A stretch of DNA of 64,000 nt from Gammaproteobacteria bacterium (GTDB taxonomy: Bacteria; Pseudomonadota; Gammaproteobacteria; Ga0077536), in the NCBI GenBank assembly GCA_963662545.2, contig CAXXLL010000002.1, positions 128,001 through 192,000 of the forward strand, read 5' to 3'. Made by a program: the position numbers and the translations under genes. The notes under the pieces were generated by a model. That model was not told where the DNA came from. It was given only the letters and a program-made list of their open reading frames with translations, and searched no databases. Shown in pieces: positions 1 to 64,000 of the stretch (position 1 is the stretch's first letter; each line of letters starts with the position of its first letter).

Positions 1-627
1 CAGGTGCGCATGCAGCAGGGTTTCTTTTCCGTGCAGCAGACCTGTCCCCGGTGCCGCGGAAGCGGCAAGGTGATTGCCGATCCCTGTGCCAGTTGCGGTG
101 GCTCGGGCAAGACCCGCGGCCACAAGACGATATCGGTCAAGGTGCCGCCGGGAGTGGACAACGGCGACCGGATCCGGCTCGCCGGCGAGGGCGAACCGGG
201 ACAGAGCGGCGGACCGCCGGGCGATCTTTACGTCAACGTCGTGGTCAAGCCGCACGCCATTTTCACGCGCGACGAAACCGATCTGCACTGCGAAGTTCCG
301 ATCAATTTTGTCGTCGCCGCACTTGGAGGTGAGCTCGAAATTCCGACCCTTGCCGGTCGTGTGATGCTCAAGATCCCGTCGGAAACCCAAAGCGGCAAGA
401 TGTTCAGGCTGCGCGGCAAAGGTGTGCGTTCGGTGCGCGGCAGCGGTATCGGCGATTTGCTTTGCCGCGTGTCGGTCGAGACTCCGGTAAACCTGAACAA
501 ACAGCAGAAAGAACTGCTCAAGCAATTCGGGACCTCCCTGTCCGGTCACGGCAATAAGCACAGTCCCCGGGCGACCTCCTGGGTGGACGGTGTTAAAAAA
601 TTCTTCGAAGAAATGAAGTTATCCTGA
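1..627 (+). CDS. dnaJ: Chaperone DnaJ, C-terminal part (5' end outside window)
   Basis: CxxCxGxG zinc-finger repeats ([16 protein letters not shown]) followed by the DnaJ C-terminal domain (GDLYV, LRGKGV); sits upstream of dapB as usual. Confidence 0.97.
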
Positions 628-631
628 TACC

Positions 632-661
632 TGCAATAGTCGGGCCGGCCCGACTATTGCA
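632..661. repeat. Perfect 30-bp palindrome TGCAATAGTCGGGCC|GGCCCGACTATTGCA immediately after the dnaJ stop
   Basis: Read directly; its right half is also the left end of the 649-984 element. Confidence 0.9.
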
Positions 662-984
662 CGAAGGCGGCCACTGCGCTCGGAGAGCTTTATGAGTGAA
701 AAAGATAAATGGAGCCATTCGACGATGTTCGAACATGTCGCAATTACTGCCGCCGCATGCGGCCTACGACGGCGCCGGCTGGTCTATGAACGCCTGGACT
801 CAGGCCAAGCTCTCGCCATAGCTACAGCTCAGAGACGAGCTCCAGACCGGCTTCTTCGCTGTGCTATCCCTGCTTCGCTCGAAGTCCAGCCGGGCCATCC
901 ATGGCCCGTCGTTCGCGGCTATGCCGCCTACCCAGACGCACCGGTCCTCAGCCGGCATCCGCCGTCCTTCAAGCAATAGACGGG
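649..984. mobile_element. Putative degenerate ~336-bp TIR element filling the dnaJ-dapB gap
   Basis: Left end CCCGACTATTGCACGAAGG-CGGC (649-671) vs reverse complement of 961-984 CCCGTCTATTGCTTGAAGGACGGC, about 20/24 match; flanks CCGG/CTAG; internal hairpins CTTCGCTCGAAG and CGGGCCATCCATGGCCCG. Confidence 0.55.
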
Positions 985-998
985 CTAGGAGATTCCGG

Positions 999-1814
999 AT
1001 GCAGCAGTCGAATACGCGTATCGCGATCATGGGTGCGGCGGGCCGCATGGGTCGAGCATTGATCGGTCTGAACGACACACGGGCGGAACTTTCCCTTGGC
1101 GCCGCTCTGGAACAACCCGGGTCACCGCATCTGGGCACCGATCCCGGCTTGCTGGCCGGTACCGATGCAACGGGAATCGAGATCGTGGACGACCTCAAAT
1201 CGGTCATCGACCAATTCGATGTCCTGATCGATTTCACCGTTCCCGAATCGACCTTGAACAATGTCGACATCTGCCGCTCGGCGGGCAAACGCATGGTCAT
1301 CGGTACCACCGGGCTCGGTGATTCCGTTCGGGATCTAGAAGAAGCGAGCCGGGAAATCGCCATCGTTTTCGCACCGAACATGAGCGTTGGCGTGAACCTG
1401 TGTTTCCGCCTCGTCGAACTCGCCGCCAGAACCCTGGGCGATGATTTCGACATCGAAATTATCGAGGCACATCACCGCCACAAGATCGACGCACCGTCGG
1501 GCACGGCAGTGAGGATGGGCGAAATTATCGCTGACACACTCGGGCGTGACCTCAAGGAATGCGCCGTTTACGGACGTGAGGGTCGGACAGGCGTTCGAGA
1601 TCGGAAAACCATCGGCTTCGAAACGATACGCGCCGGGGAGATCGTGGGTGACCACACGGTATTGTTCGGCGGCGCCGGAGAGCGCATCGAGATCACCCAT
1701 CGCACTGCCGATCGTTCGACGTTTGCAAGCGGCGCATTGAAAGCTGCGGCTTGGGTCACGACCCGGGACTCTGGCATGTTCGATATGTTGGACGTGCTCG
1801 GACTCGGTGTGTGA
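999..1814 (+). CDS. dapB: 4-hydroxy-tetrahydrodipicolinate reductase
   Basis: GAAGRMG Rossmann motif, EAHHRHKIDAPSGTA signature; start moved to ATG 999 behind AGGAG SD. Confidence 0.97.
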   Translation: MQQSNTRIAIMGAAGRMGRALIGLNDTRAELSLGAALEQPGSPHLGTDPGLLAGTDATGIEIVDDLKSVIDQFDVLIDFTVPESTLNNVDICRSAGKRMVIGTTGLGDSVRDLEEASREIAIVFAPNMSVGVNLCFRLVELAARTLGDDFDIEIIEAHHRHKIDAPSGTAVRMGEIIADTLGRDLKECAVYGREGRTGVRDRKTIGFETIRAGEIVGDHTVLFGGAGERIEITHRTADRSTFASGALKAAAWVTTRDSGMFDMLDVLGLGV

Positions 1815-1921
1815 GCGATTATCGGTGATCGCGTTTCGGCAATAGTTTTGTCCGATCGATTATTCACGCCGGCGGTTGACGTCATCTCCTGAGGTATACT
1901 CTTCCAGCATCGCTCCAAGCT

Positions 1922-1986
1922 CTAGCAGCCTGTCGGACTTAGGATGAAACTTATTCAGAGGTTCCCTAAGTCCGACAGGCTGCTAG
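1922..1986. repeat. Palindromic mini-element CTAG-CAGCCTGTCGGACTTAGG...CCTAAGTCCGACAGGCTG-CTAG containing one end of the 162-bp MITE
   Basis: 18-bp perfect IR plus CTAG on both sides; inner ACTTATTCAGAGGTTCC (1949-1965) followed by CTAA is identical to the MITE terminus. Confidence 0.85.
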
Positions 1987-2023
1987 GGGACTGGAGTGCA
2001 CGGCGTAATCTCGGAAGGACCGG

Positions 2024-3001
2024 ATGGGAATATTGCGTGCAGCCGTAATAGGCGTAGGTTACCTGGGTAACTTTCACGCGCAGAAATACGCTCAGATTGC
2101 GGACGTTGATCTGTATGCGGTCGTGGACACCGATCTAGCGCGGGCTCGAGAAATCGCGCAAAAGTACGACACTCGCGCCGTGACTGAATACGGACAAATC
2201 TTGTCGCAGGTCGATCTCGTGTCGATCGTCGTGCCGCCTTCGCGACACTATGACATCGCGTTTGACTGCCTAGCCGCCGGCATCCACACGCTCGTCGAAA
2301 AACCGGTTACAGAAACCGTTGGTGAAGCCGAGGAACTCATTCGACTGGCCAACGAACGCGATCTCGTCTTGCAGGTCGGACATCTTGAACGCTTCAATCC
2401 CCTGATCCATGGGCTCAAAGAGCGTGCGGCAGCGCCGCACCGGATCGAAGCGCAGCGTTTCGCCGAATATAAATCGCGCGGGACGGAAGTGGATGTGGTA
2501 CTCGACTTGATGATTCACGATATCGACATCGTACTCAGCATCGTCGATAGCGCCTTGATAGCTGTGCATTCCTCGGGTACCGCTGTCGTCACTAACGACA
2601 TCGACATCGCTCATGCGCGCCTCGAATTTGAGAACGGCTGCATCGCTGAATTATCCGCCAGCCGCGTGTCGCAAGAGGCAGCGCGCACCATGAAGGTCTA
2701 TCAGGACGATGTTTACTTCGTAGTCGATTACGTCAACCACGAAATGCGTGTCGGAATGGTCGAGGATGGGCGTGAAAAACCGGCCCACCGCGAGGCCAGC
2801 TTAGAGACACATATTGTTGCCGGCACGGATATCTTAATGGCGGAAATTGTTTCATTCATCGAGGCGGTCCACAGCGGTTCGGCGCCCAAGGTCACCGGCG
2901 AGGACGGCAAGCGGGCACTAGAGGTCGCGATCGAGGTCAGTCGTCGGATCAACCGCTACCGGGCGACCGGGACGACGGCAAGCGATATTCAGAACGGCTG
3001 A
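2024..3001 (+). CDS. Gfo/Idh/MocA-family oxidoreductase, GnnA-like (UDP-GlcNAc 3-dehydrogenase-like)
   Basis: VIGVGYLG, LVEKP, QVGHLERFNP, DVVLDLMIHDID motifs. Confidence 0.85.
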   Translation: MGILRAAVIGVGYLGNFHAQKYAQIADVDLYAVVDTDLARAREIAQKYDTRAVTEYGQILSQVDLVSIVVPPSRHYDIAFDCLAAGIHTLVEKPVTETVGEAEELIRLANERDLVLQVGHLERFNPLIHGLKERAAAPHRIEAQRFAEYKSRGTEVDVVLDLMIHDIDIVLSIVDSALIAVHSSGTAVVTNDIDIAHARLEFENGCIAELSASRVSQEAARTMKVYQDDVYFVVDYVNHEMRVGMVEDGREKPAHREASLETHIVAGTDILMAEIVSFIEAVHSGSAPKVTGEDGKRALEVAIEVSRRINRYRATGTTASDIQNG

Positions 3002-3046
3002 ACGCCGCTGCCCGGTATCCGCGCCTTTCCGGGTTTCGCTGTCTAG

Positions 3047-3089
3047 CAGGCTGTTGAGAAACGATAGGAAATCGTTTTTCAACAACCTG
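3047..3089. repeat. 43-bp hairpin mini-element, copy A
   Basis: CAGGCTGTTGAGAAACGAT-AGGAA-ATCGTTTTTCAACAACCTG, flanked by CTAG/CTAA; second copy inverted at 23978-24020. Confidence 0.8.
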
Positions 3090-3125
3090 CTAAAAGGCTC
3101 CGATTGCAGGTCGAGGCGCAACAAG

Positions 3126-3279
3126 TGTGCTGTCCCGTGAAAAACTTTCATAATTCGCTGGTCTTTTTTGCCCCCAGCCGCGCTCCTCCTTGTGTAGAGC
3201 CCGCAACATGGCGTCGTCGCGCCTTGCCAGCGACAAAAAATCCGGCGCGACTTACGCAACTTTTTCACGGGACAGCACA
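3126..3279. mobile_element. 154-bp MITE-like element upstream of carA
   Basis: 19-bp perfect TIR TGTGCTGTCCCGTGAAAAA/TTTTTCACGGGACAGCACA extending imperfectly to ~45 bp; flanks CAAG/CTAG. Confidence 0.8.
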
Positions 3280-3352
3280 CTAGGGTCCTTTCTTGGGTGG
3301 AGGGGCTCAAGTACAATGACGCCCGCCCTTTGAATCAGCCATAGGGTCCCCC

Positions 3353-3386
3353 AGCGGGAGCAGCCGGCCGGCTGCTCCCGCTTTGT
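3353..3386 (+). promoter_or_regulatory. Terminator/attenuator-like hairpin in the carA leader
   Basis: Perfect 30-bp palindrome AGCGGGAGCAGCCGG|CCGGCTGCTCCCGCT followed by TTGT, 20 nt before the carA start and downstream of a TACAAT -10-like hexamer (3312-3317). Confidence 0.6.
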
Positions 3387-3402
3387 ATATGCAGGAATCA
3401 TA

Positions 3403-4530
3403 GTGAGCAACGCAGCTGTTTTAGCGCTATCCGACGGCACGATCTTTCGCGGCCGTTCGATCGGTGATACGGGCTGCGGCGTTGGCGAAGTAGTTTTCAA
3501 CACGGCCATCACTGGTTACCAGGAGATCCTGACCGATCCTTCCTATGCGCAGCAGATCGTGACCCTCACCTACCCCCACATTGGTAACACCGGGATCAAT
3601 GCGCAGGACGCCGAATCGAGGCACGTATTTGCCAGTGGCCTGGTCGTGCGCGACGCCTCGATCGAGGCCAGCAGCTGGCGATCCGCAGGCAGTCTGTCGG
3701 ACTATCTGCGCGAACAGGGTGTCGTTGGCATCGCCGATATTGATACCCGCAGATTGACGCGCCTGTTGCGGGAAAAGGGCGCACAGAGCGGTTGCATTGC
3801 CGCCGGGGGGGATTATTCCGAAGCCGAGGCCTTGCTGCGGGCCCGTGAATTTCCGGGCCTCAAAGGCGCCGATCTCGCACGGGTGGTAACGACCGATGAA
3901 AGCTATCGATGGCGCGAGGGCAGCTGGGAGATTGAAAGCAACGGATATCGACCGATGCCGGAGGAGCGATGGACCGTCGTAGCCTATGATTTCGGGGTGA
4001 AGGTCAACATTCTTCGACTGCTGGCCGATCGCGGTTGCGCCGTCGAGGTCGTGCCCGCCACCGAACCGGCCTCGCAGGTGCTTGCGCGTCGGCCGGATGG
4101 GGTGTTTCTCTCTAACGGTCCCGGTGACCCCGAGCCCTGTGACTATGCCATCGAGGCGATTCGCGAGCTCGTTCAGTCCGGTACGCCGGTGTTCGGGATC
4201 TGTCTCGGCCATCAGCTACTCGCGCTCGCCTGCGGCGCCCGCACGACCAAGATGAAATTCGGTCACCATGGCGCTAATCATCCAGTCAAGGATCTCGAGA
4301 CTGGTCGGGTTCTCATTACCAGCCAGAACCACGGTTTTGCGGTCGACGAAAGCAGTCTGCCGGGCGATCTCAAGGCGACTCACCGCTCGCTCTTCGATGG
4401 CTCGCTGCAGGGGATCCGTCTCGAGGGGAAAGCGGCGTTCGGATTTCAGGGACACCCGGAAGCCAGCCCGGGACCTCATGACGTCCAGCCGTTATTCAAT
4501 CATTTCGTCGATTTGATGCGCGCGAATTGA
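3403..4530 (+). CDS. carA: Carbamoyl-phosphate synthase small subunit
   Basis: [44 protein letters not shown] motifs. Confidence 0.99.
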
Positions 4531-4571
4531 AATCGGTCTCGAAATTCGGCACACCTTAATTAGCGAGCACC

Positions 4572-7789
<3,218 letters not shown>

Positions 7790-7793
<4 letters not shown>

Positions 7794-8266
7794 ATAAATC
7801 TCCGATGACATCCAATGGCGCACAGTCGTTGCGCGAGGAACTTCAACGGCGCAAGACCGAAGATCGGCCGCGCATATCTGCCGCGATTGCCGAGGCACGC
7901 GCGCACGGAGACCTGCGGGAAAATGCCGAGTATCACGCGGCTCGGGAACAGCAGAGTTTTAACGAAGGGCGGATCTCCGATATCGAGGGCAAGCTTTCAG
8001 TCGCGGAAATCATCGACGTCACCAAGATCAATGCCGCTGGCAAGGTGATCTTCGGAACGACGGTGGAATTGTGCAATACCGCGACTAATGAAGAAGTCAT
8101 CTACAAGATCGTCGGCGAGGACGAGGCGGACATAAAGGCGTCCATGGTTTCGATCAATTCTCCCGTGGCACGCGCGCTGATCGGAAAGGCCGAGGGTGAT
8201 CACGCGGTCGTGGAGGCGCCCGGAGGCGAGGTCGAGTACGAAATCCGGGCCGTGCGCTACGAATAA
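7790..8266 (+). CDS. greA: Transcription elongation factor GreA
   Basis: [31 protein letters not shown]; ATG 7790 overlaps the carB stop (ATGA) with GAGGAG SD. Confidence 0.97.
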
Positions 8267-8268
8267 AA

Positions 8269-8889
8269 GTGGCCCGACGGTCTTCCAGTCGGCGCTGGTT
8301 GCAGCGTCAAAATGCCGATTCGTACGTAAAAGATCGTCACACACGCGGATTTCGTTCACGTGCCGCATTTAAACTTCAAGAAATCAATCGCCGCGACCGA
8401 CTTATAGGGGTAGGTATGAGCGTGATCGATCTCGGTGCGAGCCCCGGCGGCTGGACCCAGGTCGCCGCCGGTATCGTCGGTTTGAGCGGAACTGTCGTGG
8501 CAGTGGATGTCTTATCTATGGAGCCTGTGGCCGGAACGGTGTTTATCGAGGGCAATTGCCGCGATGCCGATGTGATAGAAGCCGTGAGAACGGCTCTCCA
8601 CGGCGGTGGCGCCGATCTTGTAATGTCCGATATGGCCCCCAATATAAGCGGTGTGGCGGCGGTGGATGAGTCCGCTCAAAGCGAACTTTGCGAAGCGACG
8701 CTGGATTTCGTCCGCGAATTCCTGCGACCCGGCGGATCATTGTTGATCAAGCTGTTTCAATGCTCTGAAACGGATGCGATCGTCGATGAAATTTCGAGGC
8801 GATTTCGGGATCTCTGGCGGCGCAAACCGCCCGCGTCGAGGTCCCAGTCGCGAGAGTTTTATGTCGTGGCGAAACGATTTGGTATATAG
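8269..8889 (+). CDS. rlmE: 23S rRNA Um2552 methyltransferase RlmE (FtsJ/RrmJ)
   Basis: RSRAAFKL, DLGASPGGW, SDMAPNISG, KPPASR..SREFY. Confidence 0.96.
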   Translation: MARRSSSRRWLQRQNADSYVKDRHTRGFRSRAAFKLQEINRRDRLIGVGMSVIDLGASPGGWTQVAAGIVGLSGTVVAVDVLSMEPVAGTVFIEGNCRDADVIEAVRTALHGGGADLVMSDMAPNISGVAAVDESAQSELCEATLDFVREFLRPGGSLLIKLFQCSETDAIVDEISRRFRDLWRRKPPASRSQSREFYVVAKRFGI

Positions 8890-8957
8890 TTTTTGTAGCC
8901 GCTTCCTGATTTCAGACGTTTGCGTAAAAGCGGAAAATATTTGGGTTAAGGCATTTA

Positions 8958-10883
8958 ATGGCTAGAAATCTCGTACTTTGGATCGTCATCGCGCTCGTGT
9001 TGATGCTGGTGTTCCAGAATTTCACACCGCGTACGGGCGCTTCGCAGCCGATCGATTACTCGGATTTCGTCTCCGAGGTGAAGAGCGGCCGAGTGGCTAA
9101 AGCGACCTTGGACGGCCCGACGATCGAGATCGAACTGCACGACGGCTCCCGGCTTTTCACTTACAGTCCCGAGTCGGACAACGGTCCGATGATCGGGATG
9201 ATGCTGGACAATAAGGTACGCATTGAGGCGCAGCCCCCGGACCGACAGGGGCTGTTGATGCAGATATTCATCTCCTGGTTCCCGTTCCTGGTGCTGATCG
9301 CCGTGTGGATCTACCTCATGCGCCAGATGCAAGGCGGTGCTGGCGGACGCGGCGCATTATCGTTTGGAAAGAGCCGCGCGCGTCTTCTCGGTGAAGACCA
9401 GATCCGTGTGACTTTCAACGATGTCGCGGGCGTTGATGAGGCCAAGGAAGAAGTGAAGGAACTGGTCGATTTCCTGAAAGACCCGGGTAAGTTCCAGAAA
9501 CTCGGCGGCAAGATTCCCAAAGGCGTGCTCATGGTCGGTTCACCCGGCACCGGTAAAACGCTGTTGGCCAGGGCGATCGCCGGCGAGGCCAAGGTTCCGT
9601 TTTTTACGATTTCCGGATCGGACTTCGTCGAGATGTTCGTGGGCGTCGGTGCGTCGCGGGTACGCGACATGTTCGAGCAAGCCAAGAAGCACGCGCCCTG
9701 CATCATTTTCATCGACGAAATTGATGCGGTCGGCCGGCACCGCGGCGCGGGACTCGGCGGCGGCCACGACGAGCGCGAGCAGACGCTCAATCAACTGCTG
9801 GTTGAAATGGACGGTTTCGACGGGAACGAAGGTGTCATCGTGATCGCGGCGACTAACCGACCGGACGTGCTAGACCCCGCCTTGCTGCGCCCTGGACGGT
9901 TCGATCGCCAGGTTGTCGTTCACCTGCCCGACATTCGCGGACGCGAACAAATTCTCAAGGTCCACATGCGCAAGGTCCCGCTTGACGACAATGTCCGTCC
10001 CTCCATCCTCGCACGCGGCACGCCGGGGTTCTCCGGCGCCGATCTCGCCAACCTGGTCAATGAAGCGGCGCTGTTTGCTGCGCGCGGCGACAAGCGCCTC
10101 GTCGACATGGATGAATTCGAAAAGGCGAAAGACAAGATCATGATGGGGGCGGAGAGACGCTCGATGGTCATGAGTGCGGACGAAAAGAAGTTGACGGCCT
10201 ATCACGAGGGCGGCCATGCCATCGTCGGACGCCTGGTCCCCGAGCACGATCCTGTCTACAAGGTCACCATCATCCCGCGCGGGCGTGCGCTTGGCGTGAC
10301 GATGTTTCTGCCAGAAGAAGATCGACTGAGTTACAGCAAGGAACGGCTCGAGAGTCAGATCTCTAGCTTGTTCGGCGGTCGTATTGCCGAGGAACTCGTC
10401 TTCGGGCCTGAGGCGGTGACGACCGGCGCGTCGAACGACATCGAGCGCGTCACCGAGATAGCGCGTAACATGGTCACGAAGTGGGGATTGTCGGAAAAAC
10501 TTGGTCCGATGACCTACAGCGATGACGATGGCGAAATCTTTCTCGGACACTCGGTGACACAGCACAAGACGGTGTCGGACGAGACGGCCCATGTGATCGA
10601 CGAAGAGGTCCGTATCATCGTCGAGCGCAACTACGCGCGCGCAAAAACCATACTGGATTCGAATCTCGACAAACTGCACCTCATGGCCGAGGCCTTGCTC
10701 AAGTATGAAACGCTCGATACCGCTCAGATCGACGACATCATGGAAGGCCGGCCGCCGCGACCGCCGGATGATTGGATGGACGACGATCAACGCAGCGCCG
10801 ACAGTGCCAGTTCCAGCGACGCTTCCACGGACGAACCAGATCCTAAGGACGGAACGATCGGCGGGCCGGCCAGCCTCCATTGA
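8958..10883 (+). CDS. ftsH: ATP-dependent zinc metalloprotease FtsH
   Basis: Two TM helices, Walker [12 protein letters not shown] region, HEGGH zinc motif. Confidence 0.99.
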
Positions 10884-10997
10884 TCAGGTCGACGTGCTGA
10901 ATCCCTCTGCGCGCGGGTTAAGCCACCATTTAGCGAATTTCAATCTCTGTGAGAAGCGTCACGGTGATCCGGACTCGCTTCAGATTATCCTCATAGA

Positions 10998-11016
10998 TAC
11001 CGAAAACCTTTCGGTA
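10998..11016. other. Small hairpin TACCGAAA-ACC-TTTCGGTA adjacent to MITE copy 1
   Basis: 8-bp perfect stem read directly; function unknown. Confidence 0.4.
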
Positions 11017-11022
11017 CTCTAA

Positions 11023-11184
11023 GGAACCTCTGAAAAAGTCATGGCCCATCTGCCTTGCCCATGAAATCGCGGAGCCTTACGTTACGAACCTTAGCCCTAG
11101 TCCCCGCTATTACCTGCGATTCGTGCCTTGATCTGCACAATTTCATGAACCATTCAGACGCACCATGACTTATTCAGAGGTTCC
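11023..11184 (+). mobile_element. 162-bp MITE copy 1 (ftsH-glmM)
   Basis: TIR GGAACCTCTGAAAAAGTCATGG/CCATGACTTATTCAGAGGTTCC; direct repeat CTAA at 11019-11022 and 11185-11188. Confidence 0.92.
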
Positions 11185-11202
11185 CTAAATCAGGACTAAT
11201 CA

Positions 11203-12579
11203 ATGAGCGAGCGTCAACGAAAATACTTTGGTACCGACGGCATTCGCGGTACCGTCGGGCAGAGTCCTATCACGCCCGACTTCGTCATGAAACTCGGATG
11301 GGCCGCGGGCCGCGTTCTCGGAGCGCAATCGTCTGGGCGGCAAAAGGTGTTGATCGGCAAGGACACCCGGATATCCGGATACATGTTCGAATCAGCACTC
11401 GAAGCGGGCCTGTCCGCCGCGGGCATCGATATCCACCTGCTTGGTCCGATGCCGACGCCAGGCATTGCTTACCTCACCCGCACGTTCCACGCCCGGGCGG
11501 GTATCGTGATCAGCGCCTCGCATAACCCGTTCGACGACAACGGCATCAAGTTTCTTTCGCACGAGGGGAAAAAGCTCCCAGACGAAATAGAATTGGCGAT
11601 CGAGGACGAACTCGAAAAGCCACTACAGACGGTCGATTCCCGCAAGCTCGGTAAAGCGAAGCGCGTCGAAGACGCGCCCGGGCGTTACATAGAATTCTGC
11701 AAAAGTACGGTGCGCTCGGGTATCGGTTTGACTGGATTGAAGCTTGTTGTCGACTGCGCGCACGGCGCGACTTACCACATTGCACCGGCGGTCTTCTCCG
11801 AACTGGGCGCCGAGGTGATCGTTCTCGGCGGATCGCCGAACGGATTCAACATCAACGAGAACTGCGGTGCTACGGAGCCGGCTACGTTGCAGCGAGCCGT
11901 TTGCGACGCACAAGCTGATGCGGGCATCGCGCTGGATGGCGACGGCGACCGCTTGATCATGGTAGACGCCGACGGCGAGATTGTCGACGGCGACGAATTG
12001 ACCTTTATCATCGCCCGCCGGCGCCAAAACATCGGCGCGCTGGCCGGCGGCGTGGTCGGGACGCAAATGAGCAACCTCGGACTTGAGCAGGCGATCAAGA
12101 CGCTCGGCTTGGGATTCAAACGCGCAAAAGTCGGTGACCGTTACATCATGGAGATGCTGCAGAAGGATGGCTGGTCCCTGGGCGGGGAATCCTCCGGTCA
12201 TATCATTTGCCTGGATCTGACCACCACGGGCGACGGCATCATCTCAGCACTGCAGGTTCTCGAAACCATGGTGTGCAGCGCGCAGCCCTTGCACGACCTA
12301 AAGCGTGGCATGACGAAATATCCGCAGACGCTAGTCAACGTACGCATGCAAGAGAAAGTTGACGTCCTAAGTTTGCCGGAAGTTGCGCGCGCCGTAGCTG
12401 CGGCCGAGGCGCGCCTCGCCGATAGCGGTCGCGTCCTATTGCGGCCCTCGGGTACCGAGCCTGTCGTGCGGGTCATGGTCGAAGGCCGCGACCGTGCCGT
12501 CGTCGATGAACTTGCCAATGAATTGGCGCGTGAGGTTCAGAAAGCTGCGCGTCAGGCTCACGCGGACGCCGCGGCCTGA
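11203..12579 (+). CDS. glmM: Phosphoglucosamine mutase
   Basis: [29 protein letters not shown]. Confidence 0.98.
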
Positions 12580-12599
12580 ACCTGTTAAAAACTTGACTA

Positions 12600-13421
12600 T
12601 TACACGTCGCGCAGTAAGGCGTTGATGCCGACCTTCGCGCGCGTCCCGGCGTCGACCCGCTTGACGATGACGGCGCAGTAGAGGCTGTGGCTGCCGTCCG
12701 CGGCCGGCAGATTTCCCGAGACGACAACGGATCCGGGCGGTACGAAGCCATGCGAGACGGCTCCCGATTCACGCTCGTAAATCTTCGTACTCTGACCGAT
12801 ATAAACGCCCATCGATATCACCGAACCCGCGCCGACGATGACGCCTTCGACGATTTCCGAGCGGGCGCCTATGAAGCAGCCGTCCTCGATAATGGTCGGT
12901 GCCGCCTGCAGCGGTTCGAGTACGCCGCCGATGCCGACGCCACCGGACAGGTGAACGTTTTTGCCGATCTGGGCGCAGGACCCGACGGTCGCCCAGGTGT
13001 CGACCATGGTGCCTGAATCGACGTAGGCACCGATATTGACGTAGCTAGGCATCAAAATGACGTTCGGCGCGATATAACAGCCGCGTCGCACCGTCGCCGG
13101 CGGTACGACGCGCACACCGATTTTTGCAAACTCCGAAGCACTCATGCCGTCAAACTTGACGTCGATCTTGTCGTAATAATTGCTGTGCCCGCCTGGCATC
13201 ACTCGGTTCGATGACAGCTTGAATGAGAGCAGCACAGCTTTTTTGACCCATTCGTTCACCCGCCATCCGTCGTCGGTCGGCTCAGCAACCCGCAACGAAC
13301 CGTCGTCGAGTTTGGCCAGGCATTCGTCGACTGCGTCGCGAATCGCCGGGCTGGCCGATTCAGCATTGAACTGATCGCGATTCTCAAACGCCTCGTCGAT
13401 GGCGCGCGCGAGGTCTGTCAT
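12600..13421 (-). CDS. dapD: Tetrahydrodipicolinate N-succinyltransferase
   Basis: [39 protein letters not shown], hexapeptide repeats. Confidence 0.98.
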
Positions 13422-13447
13422 GATCTGTCCTCCGCCTTGTGACTTAA

Positions 13448-13609
13448 GAAACCTCTGAAAAAGTCATGGCCCATCTGCCTTGCCCATGAAATCGCGGAGC
13501 CTTACATTACGAAGCTTGCCCATAGTCCCCGCTATGGCCTGCGATTCGTGCCTTGCTCTGCACGATTTCATGCACCATTCAGACGCACCATAACTTAATC
13601 AGAGGTTCC
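13448..13609 (+). mobile_element. 162-bp MITE copy 2, inserted in the 3' end of dapC
   Basis: Same body as copy 1; flanks TTAA/TCAA; overlaps the last codons and stop of dapC. Confidence 0.92.
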
Positions 13610-14798
13610 TCAAACTTTCGCGCATTCGAAGCGCGGCCTCTTCACAATCCTGAAGATCAGCCACCAGGGCGATCCTCAGCCGGTTCGCTCCGGGGTTTCC
13701 CGTCGCCGTCGCGCGGCCAAGGAAGCTTCCGGGCAAGGTCAATACGCCTACGTCGCGGAGCAGCTGTTCGCATGCCGTCAGGTCATCGATTTCGAGTTCC
13801 GGCCATAAGTAAAAGCCGGCCCTGGGGCGCTCGACACGGCTCACTTCGGCCAGGATTGGCAGTACGCGCTCGAATTTTCGTCGGTAAAGCAGGCGATTTT
13901 CGGTGACGTGATCCTCGTCGCTCCATGCTGCGATGCTCGCATGCTGCACAGGTATCGGCATGGCACTGCCATGATACGTTCGATAGCGGTAGAACGCCTC
14001 GATCAGGTTTACGTCGCCGGCGACGAAGCCGGAGCGCAGTCCCGGCGCGTTGGATCGCTTCGAGAGGCTATGCATTACCAGGCAGCGCTCGAACGTATCG
14101 CGCGCGTGGCGCGCGCAGAATTCGAGCAAGCCCAGCGGTGGATCGTCTTCATCGAGATAGAGTTCGCTATAGCACTCATCCGCGACGATGACAAAATCCC
14201 AGCGATCGGCCGCCGCCGTCAGTAATTCGTAATCCGCTTCATCCAATACGGCGCCCGATGGATTCCCCGGCGAGCATACGTAAACGAGCGCCGTTCGCTC
14301 CCACACAGCGGGCGTCACGGCGTTCCAGTCGGGTCGAAATCCGCGCGCGGCTGGACACGGCAAATAATGGGGCCTCGCACCTGCGAGCAGAGCCGCGCCC
14401 TCGTAGATCTGGTAGAACGGATTAGGTACCAGCACGGTATTCTTACGGCCCGATCTATCCACCACGCATTGTGCGATGGCGAACAGTGCCTCGCGCGTAC
14501 CATTCACGGGAAGAACGTGACGCTCGCCGGTCAACGCGCCGTCCGGGAGGTGAAAACGCCGGCGCGCCCATACGCCAATAGCCTCGCGCAGCTCCGGCAA
14601 TCCGCGCGTCGCGGGATAGCGGGCGGTCCCCGACAATGCGTCGATCAGCGCCTCGTGGATGAATGCGGGCGTCTGGTGCTGGGGTTCACCGAGAGAGAGA
14701 TTGATCAGCTTTCGATCGTCGGGTGGATTTATCCGGGCGCGGATTTCAGCAAGCCGTTCGAAGGGATAGGGTCGCAGTTCCTTTAGGCCTTGGTTCAT
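13599..14798 (-). CDS. dapC: Succinyldiaminopimelate aminotransferase
   Basis: PYPFERL, VNGTREALF, PNPFYQIYEGAA, SLSKRSNAPGLRSGF (PLP Lys), YRTYHG; upstream of dapD. Confidence 0.95.
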   Translation of the reverse strand: MNQGLKELRPYPFERLAEIRARINPPDDRKLINLSLGEPQHQTPAFIHEALIDALSGTARYPATRGLPELREAIGVWARRRFHLPDGALTGERHVLPVNGTREALFAIAQCVVDRSGRKNTVLVPNPFYQIYEGAALLAGARPHYLPCPAARGFRPDWNAVTPAVWERTALVYVCSPGNPSGAVLDEADYELLTAAADRWDFVIVADECYSELYLDEDDPPLGLLEFCARHARDTFERCLVMHSLSKRSNAPGLRSGFVAGDVNLIEAFYRYRTYHGSAMPIPVQHASIAAWSDEDHVTENRLLYRRKFERVLPILAEVSRVERPRAGFYLWPELEIDDLTACEQLLRDVGVLTLPGSFLGRATATGNPGANRLRIALVADLQDCEEAALRMRESLRNL

Positions 14799-14866
14799 CT
14801 GGCGACGGTGGCGGGATTTTACGGAGCGCGCAAGTATATCCGAAAGGCTGCTACGCTGAGGCTGGT

Positions 14867-14894
14867 TTGACGCCCCCTGGCTTTACTGTATTCT
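14867..14894 (+). promoter_or_regulatory. Candidate sigma70 promoter for leuB-asd
   Basis: TTGACG-16 bp-TATTCT, about 30 nt upstream of the leuB GTG. Confidence 0.45.
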
Positions 14895-14923
14895 TGCGGC
14901 CTTTTTCGTAACGGGACGAAACC

Positions 14924-16009
14924 GTGGCACATAAAATCCTGTTACTCATGGGTGACGGCATCGGACCGGAAATCGTTGGCGCGGCCGAGCTGCTGCTGGG
15001 CGCCCTGGTCGAACGCTTCGGCCTGTCGTGCGAGATCGAACACGCCCTGATGGGCGGTTGCGCGATCGAAGCGCACGGCGATTCTCTGCCGGACGCAACC
15101 CTGAAGCTTGCACATGCCGCGGACGCGATATTGCTGGGCGCTGTCGGCGGACCACAATGGGACAAGGCCGAACGCTCGATCAGGCCGGAACGCGGGCTGC
15201 TGCGTCTGCGTTCGGAACTCGACCTGTTCTGCAACCTACGCCCAGCCGTCTTAATCGACTCGCTGGCCGAGGCGTCTACACTCAAGCCGGAGGTGGTCGC
15301 GGGTCTGGATTTGATGATCATTCGCGAACTAACCGGTGGGATCTATTTCGGAGAGCCCCGTGGTATCGACACCGATGCGGACGGCCGGCGGCGGGGGTAC
15401 AACACGCTCGTTTACACGGAAGACGAAATCGAACGCATCGCCCGCCTCGGATTCGAAGTGGCGCGCAAGCGTTCGTCCCGTCTGTGTTCGGTGGACAAGG
15501 CGAACGTGCTCGAGGTGACGGAACTGTGGCGCGATATCGTGCTCGGTCTAGCCGATGATTACCCCGACGTGGAATTGTCCCACATGTATGTCGACAATGC
15601 GGCAATGCAGTTAGTACGAGCACCGAAGCAGTTCGACGTCATCGTCACGACCAACTTGTTCGGCGATATCTTGTCGGACCTTGCGGCCATGTTGACGGGT
15701 TCCATCGGCATGTTGCCTTCCGCTTCACTCAACGCCGAGGACAAGGGATTGTTTGAACCGGTGCACGGCTCGGCGCCCGATATTGCGGGCAAGGGTCTGG
15801 CGAATCCGCTCGCGACGATTCTGTCGGTCGCGATGATGTTCCGCTATACGCTTGGCGAAGAGGCGTTGGCCGATAAAGTCGAAGCGGCGGTCACGGCCGT
15901 CCTCGCAGATGGCGTGCGCACCGCTGATATTGCACGCGACGGCGAACGGAGTGTCAGTACCGGACAGATGGCGCAGGCCGTGATCGAGGCCTTAGGAACC
16001 TCTGAATAA
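14924..16009 (+). CDS. leuB: 3-isopropylmalate dehydrogenase
   Basis: [45 protein letters not shown]. Confidence 0.98.
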
Positions 16010-16156
16010 ATCATGGTGGGTCTGAATGGTTCATGCAATGGTGCAGATCAAGGCACGAAGCGCAGGCCATAGCGGGGACTATGGGCAAGGTTCGTAACAC
16101 CGAGCTGCGCGATTTCATGGGCAAGGCAGATGTGCCATGACTTATTTAGAGGTTCC
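15995..16156 (-). mobile_element. 162-bp MITE copy 3, inserted in the 3' end of leuB
   Basis: Reverse-complement copy; direct repeat CTTA at 15991-15994 and 16157-16160; supplies GTSE-stop of LeuB. Confidence 0.93.
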
Positions 16157-16191
16157 CTTAAGGTAATCGATCCCAAAAAAGGGTGAGAGAG

Positions 16192-17214
16192 ATGACGAAA
16201 AGTTTCAAGGTCGCGGTCGTCGGCGCCACCGGAGCGGTCGGCGAAACGATGCTCTCGATCCTGGCTGAGCGCGCATTTCCGGTCAGCGAGGTCTACGCCG
16301 TCGCGAGCGCCCGTTCTGCCGGTTCCAGGGTCGCCTACGGCGGCCGTAATCTGGTGGTTCAGGATCTCGCCTCCTTCGACTTCGACGAGGTCGATATCGG
16401 CCTGTTTTCCCCCGGCGCCTCGGTGTCGAAAATCCACGCGCCGCGTGCGGCGGCGGCTGGCTGTGTGGTCATCGACAATACTTCAGAGTTCCGCTACGAC
16501 GAAGATATTCCGCTGGTCGTCCCGGAAGTCAATCCGGATGCTCTGGGGGGCTACCTGTCGCGCAATATCGTCGCGAATCCCAACTGTTCGACCATCCAGT
16601 TGGTGGTCGCGCTGAAGCCGATTTACGACGCGGTCGGCATCGAGCGCATCAACGTGTGTAGCTACCAGGCGGTTTCGGGCACCGGCAAGGACGCGATCGA
16701 AGAATTGGCCGTGCAGAGTGCAGCGCTGCTGAGCGCCCGCGAAGTGAGTTCTAACGTTTACCCAAAACAGATAGCTTTCAACTGCTTACCGCAAATCGAT
16801 ACGTTTGAGGAGAACGCCTATACCCGCGAGGAAATGAAGATCGTATGGGAGACTCGTAAGATCTTGGGTGACGCCGAGCTGCGGGTAAATCCTACCGCTG
16901 TCAGGGTTCCCGTCTTCTACGGGCACTCTGAAGCCATCCACATCGAAACGGGCGAGAAAATCAGCGCCGGCGAAGTCCGGGCGCTGTTGGAGAAGGCGCC
17001 CGGCGTAGTCGTTGTAGACCGCCACGAAGACGGCGGGTATCCGACCGCCGTCACCGAAGGAGCGAACCGGGACGAGGTTTTCGTCGGCCGTATCCGCGAA
17101 GACATATCATACCCGCGCGGAATCAACCTCTGGGTGGTCTCGGACAACGTTCGAAAAGGTGCCGCGCTCAATAGTATCCAGATCGCGGAAATGTTGGTGA
17201 AAAACCATTTATAA
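16192..17214 (+). CDS. asd: Aspartate-semialdehyde dehydrogenase
   Basis: VVGATGAVG, ANPNCSTIQ catalytic Cys, VRVPVFYGHS, DNVRKGAALN; ATG 16192 preferred over GTG 16183. Confidence 0.97.
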   Translation: MTKSFKVAVVGATGAVGETMLSILAERAFPVSEVYAVASARSAGSRVAYGGRNLVVQDLASFDFDEVDIGLFSPGASVSKIHAPRAAAAGCVVIDNTSEFRYDEDIPLVVPEVNPDALGGYLSRNIVANPNCSTIQLVVALKPIYDAVGIERINVCSYQAVSGTGKDAIEELAVQSAALLSAREVSSNVYPKQIAFNCLPQIDTFEENAYTREEMKIVWETRKILGDAELRVNPTAVRVPVFYGHSEAIHIETGEKISAGEVRALLEKAPGVVVVDRHEDGGYPTAVTEGANRDEVFVGRIREDISYPRGINLWVVSDNVRKGAALNSIQIAEMLVKNHL

Positions 17215-17354
17215 GCTATAGTTAACAACCAATTATAAAGAATATTCGAAGGTACTAGAGGCATGCCTGCGAGAAGTGGGAGGGCCCGACATTTCGCGCG
17301 AGCGATCAACCCGATGCATTTCTATCGTCTGCCAATCGATTAAGGAACGACCTC

Positions 17355-20300
17355 ATGCTACGGATTCGAGCACTTGCGCTGATATTCTGCTGTTTGGCGA
17401 GCCCGTTCGCCTTCGGTCTGGGTCTCGGGCCGCTAAAATCCACCTCGGCCCTCAATGAACCGTTTGAGGGCCGCATCGAGATCATCGGCGCGAAGGCCGG
17501 AGATTTCGACACACTGACGATAGGGATCGCCGGACAGGAGCATTTCGAGCGCGCCGGTATCGAACGGCCGTCCGTGCTGTTGCAGTTGCGTTTCACCATC
17601 GATGATTCTGCTGCGGACACCAATTTCATTTCCGTTGCGTCGAAAGATCCGATACGCGAACCGTTTCTCAATTTCCTCCTGGAACTGAACTGGTCCAGCG
17701 GCCGACTGCTGCGCGAGTACACTGTGCTGCTGGATCCACCCCTCTACGATCCGAATCGACGTCGCGCAGCACCAGCCCCGGCCCCGAGTGCCGAGGAACC
17801 CGCACCGGCGGCCCCCGCCGAAGCGCCACCTGAATCCGACGAGGCGCCGGCACCAACGGCGAGTATTAGTGGGGAATACCTCACAGGAAGTGAAATCGGT
17901 CCGATGGTCGCGACCGATACATTGTGGTCAATAGCTTCGAACTATCGGCCCGACGAGTCCATTACCGTGCAGCAAATGATGCTTGCACTACTGCGTGACA
18001 ATCCCGCAGCGTTCGGCGAGGCAAACGTGAACCGGCTGTTGCGGGGCGCGATATTGCAGCTACCCGACGAGGCCAGTATGCGCTCGGTAACAGCCGCAGA
18101 AGCATTTGCCGAGGTCAAGCGTCAGCATCAGCTTTGGGAAGCTTACCGGCAAGAGATCGGCACGGCGCCGACGGCGCAGCCGCTTGGCGCACCGGCTGCC
18201 GCTTTGAGCGAAGCCGCAAGTACCGAATCCGAAGGCACCGATGCCCGCCTCGAACTCGTCGCCCCAGAAGGCACCGACGGTGGCGCAGCCCCGGGCACTG
18301 CGGACACGGATCAGGGCTCGGAGCTGCTACGTGAGGAGTTGGACGCAACCTCGCAAGCGAATCTCGAGTTGGACGAGAAGCTGACAGAGGCCGAAGAAAT
18401 CATCGACCTGCTGCAGCGGCAGGTGAACATCCAGGATGAAGACCTGGCGGCCTTGCAGGCACGGCTTGCTGAACTGGGCGTTGAACACGGAGACCTCGGC
18501 GCCGTCGATGAGCCGACGGAGTCCGAACCCGAAACGGTTGCGACGGTAGAACCGGAGATCGGGATAGAGACGGCAACGGAGCCCGAAGTCGACGCCGATG
18601 CCGAGCCGGAAGCAGAGATGGCGGCCGCGCCGGCAGACGCCGTCGAGGAAGATGTCGCCCAGGAAGATGCAGAGATAGGGGCGGAAGCGGACGTCGCGGA
18701 CGAACAGACCGTCGTCGACAGTGAAGCGGCCGAAGGCATTATCGAGGAAGAACCGGGGCCGTCGGCCGCGCCTGGATTTCCAGCGAATCTCATTCCCGAA
18801 TCGCTCGCGTCAAAGGTCCCCGGTGGGGCCTTGACAGTTTTGGGGATCGCCGCGTTGGTCATTCTCGGCTTGTTCGTCGGCGTAGTGCAGTTTCTGCTCA
18901 AATCGCGCTCGGGGCGCGACGAAGCGGAAGTGGTTGCCGTATCGGCATCGGCGATGGACGACGACATTGAAGAGACCGAAGACCCGATGATCACGGCGGC
19001 GACCGCCGTGGACGAGGATGACGCCTCCGAGGCGATCACTTCAGTGGACGATGTAGACGACGCGGCTGCGGACTTCGATCCCGACGCGACCGTCGAGGCG
19101 GAAGCGGAAGTCGAGGACGACTCGACGGTTGTTACGGCCGCCGAAGCAGCTGTTTCGGCGCCTGAAGAAAGTGAAGAAGACCCGCTCGAAGAGGTGAATG
19201 TCTATCTTGCATACGAGCGGTTCGACCAGGCGCAGGAACTGGTCGAAAGAGTCATCGCTGATCATCCGGATCGGCACGAATACAAACTTCGCCTGCTGGA
19301 AGTCTATTACTCTTCGAACGACAAGAGCGCGTACGAAGAAGCTGCCAGGAGTCTGCACGAAGGCGTAGGTGAGGCGGATCCGCTATGGGAGAGCGCAGTC
19401 GCGATGTGGTCCGAAATGTCACCCGAACGCGCCTTGTTCGAGGAAGGTGCGGAAGCGGCGGCACCGGCACCGGACACCGATGCAGCCAAGGCCTTTGTCG
19501 ATATTACCGGCGAGGACGAAGATCAATCTGCCACGGGCGATCAGACCGTGGCGCATGCGCCGGGCGGGGCCGACGACGGTGGTCTCGATTTCGATCTGGC
19601 TGCCGGCAAAGACAATGAAGCAGACGAGGGCATCCTCGATCTAACGGCTTCCGCCGGCGCAGATGACATGCTCGACCTGACCGTCACTGATACCGACGAG
19701 GAGGGTGGTGACGAAGAAATTCTGGACATTACCGATGCAGGCGCACCGGAAGCAGATGTGATCACCGATGATGATGTGCTCGATCTAACGGGCGGAGCCG
19801 ACGCTGACATTGAAGCAAGCGGCGGGGATGCCAGCGATCTCCTGGATGTAACCAAGACGGGAGACCTGACGTCCGTCGAAGATAACGATTTGCTCAACGT
19901 CACGGCGACTAGACTGAGTGCCGACGAGGAAGTGGACGACGCTACGGCCGATGCGGGTGAAGACGCCGGACTCGAAATAACAGATATCACTGCGGCAGAC
20001 GATTCCGGCGAGGCAGCGGACGCAGGATTGGACTTCGATATCAGTGATTCTGTGGCGCCGGCCTTCGAAATCAACACGGACGAGGAAGGCGGGGACATTC
20101 TCGATCTGAGCGACACCGGCGACATGGAAGATATTGCATCAGAAGCTGTGAGCGCCGAGGACGATCTGCTCGAGTTCGATATCGGCGGGCTCGATACTGA
20201 TATCGAGGTGACTGGCGCCGAAGACGATGCTGCTCCAAGCGGCCCCGATGGCGATGAAATGCCGACCGTCGATCTCGAATCGGCGCTCGAGTCCGTTCAG

Positions 20301-21122
20301 GAAGGCGGCGGCGCGGAAGAAGATGGCGATCTTGATTTCGACATCACGATGGATGCGGAGAGCGATGCCGGTGAACTCGGAATTTCCGCGACCGCCGATG
20401 CCAGCGAAGACGTTTCTGGCGACAGCGATCTCGATTTCGACATCACCATGGGCGAGGAAAACCTGTCGGATGGGCTCGATATTACAGGCGCCGACGACGG
20501 GGAAGGTGAGAGCCTGGAAATTACGATGGGTACGCCCGAGGAAACGCCGGCGGATGGAGAGATGTCGCTACAGGGGTCCGAACTCGATGAGATCGCGCTC
20601 GACGCCGGCGGTGATTTGAATGCCGAAGACGAAGATTTCGATTTTTCGCTCGAAGGCACTGCGGAAATGGACGGCATCGCGGCGGACGATACCTTGGATA
20701 TGGCGAGCGTGGGATCCGAGAATGAAGGAGAACTCGAAATCGATGAGGATGCATCGCTCGACGATTTGGCGATGGATCTGGATGCAGCCATCGACGACCC
20801 GTCTGGCGGCGAGCTTGATCTCGAGATCGAAGCCGTCGTCGAGGACGCGGGCGATGGACATCTGAAAACCGTCGCGCTCGATGCCGACGCACGGGCCGAC
20901 CTCGACGACGACGGCGAGAAAACCGTTGTCATGCCGATGTCCGACGATGTCGAACGTCAGAGCGATACCGATGAAGCAGACACCAAACTCAACCTCGCCA
21001 AGGCTTATATCGAACTCGGCGATACTGAAGGTGCTCGTTCAATATTGGACGAGGTTGCGAGCGACGGTAACGACGAGCAAAAAGCAGAAGCGAAAACTTT
21101 GCTCGATCAAATTTCCGGTTAG
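17355..21122 (+). CDS. fimV: FimV/HubP polar landmark protein
   Basis: Signal peptide, S.LNEPF, GRLLREYTVLLDPP, LysM-like DTLWSIA..NP.AF, coiled coil, TM helix, long acidic region, C-terminal TKLNLAKAYIELGD.EGARSILDEV; asd-fimV-truA synteny. Confidence 0.93.
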   Translation: MLRIRALALIFCCLASPFAFGLGLGPLKSTSALNEPFEGRIEIIGAKAGDFDTLTIGIAGQEHFERAGIERPSVLLQLRFTIDDSAADTNFISVASKDPIREPFLNFLLELNWSSGRLLREYTVLLDPPLYDPNRRRAAPAPAPSAEEPAPAAPAEAPPESDEAPAPTASISGEYLTGSEIGPMVATDTLWSIASNYRPDESITVQQMMLALLRDNPAAFGEANVNRLLRGAILQLPDEASMRSVTAAEAFAEVKRQHQLWEAYRQEIGTAPTAQPLGAPAAALSEAASTESEGTDARLELVAPEGTDGGAAPGTADTDQGSELLREELDATSQANLELDEKLTEAEEIIDLLQRQVNIQDEDLAALQARLAELGVEHGDLGAVDEPTESEPETVATVEPEIGIETATEPEVDADAEPEAEMAAAPADAVEEDVAQEDAEIGAEADVADEQTVVDSEAAEGIIEEEPGPSAAPGFPANLIPESLASKVPGGALTVLGIAALVILGLFVGVVQFLLKSRSGRDEAEVVAVSASAMDDDIEETEDPMITAATAVDEDDASEAITSVDDVDDAAADFDPDATVEAEAEVEDDSTVVTAAEAAVSAPEESEEDPLEEVNVYLAYERFDQAQELVERVIADHPDRHEYKLRLLEVYYSSNDKSAYEEAARSLHEGVGEADPLWESAVAMWSEMSPERALFEEGAEAAAPAPDTDAAKAFVDITGEDEDQSATGDQTVAHAPGGADDGGLDFDLAAGKDNEADEGILDLTASAGADDMLDLTVTDTDEEGGDEEILDITDAGAPEADVITDDDVLDLTGGADADIEASGGDASDLLDVTKTGDLTSVEDNDLLNVTATRLSADEEVDDATADAGEDAGLEITDITAADDSGEAADAGLDFDISDSVAPAFEINTDEEGGDILDLSDTGDMEDIASEAVSAEDDLLEFDIGGLDTDIEVTGAEDDAAPSGPDGDEMPTVDLESALESVQEGGGAEEDGDLDFDITMDAESDAGELGISATADASEDVSGDSDLDFDITMGEENLSDGLDITGADDGEGESLEITMGTPEETPADGEMSLQGSELDEIALDAGGDLNAEDEDFDFSLEGTAEMDGIAADDTLDMASVGSENEGELEIDEDASLDDLAMDLDAAIDDPSGGELDLEIEAVVEDAGDGHLKTVALDADARADLDDDGEKTVVMPMSDDVERQSDTDEADTKLNLAKAYIELGDTEGARSILDEVASDGNDEQKAEAKTLLDQISG

Positions 21123-21193
21123 TCATCGGCAATCCAGCGTCGCGTGCGTCGAACCGCGGTGCGCGCTCGTCGCGGAAGTGTCCTAAGCTTCTC

Positions 21194-21982
21194 ATGCGTA
21201 TCGCTCTCGGGATCGAGTACGACGGCTCCGATTTCAGCGGCTGGCAAACGCAGTGCGGACAGCGCACGGTTCAGCCGCTTGTAGAGCGTGCGATTTCTAG
21301 CGTTGCTGATCATTCCGCCTCGATTCAATGTGCCGGTCGAACCGATGCCCGGGTGCACGCCAGTTATCAGGTGATCCATTTCGACACGCCGGCGCGCCGC
21401 AGCAACCGTTCGTGGGTGCTAGGTACCAACGTTAATCTTCCGTCCGACGTCAGCATTTTGTGGGCGTGCCCGGTATCCGACGGGTTTAACGCTCGTTTTT
21501 CCGCGATCAGCAGGACCTATGACTACATCATTAGTAATCGGTCGACCAGGCCGGGCCTCTGGCACGGCAAACTGACCTGGGAACACCGGCCACTCGACGT
21601 CGCGCGCATGGCGCAGGGCGCCGCGTACTGGCTTGGAGAGCACGATTTTTCCTCTTTTCGGGCGAGTGGGTGTCAAGCCAAAAACCCGGTGAGAACGGTC
21701 AATCGGTTCGAGGTCCACGCGTCGGGTGGACTCGTGTCGCTGAAGGTTGAAGCCAACGCGTTTCTTCAACATATGGTGCGCAATTTTGCCGGCGTCTTGA
21801 TGGAAATCGGGATGGGAAAACATGAGCCCGAATGGGCGAAGGAGGTTCTCGGGAAAAGGGATCGCGAATGCGGCGGTATAACGGCGCCACCCGACGGATT
21901 GTATCTGACAGCGATCCACTACCCGGCCGAATTCGCCTTGCCCCAGCCGGGATTGTTCAAACCGGTTTTCAGCGAAGTTTAG
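21194..21982 (+). CDS. truA: tRNA pseudouridine(38-40) synthase
   Basis: EYDGSDFSGWQ, AGRTDARVHA, HDFSSFR, AFLQHMVR. Confidence 0.97.
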   Translation: MRIALGIEYDGSDFSGWQTQCGQRTVQPLVERAISSVADHSASIQCAGRTDARVHASYQVIHFDTPARRSNRSWVLGTNVNLPSDVSILWACPVSDGFNARFSAISRTYDYIISNRSTRPGLWHGKLTWEHRPLDVARMAQGAAYWLGEHDFSSFRASGCQAKNPVRTVNRFEVHASGGLVSLKVEANAFLQHMVRNFAGVLMEIGMGKHEPEWAKEVLGKRDRECGGITAPPDGLYLTAIHYPAEFALPQPGLFKPVFSEV

Positions 21983-22116
21983 ATGGTCGCCACGGGCGTG
22001 GTGTATAAGATTTTGAGTTACACGGCGTTCTCCGGAGCTCATTCATTCAGTATAAACTGCGCTCCTCACAATCCGCGCTCCCCGAAAGCGCACCTCGTCT
22101 GATCGCCGCAGAGGAA

Positions 22117-22749
22117 ATGAGACCACTTTCAGTCAAAATAAAGTTTTGCGGCATTACCCGATTGGAAGATGCCGAAACAGCGGCGACGCTCGGTGCTGAT
22201 GCCATCGGGTTCGTATTTTATGAGAAAAGTCCGCGGTTCATCGATCCGGCCGCGGCAGCCGAGATTATTCGGCGATTACCGCCTTTCGTTTGCAAGGTGG
22301 GTTTGTTTGTCAACAGCGAAAAACACAGAGTGGAGAGCGTCGTCAGTGAAACGGGAATCGATTTGGTGCAGTACCATGGCGACGAAACGCCGGTTCAGTG
22401 TGAATCTGGATCCAAACCCTGGATGAAAGCGATTCGAGTCAGCGCGGAGATGGATATCGAAGCAGAGGCGGCGCGCTATGCTCATGCCAGCGCCATTTTC
22501 CTTGATGCGCACGACGCCGCGGTATACGGCGGTACCGGCCAGTGTTTCGACTGGCGCGTCATTCCGCGTAACCTGACGCGTCCGGTGATCCTCGCCGGGG
22601 GTCTGACGCCGGAGAACGTCTGTGAAGCCATTCGGATCGCGGCGCCCTATGGCGTCGACGTGAGCGGCGGAATCGAATCGTCAAAAGGAATCAAGGACCC
22701 CGTTAAAATGGAGAAATTTATTATCGAGGCGAGGCGTGTTGACCGCTGA
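22117..22749 (+). CDS. trpF: Phosphoribosylanthranilate isomerase
   Basis: [36 protein letters not shown]. Confidence 0.97.
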
Positions 22750-23977
22750 GCTCGACGCGATCGTGAAAATGGGGCCGGGGGAGGAGACGTCCTGGCCCGA
22801 CGCCAACGGACACTTCGGCCCCTACGGTGGGCGATTTGTCGCCGAGACACTGATGCAACCGCTGGCGGAACTCGAGGCGGCATACCATCGCTATTTGTGC
22901 GACGAAGAATTCCTGCGCGAACTTGACGAGGATTTACGGTGTTACGTCGGACGGCCGTCTCCGCTGTATTTCGCCAAACGGTGGTCGCATGAAGTTGGCG
23001 GGGCCCGCATCTATTTAAAACGCGAAGATTTGAATCATACCGGCGCGCATAAGATCAACAATACCATCGGCCAGGCTCTGCTTGCACGGCGCATGGGCAA
23101 ACCGCGGGTCATCGCCGAGACGGGTGCCGGGCAGCACGGTGTTGCGACGGCAACCGTCGCGGCGCGCCTCCACATGAGTTGCTGTGTTTACATGGGTTCA
23201 GAGGACATTCAACGGCAGTCGACCAACGTCTTCCGCATGAAATTACTAGGTGCAGAGGTCGTCGCGGTGGATTCCGGATCACGCACTTTGAAGGACGCTC
23301 TCAACGAAGCGATGCGCGATTGGGTTAGCCATGTCGACGATACGTTCTACATTATCGGTACGGTTGCCGGGCCGCATCCCTATCCGGCGATGGTCCGCGA
23401 CTTCCAAACCGTCATCGGTCGCGAAACACGTGCACAATGTCTCGACTTGGAAGGCCGCTTACCGGACGCACTGGTTGCTTGCGTCGGCGGCGGATCGAAT
23501 GCGATCGGCATGTTCTACCCGTTCATCAACGACGCCGCAGTGCAGTTTTGGGGCGTCGAGGCCGGCGGAGACGGGCTCGAGAGCGGGCGCCACGCAGCCC
23601 CGCTGAGCGCCGGCAGACCTGGTGTGCTGCATGGCAACCGTACTTACCTGATGCAGGATGAGTGCGGACAGATCGAATTGACTCATTCGATATCCGCAGG
23701 GCTTGATTATCCGGGAGTCGGGCCGGAACATGCGTGGCTCAAGGATGAGGGAAGAGCGCGCTACGTCAGTGTCACAGACGAGGAGGCGCTCGCGGCATTC
23801 AGGCGCGTGACCCTGCTCGAGGGCATCATGCCGGCCTTGGAATCGAGCCACGCGCTGGCATACGCCGAAGGACTGGCGCGGAGAATGCAGACGGATGAGT
23901 TCATCGTCGTGAATCTGTCGGGTCGCGGCGACAAGGACATTCAAACCGTTGCGGACATCGACGGCATTACACTTTAA
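22736..23977 (+). CDS. trpB: Tryptophan synthase beta subunit
   Basis: [46 protein letters not shown]; exact start uncertain. Confidence 0.98.
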
Positions 23978-24020
23978 TTGGGAGTTGAAAACCGATTTCC
24001 TATCGTTTTTCAACAGCCTA
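23978..24020. repeat. 43-bp hairpin mini-element, copy B (inverted), abutting the trpB stop codon
   Basis: GTTGAAAACCGATTTCCTATCGTTTTTCAACAGCCT matches the reverse complement of 3047-3089; flanks TTAA (contains trpB TAA)/CTAA. Confidence 0.8.
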
Positions 24021-24063
24021 CTAACCATTGGCGGCGCGTCGGAATGCGATCGAAAGCGATACG

Positions 24064-24867
24064 ATGAGACGGATAGCGAAGCAATTTGGCGTACTCAGAT
24101 CGGCAGATCGAAAGGGCCTGGTCACCTTTATTACGGCCGGCGATCCGAGTGTGAAAGAAACCCCCGGCCTCATGCACACGCTAGTCCGGGGCGGTGCGGA
24201 TATCATCGAACTGGGCGTCCCATTTTCCGATCCGATGGCGGACGGGCCAGTGATTCAACGTGCCAGTGAGAGGGCTGTCAAGGCCGGAGTTTCGCTCGGT
24301 GACGTGCTCGATTGCGTTACGGAATTTCGCAGGACCGACGGGAAGACGCCGGTCGTGCTGATGGGATATCTCAATCCGTTCGAGCATATTGGGGCTGAAA
24401 CCTTTGCAAAACGGGCCGTTAGAGCCGGGGTGGACGGTGTTTTGGTAGTTGATATGCCGCCCGAAGAAGCGCTGGAATTTCACGGTCATCTCGAAAGCGC
24501 CGGACTCGATCAAATATTTCTCGTTGCACCGAATTCCCAAGTCGAGCGCATTCGTAACATCTGCCAGCTCGCCTCGGGATTCGTGTATTTCGTCGCCGTC
24601 AAAGGCGTGACCGGCGACAAGGAAATCGACATTGATGCGATCAATGCGAGAATCGCCGCTACGAGCGCGATGGCTGGTCTTCCTGTTGGTCTGGGGTTCG
24701 GCATTAAAACACCCGCGGCGGCGGCGCGGGCATCGACCGTGGCTGATGCCGTTATCGTGGGCAGCGCGCTCGTGGAATTAATCGACAATGTCGGTGCTGG
24801 TGCCGCAGATTTGGAACGATTTGTGAGCGAGTTGCGGCAGGCGATCGACGCCCAAACCGCCGCATGA
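24064..24867 (+). CDS. trpA: Tryptophan synthase alpha subunit
   Basis: [37 protein letters not shown]; start moved to ATG 24064. Confidence 0.98.
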
Positions 24868-24880
24868 TAGGAATTCAGCC

Positions 24881-25813
24881 TTGAACTGGTTCAAAAAGCT
24901 CCTGCCGACGAGAATACGCACCGAAGGCAAGGCCAAGCGCTCCATCCCGGAGGGATTATGGACTAGTTGTCCCGAGTGCAAAGCGGTACTTTACCGGGCC
25001 GAACTCGAGCGCAACCTGGAAGTCTGCATCAAGTGCGGTTACCACCTGCGTGTCGGTGCGCGGCAACGCCTCGAAAAGTTTCTGGATCCCGGCAGCGGTA
25101 AAGAACTGGCGATCGAATTGGAACCGGTAGATTTCCTCAAATTCAAAGACACTAAGCGTTACCGTGATCGAATCGCTGCGGCGCAAAAGGCAACTGGTGA
25201 GCGCGACGCCTTGATCGTCATGGAAGGCCGCGTCAACGGATTGCCGCTGGTGGTTTGCGCATTCGAATTCAAATTCATGGGCGGATCGATGGGTTCGGTC
25301 GTCGGCGAACGTTTTGTTCGCGCGGTTCGGCGCTGTATCGAGGCACGCCTCCCGCTGGTCTGTTTTTGCGCGAGCGGCGGGGCGAGGATGCAGGAAGCGA
25401 TCGTTTCACTGATGCAGATGGCGAAGACCAGCGCGGCGATCGCGGAATTGAAGGAGCATCGCCTCGCTTATATCACGGTCCTGACCGATCCGACGACCGG
25501 CGGCGTGTCCGCGAGTGTAGGAACGCTTGGCGACCTCATCATTGCCGAGCCCGCCGCCCTGATCGGGTTCGCAGGACCGCGGGTCATCGAGCAAACCGTC
25601 GGCGAAATATTGCCGGAGGGGTTTCAACGCAGCGAGTTTCTGCTTGAACACGGTGCCGTCGATATGATGGTTGACCGCCGTGAACTCAAGGCAACGATCG
25701 CGTCAATACTTTCTATTCTGAGCCACCACCAGGCCGTCGAACAAAGCGATGCCGAAGTGCAACAGACGACTGCGGATGCGGTCCCGCCATCGGCAACGAC
25801 GGACACCGAGTGA
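24881..25813 (+). CDS. accD: Acetyl-CoA carboxylase carboxyltransferase beta
   Basis: GLW..CPEC...CIKC zinc finger, [31 protein letters not shown]. Confidence 0.98.
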
Positions 25814-27147
25814 TGGTTGCCAGAACAGAAGGTTTGATTGCCCTCGATCCCACCGATATGTCCGGCAGGTTCGACTCGCTGGCAGCCTGGCTTGCCTGGC
25901 TCGAAGCAGGGCACGGCGTGCACATCGAGCTGGGACTCGAGCGCTGCAGGGAAGTCGCCGCGAATCTCGGTCTGGGAAAACCAGCGCCTACCGTGATTAC
26001 GGTCGCCGGGACTAATGGTAAGGGATCGAGCGTTGCTCTGCTGGAGAGCGTCTGGCGGGATGCGGGTTATCGGGTCGGTACCTATACCTCACCGCACCTC
26101 GTACGCTACAACGAACGCATATGCATAGATGGCGTCGAAACAGAAGATGCGACAATATGCGCCGCCTTAGAGAGCGTCGAAAGTACCCGCCGCGGGGTAC
26201 CCCTGACGTACTTCGAGTTTGGCACCCTGGCGGCGCTCAAGATATTCGAGCAGTCATTCCTGGATATCGCGATCCTCGAAGTCGGTCTTGGCGGGCGTCT
26301 CGATGCGGTCAATATCGTCGACTCGGATGTCGCGTTGATCGCCGCGATCGGTCTCGATCACGAGGACTGGTTGGGATCGTCGCGCGAGGAAATTGCGATC
26401 GAGAAAGCCGGAATTATGCGTCCTGGACGACCCGTCATCTGTTCGGATAATGAGGCACCAGAGTCTATCTTGGCGACTGCGGAAACCATCGGCGCGAAGG
26501 CCGAATTGCTGGGCGTCGACTACGCATTCGAAGACGAAGAGACGTCATGGACCTGGTGGTCCGGACCGACGGTGCTGTCCGGTCTGCCGCTACCGGCGCT
26601 CGCTGGGAAGCACCAGTTACGGAACGCGGCCGGCGCCCTGAAGGTCATCGACGCAATGCAGCATCGCCATCCCGTCCCGGCGACTCATATTCACCGCGGT
26701 CTCGAACACGTGGTTTTGCACGGCAGGTTTCATCGCGTTCTCGGCGCTTTCGAGTACATAATGGATGTCGCGCACAACCCGCAGGCGGTGGAAACTTTTG
26801 TCGCGACAATAGGTGCGTTGCCTCGACCGGCACGTACGCATGCTTTAATCGGTATGCTCAATACCAAGAATCACGTGGAATACCTAAGGCGTCTGCTGCA
26901 CGTGGCCGATACCTGGCATTTTGCTTCGCTTCCCGGATCCATGGGTGCAAAAGCTGAAGTGTTGCGCCGGAGCTTCCATCAGCTGGTTCGGAAAGGGGAT
27001 TGTGCCTGCTATCAGTCAGTTCACGATGCACACACTTCGATTATTGCCGGAGCCGATTCTAGCGATCGCATACTCATACTCGGCTCGTTCTTAACCGTTG
27101 GTGCGCTCATGAAACTAGTTCACGGCGAACGCGAGTCGGTCGGTTAA
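25810..27147 (+). CDS. folC: Dihydrofolate synthase/folylpolyglutamate synthase
   Basis: [39 protein letters not shown]; start may be 25813 or 25858. Confidence 0.96.
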
Positions 27148-27737
27148 TGGACCGTCAGCTCAAGCAAAGAGTCGTCGGCGCCGCCGTGCTCGTCGCATTC
27201 GGCGTCGTATTCATCCCCATTTTCCTGGATAACGGGGCACTCGATACCACTATTCCTGACATTACCGGTATACCACCGATGCCGGATCGCGATTTCTCTT
27301 CACGCGTTATTCCCTTGAGTGAAGAGAAAATAGCGAAACTGAAGGCGGACGCTGCCGCTACAGTTCGGATACCCGAGCGGGAAACGTCCAGGCGTGTTCC
27401 CGCGACTCTCGAACCTTCACCGCGATCTCAAGCTTCGACTATCATCGACGAAAGCGCGCCCGGGCCTTATGACAACCGCGAAGCGGCGCCCAGGACCGGC
27501 GTCGTCGCATGGTCGGTACAACTCGGAAGTTTTTCCAATAGCGAGAATGCTAAACGGCTGATCGAAAAGCTCCGCGCGGAGGGGTTTCCCGCGTATCTGG
27601 AGAGACGCATGGAACAGGATGGCGCCGTATTCAAGGTGCGCGTTGGACCGGAAATCCGAAGAGAGGATGCAGAGCGCCTGCGCGCGCGGCTCGAGGACCA
27701 ATTTACGCTCAAGGGGATGTTATTGCGCTACCAATGA
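27147..27737 (+). CDS. dedD: SPOR-domain cell division protein (DedD-like)
   Basis: LKQRVVGA+TM N-terminus, C-terminal SPOR (WSVQLGSFS...VRVGP); folC-dedD-cvpA-purF synteny. Confidence 0.88.
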   Translation: MDRQLKQRVVGAAVLVAFGVVFIPIFLDNGALDTTIPDITGIPPMPDRDFSSRVIPLSEEKIAKLKADAAATVRIPERETSRRVPATLEPSPRSQASTIIDESAPGPYDNREAAPRTGVVAWSVQLGSFSNSENAKRLIEKLRAEGFPAYLERRMEQDGAVFKVRVGPEIRREDAERLRARLEDQFTLKGMLLRYQ

Positions 27738-27827
27738 TACCGCCGTCGATAGGCTGCTCGACGAGGTGTCTTCAGGTGACATCACCTCTCTGCTACACTC
27801 GTTTTTCCGACGCGCGCCGGCCTTTCT

Positions 27828-28316
27828 ATGAACTGGGCGGATATCATCATCATCAGTATCATCCTGGTCTCCACTGTGATCAGTTTATTCAGGGGATTCG
27901 TCCGTGAGATCCTCTCACTCGTGGCATGGATCGTCTCTTTCTGGGCGGCAGCTACGTTTGCACCACAGGTTGCAACCTTACTTGAAAGCTATCTCTCAAT
28001 CCCTACGGCGCGCACCATTCTCGCTTTCATCGGCGTGCTTGTCGTGGCGCTCGTATTGAGCGGCCTCGTGAACACTATGATCGGTCGCCTGATTGAAAAA
28101 ACGGGCCTGTCCGGCACCGACCGTATGCTGGGCGGCATATTCGGCCTACTCAGGGGTGTGGCTATCGTGGCAGTCGTCGTACTGATCGCTGGACTGACAC
28201 AAATTCCTGGCGCACCCTGGTGGCAGCAATCGCAGGTCATTGCGCCGTTCGAAACTGCGGCATTGCAAATCGTCGACTATATGCCGCCCGATCTGTCCAA
28301 ACACTTCAGTTACTGA
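27828..28316 (+). CDS. cvpA: CvpA-family membrane protein
   Basis: MNWAD..RGFVREILSL, GLSGTDRMLGGIFGLLRG. Confidence 0.95.
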   Translation: MNWADIIIISIILVSTVISLFRGFVREILSLVAWIVSFWAAATFAPQVATLLESYLSIPTARTILAFIGVLVVALVLSGLVNTMIGRLIEKTGLSGTDRMLGGIFGLLRGVAIVAVVVLIAGLTQIPGAPWWQQSQVIAPFETAALQIVDYMPPDLSKHFSY

Positions 28317-28331
28317 CTCGAGCAGAACACT

Positions 28332-29861
28332 ATGTGCGGAATCATCGGAATCGTCGCGAAATCCGCGGTCAACCAGATGATCTACGACGGCCTGACCGTA
28401 TTACAACACCGCGGACAGGACGCTGCGGGCATCGCCACTTACGAGGAAAGCCGACTGTATTTGCGAAAGTCGAACGGATTGGTGCGCGATGTCTTTCGTA
28501 CGCGCCACATGGTCAACCTGCGCGGGCGCATGGGCATCGGGCACGTCAGATATCCGACTGCTGGCTTGTCGTCTAACGCGGAGGCGCAGCCCTTTTACGT
28601 CAACTCACCTTACGGCATCACGCTCGCTCACAATGGCAATCTGACGAATTCCGATCACCTCAAACAGGAATTGTTCGAGGATGATCTGCGGCACATCAAC
28701 ACCGAGTCGGACTCGGAAGTCCTGCTGAACGTCTTCGCCCACGAACTTCAAAGCTTCGGCAAGTTCCGGATCGGACCGGATGATATTTTTAGCGCGATCG
28801 ACCGCGTCCATGAACGATGTTCGGGCGGTTATTCCGCGGTGGCCATGATCACCGGTGTGGGAATTGTCGCGTTTCGCGATCCTTACGGGATCCGCCCGAT
28901 CGTATTCGGTAAACGTGAAACCGCAAAAGGGATGGATTACATCGTATCCTCGGAAAGCGTTGCGATCGACGCTCTGGGCTTCGAGTTGATTCGCGATCTC
29001 GCTCCCGGAGAAGTTATTTTCATCAGTAAGGAAGGCGAGGTTCATACGCACCTTTACGCGGCCGCTACACACTATGCACCCTGTATCTTCGAGCACGTCT
29101 ACCTGGCACGACCGGATTCAATCATCGACGGTATTTCGGTACACAAGGCCAGGATGCGCATGGGTGAAGCCCTCGCTGAAAAGATAAGCCGCGATTGGAG
29201 CCACCACGAAATCGACGTCGTTATTCCGATCCCGGATACGGCGCGCACGGCAGCGGTGGAGCTCGCGAATTCTCTTGACCTTAAATATCGCGAAGGATTC
29301 ATCAAAAATCGATATATCCCGCGGACATTCATCATGCCGGGGCAAGCAGCCCGGCGTAAGTCGGTGCGGCAGAAGCTGAACGCCATCGGTCTCGAGTTTG
29401 ACGGCAAGAACGTGCTGCTGGTGGATGATTCGATCGTGCGTGGAACGACTTCCTTGCAGATTATCGAAATGGCCAGGGAGGCGGGGGCGCGTAAGGTCTA
29501 CTTTGCCTCGGCGGCGCCGCCGGTGCGCTTTCCCAATGTCTATGGAATCGACATGCCGACCAGCGAGGAGTTGATCGCTCACAATCGGACTACGGAAGAA
29601 GTGTGCGAATTAATAGGTGCCGACGGTTTGATTTATCAAGACCTCGAAGCGCTGGTGGACGCTGCGCGCCGCGGCAATCCCGAGATCACGGCTTTCGAGC
29701 AGTCTTGTTTCAGCGGCGAGTACATTACCGGGGACGTCAGTGAGGTCTATCTGCGCCACGTCAGCACGTTGCGATCGGACGAGGCCAAGCTGCGGCGCGA
29801 CGAGGAAGACGATTCGCTGCAGGACCTTTTTACTGCCGGCGAGGTATCCCTCGACGCCTGA
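28332..29861 (+). CDS. purF: Amidophosphoribosyltransferase
   Basis: N-terminal [23 protein letters not shown]. Confidence 0.99.
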
Positions 29862-29970
29862 TCCGTTGATACATCGAAGACGGTGTCGACTTGATCGCGG
29901 ACTTCCACCAGGTCCTCGGCGGGATCGCGTAGCGCGGAACGACGACGTGCAACGGTGACCTTCTCGACGA

Positions 29971-30942
29971 GTGACTAAACCGAGAGTCATCGTTACCCGG
30001 CGCTGGCCGGCGGCGGTTGAAAGGGAATTAAACGGCCGCTTCGACGCCGTGCTCAATCCCAGCGATACGCCGATGTCCGACGAAGTGCTTGCAGAAGCAT
30101 TCAAGCGTGCCGATGCTGTTTGTCCGACCGTGTCCGATTCGCTGTCCGCAAACGTTTTCCAGGCGGCCGATCCTCGCGTCCGCGTCATTGCTAATTTTGG
30201 CGCCGGAATCAGCCATATCGATCTGGAAATGGCCCGCGAGCGGCGGATTATTGTCACCAATACGCCGGATGTGCTGACCGACTGCACCGCCGATCTCGCG
30301 ATAATGCTGATGCTTATGGTGGCGCGCCGGGCCGGTGAAGGGGAGCGAGAACTACGCGCGGGTGCATGGCGCGGCTGGCGCCCGACCCACATGATGGGCA
30401 CCCGGGTCAGCGGCAAAACGCTTGGCCTGGTCGGCTTTGGCCGCATCGGCCGCGCGGTCGCTCTGCGCGCGCATTCGGGTTTCGGCATGCGGGTCATCTA
30501 CCATACGCCACACCCGCCGCCGCCGGAGGTGAGCGAAGCCCTTGGCGCCTGCAGCGTCGATAGCCTCGAAGATTTGATCGTCGCTGCCGATTTTATATCC
30601 TTGCATTGCCCGGGGGGCGGAGTAACGCGCCATTTGTTTAACGAAGAACGTATCGCGCTCGTGCGCAGGCACGCCTTTCTGATCAATACAGCGCGTGGTG
30701 AAGTCGTCGACCACGGCGCTTTAATCGCGGCTCTGAAGGCCGGAAGCATCGCCGGTGCCGCGCTCGACGTTTACGAAGGCGAGCCGGAAGTGCCCGCCGG
30801 ACTCAAGTCGATGGACAAGGTCGTGCTTCTGCCTCATCTCGGCAGCGCGTCGCGCGAAACGCGCATCGCGATGGGTATGCGAGTGGTCGAAAATCTAGAG
30901 GCATTCTTCGCGGGCCGTGAGCCGCCGGATCGGGTAAATTAA
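29971..30942 (+). CDS. D-2-hydroxyacid dehydrogenase (glyoxylate reductase/D-glycerate dehydrogenase-like)
   Basis: NTPDVLTD.TAD, GFGRIG, INTARG, LDVYEGEP, PHLGSA. Confidence 0.9.
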   Translation: MTKPRVIVTRRWPAAVERELNGRFDAVLNPSDTPMSDEVLAEAFKRADAVCPTVSDSLSANVFQAADPRVRVIANFGAGISHIDLEMARERRIIVTNTPDVLTDCTADLAIMLMLMVARRAGEGERELRAGAWRGWRPTHMMGTRVSGKTLGLVGFGRIGRAVALRAHSGFGMRVIYHTPHPPPPEVSEALGACSVDSLEDLIVAADFISLHCPGGGVTRHLFNEERIALVRRHAFLINTARGEVVDHGALIAALKAGSIAGAALDVYEGEPEVPAGLKSMDKVVLLPHLGSASRETRIAMGMRVVENLEAFFAGREPPDRVN

Positions 30943-31037
30943 TCCAAATTCTCTAGCGCGCGAATTCTCCTACCATCGTCTGCGGTCCGATGGCACAATG
31001 GCCTTCCCCAACGAGGCCGAACCATGCGGAGGTAGCA

Positions 31038-31523
31038 GTGACAATTCAAGTAGGCGACAAAATGCCGGAAGGCGCTTTTGGAATGATGACCGCCGAAGGA
31101 CCAGGCGCCGTTTCGACGGCTGACTTGTTCGGCGGCAAGAAAGTCGTGCTCTTTTCAGTGCCGGGTGCGTTTACTCCGGCGTGTTCTTCGACGCATTTAC
31201 CGGGATTCATCAAACAGGCCGGCGCGATCAAGGGCAAGGGCGTGGATACTATCGCCTGTCTCGCGGTGAACGATGTGTTCGTGATGGACGCCTGGGGTAA
31301 GAATCAAAATGCCGGCGACGACGTCATGTTGCTCGCGGACGGCAATGCGGAATACACCAAGGCGCTCGGACTCGATCTGGACGCGACGGGATTCGGGATG
31401 GGTATACGCGGACAACGTTTTGCAATTGTGGTCGAAAACGGCGTCGCGACGCAGGTCCACTGCGAAGCCGCGGCAACCGACGTCAAGGAAAGTTCCGCCG
31501 AGAATATTTTGAGTAATCTCTAG
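31038..31523 (+). CDS. Peroxiredoxin, Prx5 subfamily
   Basis: PGAFTPACS..HLPGF, VNDVFVMDAW; GTG 31038 behind GGAGG SD. Confidence 0.92.
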   Translation: MTIQVGDKMPEGAFGMMTAEGPGAVSTADLFGGKKVVLFSVPGAFTPACSSTHLPGFIKQAGAIKGKGVDTIACLAVNDVFVMDAWGKNQNAGDDVMLLADGNAEYTKALGLDLDATGFGMGIRGQRFAIVVENGVATQVHCEAAATDVKESSAENILSNL

Positions 31524-31566
31524 CCGGTTAGCGTAAATCCCCGTCTCTTCGAAACCTTCTGCCAGG

Positions 31567-32988
31567 GTGGCTGATGCGCCGAAACACATGTCGGCCGAGG
31601 AGTTTCGTCGCGCGGGCCACGCGGTTATCGATTGGTTGGCGGAGTATTACGAACGCGTAGAATCCTTTCCGGTACAACCGGATGTCCACCCGGGTGATAT
31701 CCGTGGGCGGCTTCCGATAGCGCCACCGGCGCAAGGCGAATCGTTTGATGCAATCATGGCGGATCTCGAACGCGTCGTGATCCCCGGCCTCATGCATTGG
31801 CAATCGCCGAACTTTTTCGGCTACTTTCCCGCCAATACCTCACCGCCGTCCGTGCTCGGCGATCTCGTCAGTTCGGGGCTGGGCGTACAGGGAATGTTGT
31901 GGCAAACGAGCCCGGCGTGTACTGAAATTGAGACCCATGTCCTCGATTGGCTGGTCGACATGCTCGGTTTGCCGGGGAAGTTCAAATCCACGACTCAGCG
32001 CGGCGGCGGGGTCATTCAGGATACGGCTTCGAGCGCAACGCTTTGCGCGCTGCTCGCGGCCCGCGAGCAGGCTTCGGTCTTTACCGCGCGTGAGCGCGGT
32101 ACGCCGGTGAATCTGATCGCTTATTGCTCGGAAGAAACGCATTCCTCGATGGAAAAGGCAATGAGCATCTCGGGCCTCGGTCACGAGAACCTGAGGAAGA
32201 TCGCGACCAATGCCGAACTCGCCATGGATCCGGCTGTTCTTTTGCAAACGATCGCGCGTGACCGGGAGACCGGATTTCGTCCTTTCTTCGTCTGCGCGAC
32301 CGTGGGAACAACCTCTTCGCTTGCTATCGATCCGGTCGCGGAAATTGGCGCCATCTGTACTGAGCAGGATCTGTGGCTACACGTCGATGCGGCGATGGCC
32401 GGCACTGCGGCGCTGTGTCCGGAATACCGTTACATTCATTCCGGTATCGAACTGGCAGACAGCTACTGTTTCAATCCGCACAAATGGATGCTCACCAATT
32501 TCGATTGCGACTGCTTCTATGTCGCGGATCGAGAGCCTTTGATCCGCGCGCTTACGGTGATGCCCGAATACTTGCGCAACGAAGCGAGCGAGCGTGGCAA
32601 TGCCATCGACTATCGCGATTGGCATATTCCGCTCGGCCGGCGGTTTCGCGCAATGAAACTCTGGTTCGTGATCCGTTCTTACGGTGTTATCGGATTGCAA
32701 GATTTTGTACGACATCATGTCGGCCTCGCTGAACGATTCGAGCAGTGGATAGCGGATGATCCGGAGTACGAACTCGCGGTGCGGCGCTCACTCAACCTCG
32801 TTTGCTTTCGTAGACACGGCAGCGACGAAGACAACCAATCCCTATTACGTCGGCTGAACGAGAGTGGGCGAATGTTCCTGACACACACCGTGATCAACGG
32901 CCGTTACTGTCTGAGATTCTGTATTGGCCAAACGTATACCGAGCAGAGGCATGTCGAGCAGGCGTGGCAGCTAATACGAGAATCGTGA
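31567..32988 (+). CDS. Group II PLP decarboxylase, aromatic-L-amino-acid decarboxylase-like
   Basis: HWQSPNFFGYFP, SPACTEIE, LHVDAA, NPHKW (PLP Lys), DYRDWHIPLGRRFRAMKLW. Confidence 0.9.
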   Translation: MADAPKHMSAEEFRRAGHAVIDWLAEYYERVESFPVQPDVHPGDIRGRLPIAPPAQGESFDAIMADLERVVIPGLMHWQSPNFFGYFPANTSPPSVLGDLVSSGLGVQGMLWQTSPACTEIETHVLDWLVDMLGLPGKFKSTTQRGGGVIQDTASSATLCALLAAREQASVFTARERGTPVNLIAYCSEETHSSMEKAMSISGLGHENLRKIATNAELAMDPAVLLQTIARDRETGFRPFFVCATVGTTSSLAIDPVAEIGAICTEQDLWLHVDAAMAGTAALCPEYRYIHSGIELADSYCFNPHKWMLTNFDCDCFYVADREPLIRALTVMPEYLRNEASERGNAIDYRDWHIPLGRRFRAMKLWFVIRSYGVIGLQDFVRHHVGLAERFEQWIADDPEYELAVRRSLNLVCFRRHGSDEDNQSLLRRLNESGRMFLTHTVINGRYCLRFCIGQTYTEQRHVEQAWQLIRES

Positions 32989-33098
32989 TGCAAAGCGCGC
33001 GACATTGGGTTCATACCTTCAATAAAAATGCAGGGAGTTGAATCGAGGTCACAGTCAACGGCACCATCGAACTGGCGCCGTGAGAACTGCCCGGTTCT

Positions 33099-34772
33099 CT
33101 AAAATAGCCCGACTATCCGCCCGTCGGGATCGACGTCGATTTTTTCCGCTGCGGGTGTACGCGGCAGACCCGGCATCGTCATCATGTTACCCGCGATGGC
33201 AATGACGAAACCCGCGCCGGCGGCGACGCGTATCTCGGTGATCTCTACCGTATGGCCGCTGGGCGCACCGCGTACTCCGGGATCGGTCGAGAACGACATC
33301 TGAGTTTTCGCCATGCACACGGGGAAATCACCGTAGACCGCATCGAGTTCCTCGATCTCCCGGCGCAGTTTGAGTGTGGCATAAATATCCGAGGCGCCGT
33401 AGATCTTCGTCGACACTGCGCGGATCTTGTCCCACAGAGGGTCTTTTGCATCGTAGACGTAGCGGTGGGCGACACCGTTTGCATCGACGATTTCACTCAC
33501 TGCCCGGGCCAGATCCTCAGCGCCCGCACCGCCTTCGGCCCAGTGGCGAGCGACGACCGCTTTGCCGCCAAGCGAGTGCACACGGTCGAGGAGCAGAGTA
33601 ATTTCCGCGTCGCTGTCGTGCGTGAAATGATTGATGCTGACGATGCACGGCAGTCCAAAATGCTGCCTGATGTTGTTCATATGGCGTTCGAGATTCACGC
33701 AGCCAGCGTTCAATGCATCGAGATTTTCATTGTTCAATTGATCCACGGCCATGCCCCCGTGGTACTTGAGCGCGCGAACGGTCGCCACTAGCACCACCGC
33801 CCGCGGTTTGAGGCCCGCCATGCGGCACTTGATGTCGATGAACTTCTCGGCCCCCAGATCGGCGCCGAATCCGGCCTCGGTGACGACGTAATCCGCGAGT
33901 TTGAGCGCCGTGCGAGTCGCGATCACCGAATTACATCCGTGCGCGATATTCGCGAACGGACCGCCGTGCACTAAGGCCAGGTTGTTCTCGAGCGTCTGCA
34001 CGATATTCGGGTTGATCGCGTCTTTTAGTAGCGCCGCCATGGCGCCGTGGGCCTTGAGATCGGCTGCGGTCACGGGCCGTCGGTCGCGGCGTGTATAGGC
34101 CACGACGATTCGCCCGAGGCGGGATTTGAGATCCTCCAGTGAGCTTGCCAGGCAGAATATGGCCATGACTTCGGAAGCAACGGTGATGTCGAATCCGTCT
34201 TCGCGTGGAACGCCGTTGGCGGTGCCGCCGAGAGCGATAATGGTGTTGCGCAGCGCGCGGTCATTCATGTCGACTACGCGTTTGAATTTGATGAGACGCG
34301 GATCAATGTCTAGCGTGTCGCCGTGGTGGATATGGTTGTCGAGCATGGCCGCGAGCAGGTTGTGGGCGGCCCCGATGGCGTGGAAATCGCCGGTAAAGTG
34401 CAGATTGATGTCTTCCATTGGCACCACCTGGGCATAACCGCCGCCGGCGGCCCCGCCCTTGATGCCGAAACAGGGTCCGAGCGAGGGTTCCCGCAAGCAC
34501 ATGATGGTGGTCTTGCCGATCCGGTTCATGGCGTCACCGAGACCGACGGTGGTCGTTGTCTTGCCCTCGCCGGCCGGGGTCGGGCTGACTGCGGTAACCA
34601 GAATGAGTTTGCCGTCGTCGGCGGTATCGAGACTGTGGATGTAATCGAGCGCCAGTTTGGCCTTGTAATGACCGTAGGGCACGAGGTGTTCCGGCGCAAT
34701 GCCGAAACGCTCGCGAACGAGATCGACAATCGGCTTTTTGACCGCCTGTTGTGCGATTTCAATGTCCGACAT
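33099..34772 (-). CDS. fhs: Formate--tetrahydrofolate ligase
   Basis: [64 protein letters not shown]. Confidence 0.98.
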
Positions 34773-35171
34773 GGGTTATTCTCGCGATGATTGAAAACGA
34801 TCCAAGGTCGCGCGCTTGCGGCTCCGAGCAAGTCGGTCAGGACGGCGCGCGCGAGTTTATCATCAATTCGGAAGTCGAGCGTCCGCTCCTGTTGCAGGCC
34901 TTAGATCTGGCGCGCCACGTCGAATCGCAACCGGACGAAGACGTCGATCTCCTCGCGATCCCGGCCGAGCGATACGAGCGCGCCCCCATTCATCTGCAGG
35001 CGAACCTGTTTGACGCGCGCGGGTTGTTGCTGAGCGAGGGCGCGGACGCACTCTACGTGAGGCGGCCCTCAGCGCCGATGAGTTGTCGCACCTTCAGTGT
35101 GCTGCGTAGGGAGGAAGTTGAGCCCGCCTACGAATTTCGGCGCTGAGATAGCGCATGAACGTTCGTTCCCA

Positions 35172-37735
<2,564 letters not shown>

Positions 37736-37757
37736 CGGGTTGGGCGTGGAAAGATAA

Positions 37758-39053
<1,296 letters not shown>

Positions 39054-39129
39054 AGAGTGGCACGAAGGTATTATTCACAACCTTGCACGGTACGCGCCTT
39101 ATCGAGGAACGTCTGAGAGTCGGGCGGTT

Positions 39130-39435
39130 GTGCGCGTCGTCATCGCGATTCTCCTGCTGGTTACGATCTATCTGCAATATTCGCTTTGGTTCGGGCGAGG
39201 GGGTATACGAGACGTGAATAAGCTCGCGCAAGCGGTCGAGGCGCAGCGCGACGAAATCGCCAACCTGCAGGATCGCAATCGAGCACTCCATGCGGAAGTC
39301 ATGGATCTCAAGCAGGGCCTCGAAGCAATCGAGGAGCGTGCACGCAGCGAAATGGGCATGATCAAAGACGGTGAGGTGTTTTTCCGGCTCGTCGACCCGG
39401 CGCATGTGGAGTCGGCCGAAGGTGTGACAGAGTGA
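39130..39435 (+). CDS. ftsB: Cell division protein FtsB
   Basis: TM helix+LQYSLWFGRGG, coiled coil, AIEERARSEMGMIK.GE.FF. Confidence 0.95.
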   Translation: MRVVIAILLLVTIYLQYSLWFGRGGIRDVNKLAQAVEAQRDEIANLQDRNRALHAEVMDLKQGLEAIEERARSEMGMIKDGEVFFRLVDPAHVESAEGVTE

Positions 39436-39454
39436 TCACGATGCAGGTAGAAAC

Positions 39455-40165
39455 ATGAGCGACGCCACCGTGTGCGCAGTCGTACCCGCCGCGGGGCAGG
39501 GTCTCCGCATGGGCGGCGGCATACCGAAACAGTACCTTTTGCTCAATGGACGAAGCGTGCTCGAACATACGCTCACCAGGCTGGCCGCACATCCTCGAAT
39601 CGAGCGGATCGTCGTCGCAATCGCCGACGGCGACCTGCGCTTTGCAGCGCTCAGCGACCGCCTGCCGAGCAAAGTGGTCGCGGTTCAGGGCGGGCCCGAG
39701 CGCTGCCACTCGGTGCTTGCCGGACTCGAATGGCTCAGTGAGCGCGTGCCACCGGAGGCCTGGGTCATGGTGCACGATGCAGCGCGACCGTGCCTGCGTG
39801 CGAGCGATATCGATCGTATGATTCGCGACCTGGCCGAGACGACGACCGGCGGTATTCTCGCAGCGCCTGTGCGCGATACGCTCAAGCGCTGCGACGCGGA
39901 TGATCGGATTACCGAGACCGTCGAACGCCAGGCTATGTGGCACGCGCTCACACCACAGATGTTTCGATTGCAGGCATTGCGAGTGGCGATCGAATCGGCG
40001 CTGGCCGAAGGGTTCATCGTGACCGACGAAGCGCAGGCAATGGAGCGCCAGGGCGTGCGGCCGAAAGTGATCCCCGGGCATAGCGACAACGTCAAGATCA
40101 CCCACCCGGAAGACCTCGAACTGGCCGCATTGATCATGAAGGCGCAAGGGGAGCCGCGGGTATGA
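39455..40165 (+). CDS. ispD: MEP cytidylyltransferase
   Basis: PAAGQG.RMG..PKQY, VHDAARP, TPQMF, TDEA, NVKIT.PEDL. Confidence 0.97.
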   Translation: MSDATVCAVVPAAGQGLRMGGGIPKQYLLLNGRSVLEHTLTRLAAHPRIERIVVAIADGDLRFAALSDRLPSKVVAVQGGPERCHSVLAGLEWLSERVPPEAWVMVHDAARPCLRASDIDRMIRDLAETTTGGILAAPVRDTLKRCDADDRITETVERQAMWHALTPQMFRLQALRVAIESALAEGFIVTDEAQAMERQGVRPKVIPGHSDNVKITHPEDLELAALIMKAQGEPRV

Positions 40166-40635
40166 GGATAGGACAGGGTTATGACGCACACCGCTTCAAG
40201 AGTGGGGACAACATCATTCTGGGCGGCGTCGAAATTCCATTCGACAAGGGTCTCGCGGCTCACTCGGACGGCGATGTTCTACTGCATGCGATCTGTGACG
40301 CGCTTCTCGGTGCGTCTGCGTTAGGGGATATCGGCAGCCATTTTCCCGACTCCGACCCTGGGCTAAAGGACGTCAGCAGCCGGGATCTCTTGCGACGCGT
40401 AACCGAACTGCTGCGGGAGGCAGGCTACGCGCTCTGCAACATCGACGCCACCGTTATTGCGGAGCAGCCGCGCATCTCGCCGCACGTCCGCGCGATGCGG
40501 GAGAATATCGCCGCCGATACGGGGCTGGCGATCGACGCCATCAGTATCAAGGCGACGACGACCGAGCGCATGGGTTTCACCGGACGCGGTGAGGGTATCG
40601 CGGCGTCCGCGGTATGCATGGTGGAAGTAGTTTAG
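40162..40635 (+). CDS. ispF: MEcPP synthase
   Basis: RIGQGYDAH, HSDGDVLLHA, DIGSHFPD, KATTTE.MGFTGRGEG. Confidence 0.98.
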   Translation: MRIGQGYDAHRFKSGDNIILGGVEIPFDKGLAAHSDGDVLLHAICDALLGASALGDIGSHFPDSDPGLKDVSSRDLLRRVTELLREAGYALCNIDATVIAEQPRISPHVRAMRENIAADTGLAIDAISIKATTTERMGFTGRGEGIAASAVCMVEVV

Positions 40636-40689
40636 CGCTGACAACGGCCGACTTCCTCGAAAACGCTCTGAGAGAGTTACAGAGGTCCC

Positions 40690-41226
40690 CTAAATCTGTT
40701 TGCGCCGCAGGAGTACGTACAGCGCGCCAGATCCGCCGTCGTTGCGCGGCGCCGAGGTGAAGGCGAGCACACCGCCGTGCTGGCGCAGCCAGCGGCCTAC
40801 CTTGGGCTTGAGCACTGGGTTCTTGCCGGGTGAACTCAAGCCTTTCCCGTGGATGACGCGCACACAGGCGAAACGCTGGCCGCGCGCGCGCTCGAGAAAC
40901 GCTGCGAGTCGTTCCTTGGCTTCAGGCACCGTCAACCCGTGGAGGTCGAGTTCATCCTGTACGGCATATCGGCCGCGTCTGAGTTTGCGTAGCACGCTGC
41001 GCTGCAGACCAGGACGGTGGAACTCGGTGACCTCGCTGCTGTCAGCGGCATCCCAGTCGAAATCGCCGCGATCGAGGTCGCGTATGACGGCGGTTGCATC
41101 GCGTTCGGAGTGGCGCGGCAGTGGCGGTGGCCGCGGATGATCCGGTGCTACCGTGTCATGTTCGAGTCTTCTTACCTTGCCGACGAGCTTCCGAAAGGAA
41201 TCGAGTTCCGAATCATCTTGCGCCAC
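40690..41226 (-). CDS. Smr/MutS2-domain endonuclease
   Basis: LDLHGLT, VIHGKG, GGSGALYVLL; start set to GTG 41226 behind AGGAG because the longer ORF start lies inside MITE copy 4. Confidence 0.9.
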   Translation of the reverse strand: MAQDDSELDSFRKLVGKVRRLEHDTVAPDHPRPPPLPRHSERDATAVIRDLDRGDFDWDAADSSEVTEFHRPGLQRSVLRKLRRGRYAVQDELDLHGLTVPEAKERLAAFLERARGQRFACVRVIHGKGLSSPGKNPVLKPKVGRWLRQHGGVLAFTSAPRNDGGSGALYVLLRRKQI

Positions 41227-41256
41227 GATACCCTGTCTCCTCGTGGTAGTTACTAA

Positions 41257-41418
41257 GGAACCTCTGAATAAGTCATGGCACATCTGCCTTGCCCATGAAA
41301 TCGCGCAGCTCAGCGTTACGAAGCTTGCCAATAGTCCCCGCTATTGCCTGCGCTTCGTGCCTTGATCTGCACAATTGCATGAATAATTCAGACGCACCAT
41401 GACTTATTCAGAGGTTCC
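41257..41418 (+). mobile_element. 162-bp MITE copy 4 (purL-smr)
   Basis: Perfect 22-bp TIR; flanks CTAA (41253-41256)/TTAA (41419-41422). Confidence 0.93.
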
Positions 41419-41446
41419 TTAAATCGATCGCCGTGTCGCGGCGAGG

Positions 41447-44400
41447 TCAATTGCCGGCAACCCAGCGCCTTGCGTTGTTGAACAAAGCCATCCACGGACT
41501 TTCCTCATCACTCCAGGACGGTGGGCACCACGAATACTGCTTGCTCAGAAACCCTCGTTCCGGATGCGGCATCATGATGGTGATCCTGCCGTCGTCGGTG
41601 GTGAGCCCAGTGATGCCGCGTGGTGACCCGTTGGGATTAAGGGGATAAGACTCGGTGCATTGTCCGCGGTTGTCGACGAAGCGCAAACACACCCCGCGTT
41701 CGTTGTCCGGGGCGCCGGATGGCCATGCGGCGCGGCCTTCGCCATGGGCGACGATGATGGGCGCGGCCAGGCCTTCCAGGCCCGCAGTCAAAATCGAGTT
41801 CGATCGGACCACTTCGGCCATGACGAGGCGCGCTTCGAACTGTTCGGAGGTGTTGCGCTCGAATGACGGCCAGTGCGCCGCGCCTGGAATGAGGTCCCGA
41901 AGGTCGCTCAGCATCTGGCAGCCGTTGCAAACCCCGAGCGTAAACGTATCTACCCGCGCGAAAAACGCTTCGAACACGTCGCGGGCGCGCCTATTCAGGC
42001 GGATGGTTCCAGCCCATCCGCGTCCCGCTCCCAGGACGTCACCGTAGGAGAATCCTCCGCAGGCGGCGAGACCGACCATGCTGTCCAGTGATTCCCTGCC
42101 GTCGATGATATCGGTCATGTGTACGTCGACTGCATCGAAGCCGGCGCGGTCGAAGGCCGCGGCCATTTCGACGTGTCCGTTCACGCCCTGCTCACGCAGC
42201 ACAGCGACCCGCGGACGCGCGCCTATTGTGACGGCAGCGGCAATGTGGTGATTGTTGAAGTTCGTTCGCGGAAGCCTGATCGCAAGACCTGGATCATCGC
42301 GATCGAGAATGACGGCGAGTTCTTGATCCGCACACTCAGGGTTATCGCGCAGGCGCTGTATCGCATGCGTCGTCGACGAATAGCCTGCCAGCAACGCGTT
42401 TAAATCCGCTTTGATTACCTGTTTTCCTCTGTGGCCCAGCTTGAGCATCCGATTGTCAACAGGCCGTCCGATCAGGTGAACGCAGTCGCCAAGGCCAGTG
42501 GACTCCACGAAAAAGGCTTCGACGCGGTCGCGTTCAGCGGCCGGGATCTGGATGACGGCGCCGAGTTCTTCGGCGAACAAGGCCCTCAGCGGGTCATCAC
42601 CGAGCGAACTCAGATCAATATCCAGTCCGAGCCTCGCGGCGAACGCCATTTCCGCGAGGGTAACGGCAAGTCCACCATCCGAGCGATCGTGATAGGCCAG
42701 CAGATAACCGCCATCGTTCAGCGCCTGCACGGCGCGGAAGAAATCCGCGAGGTCGCGGGCCTCCTCGCAGTCGGGAGGAACGCCGCCCTGCATGCCGTAA
42801 CTTTGCGCCAGGATCGAACCACCCACTCGATTGCGCCCGTGCCCCAGGTCAACGAGCAGCAACACCGTGTCTTCGTCGCGGGAGAGTTCCGGGGTCAGGC
42901 TCTGGCGCACGTCCGTGACCGGCGCGAATGCGGACACGATCAGCGAAACGGGCGCCACGGTTTGCCACGTTTCGCCGTCGACATTCCAAGCTGAGCGCAT
43001 AGACATTGAATCTTTGCCAACCGGAATGTTGATTCCCAGTGCGGGACAGAACTCCAGGCCGACCGCCCGAACCATGTCATAAAGCCGGGCGTCCTCTCCC
43101 GGATGTCCTGCCGGGCACATCCAGTTTGCCGACAGCACCACATCGGCCAGCTGTTTAATCCGGGCCGCCGCGATATTGGTAACAGCCTCAGCCACGGCGA
43201 GGCGGGCGGACGCGGGTCCGTCGATCAAGGCGACGGGCGTGCGTTCGCCCAGCGCCATGGCTTCACCGACATGGTTCGAAAAACCGCTCGACGTCACCGC
43301 GCAATCGGCCACCGGCACCTGCCATGGCCCGATCATCTGGTCCCGCACCGCGAGTCCGCCGACCGTACGATCGCCGATCGTGATCAGGAAACGTTTGTCG
43401 CCGACGCCGGGAAAGGATAATACGCGCTCTAGTGCTTCGTGGAGATCTACCCGCGAGAAGTCCGGCGAAGCCAGATTCGTCTGCACGTGTTTCACGTCAC
43501 GCTGCATACGCGGCGGCTTACCGAAAATGACATCCATGGGTAGGTCGATGGCCGGCGTTCCCGTGAGGCTGTCATTTACGACGATCTGTTCGCGTTCGGT
43601 CGCCGTACCAACTACCGCGTAGGGACAGCGTTCGCGTTTGCAGATTTCGGCGATCTGTTCAACGCCGTCGGCGCTGACGGCGAGGACGTAACGTTCCTGC
43701 GCCTCGTTACACCAGATCTCGTGCGGCGACATACCTGGCTCCGCATTGGGAATGTCGCGCAATTCGATGATCCCGCCGCGATCGCTGTCGTGCAGTATTT
43801 CCGGAATCGCGTTTGACAAACCGCCGGCGCCAACGTCGTGTATCGTGAGGACGGGGTTGGCGTCGCCGGCGGCCCAGCAAGTATCGATCACCTGCTGGCA
43901 GCGTCGCTGCATCTCGGCGTTATCCCGCTGTACCGACGCGAAGTCGAGGTCCGCATCGATGGCGCCCGAACCTAGCGATGATGCGGCGCCGCCGCCCAGG
44001 CCGATGAGCATGGCGGGCCCGCCGAGTATAAGAATCCTGGCACCGGCGGGAATCGCCTGCTTGGCGACGTGCCCGGGCCGGATGTTGCCAAGGCCCCCGG
44101 CCAGCATGATGGGTTTGTCGTAACCGCGTACGGTACGTTCGGTATCACCAGGCGACTCGAAGGTGCGGAAATAACCGGTCAGCGCCGGGCGTCCGAATTC
44201 ATTATTGAAAGCGGCGGCGCCGACGGGTCCTTCGAGCATGATTTCGAGTGCTGTCGCGAGTCGGGGATTCAGCGGTCGTGCGGTTTCCCAGGGCGGCGCG
44301 GCGCCGGGCAGGCGCAGGTGCGATACGGTGAAACCGGTCAAGCCCGCCTTTGGCTTCGCGCCGCGTCCAGTCGCCCCTTCGTCGCGGATCTCACCGCCGG

Positions 44401-45331
44401 CGCCGGTCGAAGCGCCCGGGTAGGGTGATATTGCCGTCGGGTGGTTGTGGGTTTCGACCTTCAACACGATCGGCACGTCTTCGTGATGATGCGTATAAGT
44501 GAGGTTCGCACCGTTCACACAAAACCGCTCCGCGCTGTAGCCTCGACTGACCGCGGCGTTGTCCCGATAGGCAGACAAGACGTCGTTGGGATGGCAGGCA
44601 TAGGTGTTTCGAATCATGTCGAACAGGCTGAGCGGTTCCTCACGTCCGTCCACCGACCATGATGCGTTGAAGATCTTGTGACGGCAGTGCTCGGAATTAG
44701 CCTGCGCGAACATCATCAGTTCGACGTCCGTCGGATCACGTTCGAGTTCCCGATACCGATCGTCGAGATAATCGATCTCTTCATCCGCCAGCGCGAGGCC
44801 GAGAGACGCGTTGGCGGACAGGAGTGCATCGCGTCCCTCTGCCAGCAGCGGAACGCGCACCAGCTGCCCTGGCCGAGCCGTCGAATTGAGCACATTGAGT
44901 TCGGCGCACGATCGCATGACGGTTTCCGTCATTCGATCGTGTAGAAACGGCAGCAAGCGTTCGATGTCCTTCGGGTCAAGGCCGGTGACGAACCAGGCGG
45001 TCACACGCTCGATACGCGCGAGCCCGGTCACGCCGCAATTCATGCAGATGTCGGCCGCCTTGCTGGACCAGGGAGATATCGTGCCGATGCGTGGCGTGAC
45101 CAGAAAGTCGGGCTCGGCGGCTTGGTGGTTGCCGGCGGGGTCGCGCGCGCGCGTAAGGCGGTTCAGCAGGGCCCTCTCGGCAGTCGTCGCGCCGTCGGCG
45201 TTATAAAACCAGGCGGCGAACAAGTGCTCGGCGTCAATCGTCTCCAAGGCCGGCGCTACGTGTACGCAATCAGCCTTGAGTTTTTCGATTCGAAAGGGAG
45301 AAAGGGCGCGCCCGCCCCGTAGTAACAACAT
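41447..45331 (-). CDS. purL: FGAM synthase, large single-chain type
   Basis: [53 protein letters not shown]; 1294 aa. Confidence 0.99.
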
Positions 45332-45349
45332 TCGATCTCTAACCCTTAG

Positions 45350-45511
45350 GGAACCTCTGAATAAGTCATGGTGCGTCTGAATTGTTCATGCAATTGTGCA
45401 GATCAAGGCACGAATCGCAGGTAATAGCGGGGACTATTGGCAAGGTTCGTAACGCCGAGCTGCGGAATTTCATGGGCAAGGCAGATGTGCCATGACTTTT
45501 TCAGAGGTTCC
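45350..45511 (-). mobile_element. 162-bp MITE copy 5, between the secretin-N gene and purL
   Basis: Reverse-complement copy; direct repeat TTAG at 45346-45349 and 45512-45515, the latter containing the upstream gene's TAA stop. Confidence 0.93.
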
Positions 45512-46372
45512 TTAGGGTATGACTTCCACCTTCACCCAGACGTCGTAGACGTCGCTACCCTGGCGCCGCGTGCTGTAGAGCGTACCGCTCGTCGCATCAT
45601 TGAACGCCTGGGCAGCACCGCCGAGTGGTATCCATTCACCCAGCCGACCGCTGACGGTCGTTGACAGGCCGCGTGCATCGATCAAACCACCGCCGGAACG
45701 ATTGAGGTTCTCGGCAAACGGCGAGATCTCGAGGTGAATCCGGTCGCCCGCAACGCGCGGCAGGACGTAGAAACCTGAACCGACATTACGATACCTGATG
45801 GATCCGAACACGGTAGCGCCATACGGCGTCCACACCACCGAGTGCTCCGGCAGCGGGACGGATTTCCCCGCACTGATGAAAGCAGGCGAGCCTTCAATGG
45901 CATGCACGAAATGCGTATTGTCAGCGTCGTGCACGCCCTGCGTGCTGTAATTGCGATACTGCAGTTGCTTGTCTCCATCGCCATAGGTGATGCTCGCGCC
46001 CGGCCCGCGCCGCGGCCGGCCGACTCGGGCCTGAACATCACCGCCAGTAATGCGGGCCGACAGTTCGTTTTCGCGGATCCGCGAGTGAGCATCGATGTCC
46101 TGACGCACGGTGATGCGCAGTTGTTTCAATTTCGCATCGAGCGCCGCGAGGACGTTCTTGAGATCGACCAGGTTTTCGGGCGTTGTGCGGATGATCAGCT
46201 GGTCGTTCATGCCGGTTACAGTACCGCCATCGGTAACCAATGCCTGGAGCGTCGGTACGATGTCGCCGACGAGACGATGCTTGAGTGGAATAATCTCCAA
46301 GATCATTTCGGCACTTTGCACCGCTGGCGCGATCGAGATAAGGGCGATCGTTAGGATGAGGATACGGCTCAT
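45512..46372 (-). CDS. Exported secretin-N-terminal (NolW-like) domain protein
   Basis: Signal peptide, EIIPLKHR...LIIRTTPENL..L.ALD...QLRITV, GFYVLPR, TTVSGRLGEWI; ATG 46372 overlaps the upstream stop (ATGA). Confidence 0.7.
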   Translation of the reverse strand: MSRILILTIALISIAPAVQSAEMILEIIPLKHRLVGDIVPTLQALVTDGGTVTGMNDQLIIRTTPENLVDLKNVLAALDAKLKQLRITVRQDIDAHSRIRENELSARITGGDVQARVGRPRRGPGASITYGDGDKQLQYRNYSTQGVHDADNTHFVHAIEGSPAFISAGKSVPLPEHSVVWTPYGATVFGSIRYRNVGSGFYVLPRVAGDRIHLEISPFAENLNRSGGGLIDARGLSTTVSGRLGEWIPLGGAAQAFNDATSGTLYSTRRQGSDVYDVWVKVEVIP

Positions 46373-46902
46373 ATGTGCAGCCTCCGGAAATTCGTGTCGG
46401 GCACGCCGCGTTCCCACATTTCCTCGATCCGATCGGCGAGCCCTTTGGCGATCCGCCTGTCATTGAAATCCGCCGTACCTTCGAAGCGATCGGAAAACTG
46501 GCGATGTATGTATCCAGTGTTATCGGCCACGAGGATCGCTTCATTAAACTGCTTGTGCTGAGGCGCGGGCGCGCGAATTTCAATGTAACTCGCTAGACGC
46601 GAACTCAGTTCGAGCACCCGATGACCGGTCGAAATAAGCGGCCTGGACTCGACGATGAACAGCCTTATTTGCGCAGTTCGGTTGTTCAAGGCCACGTTCT
46701 TGAGGGCCTCGACAAAGGCGTCATTGTCGTAGATGGCAGGGTCTAAATGGCGGCTGACGATCATCAGCGACTGCCTGCATTGCCGGGCCATCGTCACACT
46801 GATCACGGCGAGCGATTCGTGATCGTCGAATGTCAGCGGCGCGGCCGTCTCGCCGAGCACGGCGCCTTCGTAGCCGGCGATTTCACCTCGGACCTCAGAC
46901 AT
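46369..46902 (-). CDS. Conserved hypothetical protein (PLD-like N-terminal fold suspected)
   Basis: Coupled to purB and to the downstream gene by overlaps; SRHLDPAIYD, GHRVLELSSRL.S.IEIR, LVADNTGY. Confidence 0.75.
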   Translation of the reverse strand: MSEVRGEIAGYEGAVLGETAAPLTFDDHESLAVISVTMARQCRQSLMIVSRHLDPAIYDNDAFVEALKNVALNNRTAQIRLFIVESRPLISTGHRVLELSSRLASYIEIRAPAPQHKQFNEAILVADNTGYIHRQFSDRFEGTADFNDRRIAKGLADRIEEMWERGVPDTNFRRLHI

Positions 46903-48286
46903 CTTTGGCCAGCGCGGCGGCGTTGCCGATGTAATCCGCGGGCGTCAGCGCTTTGAGTGCCCGCTTGGCGTCCGTTGGTATAGCCAGCCCATCAATGATT
47001 TTTCCGAGGCTTTCACGGTCGATGCGCTGCCCACGGGTCAGTTTTTTCAACTGCTCGTAGGAATCGCTGATGCCATGGCGGCGCATGACCGTCTGAATCG
47101 GCTCGGCCAGTACTTCCCATGCATGTTCGAGGTCGCGTGCGAGGCGATCCTTGTCGATCTCGAGTTTACCCAGGCCCTTGAGCAGCGATTGGTAGGCGAT
47201 CACGGAGTAAGCAAGTGCACTGCCCAGATTTCGCAGCACGGTCGAATCCGTGAGGTCGCGCTGCATTCTCGACAGCGGCAGCTTCCGTGCGAAGTGATTG
47301 AGCAGCGCATTGGCGACGCCGAGATTACCCTCGGCGTTTTCGAAGTCGATCGGATTCACCTTATGCGGCATGGACGAAGATCCGACTTCGTCATCGAGAT
47401 GCTGCTGCCTGAAATAGCCGATCGAAATATAGCTCCAGATGTCGCGGCACAGGTCCATGAAAATCGTGTTCGTGCGCGCCAGCGCATCGGCGAATTCGGC
47501 GATACAGTCATGCGGTTCGATTTGGGTCGTATGCGAATTCCAGCCGAGTCCGAGGCTCACTACGAAACGCTCGCTCAAGCGCGGCCAGTCGACGTGCGGA
47601 TAAGCCGCGAGGTGAGCGTTGTAGTTGCCGACGGCGCCGTTCATTTTCCCGAGCAGGGCGACTTGTTCCAGAGCATCTATCTGGCGGCGGAGGCGGACCG
47701 CGAAATTCGCCATTTCTTTGCCCATCGTCGTGGGCGATGCGGACTGGCCGTGCGTACGCGACAGCATCGCGTCGCTGGCATGTGCGGCGCTGAGGGAGGC
47801 AAGCCCACTCAGCAGTTCGTTCATAGCCGGGAGCAATACTTCGGCGCGTGCATCGCTCAGCATCATGCCGTAAGCGAGGTTGTTGATGTCCTCGCTGGTA
47901 CAGGCGAAATGAATGAACGGTATGGCGGCATCGAGAGTCCGATGTTCCGCGAAATATTCTCGTAGGTAATATTCGACCGCCTTGACGTCATGATTGGTCG
48001 TCGCTTCCAGCTGCTTGATCTTTGCAGCTTGGGTCTCATCGAACGAACGCAATAGGCCTTCGAGAATACCGGTTGCCGAGTCGTCGAACGCCGGTAGTTC
48101 AGTGATCGAGTTTTCAGCACCCAAGGCCTCCAGCCAGCGGACTTCGACGACGACACGATAACGCATAAGGCCCAATTCACTGCAGATGCGGCGCAGCGGA
48201 GCCGTATGCCTGGCGTAGCGGCCGTCCACCGGCGAAACGGCGTTGAGTTCTGACAGCGGCGTCGTATCGCCGGGGGACTGCGTCAT
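46895..48286 (-). CDS. purB: Adenylosuccinate lyase
   Basis: SPVDGRY, TNHDVKAVEY, SRTHGQ.ASPTT, GSSSMPHKVNPIDFEN; ATG 48286 overlaps the tas stop. Confidence 0.98.
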   Translation of the reverse strand: MTQSPGDTTPLSELNAVSPVDGRYARHTAPLRRICSELGLMRYRVVVEVRWLEALGAENSITELPAFDDSATGILEGLLRSFDETQAAKIKQLEATTNHDVKAVEYYLREYFAEHRTLDAAIPFIHFACTSEDINNLAYGMMLSDARAEVLLPAMNELLSGLASLSAAHASDAMLSRTHGQSASPTTMGKEMANFAVRLRRQIDALEQVALLGKMNGAVGNYNAHLAAYPHVDWPRLSERFVVSLGLGWNSHTTQIEPHDCIAEFADALARTNTIFMDLCRDIWSYISIGYFRQQHLDDEVGSSSMPHKVNPIDFENAEGNLGVANALLNHFARKLPLSRMQRDLTDSTVLRNLGSALAYSVIAYQSLLKGLGKLEIDKDRLARDLEHAWEVLAEPIQTVMRRHGISDSYEQLKKLTRGQRIDRESLGKIIDGLAIPTDAKRALKALTPADYIGNAAALAKDV

Positions 48287-49323
48287 GGACACGGGTTGGA
48301 AATCTCCTCATGCACAGCATCGATCGCTTTCAGTAGTTCGCGCGGCAACTCCAATCCGCTCGCCTTGAGATTGTGATCCAGTTGCGCAATTGAACTTGCA
48401 CCTATGATAACGCTGCTTACAAAGGGTTTCGACGTGACGAACGCGAGTGCCATGTGAGCCGGGTCGATCGCGGCGGCAGATGCGATCTCGACGTAACGTC
48501 GCGTGGCCGCACGAGCGGCCGCATTCGAATAGCGGTCGTGGCGTCCAAAAAAGGTCAGGCGTGCGTCCGCCGGGACCAGATCTTCCAGGTATTTGCCGCT
48601 CAGGGTACCGGATCCAAGGGGCGAATAAGCGAGCAGGCTTAAGCGTTCACGGTGTGCGATTTCAGCTCCGCCGACTTCAAAACTGCGATTCAGGAGGTTG
48701 TAGGGATTCTGGATCGAAGCGATGCGCGGTAAGCCCTGTGCGCCCGCGATACGCAGAAACTCCATCATTCCCCAGGGCGTCTCGTTTGACAGACCTACGT
48801 AGCGAATCTTGCCGCTGCGAACGATATCGTCTAGCGCGTAGAGGGTCTCCTCGATGCTGAACGCCTGTTCGTTGCGAGCCGGGTTGAATCCGAGTTGGCC
48901 GAAAAAATTTGCGGCGCGGTCGGGCCAGTGCAGTTGAAAGAGGTCAATATAGTCCGTTTTGAGCCGCACGAGGCTCGCATCCACTGCGCGTGCGAGATTT
49001 TCGGCCGTGTGGACGGAGCGCCCACCCCGTATCCAGGGCACGAAAGCGCCGGGGCCCGCCGCCTTGGTTGCGAGCACGATACGATCCCGGCCGCCCCGTT
49101 GCTCTAGCCAAGCACCCACGATGCGTTCCGATTCGCCGTAGGTCGCCTCGCGCGCCGGACCGGGATACATTTCGGCCGTATCGATCAAGTTGAGACCGGT
49201 ATCGCAGGCCCGATCCAATTGGGCATGCGCCTCCGCTGCGCTATTCTGTCCGCCGAAGGTCATCGTTCCCAGGCAGAACGCACTCACTTCCAGATCAGTA
49301 TTTCCGAGCTTGCGATATTCCAT
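48283..49323 (-). CDS. tas: NADP(H)-dependent aldo/keto reductase, Tas-like
   Basis: CLGTMTFG.QN, DTAEMYP, QLHWPDR..NFFG, GLSNETPWG, IQNPYNLLNR, NPCP C-terminus; start moved to ATG 49323. Confidence 0.88.
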   Translation of the reverse strand: MEYRKLGNTDLEVSAFCLGTMTFGGQNSAAEAHAQLDRACDTGLNLIDTAEMYPGPAREATYGESERIVGAWLEQRGGRDRIVLATKAAGPGAFVPWIRGGRSVHTAENLARAVDASLVRLKTDYIDLFQLHWPDRAANFFGQLGFNPARNEQAFSIEETLYALDDIVRSGKIRYVGLSNETPWGMMEFLRIAGAQGLPRIASIQNPYNLLNRSFEVGGAEIAHRERLSLLAYSPLGSGTLSGKYLEDLVPADARLTFFGRHDRYSNAAARAATRRYVEIASAAAIDPAHMALAFVTSKPFVSSVIIGASSIAQLDHNLKASGLELPRELLKAIDAVHEEISNPCP

Positions 49324-49450
49324 AACCAGAGATTCGTGATGATTCGATGTAAATTGATGGCTAGCCGGGCCGCCAGGTCCCCGAAATCGAACACCAGGCC
49401 GTCCCAACCTGTTCGCGCCGGTTCAGCGGCACGACTTCGGAGTCGGCTTG

Positions 49451-50074
49451 ATGCCTGAGTATTCCGTCGCACAGCGATTCCGCGGATTTCTCCCCGTTAT
49501 CATCGATGTGGAAACAGGAGGTTTCAATTCGCAAACCGACGCGCTGCTGGAAATCGCCGCGGTATTGATCGACATCGATGACGAGCGGGGTTGGCACAGG
49601 CGCACCACGATCGGTTGCCACGTCACGCCCTTCGAAGGCGCTAATCTCGACAAAAGCTCGCTCGAATTCAACAAGATTGACCCTTATCACCCTTTTCGGA
49701 TCGCGGTCGACGAAAGTGAAGCTCTCGAACAGATCTTCGAAGCCATCCGGACGGAAATCACGCGCCACGGATGCAGCCGGGCGATCCTCGTCGGTCACAA
49801 TCCGACCTTCGACCTCACCTTCGTCAAGGCCGCAGCGTCGCGTAGCGGCATCAAAAAGCTCCCCTTTCACAATTTCAGCACCTTCGACACGGCGGCTCTG
49901 GCGGGTGTGGCGTTCGGCCAGACCGTGCTCGCGCGCGCGGTGCTGGCTGCGGGCCTCGAATGGGACGCTGACGAGGCGCATTCAGCCATTTACGACGCCG
50001 AACGCACGGCCGATCTCTTCTGTGAAATCGTCAATCGCTGGGATCGCTACTTGGACGCCGCCGAAGTTCCTTAA
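49451..50074 (+). CDS. rnt: Ribonuclease T
   Basis: RFRGFLPVIIDVETGGFN, VGHN..FD, FDTA.LAG...GQTVLA, AHSAIYDAE. Confidence 0.96.
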   Translation: MPEYSVAQRFRGFLPVIIDVETGGFNSQTDALLEIAAVLIDIDDERGWHRRTTIGCHVTPFEGANLDKSSLEFNKIDPYHPFRIAVDESEALEQIFEAIRTEITRHGCSRAILVGHNPTFDLTFVKAAASRSGIKKLPFHNFSTFDTAALAGVAFGQTVLARAVLAAGLEWDADEAHSAIYDAERTADLFCEIVNRWDRYLDAAEVP

Positions 50075-50094
50075 TATAAGCAGAGCGCGGGCAC

Positions 50095-51408
50095 TCAATC
50101 GTTGCGGATCCGCCGGCGCCAGCGATCAGCGCTGGCCTTGAGCTCACCCGTGTCGAGTGTGGTGAGTCGGCCTTGTTGCACGACGTGGCGGCCGCCAACC
50201 CATACCTCCCTCACCTGGTCGCGGTGTGCACCATAGACGATATGCGATACGGGATCGTAGAGCGGGCGGGCCTCGAAGCCGGCGAGATCGATCGCGACGA
50301 GGTCCGCCAGCTTGCCTTGCTCGATCGTGCCGAGGTGGTGGTCCAGCCCGAGCGCTTTCGCGCCGTTGAGCGTCGCCATGCGCAGCGCCGAGGCGGCCGG
50401 CAGAGCGCAGGGATCACCAGCAAAGCCCTTGGCCAGGAGTGATGCGGTGCGCATCTCGCTCAGCATGTCGAGATCGTTATTACTGGCTGCGCTATCGGTA
50501 CCGCAGGCGACGTTGATCCCTTGCGCCACGAGTTCCGCAACGGGACAGAAGCCGCTGGCAAGCTTGAGGTTGCTTTCCGGGCAATGCACGACATGTGTTC
50601 CAGTACGGCTCAGAATCTCGATCTCCTCCGCAACAAGCGCGGTCATGTGCACGGCCACCAGTCGGGGTGACGGCAGACCCAGCGCGCCAAGACGTTGCAG
50701 GGGCCGCATCTTCGTCGCGGCCAGCGCTTCGTCGACCTCGCGCTGCGTTTCATGTAGGTGAATGTGAATGGGGAGATCGAGTTCGTCAGATAAGGTCGCG
50801 ATCCGGAGGAGCGCGTCATCGTCGACGGTATAGGTTGAATGCGGCGCGAACGCGGTCGTGATCAATGGATGGGAGCGAAATCGATCGTGGACTTCTTCTC
50901 CTTTACGGAGATATTCGTCGACATTGTGGGCCCAGGCGCTCGGAAACCCGATCACGATCATCCCGATGACGGCGCGCACACCCGCTTCGATCGCCGCTGC
51001 CGCGGCTTCGTCGGGGAAAAAATACATGTCGTTGAAGCAGGTCGTGCCGCCCAGAAGCATTTCCGCGGCAGCCAGGCGGGTGCCTTCGCGCACGAATTCT
51101 CGATTGACGAATGACGCCTCGGCCGGCCAGATGTGCTGTTCCAGCCATTCCATCAGCGGGCGATCGTCAGCCATCCCGCGAAATAAGCTCATCGCGGCAT
51201 GCGTGTGTGCGTTGATCAATCCCGGGATCAGGACATGTTCGCTACAGTCGATTTCAACGATCGCATGCGACGGCCGCCGCCATTGTGCGGTGGGTATGAT
51301 CGAGGTGATCCGCGTGTCCTCGATAAGGATCGTGCGCCGTTCGTAAACCGCGCCTTCTGGTTCGACCGGTATGACCCAACCCGCATGAATCGCCTGCATC
51401 GTGTCCAT
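50095..51408 (-). CDS. mtaD: TRZ/ATZ amidohydrolase, probable 5'-methylthioadenosine/SAH deaminase
   Basis: PGLINAHTHAAM, GTTCFNDMYF, HIHLHET, HCPESNLKLASG, GTDSAASNN; divergent from mtnA. Confidence 0.85.
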   Translation of the reverse strand: MDTMQAIHAGWVIPVEPEGAVYERRTILIEDTRITSIIPTAQWRRPSHAIVEIDCSEHVLIPGLINAHTHAAMSLFRGMADDRPLMEWLEQHIWPAEASFVNREFVREGTRLAAAEMLLGGTTCFNDMYFFPDEAAAAAIEAGVRAVIGMIVIGFPSAWAHNVDEYLRKGEEVHDRFRSHPLITTAFAPHSTYTVDDDALLRIATLSDELDLPIHIHLHETQREVDEALAATKMRPLQRLGALGLPSPRLVAVHMTALVAEEIEILSRTGTHVVHCPESNLKLASGFCPVAELVAQGINVACGTDSAASNNDLDMLSEMRTASLLAKGFAGDPCALPAASALRMATLNGAKALGLDHHLGTIEQGKLADLVAIDLAGFEARPLYDPVSHIVYGAHRDQVREVWVGGRHVVQQGRLTTLDTGELKASADRWRRRIRND

Positions 51409-51476
51409 TGTTGATTCGTTTTCAAGCCGCCGAGCGCCGGTTCGGCTAAAGTACCACAGACTCGAGGAGAACATGC

Positions 51477-52520
51477 GTGATCAAAGCTGCCGACGGTCCT
51501 GTCCCCCTGCGCTGGGAAAACGAACGACTCGTGCTGCTCGATCAAACGCGCCTGCCGCACGAGATCGCCTACGTTCAATGTCATTCGGCCGCAGACGTCT
51601 GCGCCGCCATTCGCACTATGGTCGTGCGCGGCGCCCCCGCGATAGGCGTCGCCGCGGCTTACGGCGTGGTGCTTGCCGCGCGTCGGTGCTTCGAGGAAGA
51701 GGGCGCGGGATGGCGCGTAGCGATGCAGCCGGACATCGACGATTTAGCAGCCTCGCGGCCGACCGCTGTTAACCTGACCTGGGCTCTCAAGGTTATGAGC
51801 GAAGGGCTAGAGGACCTCACGACGGATCCCTACCCGTTGTTACTCGCCCGCGCGCAGACACTGCATAGAGAAGACGTCGAATCGAACAAAGCACTCGGAG
51901 ATTTCGGCGCGCGCCTGATCGCGCCGCGTTCGGGCGTGCTCACGCACTGCAATGCAGGGGCATTGGCGACGGCCGGATATGGGACTGCGCTCGGCGTCAT
52001 TCGCAGCGCATGGCGTGACGGCCGCTTAGCGGAAGTATTCGCGACCGAGACCCGTCCCTGGCTGCAGGGCGCACGCCTGACCGCGTGGGAACTCGACAAG
52101 GACGGCATCGATCCGATCCTCATCGCCGACAACGCTGCGGCCTACCTCATGCAGCAGGGACGAATCCATTGGGTCATCACCGGTGCGGATCGAATCGCGG
52201 CCAACGGCGATACTGCGAACAAAATTGGAACCTACGCTCTGGCGACGCTCGCGCGTGCCCACGGTGTGAAATTCATGGTGGCCGCACCGCTGTCGAGCAT
52301 CGACCGCGACGCTGCTAGCGGCGCCGATATTCCCATTGAACATCGAGACGCATCGGAGCTTACCCATCTCGCCGGCCGCCCGGTGGCCGCCGCCGGCGTC
52401 CGCGTACTCAATCCCGTATTCGACGTTACCCCGGCGCATTTGATCGATGCCCTGGTGACCGAAAAAGGGGTCGTCGAGAAGCTCGATCAAGCGGCGATCG
52501 CGCGTCTTTTCAAGCGCTGA
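51477..52520 (+). CDS. mtnA: Methylthioribose-1-phosphate isomerase
   Basis: [54 protein letters not shown]. Confidence 0.96.
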
Positions 52521-52558
52521 GATCGCGGCCGCGAAAAGGTGCGCCTAGGGGGGCCGCG

Positions 52559-52567
52559 TGCTATAAT
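52559..52567 (+). promoter_or_regulatory. Extended -10 promoter element of gyrA
   Basis: TGcTATAAT consensus about 58 nt upstream of the gyrA ATG. Confidence 0.6.
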
Positions 52568-52625
52568 ACGCAGGTCTAGCGGACCAAGAATCCTCCTTTA
52601 AAATCAATCAGTTAAATTCATTCTG

Positions 52626-55190
52626 ATGGCCGACATCGCGCGCCAGTTACTGCCGGTCAATATCGAGGACGAGATGCGGCAGTCGTACATGGATTACGCC
52701 ATGAGCGTAATCGTCGGCCGTGCCCTTCCGGACGCCCGCGACGGGCTTAAACCGGTGCACCGGCGCGTACTCTACGCGATGCACGAAGCGAACAATCTCT
52801 GGAATCGGCCGTACGTCAAATGCGCTCGCGTCGTCGGCGAGGTGATGGGTAAATACCATCCCCATGGCGACAGCGCCATCTACGATACCCTGGTCCGTAT
52901 GGCACAGGATTTTTCCCTGCGCTACACGCTGATCGACGGTCAGGGCAATTTCGGATCGGTCGACGGCGATGCACCCGCGGCGATGCGCTACACCGAATGC
53001 CGACTCGATCGGATAGCAAACGAGCTGCTCGCCGATATCGACATGGAAACGGTCGAATTTGCGCCGAACTACGACGGCAAGGAGCACGAGCCGACGGTGC
53101 TGCCTTCGCGTATTCCCAACCTGTTGGTCAATGGTTCCAGCGGTATCGCCGTCGGCATGGCGACGAACATTGCGCCGCATAATCTGAACGAGGTAATCAA
53201 CGCCTGCGTCGCCCTGGTCGATGATCCGAGCCTCGAAATCGACCAGTTAATGGGCTACATCCCGGGACCTGATTTCCCCACGGCGGGGATCATCAACGGT
53301 TCGGCAGGGATCCGCGAAGCTTATCGCACGGGTCGCGGGCGGATTTACGTGAGGGCCCGTACCGAGATCGAAGACGCCGATACCGATGCGCCGCGCATCG
53401 TCATCTCCGAATTACCTTACCAGGTCAATAAAGCTCGGCTGATCGAAAAGATCGCGGAACTGGTCAAAGAGAAGAAGATCGAAGGTATTCGACAAGATGG
53501 ATTGCGCGATGAATCGGACAAGGACGGGATGCGCATCGTCATCGAGCTCAAGCGTGGTGAGTTGGCGGCAGTGCTGCTCAACAATTTATACCGGCATACG
53601 CAGATGCAGTCCGTATTCGGCATCAATACCGTTGCGCTGGTTAACGGTCAACCCAAAACGCTCAATCTGCGCGAGCTGCTCGATTGCTTTTTGCGCCATC
53701 GCCGTGAGGTCGTCACCCGGCGCACCCTGTTCGAACTCAGCAAAGCGCGCGATCGCGCCCATGTACTCGAAGGGCTCGCCGTGGCGCTGGCGAATATCGA
53801 CGCGATCATCGCGCTGATCAAGGCGTCCCCGACCCCCGCCGACGCGCGCGAGGGTCTGCTAAAACAGGCGTGGGAGCCGGGCCTGGTACTGACCATGCTG
53901 GAGCGCGCAGGGGCGGAGGTATCACGGCCGGAGGACCTGCCGCAGGAGTACGGCCTCAAATCCCACGGCTACTTTTTGTCCGAGCGCCAAGCCAAAGAGA
54001 TTCTCGAGATGCGCCTGCAACGCTTGACGGCGCTCGAGCAGGACAAGATTCTCGATGAATACCGCGAAGTGCTGAAGCGTATTGACGACCTACTCGATAT
54101 TTTGCAGCGCCCCGACCGTTTGATGCAGGTCATTCGCGAAGAATTACTGGAGATTCGCGAGCGCTACGGCGACCCGCGCCGCACTGAAATCGTGGAGATG
54201 CAGAAACACCTTTCCTTGGAGGATCTCATTTCCGAAGAGGACGTGGTCGTAACCTTGTCGCATGCCGGTTACGCAAAATCACAGCCGATCGAGGTCTACC
54301 GGTCGCAGCGGCGGGGCGGCAGGGGCAAGACGGCAACCACTACGAAGGACGAGGATTTTGTCGACAAACTGTTCATCGCCAACACGCACGATACATTATT
54401 ATGCTTCTCGAACAGCGGTAAACTGTACTGGTTAAAAGTCTACGAGTTGCCGCAAGCCGGCCGTACGGCGCGTGGACGGCCGTTGGTCAACCTACTGCCG
54501 CTGGCAGACGGCGAGCGCATTACCGCGGTGCTGCCGATCAAGGAGTTCGATCCGGAATTGTTCGTCGTTATGGCGACCGCGCGCGGCATCATCAAGAAAA
54601 CCTCGCTGGCGAATTTCTCGCGGCCCCGCGCCTCGGGCATTATTGCCGTCGATCTCGTTGCCGATGACCGCTTGGTCGGCGTATCGCTGACCCAGGGCGC
54701 GAGCGACATCATGCTCGTCAGTTCAGGCGGCAAGGCCGTTCGATTCTCGGAAACCCACGTTCGCCCCATGGGGCGTACGGCACGCGGAGTGCGCGGTATC
54801 AAGCTCCGCGAAGAGCAGGAAGTGATCGCGCTGATTCCCATTGAGGGCGAGGGCACGATCCTGTTCGCGACGGCCAAGGGTTATGGCAAGCGCACGCGCT
54901 ATTCGGAATTCCCGGTCAGGGGACGCGGCGGCCAGGGCGTGATCGCGATCCAGGCCAACCAGCGGAACGGCGCGGTCGTCGGCGCCGTGTCGGTTGCAGA
55001 CGATGACGAAATCATGCTGATCAGTGACGGCGGCATCCTGGTAAGAACGCCCGTCGAAGGCATCTCGGTCATCGGCCGTATTACTCAGGGTATCCGACTG
55101 ATAGCCCTGGGCGAGGGGGAGCAGCTCGTTGGGGTTGAACCCATTGCCGATCTCAATGGCAACGACGAAGCCGCCGACGAATCCGATTAG
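52626..55190 (+). CDS. gyrA: DNA gyrase subunit A
   Basis: [28 protein letters not shown], GyrA-box QRRGGRG, beta-pinwheel repeats. Confidence 0.99.
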
Positions 55191-55248
55191 GCCTACACCG
55201 GCCGAACGGTGGCCGCGGACTCGAATTCCTGGATCGGGGTAAGGATTC

Positions 55249-56334
55249 ATGTCGTCTGATCAGCACATCAGCAATTTGCGAAAGGGCATCGATGCGATCG
55301 ACGACGAACTCGTACGTTTATTGAACCGCCGTGCGGCGCTCACGATCGAAGTGGGTGAGATAAAGCGTGCTGGCGACGGGGAGGCGCAGTTTTATCGCCC
55401 TGAACGCGAAGCACAAATACTGCGGCGGCTCTTACAAAGCAATGCGGGCCCGATTTCGGATCAAGATTTGGCGAGGCTGGTGCGCGAGATCATTTCGACC
55501 TGCCGCTCCCTCGAGCAGGGATTGCGCATCGCCTATCTCGGTCCGGAGGGGACTTTTACCCACGCTGCTTTGCTCAAGCATTTCGGCGGCGCGGTGGAAC
55601 CGATCGCCGTGACCAGCATCTCGGAAGTGTTCCGCGAAGTCGAAGCGCGCGCGAGCGATTACGGCGTTGTTCCCGTGGAAAATTCCTTCGAAGGTTCGGT
55701 GAACCAAACGCTCGACTGCCTGGGCGAATCAAGCTTGGTGATCTGTAGTGAAATCATTCTTCCCGTGCACCACCAGCTTCTGAGTACGGAAGCCGCGCTC
55801 CACGATATAAAGCGGGTGTACGCACACGAACAGGCATTGGCACAATGCCGCGGCTGGCTCGATAGGAACCTGCCGGGTGCCGAGCGCTCGGCATTCAGCA
55901 GCAATGCTGCTGCTGCCGAACGCGCGCGAAGCGAATCGGGCGCCGCTGCGATTGCTAGCAAACAGGCGGGGGAACGGTATGGACTCGATGTGCGCGCATC
56001 GAACATTGAAGATCATCCGCAAAACACGACGCGATTCGCGGTTCTAGGGCGTTCCATACCTCAGGCGACGGGGGAGGACGTGACCGCGATCATGTTCAGT
56101 ATGCCAAACGAGCCGGGTGCTCTTCATAGCATTTTGAGCGTGCTTGCGGAGGCGGGGATCAGTATGTCGCGTATCGAATCGCGACCGAAGCGCACGGGCG
56201 ATTGGGATTATTTGTTCTTCGTGGATCTGCTCGGTCATTGCAACGATGCCGATGTCGCGCCTGCGCTGACCGAAATGGAATCCCGGGCGGCGCTGTTCAA
56301 GGTGCTCGGCAGCTGCCCACGAGCAGTGGTTTGA
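55249..56334 (+). CDS. pheA: Chorismate mutase/prephenate dehydratase (P-protein)
   Basis: LR..ID.ID N-terminal mutase, LGPEGTF, PVENSFEG, NTTRF, IESRP ACT domain. Confidence 0.96.
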   Translation: MSSDQHISNLRKGIDAIDDELVRLLNRRAALTIEVGEIKRAGDGEAQFYRPEREAQILRRLLQSNAGPISDQDLARLVREIISTCRSLEQGLRIAYLGPEGTFTHAALLKHFGGAVEPIAVTSISEVFREVEARASDYGVVPVENSFEGSVNQTLDCLGESSLVICSEIILPVHHQLLSTEAALHDIKRVYAHEQALAQCRGWLDRNLPGAERSAFSSNAAAAERARSESGAAAIASKQAGERYGLDVRASNIEDHPQNTTRFAVLGRSIPQATGEDVTAIMFSMPNEPGALHSILSVLAEAGISMSRIESRPKRTGDWDYLFFVDLLGHCNDADVAPALTEMESRAALFKVLGSCPRAVV

Positions 56335-56368
56335 GCATTGACGGGTGGGCGCGCGCGGAACCAGTTCG

Positions 56369-57295
56369 GTGATCGACAGACTGGTCATCATCGGCGTGGG
56401 CCTCATCGGCGGATCCCTGGCGCGAGCCTTGCGGCGGTCTGGCGCGGTCGGCGAGATCGTCGGCGTCGGACGCAGCGCGGCGAACCTCGAGGCGGCAGTC
56501 GAACTGGGCGTGGTCGACCGGTTTGAGTTCGATGCCGCCGAAGCGGTTAGAGGCGCGGACATGGTGGTGGTCGCCGTAACGCTCGGCGCCTCGGCGGCAA
56601 TTCTCGAAACCATCGGCCCGGCCCTCGACGAAAACACCTTCGTGACCGACGTCGGCTCAACCAAGTTGAGCGTTGTGGCGTCAGCGCGAGCGGCGCTAGG
56701 CGCGCGGTTTCCAAACTTCGTTCCGGGGCATCCGATCGCCGGCACCGAACGGAGTGGCGTCAAAGCCTCCTTTGCTGAACTTTTCGAGGATCACAAGGTG
56801 ATATTGACCCCGGTGTCGGAAACGCGCGAAGAAGCCCTGCATGCCGTGGTGTCTCTGTGGCGCGCAACGGGCGCGTCGGTGGTTGAGATGGAGGCCGCTC
56901 ATCACGACCAAGTGCTTGCGGCGACGTCGCATTTGCCGCATCTGCTCGCCTACACGCTGGTCGATATGCTTGCCGCCGCGAAAGATTCCAGTGAAATGTT
57001 CGAATTCGCTGCGGGCGGGTTTCGCGATTTCACGCGCATTGCATCGAGTAATCCGGAGATGTGGCGCGATATCATTTTGGCCAACCGCGAGGCAGTGTTG
57101 CAAATGTGCGAGATGTATGCCGATCGGTTCGAGACACTCAGGCGGGCGATCGAAGCGGGCGACGGTGCCGCCATCGAGGTGATCTTCGAACGGGCCAAGT
57201 TGGTCCGCGACCGCTCAGTCGTTTCCCCGCACCCGTCCAAGCGGCCGGCGGAGCATGCGGTACTGCCGCTCAAGCGTGGAGACGGCGATCAATAA
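56369..57295 (+). CDS. tyrA: Prephenate/cyclohexadienyl dehydrogenase
   Basis: IGVGLIGGS, TDVGSTK, GHPIAGTE, HD...A.TSHLPH, GFRDFTRIA. Confidence 0.93.
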   Translation: MIDRLVIIGVGLIGGSLARALRRSGAVGEIVGVGRSAANLEAAVELGVVDRFEFDAAEAVRGADMVVVAVTLGASAAILETIGPALDENTFVTDVGSTKLSVVASARAALGARFPNFVPGHPIAGTERSGVKASFAELFEDHKVILTPVSETREEALHAVVSLWRATGASVVEMEAAHHDQVLAATSHLPHLLAYTLVDMLAAAKDSSEMFEFAAGGFRDFTRIASSNPEMWRDIILANREAVLQMCEMYADRFETLRRAIEAGDGAAIEVIFERAKLVRDRSVVSPHPSKRPAEHAVLPLKRGDGDQ

Positions 57296-58583
57296 GCTGA
57301 CCGTGCAGGCGGGCGGACGCCTGACCGGCGAGGTTGCACTTCCGGGTGACAAATCCTTGTCGCATCGCGCCGTCATGCTGGGCGCGCTCGCGGACGGTCC
57401 GTGCCGGGTACGATCCTGTTTGCTGGGGGAGGACGTGCGAGCCACGATCGGCGCCTTGGAGGCCATGGGGGTTGCGATCGAAGTCGGCAGGGATCAAATA
57501 CTCACCGTCCATGGCGTCGGGATCGACGGCTTGAAGGCACCGCGCGCGGCACTCAATCTTGGGAATTCCGGTACGTCGATGAGACTCCTGTCTGGGATCG
57601 TGGCCGGCGCCGGCGTCGCCGCCACGCTGATCGGCGACGGGTCCTTGAGCACGCGGCCGATGAAGCGCGTAGCCGATCCGCTTAAGCGCATGGGTGCCCA
57701 TATCGAAACCTCGGCCGACGGTACGCCGCCACTGCGGATCGCAGCCGCCGGATCGCTGAGGGCGATCGACTATGCGTTGCCCATGGCGAGCGCCCAAGTC
57801 AAATCCGCGGTGCTGCTAGCCGGTCTTTTCGCGTCGGGCACGACGCGCGTGTCGGAGCCGGCGCCAACGCGCGACCACACCGAGCGTATGCTGGAGGCTT
57901 TCGGCGTCGAACTTTCCCGCGAAGGTCCTTGGATCGGGATCCGCGGCGGACAAAGGTTAGCGGCGGTCGATATCGCTATACCCGCCGATATTTCATCTGC
58001 CGCGTTCTTTATCGTCGGCGCGGCGATTGCGGAGGGCAGCCGGCTGGTGTTGCCCGGCGTGGGCGTGAATCCGACCCGCACCGGCGTCGTCAACATCCTG
58101 CGGGAAATGGGGGCGGACATCGCGATCGACTCGCGGCGTTCCTACGGCACCGAGCCGGTCGCCGATATTTCCGTGACAGGCTCCGTGCTGGATGGCATTC
58201 GGATCCGGCCCGAATCCGTACCGCTCGCCATCGACGAATTCCCGGCGATCTTCGTGGCCGCGGCCTGCGCGCGTGGGCAAACGGTCCTGCGCGGCGCCGA
58301 GGAACTGCGGCATAAGGAAAGCGACCGTATTGTGATCATGGCCAAAGGCCTGCGGCAGCTCGGTATCGCCGTGGAAACATTCGACGATGGCATCGCGATC
58401 GAAGGCGGTGAACTGACTGGCGGCGAGGTCGACGCACACGGCGACCACCGCGTCGCGATGGCCTTTGCCATGGCGGCGCTTCGCGCGAGCGGGCCGATCA
58501 GCATTCACAATGCCGCCGCCATCGCGACCTCCTTCCCGGCGTTTGCCGAGACCGCGCGGAACGCCGGATTGCGCGCGGCCTGA
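57255..58583 (+). CDS. aroA: EPSP synthase, class II; start codon uncertain (57255 ATG, 57276 GTG or 57288 ATC)
   Basis: PGDKSLSHR, GNSGT, SAQVKSA, RDHTERML, NPTRTG, ELRHKESDR, DHRVAM. Confidence 0.96.
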   Translation: MRYCRSSVETAINKLTVQAGGRLTGEVALPGDKSLSHRAVMLGALADGPCRVRSCLLGEDVRATIGALEAMGVAIEVGRDQILTVHGVGIDGLKAPRAALNLGNSGTSMRLLSGIVAGAGVAATLIGDGSLSTRPMKRVADPLKRMGAHIETSADGTPPLRIAAAGSLRAIDYALPMASAQVKSAVLLAGLFASGTTRVSEPAPTRDHTERMLEAFGVELSREGPWIGIRGGQRLAAVDIAIPADISSAAFFIVGAAIAEGSRLVLPGVGVNPTRTGVVNILREMGADIAIDSRRSYGTEPVADISVTGSVLDGIRIRPESVPLAIDEFPAIFVAAACARGQTVLRGAEELRHKESDRIVIMAKGLRQLGIAVETFDDGIAIEGGELTGGEVDAHGDHRVAMAFAMAALRASGPISIHNAAAIATSFPAFAETARNAGLRAA

Positions 58584-58585
58584 CG

Positions 58586-59266
58586 GTGCTTGACGGGGTT
58601 CCGGTTATCACCATCGACGGCCCGAGCGGCAGTGGCAAGGGCACCCTGGCCCGAAGGATCAAGGGCTGGCTCGGGTGGCACCTGCTGGATTCCGGTTCGC
58701 TCTACCGCCTGGTCGCGCTCGAGGCGCGGCGTGGCGGCACCGATTTCGAAGACGAAGCGGCCCTCGCGGTGGTGGCCGTCGAACTCGGCGCCGAATTCGT
58801 CGATGAGAAGGAGGAAACAAAGGTTGTACTGTGCGGCAGTGATGTTACCGACGCGCTGCGCTCGGAAGCGTGCGGCACAGACGCATCGAGCCTGGCGGCC
58901 TATCCCGCGGTGCGCGCGGCCCTGCTAGCACGCCAGCGGGCATTTCTCGAACCGCCCGGCTTGGTTGCGGACGGGCGCGATATGGGCACGGTCGTTTTCC
59001 CCCACGCCGACCTCAAGATCTACCTCACCGCGAGCCCCGAGGAACGTGCCCGAAGGCGCTATAAGCAGTTGAAACAAAAAGGAATGAGTGTTAACCTCGC
59101 GCAGCTTTTGGGGGACATCGCCGAGCGTGATCGGCGGGATAAACAACGTACAGTATCCCCTTTAAAGCCTGCGATCGACGCCGTCCTCCTCGACACGACC
59201 CTAATGGACGTATCCGCTGTAGAGGATCAGATAAAGCGTCTGGTGCGCGATACCGGTCTGGCCTGA
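58586..59266 (+). CDS. cmk: Cytidylate kinase
   Basis: IDGPSGSGKGT, LDSG.LYR, ADGRDMGTVVFP. Confidence 0.97.
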   Translation: MLDGVPVITIDGPSGSGKGTLARRIKGWLGWHLLDSGSLYRLVALEARRGGTDFEDEAALAVVAVELGAEFVDEKEETKVVLCGSDVTDALRSEACGTDASSLAAYPAVRAALLARQRAFLEPPGLVADGRDMGTVVFPHADLKIYLTASPEERARRRYKQLKQKGMSVNLAQLLGDIAERDRRDKQRTVSPLKPAIDAVLLDTTLMDVSAVEDQIKRLVRDTGLA

Positions 59267-59387
59267 AGTACGCGATTTAAGCGCACGACGCCGGATTGCC
59301 CATTAACACGACTAAGAGACGAGGACGTTTGCAGACAGCCGGCGGTGACCGCGCCGCGGCAGAACAGGCATTCGGTTAAGAAATACT

Positions 59388-61058
59388 ATGGCGGAGAGTT
59401 TCGCAGAATTATTCGAACAAAGTCAGATTGAATCTAAAATGCGGCCGGGCACCATCGTCAAGGGCACGGTCGTGGAAATCCGCGCGGATTTCGTGGTCGT
59501 CAACGCCGGTCTCAAGTCCGAAGGCGTGATCCCGGCAGAGCAGTTTCGCAATTCCGAGGGCGAAGTCGACGTCGCCGTCGGAGAAGAAATCGACGTCGCG
59601 CTCGACGCGGTAGAGGACGGTTACGGGGAAACACGGCTGTCCCGGGAAAAAGCCAAGCGTGCGAAGGCCTGGGAAGAGCTGGAAGAAGCCTGCGAAGAAA
59701 GCAAGACCGTCACGGGCGTCATCAGCGACAAGGTCAAAGGCGGATTCACCGTCGATATCAGTTCCATACGAGCCTTTCTGCCGGGTTCGCTGGTCGACGT
59801 GCGGCCAGTCCGCGACACCAGTTATCTCGAGGGTAAACCCCTCGAATTCAAAGTCATCAAGGTCGACCGTCGCCGCAACAACGTCGTCGTTTCACGCCGT
59901 GCGGTCGTCGAAAGTGAGAATTCTGCGGAGCGGGAGGCGCTGCTCGACAGCCTGGCGGAAGGAACCGTCATTAAGGGCCTGGTCAAGAATCTGACCGATT
60001 ACGGCGCGTTCATCGATCTCGGTGGTATCGACGGGCTGCTGCATATTACCGACATGGCCTGGAGGCGGGTGAAGCACCCGTCCGAGGTGGTCAATATCGG
60101 CGATGAGATCGAAGTCAAGGTCTTGAAATTCGATCGCGAGCGCCAGCGGGTGTCACTCGGCCTCAAGCAGTTGGGCGACGATCCGTGGGTCGACATCGCG
60201 CGGCGCTATCCGGAGCACTCTCGACTGTTTGGCAAGGTTTCGAACATCGCCGATTATGGCTGCTTCGTCGAGATCGAAGAAGGCGTGGAAGGGCTGGTTC
60301 ACGTTTCCGAAATGGATTGGACCAATAAGAATGTGCATCCCACGAAAGTCGTTCACCTCGGCGAGGAAGTGGAAGTGATGGTGCTCGACATCGACGAAGA
60401 GCGCCGCCGCATCTCTCTCGGTATGAAACAGTGTCGTTCCAATCCCTGGGAAGAATTCGCCGCGACGCACAACAAGAACGACCGTGTGGTGGGTACGATT
60501 AAGTCGATTACGGATTTCGGCATTTTCATCGGCCTGGACGGCGGCATAGACGGCCTCGTACACCTGTCGGACCTGTCGTGGGATCTACCCGGCGAAGAGG
60601 TCGTACGCAATTATAAAAAAGGCGATGAGCTTGAAACCGTAGTGCTGGCCGTGGACGCCGAACGCGAACGCATTTCCTTGGGCGTCAAGCAGTTGGCCCA
60701 GGACCCATTTTCGACCTACCTCGCGCTGAACCCGAAGGGCACGCGCGTCACCGGCAAAATCGTGAGCGTCGATGCGAAGGCAGCGGTCATCGATCTGGCG
60801 GAAGGGGTAGAGGGCACGATCAGGGCCTCCGAACTCTCGATCGATCAGGTAGACGATACGCGTAAAGTCCTCAAGGAAGGTGAGGAACTCGAGGCGCTCA
60901 TCGTCGGTGTTGATCGCAAGCGCCGCGTCGTCACTCTTTCAGTCAAGGCCAAGGAGAGTGAAGAAGAACAGGCGGCGCTGCAGGAATACAGCGCCGAAAA
61001 CGAATCTTCGCGGGCGACACTCGGCGATCTGCTGAAAAAGCAGCTTGATTCCAAATAG
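59388..61058 (+). CDS. rpsA: 30S ribosomal protein S1
   Basis: ESFAELFE, repeated S1 domains ([32 protein letters not shown]). Confidence 0.99.
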
Positions 61059-61086
61059 CATCGTCCTGAGCTAATCGAGAAGAATA

Positions 61087-61458
61087 ATGACGAAGTCTGA
61101 ACTGATCGAATCGCTGGTATGGAAACAGTCTCAACTCGGCTATCGTGATGTCGAACTGGCCGTCAAGACTATGCTCGAGCATATGGGGCAAACGCTCGCC
61201 TCAGGCGAACGAATAGAAATCAGAGGCTTCGGCAGTTTTTCGTTGCACTACCGGCCGCCGCGGGTCGGGCGCAATCCCAAATCGGGTGATGCCGTGTCAT
61301 TGCCGGCGAAGTATGTGCCGCACTTCAAACCGGGGAAGGAATTGCGCGAAAGGGTAAATAACGGCGCCGCCAAGGCGCGGGAAATCAAACCCGCCAACGA
61401 CAACGATCCCGATACCGAATCCGACCAAGAGCAGGCTGGATCCGATACCATCTCCTAA
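61087..61458 (+). CDS. ihfB: Integration host factor beta, with acidic C-terminal extension
   Basis: [37 protein letters not shown]. Confidence 0.97.
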
Positions 61459-61637
61459 GCACCCTTACCGGCTGCTAGGTTCGTTCCCGACCTACGAAAC
61501 CGCTGGCGATCGAATCGAAACTCGATCCAGCCGCGGCATCCGTGCGATCATACCTCCCTGCCGTGAGCAGGGGTTAGGAGACCGTATGCCATACAGGGTC
61601 TCAGTCGTTAATCGATCGCAACCATTAGGGAATTGAA

Positions 61638-61931
61638 TTGTCTCGTGTCCTGTATATGGCGTTCGCTATTTTCATGGCGGTGTGCGGACTCGCGTTTCAC
61701 GTGCGCAACGATCAGGAAATCGTTTTGAATTATTTTACGGGCAGTCTCCAAATCGAATTGTCCATCGTCGTCGTCGGTGCGCTCGTTGCCGGCGCGATTC
61801 TCGGCGTGCTTGCAATGACGGCCACCGTATTACGCCTCAGGCGCAATATCAGGCGTCTCTCCCGGCGAAATGAAATCGCGAACCGGGAGCTTTCGAGCTT
61901 GAGAGCCATATCGCTAAATGATGGCGGCTGA
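61638..61931 (+). CDS. lapA: LPS assembly protein LapA
   Basis: Two TM helices with N...LNYF loop and basic tail; ihfB-lapA-lapB-pyrF synteny. Confidence 0.8.
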   Translation: MSRVLYMAFAIFMAVCGLAFHVRNDQEIVLNYFTGSLQIELSIVVVGALVAGAILGVLAMTATVLRLRRNIRRLSRRNEIANRELSSLRAISLNDGG

Positions 61932-63105
61932 GTACCTTTTCGGTATCGTCGTTTTTCTGCTGCCGCTCGCCGCCGTCTCCGGATGGTATTTCGGCCGCAG
62001 GGGAAATCCGCCCGAAGCGGGGCGTAACGGCGTGTCAGGCATCCCATCGGACTATTTCCGTGGACTCAATTACCTGCTCAACGACCGGCCGGACAAAGCC
62101 ATCGAGGTTTTCATCAAGGTCCTGGAGGTCGAAAGTGAAACCGTGGAAACGCACCTCGCCTTGGGCAATCTGTTTCGGCGTCGCGGCGAAGTCGACCGGG
62201 CGATTCGCATTCACCAAAACCTGGTGTCGGAGCCGAGCCTGGATTTCGATCAACGCGCGCTCGCATTGCTCGAACTGGGTTTGGATTATATGCGTTCGGG
62301 TCTGCTTGACCGCGCTGAGAGCTTGTTCAAGGAATTACTCGATTCCGGTGCGCACCAGCGCCAGGCCATGGACCACTTGATCGATATTTACCAGCAGGAG
62401 CAGGACTGGGACAAGGCGCTCGAATATACAGGGCGCCTCGAGAAACTGGCCAACCGTAATTTAGGTGACGTGCGCGCGCATTTTTATTGCGAGCAAGCGG
62501 CGACGCAAATCGAAGAGGGCAACGTCGAGAATGCGAGCGATCTGTTGCGCCAGGCGATGCAGATGGACAAGAACTGCGTTCGCGCAAGCCTCATGCAGGC
62601 GCGAATCGCGATGACCGCGGGAGCATACGAGGCTGCGATCCGTCATCTCGAGGAAATCGAAAAGCAGAACCTGGCGTTTCTGCCCGAGGCGATCACTCCA
62701 CTGGTTGAAAGCTACCGGGCTTTGGATCGAATTGCCGACCTCGTGCGCTACCTCGAACGTTTAAGCGCGCTTCACGCCGGGATCACTCCGGTACTCGTAC
62801 TGGCCGAAGTCATGACGGAGCTGGGTAATGTCGAGGAGGCGAAAAAGCGCATTATCGACGAACTCAAGAACCGGCCGACTGTCCGGGGTATCGACCGATT
62901 GATCGATTATTCACTAACCGGCGCGGACGGTGAAACGAAGGAGAATCTCGTACTCCTCAAGGAACTCACGGCCAGCCTCATCGAGGAAAAGTCGAGCTAC
63001 ATGTGCGGAAACTGCGGATTTAAAGGACGCTCGCTGCACTGGCAGTGTCCCAGCTGTAAGCTCTGGAACTCGGTAAAACCGATCCACGGCATCGAGGGCG
63101 AATGA
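61921..63105 (+). CDS. lapB: LPS assembly protein LapB
   Basis: LLPLAA.SGW, YFRGLNYLL, ETHLALGNLFRRRGE.DRAIRIHQ, TPRs, C-terminal CxxCG...WQCPSC. Confidence 0.96.
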   Translation: MAAEYLFGIVVFLLPLAAVSGWYFGRRGNPPEAGRNGVSGIPSDYFRGLNYLLNDRPDKAIEVFIKVLEVESETVETHLALGNLFRRRGEVDRAIRIHQNLVSEPSLDFDQRALALLELGLDYMRSGLLDRAESLFKELLDSGAHQRQAMDHLIDIYQQEQDWDKALEYTGRLEKLANRNLGDVRAHFYCEQAATQIEEGNVENASDLLRQAMQMDKNCVRASLMQARIAMTAGAYEAAIRHLEEIEKQNLAFLPEAITPLVESYRALDRIADLVRYLERLSALHAGITPVLVLAEVMTELGNVEEAKKRIIDELKNRPTVRGIDRLIDYSLTGADGETKENLVLLKELTASLIEEKSSYMCGNCGFKGRSLHWQCPSCKLWNSVKPIHGIEGE

Positions 63106-63153
63106 GCCGACGCCGCAAGCGTTTGTGCGCCGATCACTACGCCATAGATTTAG

Positions 63154-63315
63154 GGAACCCCTGAATAGGTCATGGCCCATCTGCCTTGCCGATGAAATCG
63201 CGGAGCCTTACGTTACGAACCTTAGCCCTGGTCCCCACGATGGCCTGCGATTGGTGCCCTGATCTGCACCATTGCATGAACCATTCAAACGCACCATGAC
63301 TTATTCAGATGTTTC
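63154..63315 (+). mobile_element. 162-bp MITE copy 6 (lapB-pyrF), most degenerate
   Basis: Same body with mutated TIRs; direct repeat TTAG at 63150-63153 and 63316-63319. Confidence 0.9.
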
Positions 63316-63325
63316 TTAGGTTGCG

Positions 63326-64000
63326 ATGAACAGATCGTTTAAACCGGTGATCGTCGCCCTCGATTTCCCGAATCTGGATCTAGCGCTCACCTTAGCAGAC
63401 CAGCTCGATCCCGACGCTTGCCGCGTCAAAATTGGCAACGAACTATTCACGCGGGCCGGCCCGGGATCGGTTCGCACGCTGATCGAACGCGGTTTTGACG
63501 TTTTTCTCGATCTCAAGTTTCATGACATTCCCAACACGGTCGCGGGCGCCTGTCGCGCTGCGGCTGAATTGGGCTGCTGGATGATGAACGTGCACACCGG
63601 CGGCGGCGCCACCATGATGCAGGCGGCGCGGGAGGCGATTCACTGCGGCGATGGCCCACTTCTCATCGGCGTCACAGTTCTGACCAGCATGGGCGACGCG
63701 GCACTCGACGCGGTCGGCGTTCGACACTCTGCAATGGATCAAGCCTCGAGACTCGCGCGGCTGGCGGCTGACGCGGGACTCGATGGTGTCGTCTGCTCGC
63801 CGTTGGAGGTCGCCCATTTGCGCCGACAACGGGGCTTCGAGTTCAAACTCGTGACCCCTGGCGTCAGGCCGCTCGGATCGGCCCGGGGCGACCAGCAACG
63901 TATCGCGACGCCCACGGAGACCATCGCAGCCGGAGCTGATTACCTCGTCGTCGGTAGACCGCTGACAACCGCCGAGCATCCCGATGAGGTGCTGGCCATG
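63326..64000 (+). CDS. pyrF: Orotidine-5'-phosphate decarboxylase (3' end outside window; absent from the ORF track)
   Basis: Manual translation [15 protein letters not shown]...VKIG.ELF...[13 protein letters not shown]...GVTVLTS...LVTPGVRP...GDQQR...DYLVVGR. Confidence 0.96.

Follow-up and report, generated by a model that had tools for sequence, protein, structure and literature searches.

The same 162-bp repeat occurs six times in the 64,000-nucleotide stretch of gammaproteobacterial DNA analysed here (the window), near or inside genes of housekeeping operons, which raises the question of what kind of element it is, how it reached these sites and whether the operons make any use of it. An earlier note on this DNA had taken it for a non-autonomous transposable element. 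We address the question from the anatomy of the copies, the sites that they occupy, a related genome, the insertion sequences (IS) with similar ends and the fold of the element.

Results

All six copies in the window are 162 bp long and end in 22-bp terminal inverted repeats. The 22-mer terminus, searched for with up to three mismatches permitted, gave 12 matches with 0-2 mismatches each, arranged as six plus/minus pairs, as compared with a mean of 0 in 100 dinucleotide-preserving shuffles. A search of the whole window with an nhmmer profile of 44 full-length copies returned the same six and no seventh at E <= 0.01, so that scan and profile agree with the number, length, coordinates and terminal repeats given in the earlier note. 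Copies 3 and 5 are inverted with respect to the other four; with these two reverse-complemented, a gap-free alignment of all six has a mean column identity of 93%.

Copy 1 (11023..11184, plus strand), recovered by terminus scan, alignment and profile, is flanked by CTAA at 11019-11022 and 11185-11188 and lies between ftsH (8958-10883) and glmM (11203-12579), with 18 nt left before the glmM ATG. Copy 2 (13448..13609, plus strand; flanks TTAA/TCAA) occupies the 3' end of dapC (13599-14798, minus strand), upstream of dapD (12600-13421). Copy 3 (15995..16156, minus strand; CTTA at 15991-15994 and 16157-16160) falls within leuB (14924-16009), at its final codons, and leaves 26 nt before asd (16183). 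The closest pair in the window, 95% identical, brackets purL: copy 4 (41257..41418, plus strand; flanks CTAA/TTAA), both termini of which equal the consensus, separates the purL stop (41447, minus strand) from the smrA start (also minus strand), and copy 5 (45350..45511, minus strand; TTAG at 45346-45349 and 45512-45515) lies 18 nt upstream of the purL ATG (45331, minus strand); the TAA that ends ORF 45512-46417 upstream (minus strand) lies in the right-hand duplication of copy 5. Copy 6 (63154..63315, plus strand; TTAG at 63150-63153 and 63316-63319), the most diverged in the window with 88% identity to the family consensus, is found between lapB (61918-63105) and pyrF (from 63326), with 10 nt left before the ATG of the latter. 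The flanking 4-mers of all six copies are those reported previously. With respect to the flanking genes, three copies run one way and three the opposite way.

The earlier note had proposed further copies as a check on these 4-mers, and the same pattern recurs in them, with CTAA and TTAG dominant. In the window and the related loci fetched, 27 of 50 paired elements, a set that includes one artefactual 759-bp pairing, carry a perfect 4-bp direct duplication, the chance that two 4-mers coincide being about 1 in 256; most of the other 23 are one base off. The perfect duplications are CTAA (13), TTAG (8), TTAA (2) and TTTA, ATAA, TCAA and CTTA (one each), and 23 of the 27 fit YTAR. After correction for orientation CTAA and TTAG number 10 each, as expected when insertion occurs in either orientation. 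YTAR, the target that the earlier note attributed to IS5, corresponds to the consensus Py-T-A-Pu in PMC5493358, where the quoted ISfinder list has CTAA, TTAG and CTTA. CTAG, the commonest IS5 target in that quoted list (PMC5493358), is never among the perfect duplications here.

A locus from a related MAG (L013) aligns to window positions 1046-21851 in blocks of 88.5-93.8% identity (about 92%), and the orthologous comparison covers copies 1-3, with one empty site among them. Copies 1 and 2, with orthologues at L013 9861-10022 and 12287-12448, predate the split from this relative. Copy 3 is missing from L013, which reads X-CTTG-Y where the window reads X-CTTA-element-CTTA-Y; an empty orthologous site with a single 4-mer, of the kind that the earlier note had pointed to, thus exists. 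Copy 3 was therefore gained or lost after the split, and this site does not distinguish a precise loss in the relative from a gain in the lineage of the window. Between window and L013 the orthologous copies 1 differ in an internal block, and the match of this block to the other subfamily points to gene conversion and not to transposition. In the related MAG, 38 stretches carry the exact terminus, and the copies appear to be clustered, which lends no support to the hundreds of genome-wide copies projected in the earlier note.

Full-length copies are 75-97% identical in pairwise comparison (mean 87%), with no identical pair. Truncated or internally deleted derivatives are common (52, 126, 135 and 178 bp), and the 16 unpaired termini belong to truncated, miniature (47-52 bp) or contig-end copies. 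Outside the close relatives, the same terminus bounds an element of about 208 bp with a TTAG duplication on a contig of Candidatus Endoriftia persephone, a Nitrospiria MAG has a 159-bp element with a TCAA duplication that matches the profile end to end (E = 5e-14), and a plasmid of Xanthomonas perforans has one of about 150 bp with a CTAA duplication. Diverged relatives sharing the ends are thus found in another phylum.

In the case of IS5A from E. coli K-12 MG1655 (insH1), the ends, GGAAGGTGCGAA(T/C)AAG, are identical to the element terminus at 12 of 16 positions, the figure that the earlier note had given. A closer match comes from plasmid pA81 of Achromobacter xylosoxidans (NC_006830), which carries a complete IS of about 1.2 kb, annotated as encoding an IS5 family transposase. 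The left end of this IS, GGAACCTCTGAACAAGTC, is 17/18 identical to the element terminus, a TTAA/TTAA duplication flanks it, and the transposase that it encodes shares 59% identity with E. coli InsH over 312 residues. ISAxIa and ISAxIb are listed for pA81 in a review table (PMC7494797). With this IS, the link to IS5 is stronger than the 12/16 match alone suggests. IS5A and the pA81 IS resemble the element in their terminal repeats and 4-bp Py-T-A-Pu duplication, but they are autonomous, about 1.2 kb long and encode a DDE transposase of 322-326 residues, whereas the element has no gene.

No transposase was recognised among 56 long ORFs of the window by NCBIfam or Pfam scan, all those named being housekeeping proteins, and tblastn with InsH and the pA81 transposase against the window and 41 related loci (569,432 bases) gave nothing better than E = 0.12, in accordance with the statement that the window lacks one. 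Nor does an IS adjoin any of the 16 unpaired termini. No cognate transposase was thus found in the DNA covered, and we infer mobilisation in trans by an IS5-group transposase, together with the identity and present activity of that enzyme.

Two of the insertions have altered the ends of genes. Copy 3 rewrote the end of leuB, which reads IEALGTSE* in the window versus IEALR* in L013, and copy 2 supplies the last three codons and the TGA stop of dapC (tail ...SLRNL*). Read on from the left-hand duplication of copy 2, the dapC frame continues LSHKAEDRS*, with a TGA that overlaps the dapD ATG: copy 2 has broken a dapC-dapD overlap. Two essential genes, dapC and leuB, are thus given new C-terminal codons and a stop by copies 2 and 3. 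Across the family, counted on raw open frames rather than verified genes, 14 of 49 elements have an open frame of 150 codons or more that terminates at the TAA or TAG of the duplication, and 5 of 49 carry the stop within their own sequence. Since two orthologous pairs are among them, the 49 represent 47 independent insertions. The corresponding background, counted per strand, is 217 of 4228 YTAR sites (5.1%); doubling it to about 10.3% per site gives a binomial p = 3e-4 for the excess of stops in the duplication.

As a single strand, copy 4 folds into a near-complete hairpin (-75.8 kcal/mol, z = -9.9 versus 200 shuffles). In 45 aligned copies 89% of cells pair and two-sided changes occur at 20 pairs, compared with a mean of 7.7 in shuffled controls (0 of 500 reach 20) and 8-15 in slid ones. 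Neither promoter-like nor terminator-like sites were found in copies 1-3. The distance of 10-26 nt between copies and the start codons of glmM, purL, pyrF and asd leaves no room for a promoter, and the copies are therefore probably transcribed within the surrounding operons.

Comparison with described elements

Among described elements the nearest relative is MITEPsy1 (PMC3189936), which has 6 copies in Pseudomonas syringae pv. phaseolicola 1448A. This non-coding element is 100 nt long, compared with 162 nt here, has 18-nt repeats (GGAAGGTCTGAAAAAGCC left, GTATCCTCTGAAAAAGCC right) and duplicates four nucleotides, CTAG or YTAA; its origin is attributed to ISPsy2, an IS of the IS5 family, and its transposition was captured with a trap (PMC3189936). 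Like the element here, MITEPsy1 can create a new allele by inserting at the 3' end of a gene; it differs in having a candidate parent IS in the same genome (PMC3189936), none having been seen for the present element. Its right repeat has the 12-mer CCTCTGAAAAAG in common with copies 1, 2 and 5, and its left repeat is 14/18 identical to the A-variant terminus, a comparison confined to the printed terminal repeats. On these termini and on length, we treat the two as separate families.

The Correia (CREE/NEMIS) elements of Neisseria, ERIC and the Rickettsia palindromic elements are likewise short palindromes, numerous within and between operons, co-transcribed with genes and in some cases altering gene ends. 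Correia elements duplicate TA and have Correia-specific 26-bp repeats, with unrelated termini and no IS5-type ends; membership of that family fails on the 4-bp duplication found here, the contrast being with Correia as described. Rfam gave 0 matches at gathering scores for the whole window, and 0 at E <= 1 for window positions 41200-41480, which include copy 4, so that membership of an Rfam RNA family fails too. The terminal 12-mer has three matches in the full-text literature, all of them unrelated primers. By Rfam and full-text search the family is apparently undescribed and new, which is consistent with the earlier note, where it was not recognised as a named one.

Discussion

In this study, we have described a repeat that is short and non-coding, with terminal inverted repeats, a target-site duplication of fixed length, a site present in one genome and empty in another, and ends of the IS5 group. 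This combination supports the identity originally proposed, and we consider it very probable that the element is a MITE, or non-autonomous DNA transposon, belonging to the IS5 group. Its 22-bp inverted repeats are the predicted sites of binding and cleavage for a DDE transposase supplied in trans; a staggered 4-bp cut at the Py-T-A-Pu target, here chiefly CTAA/TTAG, would allow insertion, and repair of the cut would leave the direct duplication. Intragenic insertions would be purged by selection, and since the target holds TAA or TAG, the survivors would gather at stop codons and in the gaps of a few bases between genes of housekeeping operons.

The family might nevertheless be a fossil, consisting of IS5-type MITEs whose transposase has been lost from the lineage and whose copies, now immobile, decay and recombine, a reading that we find plausible though somewhat short of an even chance. 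Such a history would fit the negative search for an IS5-like transposase, which took in the window and 569,432 bases of loci; since MAG assemblies usually lack insertion sequences, and with about 0.5 Mb of one relative covered, this absence is weak evidence. The divergence of the copies, with no identical full-length pair at 75-97% identity, suggests that the family may be inactive now, and the age of two of the three comparable copies, which are older than the split from the ~92% identical relative, the common unpaired termini and shortened or altered derivatives and the probable gene conversion at copy 1 point the same way, whereas the gain or loss of copy 3 after that split and the two perfect termini of copy 4 speak against a fossil. 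A quite different origin, as a REP/BIME-like palindrome spread by a RAYT of the IS200/IS605 type or as a multicopy gene for a structured ncRNA, would account for an element that is short, palindromic, repeated and intergenic. REPs are palindromes of 20-40 bp without target duplication, and RAYT-type mobilisation is not known to make 4-bp direct duplications or such empty sites; an element of 162 bp with both therefore fails as a REP/BIME member. The IS5-group-like termini, the lack of an Rfam match, the occurrence in both orientations relative to genes and the two copies inside coding sequence also argue against it, and this disfavoured reading is in our view barely credible.

The fold deserves separate consideration, as the 162-nt hairpin may have been domesticated, that is, retained for a role in polycistronic transcripts whatever its origin, for instance in RNase III processing, in the stabilisation of mRNA or in modulating translational coupling, as reported for Correia and ERIC elements. 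A review (PMC10969869) covers how these two act on transcripts, with RNase III cutting of Correia repeats and RNase E effects for ERIC. The stability of the fold, the paired changes in excess of shuffled and slid controls, and the position of copies just upstream of glmM, purL, pyrF and asd are compatible with such a role. The covariation, however, comes mostly from a few subfamilies and is prone to inflation by relatedness, palindromy past the termini is frequent in MITEs for structural reasons, orientation relative to genes is unbiased (3 versus 3) and copy 3 is dispensable in the relative, all of which makes domestication unlikely. A bolder form, in which the hairpin acts as operon punctuation that sets mRNA processing or translational coupling in this lineage and may owe its spread to some partner that is not a resident IS5, is in our opinion distinctly improbable. 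Paired changes in the arms, the location in essential operons close to start codons, the replaced stops of leuB and dapC, the broken dapC-dapD overlap, the diverged relatives in another phylum and the lack of a transposase near the copies are the observations from which that form starts.

Taken as an IS5-type MITE, the element does not reveal a new mechanism, such MITEs being well known, and its value lies in the description. The family is clean and dense, belongs to an uncultured gammaproteobacterial lineage and offers an empty site as well as two insertions whose age can be placed relative to a speciation event. It shows a Py-T-A-Pu target steering insertions onto stop codons, and leuB and dapC survive although they have gained C-termini and stops encoded by the element. 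In practical terms, the repeats mark break points in related MAG assemblies and provide markers for strain typing in the group. Should mRNA processing act on the hairpins, the family would also be a convenient model for the tolerance of operons to large structured inserts.

Results

The 22-base terminus, searched in the window with up to 3 mismatches allowed, gave 12 matches with 0–2 mismatches each, which form six plus/minus pairs of exactly 162 bp (11023–11184, 13448–13609, 15995–16156, 41257–41418, 45350–45511 and 63154–63315; copies 1 to 6). No terminus match was obtained in 100 dinucleotide-preserving shuffles of the window. A repeat scan recovered the identical six members, and a profile built from 44 full-length copies detected, at E ≤ 0.01, neither additional copies nor fragments in the window. 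The six copies are those described in the earlier note, whose coordinates and flanking tetranucleotides (CTAA/CTAA, TTAA/TCAA, CTTA/CTTA, CTAA/TTAA, TTAG/TTAG and TTAG/TTAG) agree exactly with ours. Aligned as given, copies 3 (15995) and 5 (45350) appear diverged in their interiors; once these two are reverse-oriented, the six-copy alignment is gap-free, with a mean column identity of 93%. This orientation split, with copies 3 and 5 inverted relative to the remaining four, was absent from the earlier note.

A scan of the genome collection with the exact terminus, W being accepted at position 13, found 42 stretches, distributed over 41 loci, a count that excludes the genome of the window itself, which is evidently outside the collection, as its perfect termini were not returned. 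The metagenome-assembled genome (MAG) JAYYZW01, titled Pseudomonadota bacterium, accounts for 38 loci, and one each comes from a Gammaproteobacteria MAG (locus L026), a Candidatus Endoriftia persephone contig (L027) and a Nitrospiria MAG (L033). Pairing each plus terminus (≤4 mismatches) with the next minus terminus in the window and the loci yielded 50 elements, one of them an artefactual 759-bp pairing; 30 are 162 bp and 11 are 161 bp long, and a few measure 52, 126, 135, 159, 160, 163 or 178 bp. Identical tetranucleotides flank 27 of the 50, most of the others being one base off. The perfect duplications are CTAA (13), TTAG (8), TTAA (2) and TTTA, ATAA, TCAA and CTTA (1 each), and correction for orientation brings CTAA and TTAG to 10 each, indicating that the element enters an asymmetric target either way round. 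A mariner-like 2-bp TA duplication was rejected, since the repeated unit comprises four bases and its outer bases lie outside the inverted repeat. Several database loci also carry miniature derivatives of 47–52 bp with little beyond the two termini (L004 10001–10052; L022 4147–4193 and 14610–14656; L035 3330–3376), the sequence between the short internal repeat TCTGAAT and its partner having apparently been deleted. Some of these derivatives retain TTAG-like flanking tetranucleotides.

One JAYYZW01 locus, L013, is the orthologue of window 1046–21851, in blocks that are 88.5–93.8% identical. Copies 1 and 2 occupy the same sites in both genomes, whereas copy 3 is absent from L013, which reads X-CTTG-Y against X-CTTA-element-CTTA-Y in the window. 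The earlier note had proposed looking in related genomes for empty sites with a single tetranucleotide, and the copy 3 site in L013 is such a site. Two of the insertions are therefore older than the split of the two genomes, and copy 3 was gained, or precisely lost, later. Full-length copies are pairwise 75–97% identical (mean 87%), with no identical pair, and the closest group in the window consists of copies 3, 4 and 5 (92–95%), of which copy 3 has no counterpart in the relative. The copy 1 orthologues (window 11023–11184 and L013 9861–10022) differ in a clustered internal block, at approximately columns 110–135, that matches two alternative subfamilies among the other copies, a pattern that in its simplest reading suggests gene conversion between dispersed copies. 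The identity range, the absence of copy 3 and the copy 1 block suggest an old family that kept some activity once the two genomes had separated.

The window has a G+C content of about 59% and is rich in housekeeping genes (dnaJ, dapB, carAB, greA, rlmE, ftsH, glmM, dapD, dapC, leuB, asd, fimV, truA, trpFBA, accD, purF, fhs, pyrG, kdsA, eno, ispDF, smrA, purL, purB, gyrA, pheA, tyrA, aroA, cmk, rpsA, ihfB, lapB and pyrF). Copies 1 to 6 lie, in this order, between ftsH and glmM, dapC and dapD, leuB and asd, purL and smrA, a secretin-domain ORF and purL, and lapB and pyrF. Three copies share one orientation with respect to the reading direction of their neighbouring genes and the other three have the opposite one, and the distance from the element end to the next start codon can be short (18 nt for copy 1 and glmM and for copy 5 and purL, 10 nt for copy 6 and pyrF, 26 nt for copy 3 and asd). 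Copies 4 and 5 (41257–45511), inverted with respect to each other, bracket purL and, with 95% identity, resemble each other more closely than any other two copies in the window; such a layout could allow inversion of the 4.25-kb segment or composite-like behaviour. The outer flanks of this pair, CTAA and TTAG, form no direct repeat.

Two further features of the region were recorded. The common gene order is ftsH-folP-glmM; at 10884–11202 glmM directly follows ftsH without folP between them, as it also does in the related MAG. A second small repeat of about 41 bp is present at 3053–3093 and 23984–24024 (78% identity), each copy with an internal inverted repeat (GTTGA.AA.CGAT ... ATCGTTTTTCAAC) followed by CCT.CTAA and located just downstream of a gene end (position 3001 for an ORF, position 23977 for trpB), and may represent a terminator-like palindromic repeat family.

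The last codons of leuB contain copy 3, so that the protein of the window ends in IEALGTSE*, as opposed to IEALR* at the empty site of L013; LR* can still be read in the window from the second duplication copy. In the case of dapC, copy 2 supplies the final three codons and the TGA (...SLRNL*); resumed beyond the element, the frame reads LSHKAEDRS*, with a TGA that overlaps the dapD ATG (13415–13447 and 13599–13613). Before the insertion, dapC thus apparently ended in an ATGA overlap with dapD, in which case nine codons and the overlap would have been removed; the two genes are now separated by copy 2, in the related MAG as well. The ORF upstream of purL has its TAA stop within the right duplication of copy 5. 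Among 49 paired elements, with frames taken as raw ORFs and two orthologous pairs counted twice, an open frame of 150 codons or more has its stop in the duplication in 14 and inside the element in 5. The strand-wise background at YTAR sites is 217 of 4228 (5.1%), and against about 10.3% per site, twice that value, the association has a binomial p = 3e-4. This fits a target that contains TAA or TAG, together with selection against insertion elsewhere in genes.

A single strand of copy 4 forms a hairpin that is almost complete (-75.8 kcal/mol, z = -9.9). When the full hairpin is applied to an alignment of 45 copies, 89% of the cells pair, and 20 of its 64 pairs have changed on both sides, compared with a mean of 7.7 in shuffled controls (0 of 500 reach 20) and 8–15 for structures slid by 1–3 columns. 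The RNAalifold consensus is reduced to the terminal stem plus small stems in the interior; its covariation term is -0.44 kcal/mol. As the signal of two-sided changes is modest and comes mostly from a few subfamilies, selection for the hairpin is only possible. Rfam gave no match at gathering scores for the whole window, nor at E ≤ 1 around copy 4. A promoter and terminator scan of 10900–16300 found three promoter-like and three terminator-like sites, no more than in shuffles and none inside copies 1–3, so the element is neither an intrinsic terminator of the canonical type nor an obvious sigma-70 promoter.

Discussion

The ends of the element point to the IS5 group. A 38-nt query made of the left duplication, the terminus and the next 12 bases retrieved five plasmid records (blastn, E ≤ 10), two of which are the same plasmid, pA81 of Achromobacter xylosoxidans; the whole 162-bp element had no match in the plasmid collection at E ≤ 0.01. 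The pA81 match lies directly upstream of a gene annotated as IS5 family transposase, in an insertion sequence of about 1.2 kb with TTAA on both sides. The left end of this insertion sequence agrees with our terminus at 17 of 18 bases, and its transposase shares 59% identity with InsH of E. coli (312 residues compared). IS5A of E. coli, with ends that read GGAAGGTGCGAA(T/C)AAG, matches the terminus at 12 of 16 bases, as had been claimed. IS5 duplicates a Py-T-A-Pu tetranucleotide, and the ISfinder targets listed for it are CTAG (15), CTAA (3), TTAG (3) and CAAG, CTTA and CTTT (1 each) (PMC5493358), so the CTTA of copy 3 is among the targets already known.

The transposase itself was not encountered. 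None of the 56 long ORFs scanned in the window matches a transposase family, and InsH and the pA81 enzyme, used as tblastn queries on the window plus the 41 loci (569,432 bases), gave best E values of 0.12 and 0.76, which we take as noise; the earlier note had likewise seen no transposase in the window. The 16 unpaired termini belong to truncated copies, internally deleted 47–52-bp derivatives or cuts at contig ends, none of them continuing into a transposase gene, and self-comparison of the loci detected no repeated IS-sized DNA. Insertion sequences are usually lost from MAG assemblies, and the absence is therefore weak evidence. The reading of the element as a non-autonomous IS5-type insertion is supported by the duplications, the empty site and the IS5-group-like ends, while mobilisation in trans is inferred. 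We consider the original observation real and its interpretation, an IS5-group MITE family dense in core operons, essentially right.

The proposed copy number fared less well. The expectation of hundreds of copies genome-wide finds no support in the DNA seen, the related MAG having 38 exact-terminus stretches. About 42 paired and 13 partial copies were counted in some 0.52 Mb of non-overlapping DNA, a biased sample chosen around the copies, and in the window the copies cluster, with three within 5 kb and two flanking purL, so that density cannot simply be multiplied up. Dozens of copies in the relative are certain and more are possible, because repeats break assemblies: three JAYYZW01 contigs (L008, L035 and L037) end inside a copy, two of the contig-end fragments being identical over 141 bases.

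Similar ends occur well beyond these two genomes. A Xanthomonas perforans plasmid (CP077786.1), with five terminus-matching places, carries an element of about 150 bp (L043 3006–3156) whose terminus (GGAACCTCTGAACAACTCG) is similar and which is flanked by a CTAA duplication. In Candidatus Endoriftia persephone (contig AASF01001982.1, L027 1338–1545), the 22-base left terminus recurs in an element of about 208 bp with a TTAG duplication. The right terminus of this element has diverged and its interior is different, and it appears to represent a second miniature family with these ends. In a different phylum, the Nitrospiria MAG contig JBHHXE010000075.1 contains an AT-richer relative of 159 bp (L033 8139–8297) with a TCAA duplication, 62% identical to the family consensus and matched end to end by the profile (E = 5e-14); its presence there may reflect either horizontal spread or a binning error. 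Taken together, the Xanthomonas, Endoriftia and Nitrospiria elements indicate that the ends are widespread and that more than one miniature family uses them. A further match, on a Xanthomonas phaseoli plasmid (H2), lies at the end of a cardiolipin-synthase-family gene, beside a TAL-effector gene.

The closest described element that we found is MITEPsy1 of Pseudomonas syringae, which is 100 nt long with 18-nt repeats and duplicates CTAG or YTAA. It has been assigned to ISPsy2, a member of the IS5 family, and its transposition was caught in a trap; by inserting at a gene's 3' end it is known to have generated a new allele (PMC3189936). Compared by terminal repeats only, it has the core CCTCTGAAAAAG in common with our element but differs in length and outer bases, and for our element no parent IS was seen. 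Correia, ERIC and Rickettsia palindromic elements are analogues in life-style only (PMC10969869). Full-text literature searches returned three unrelated primer matches for the terminal 12-mer and no paper that mentions Endoriftia together with MITEs. On these searches and the lack of an Rfam match, the family is apparently unnamed, in line with the initial impression.

This kind of element is already known, and the present family is a further member. Worth keeping are the clean empty site and the recurrence of the same ends across distant bacteria, with the transposase still missing, as well as the leuB and dapC ends encoded by the element and the bias of its insertions towards stop codons.
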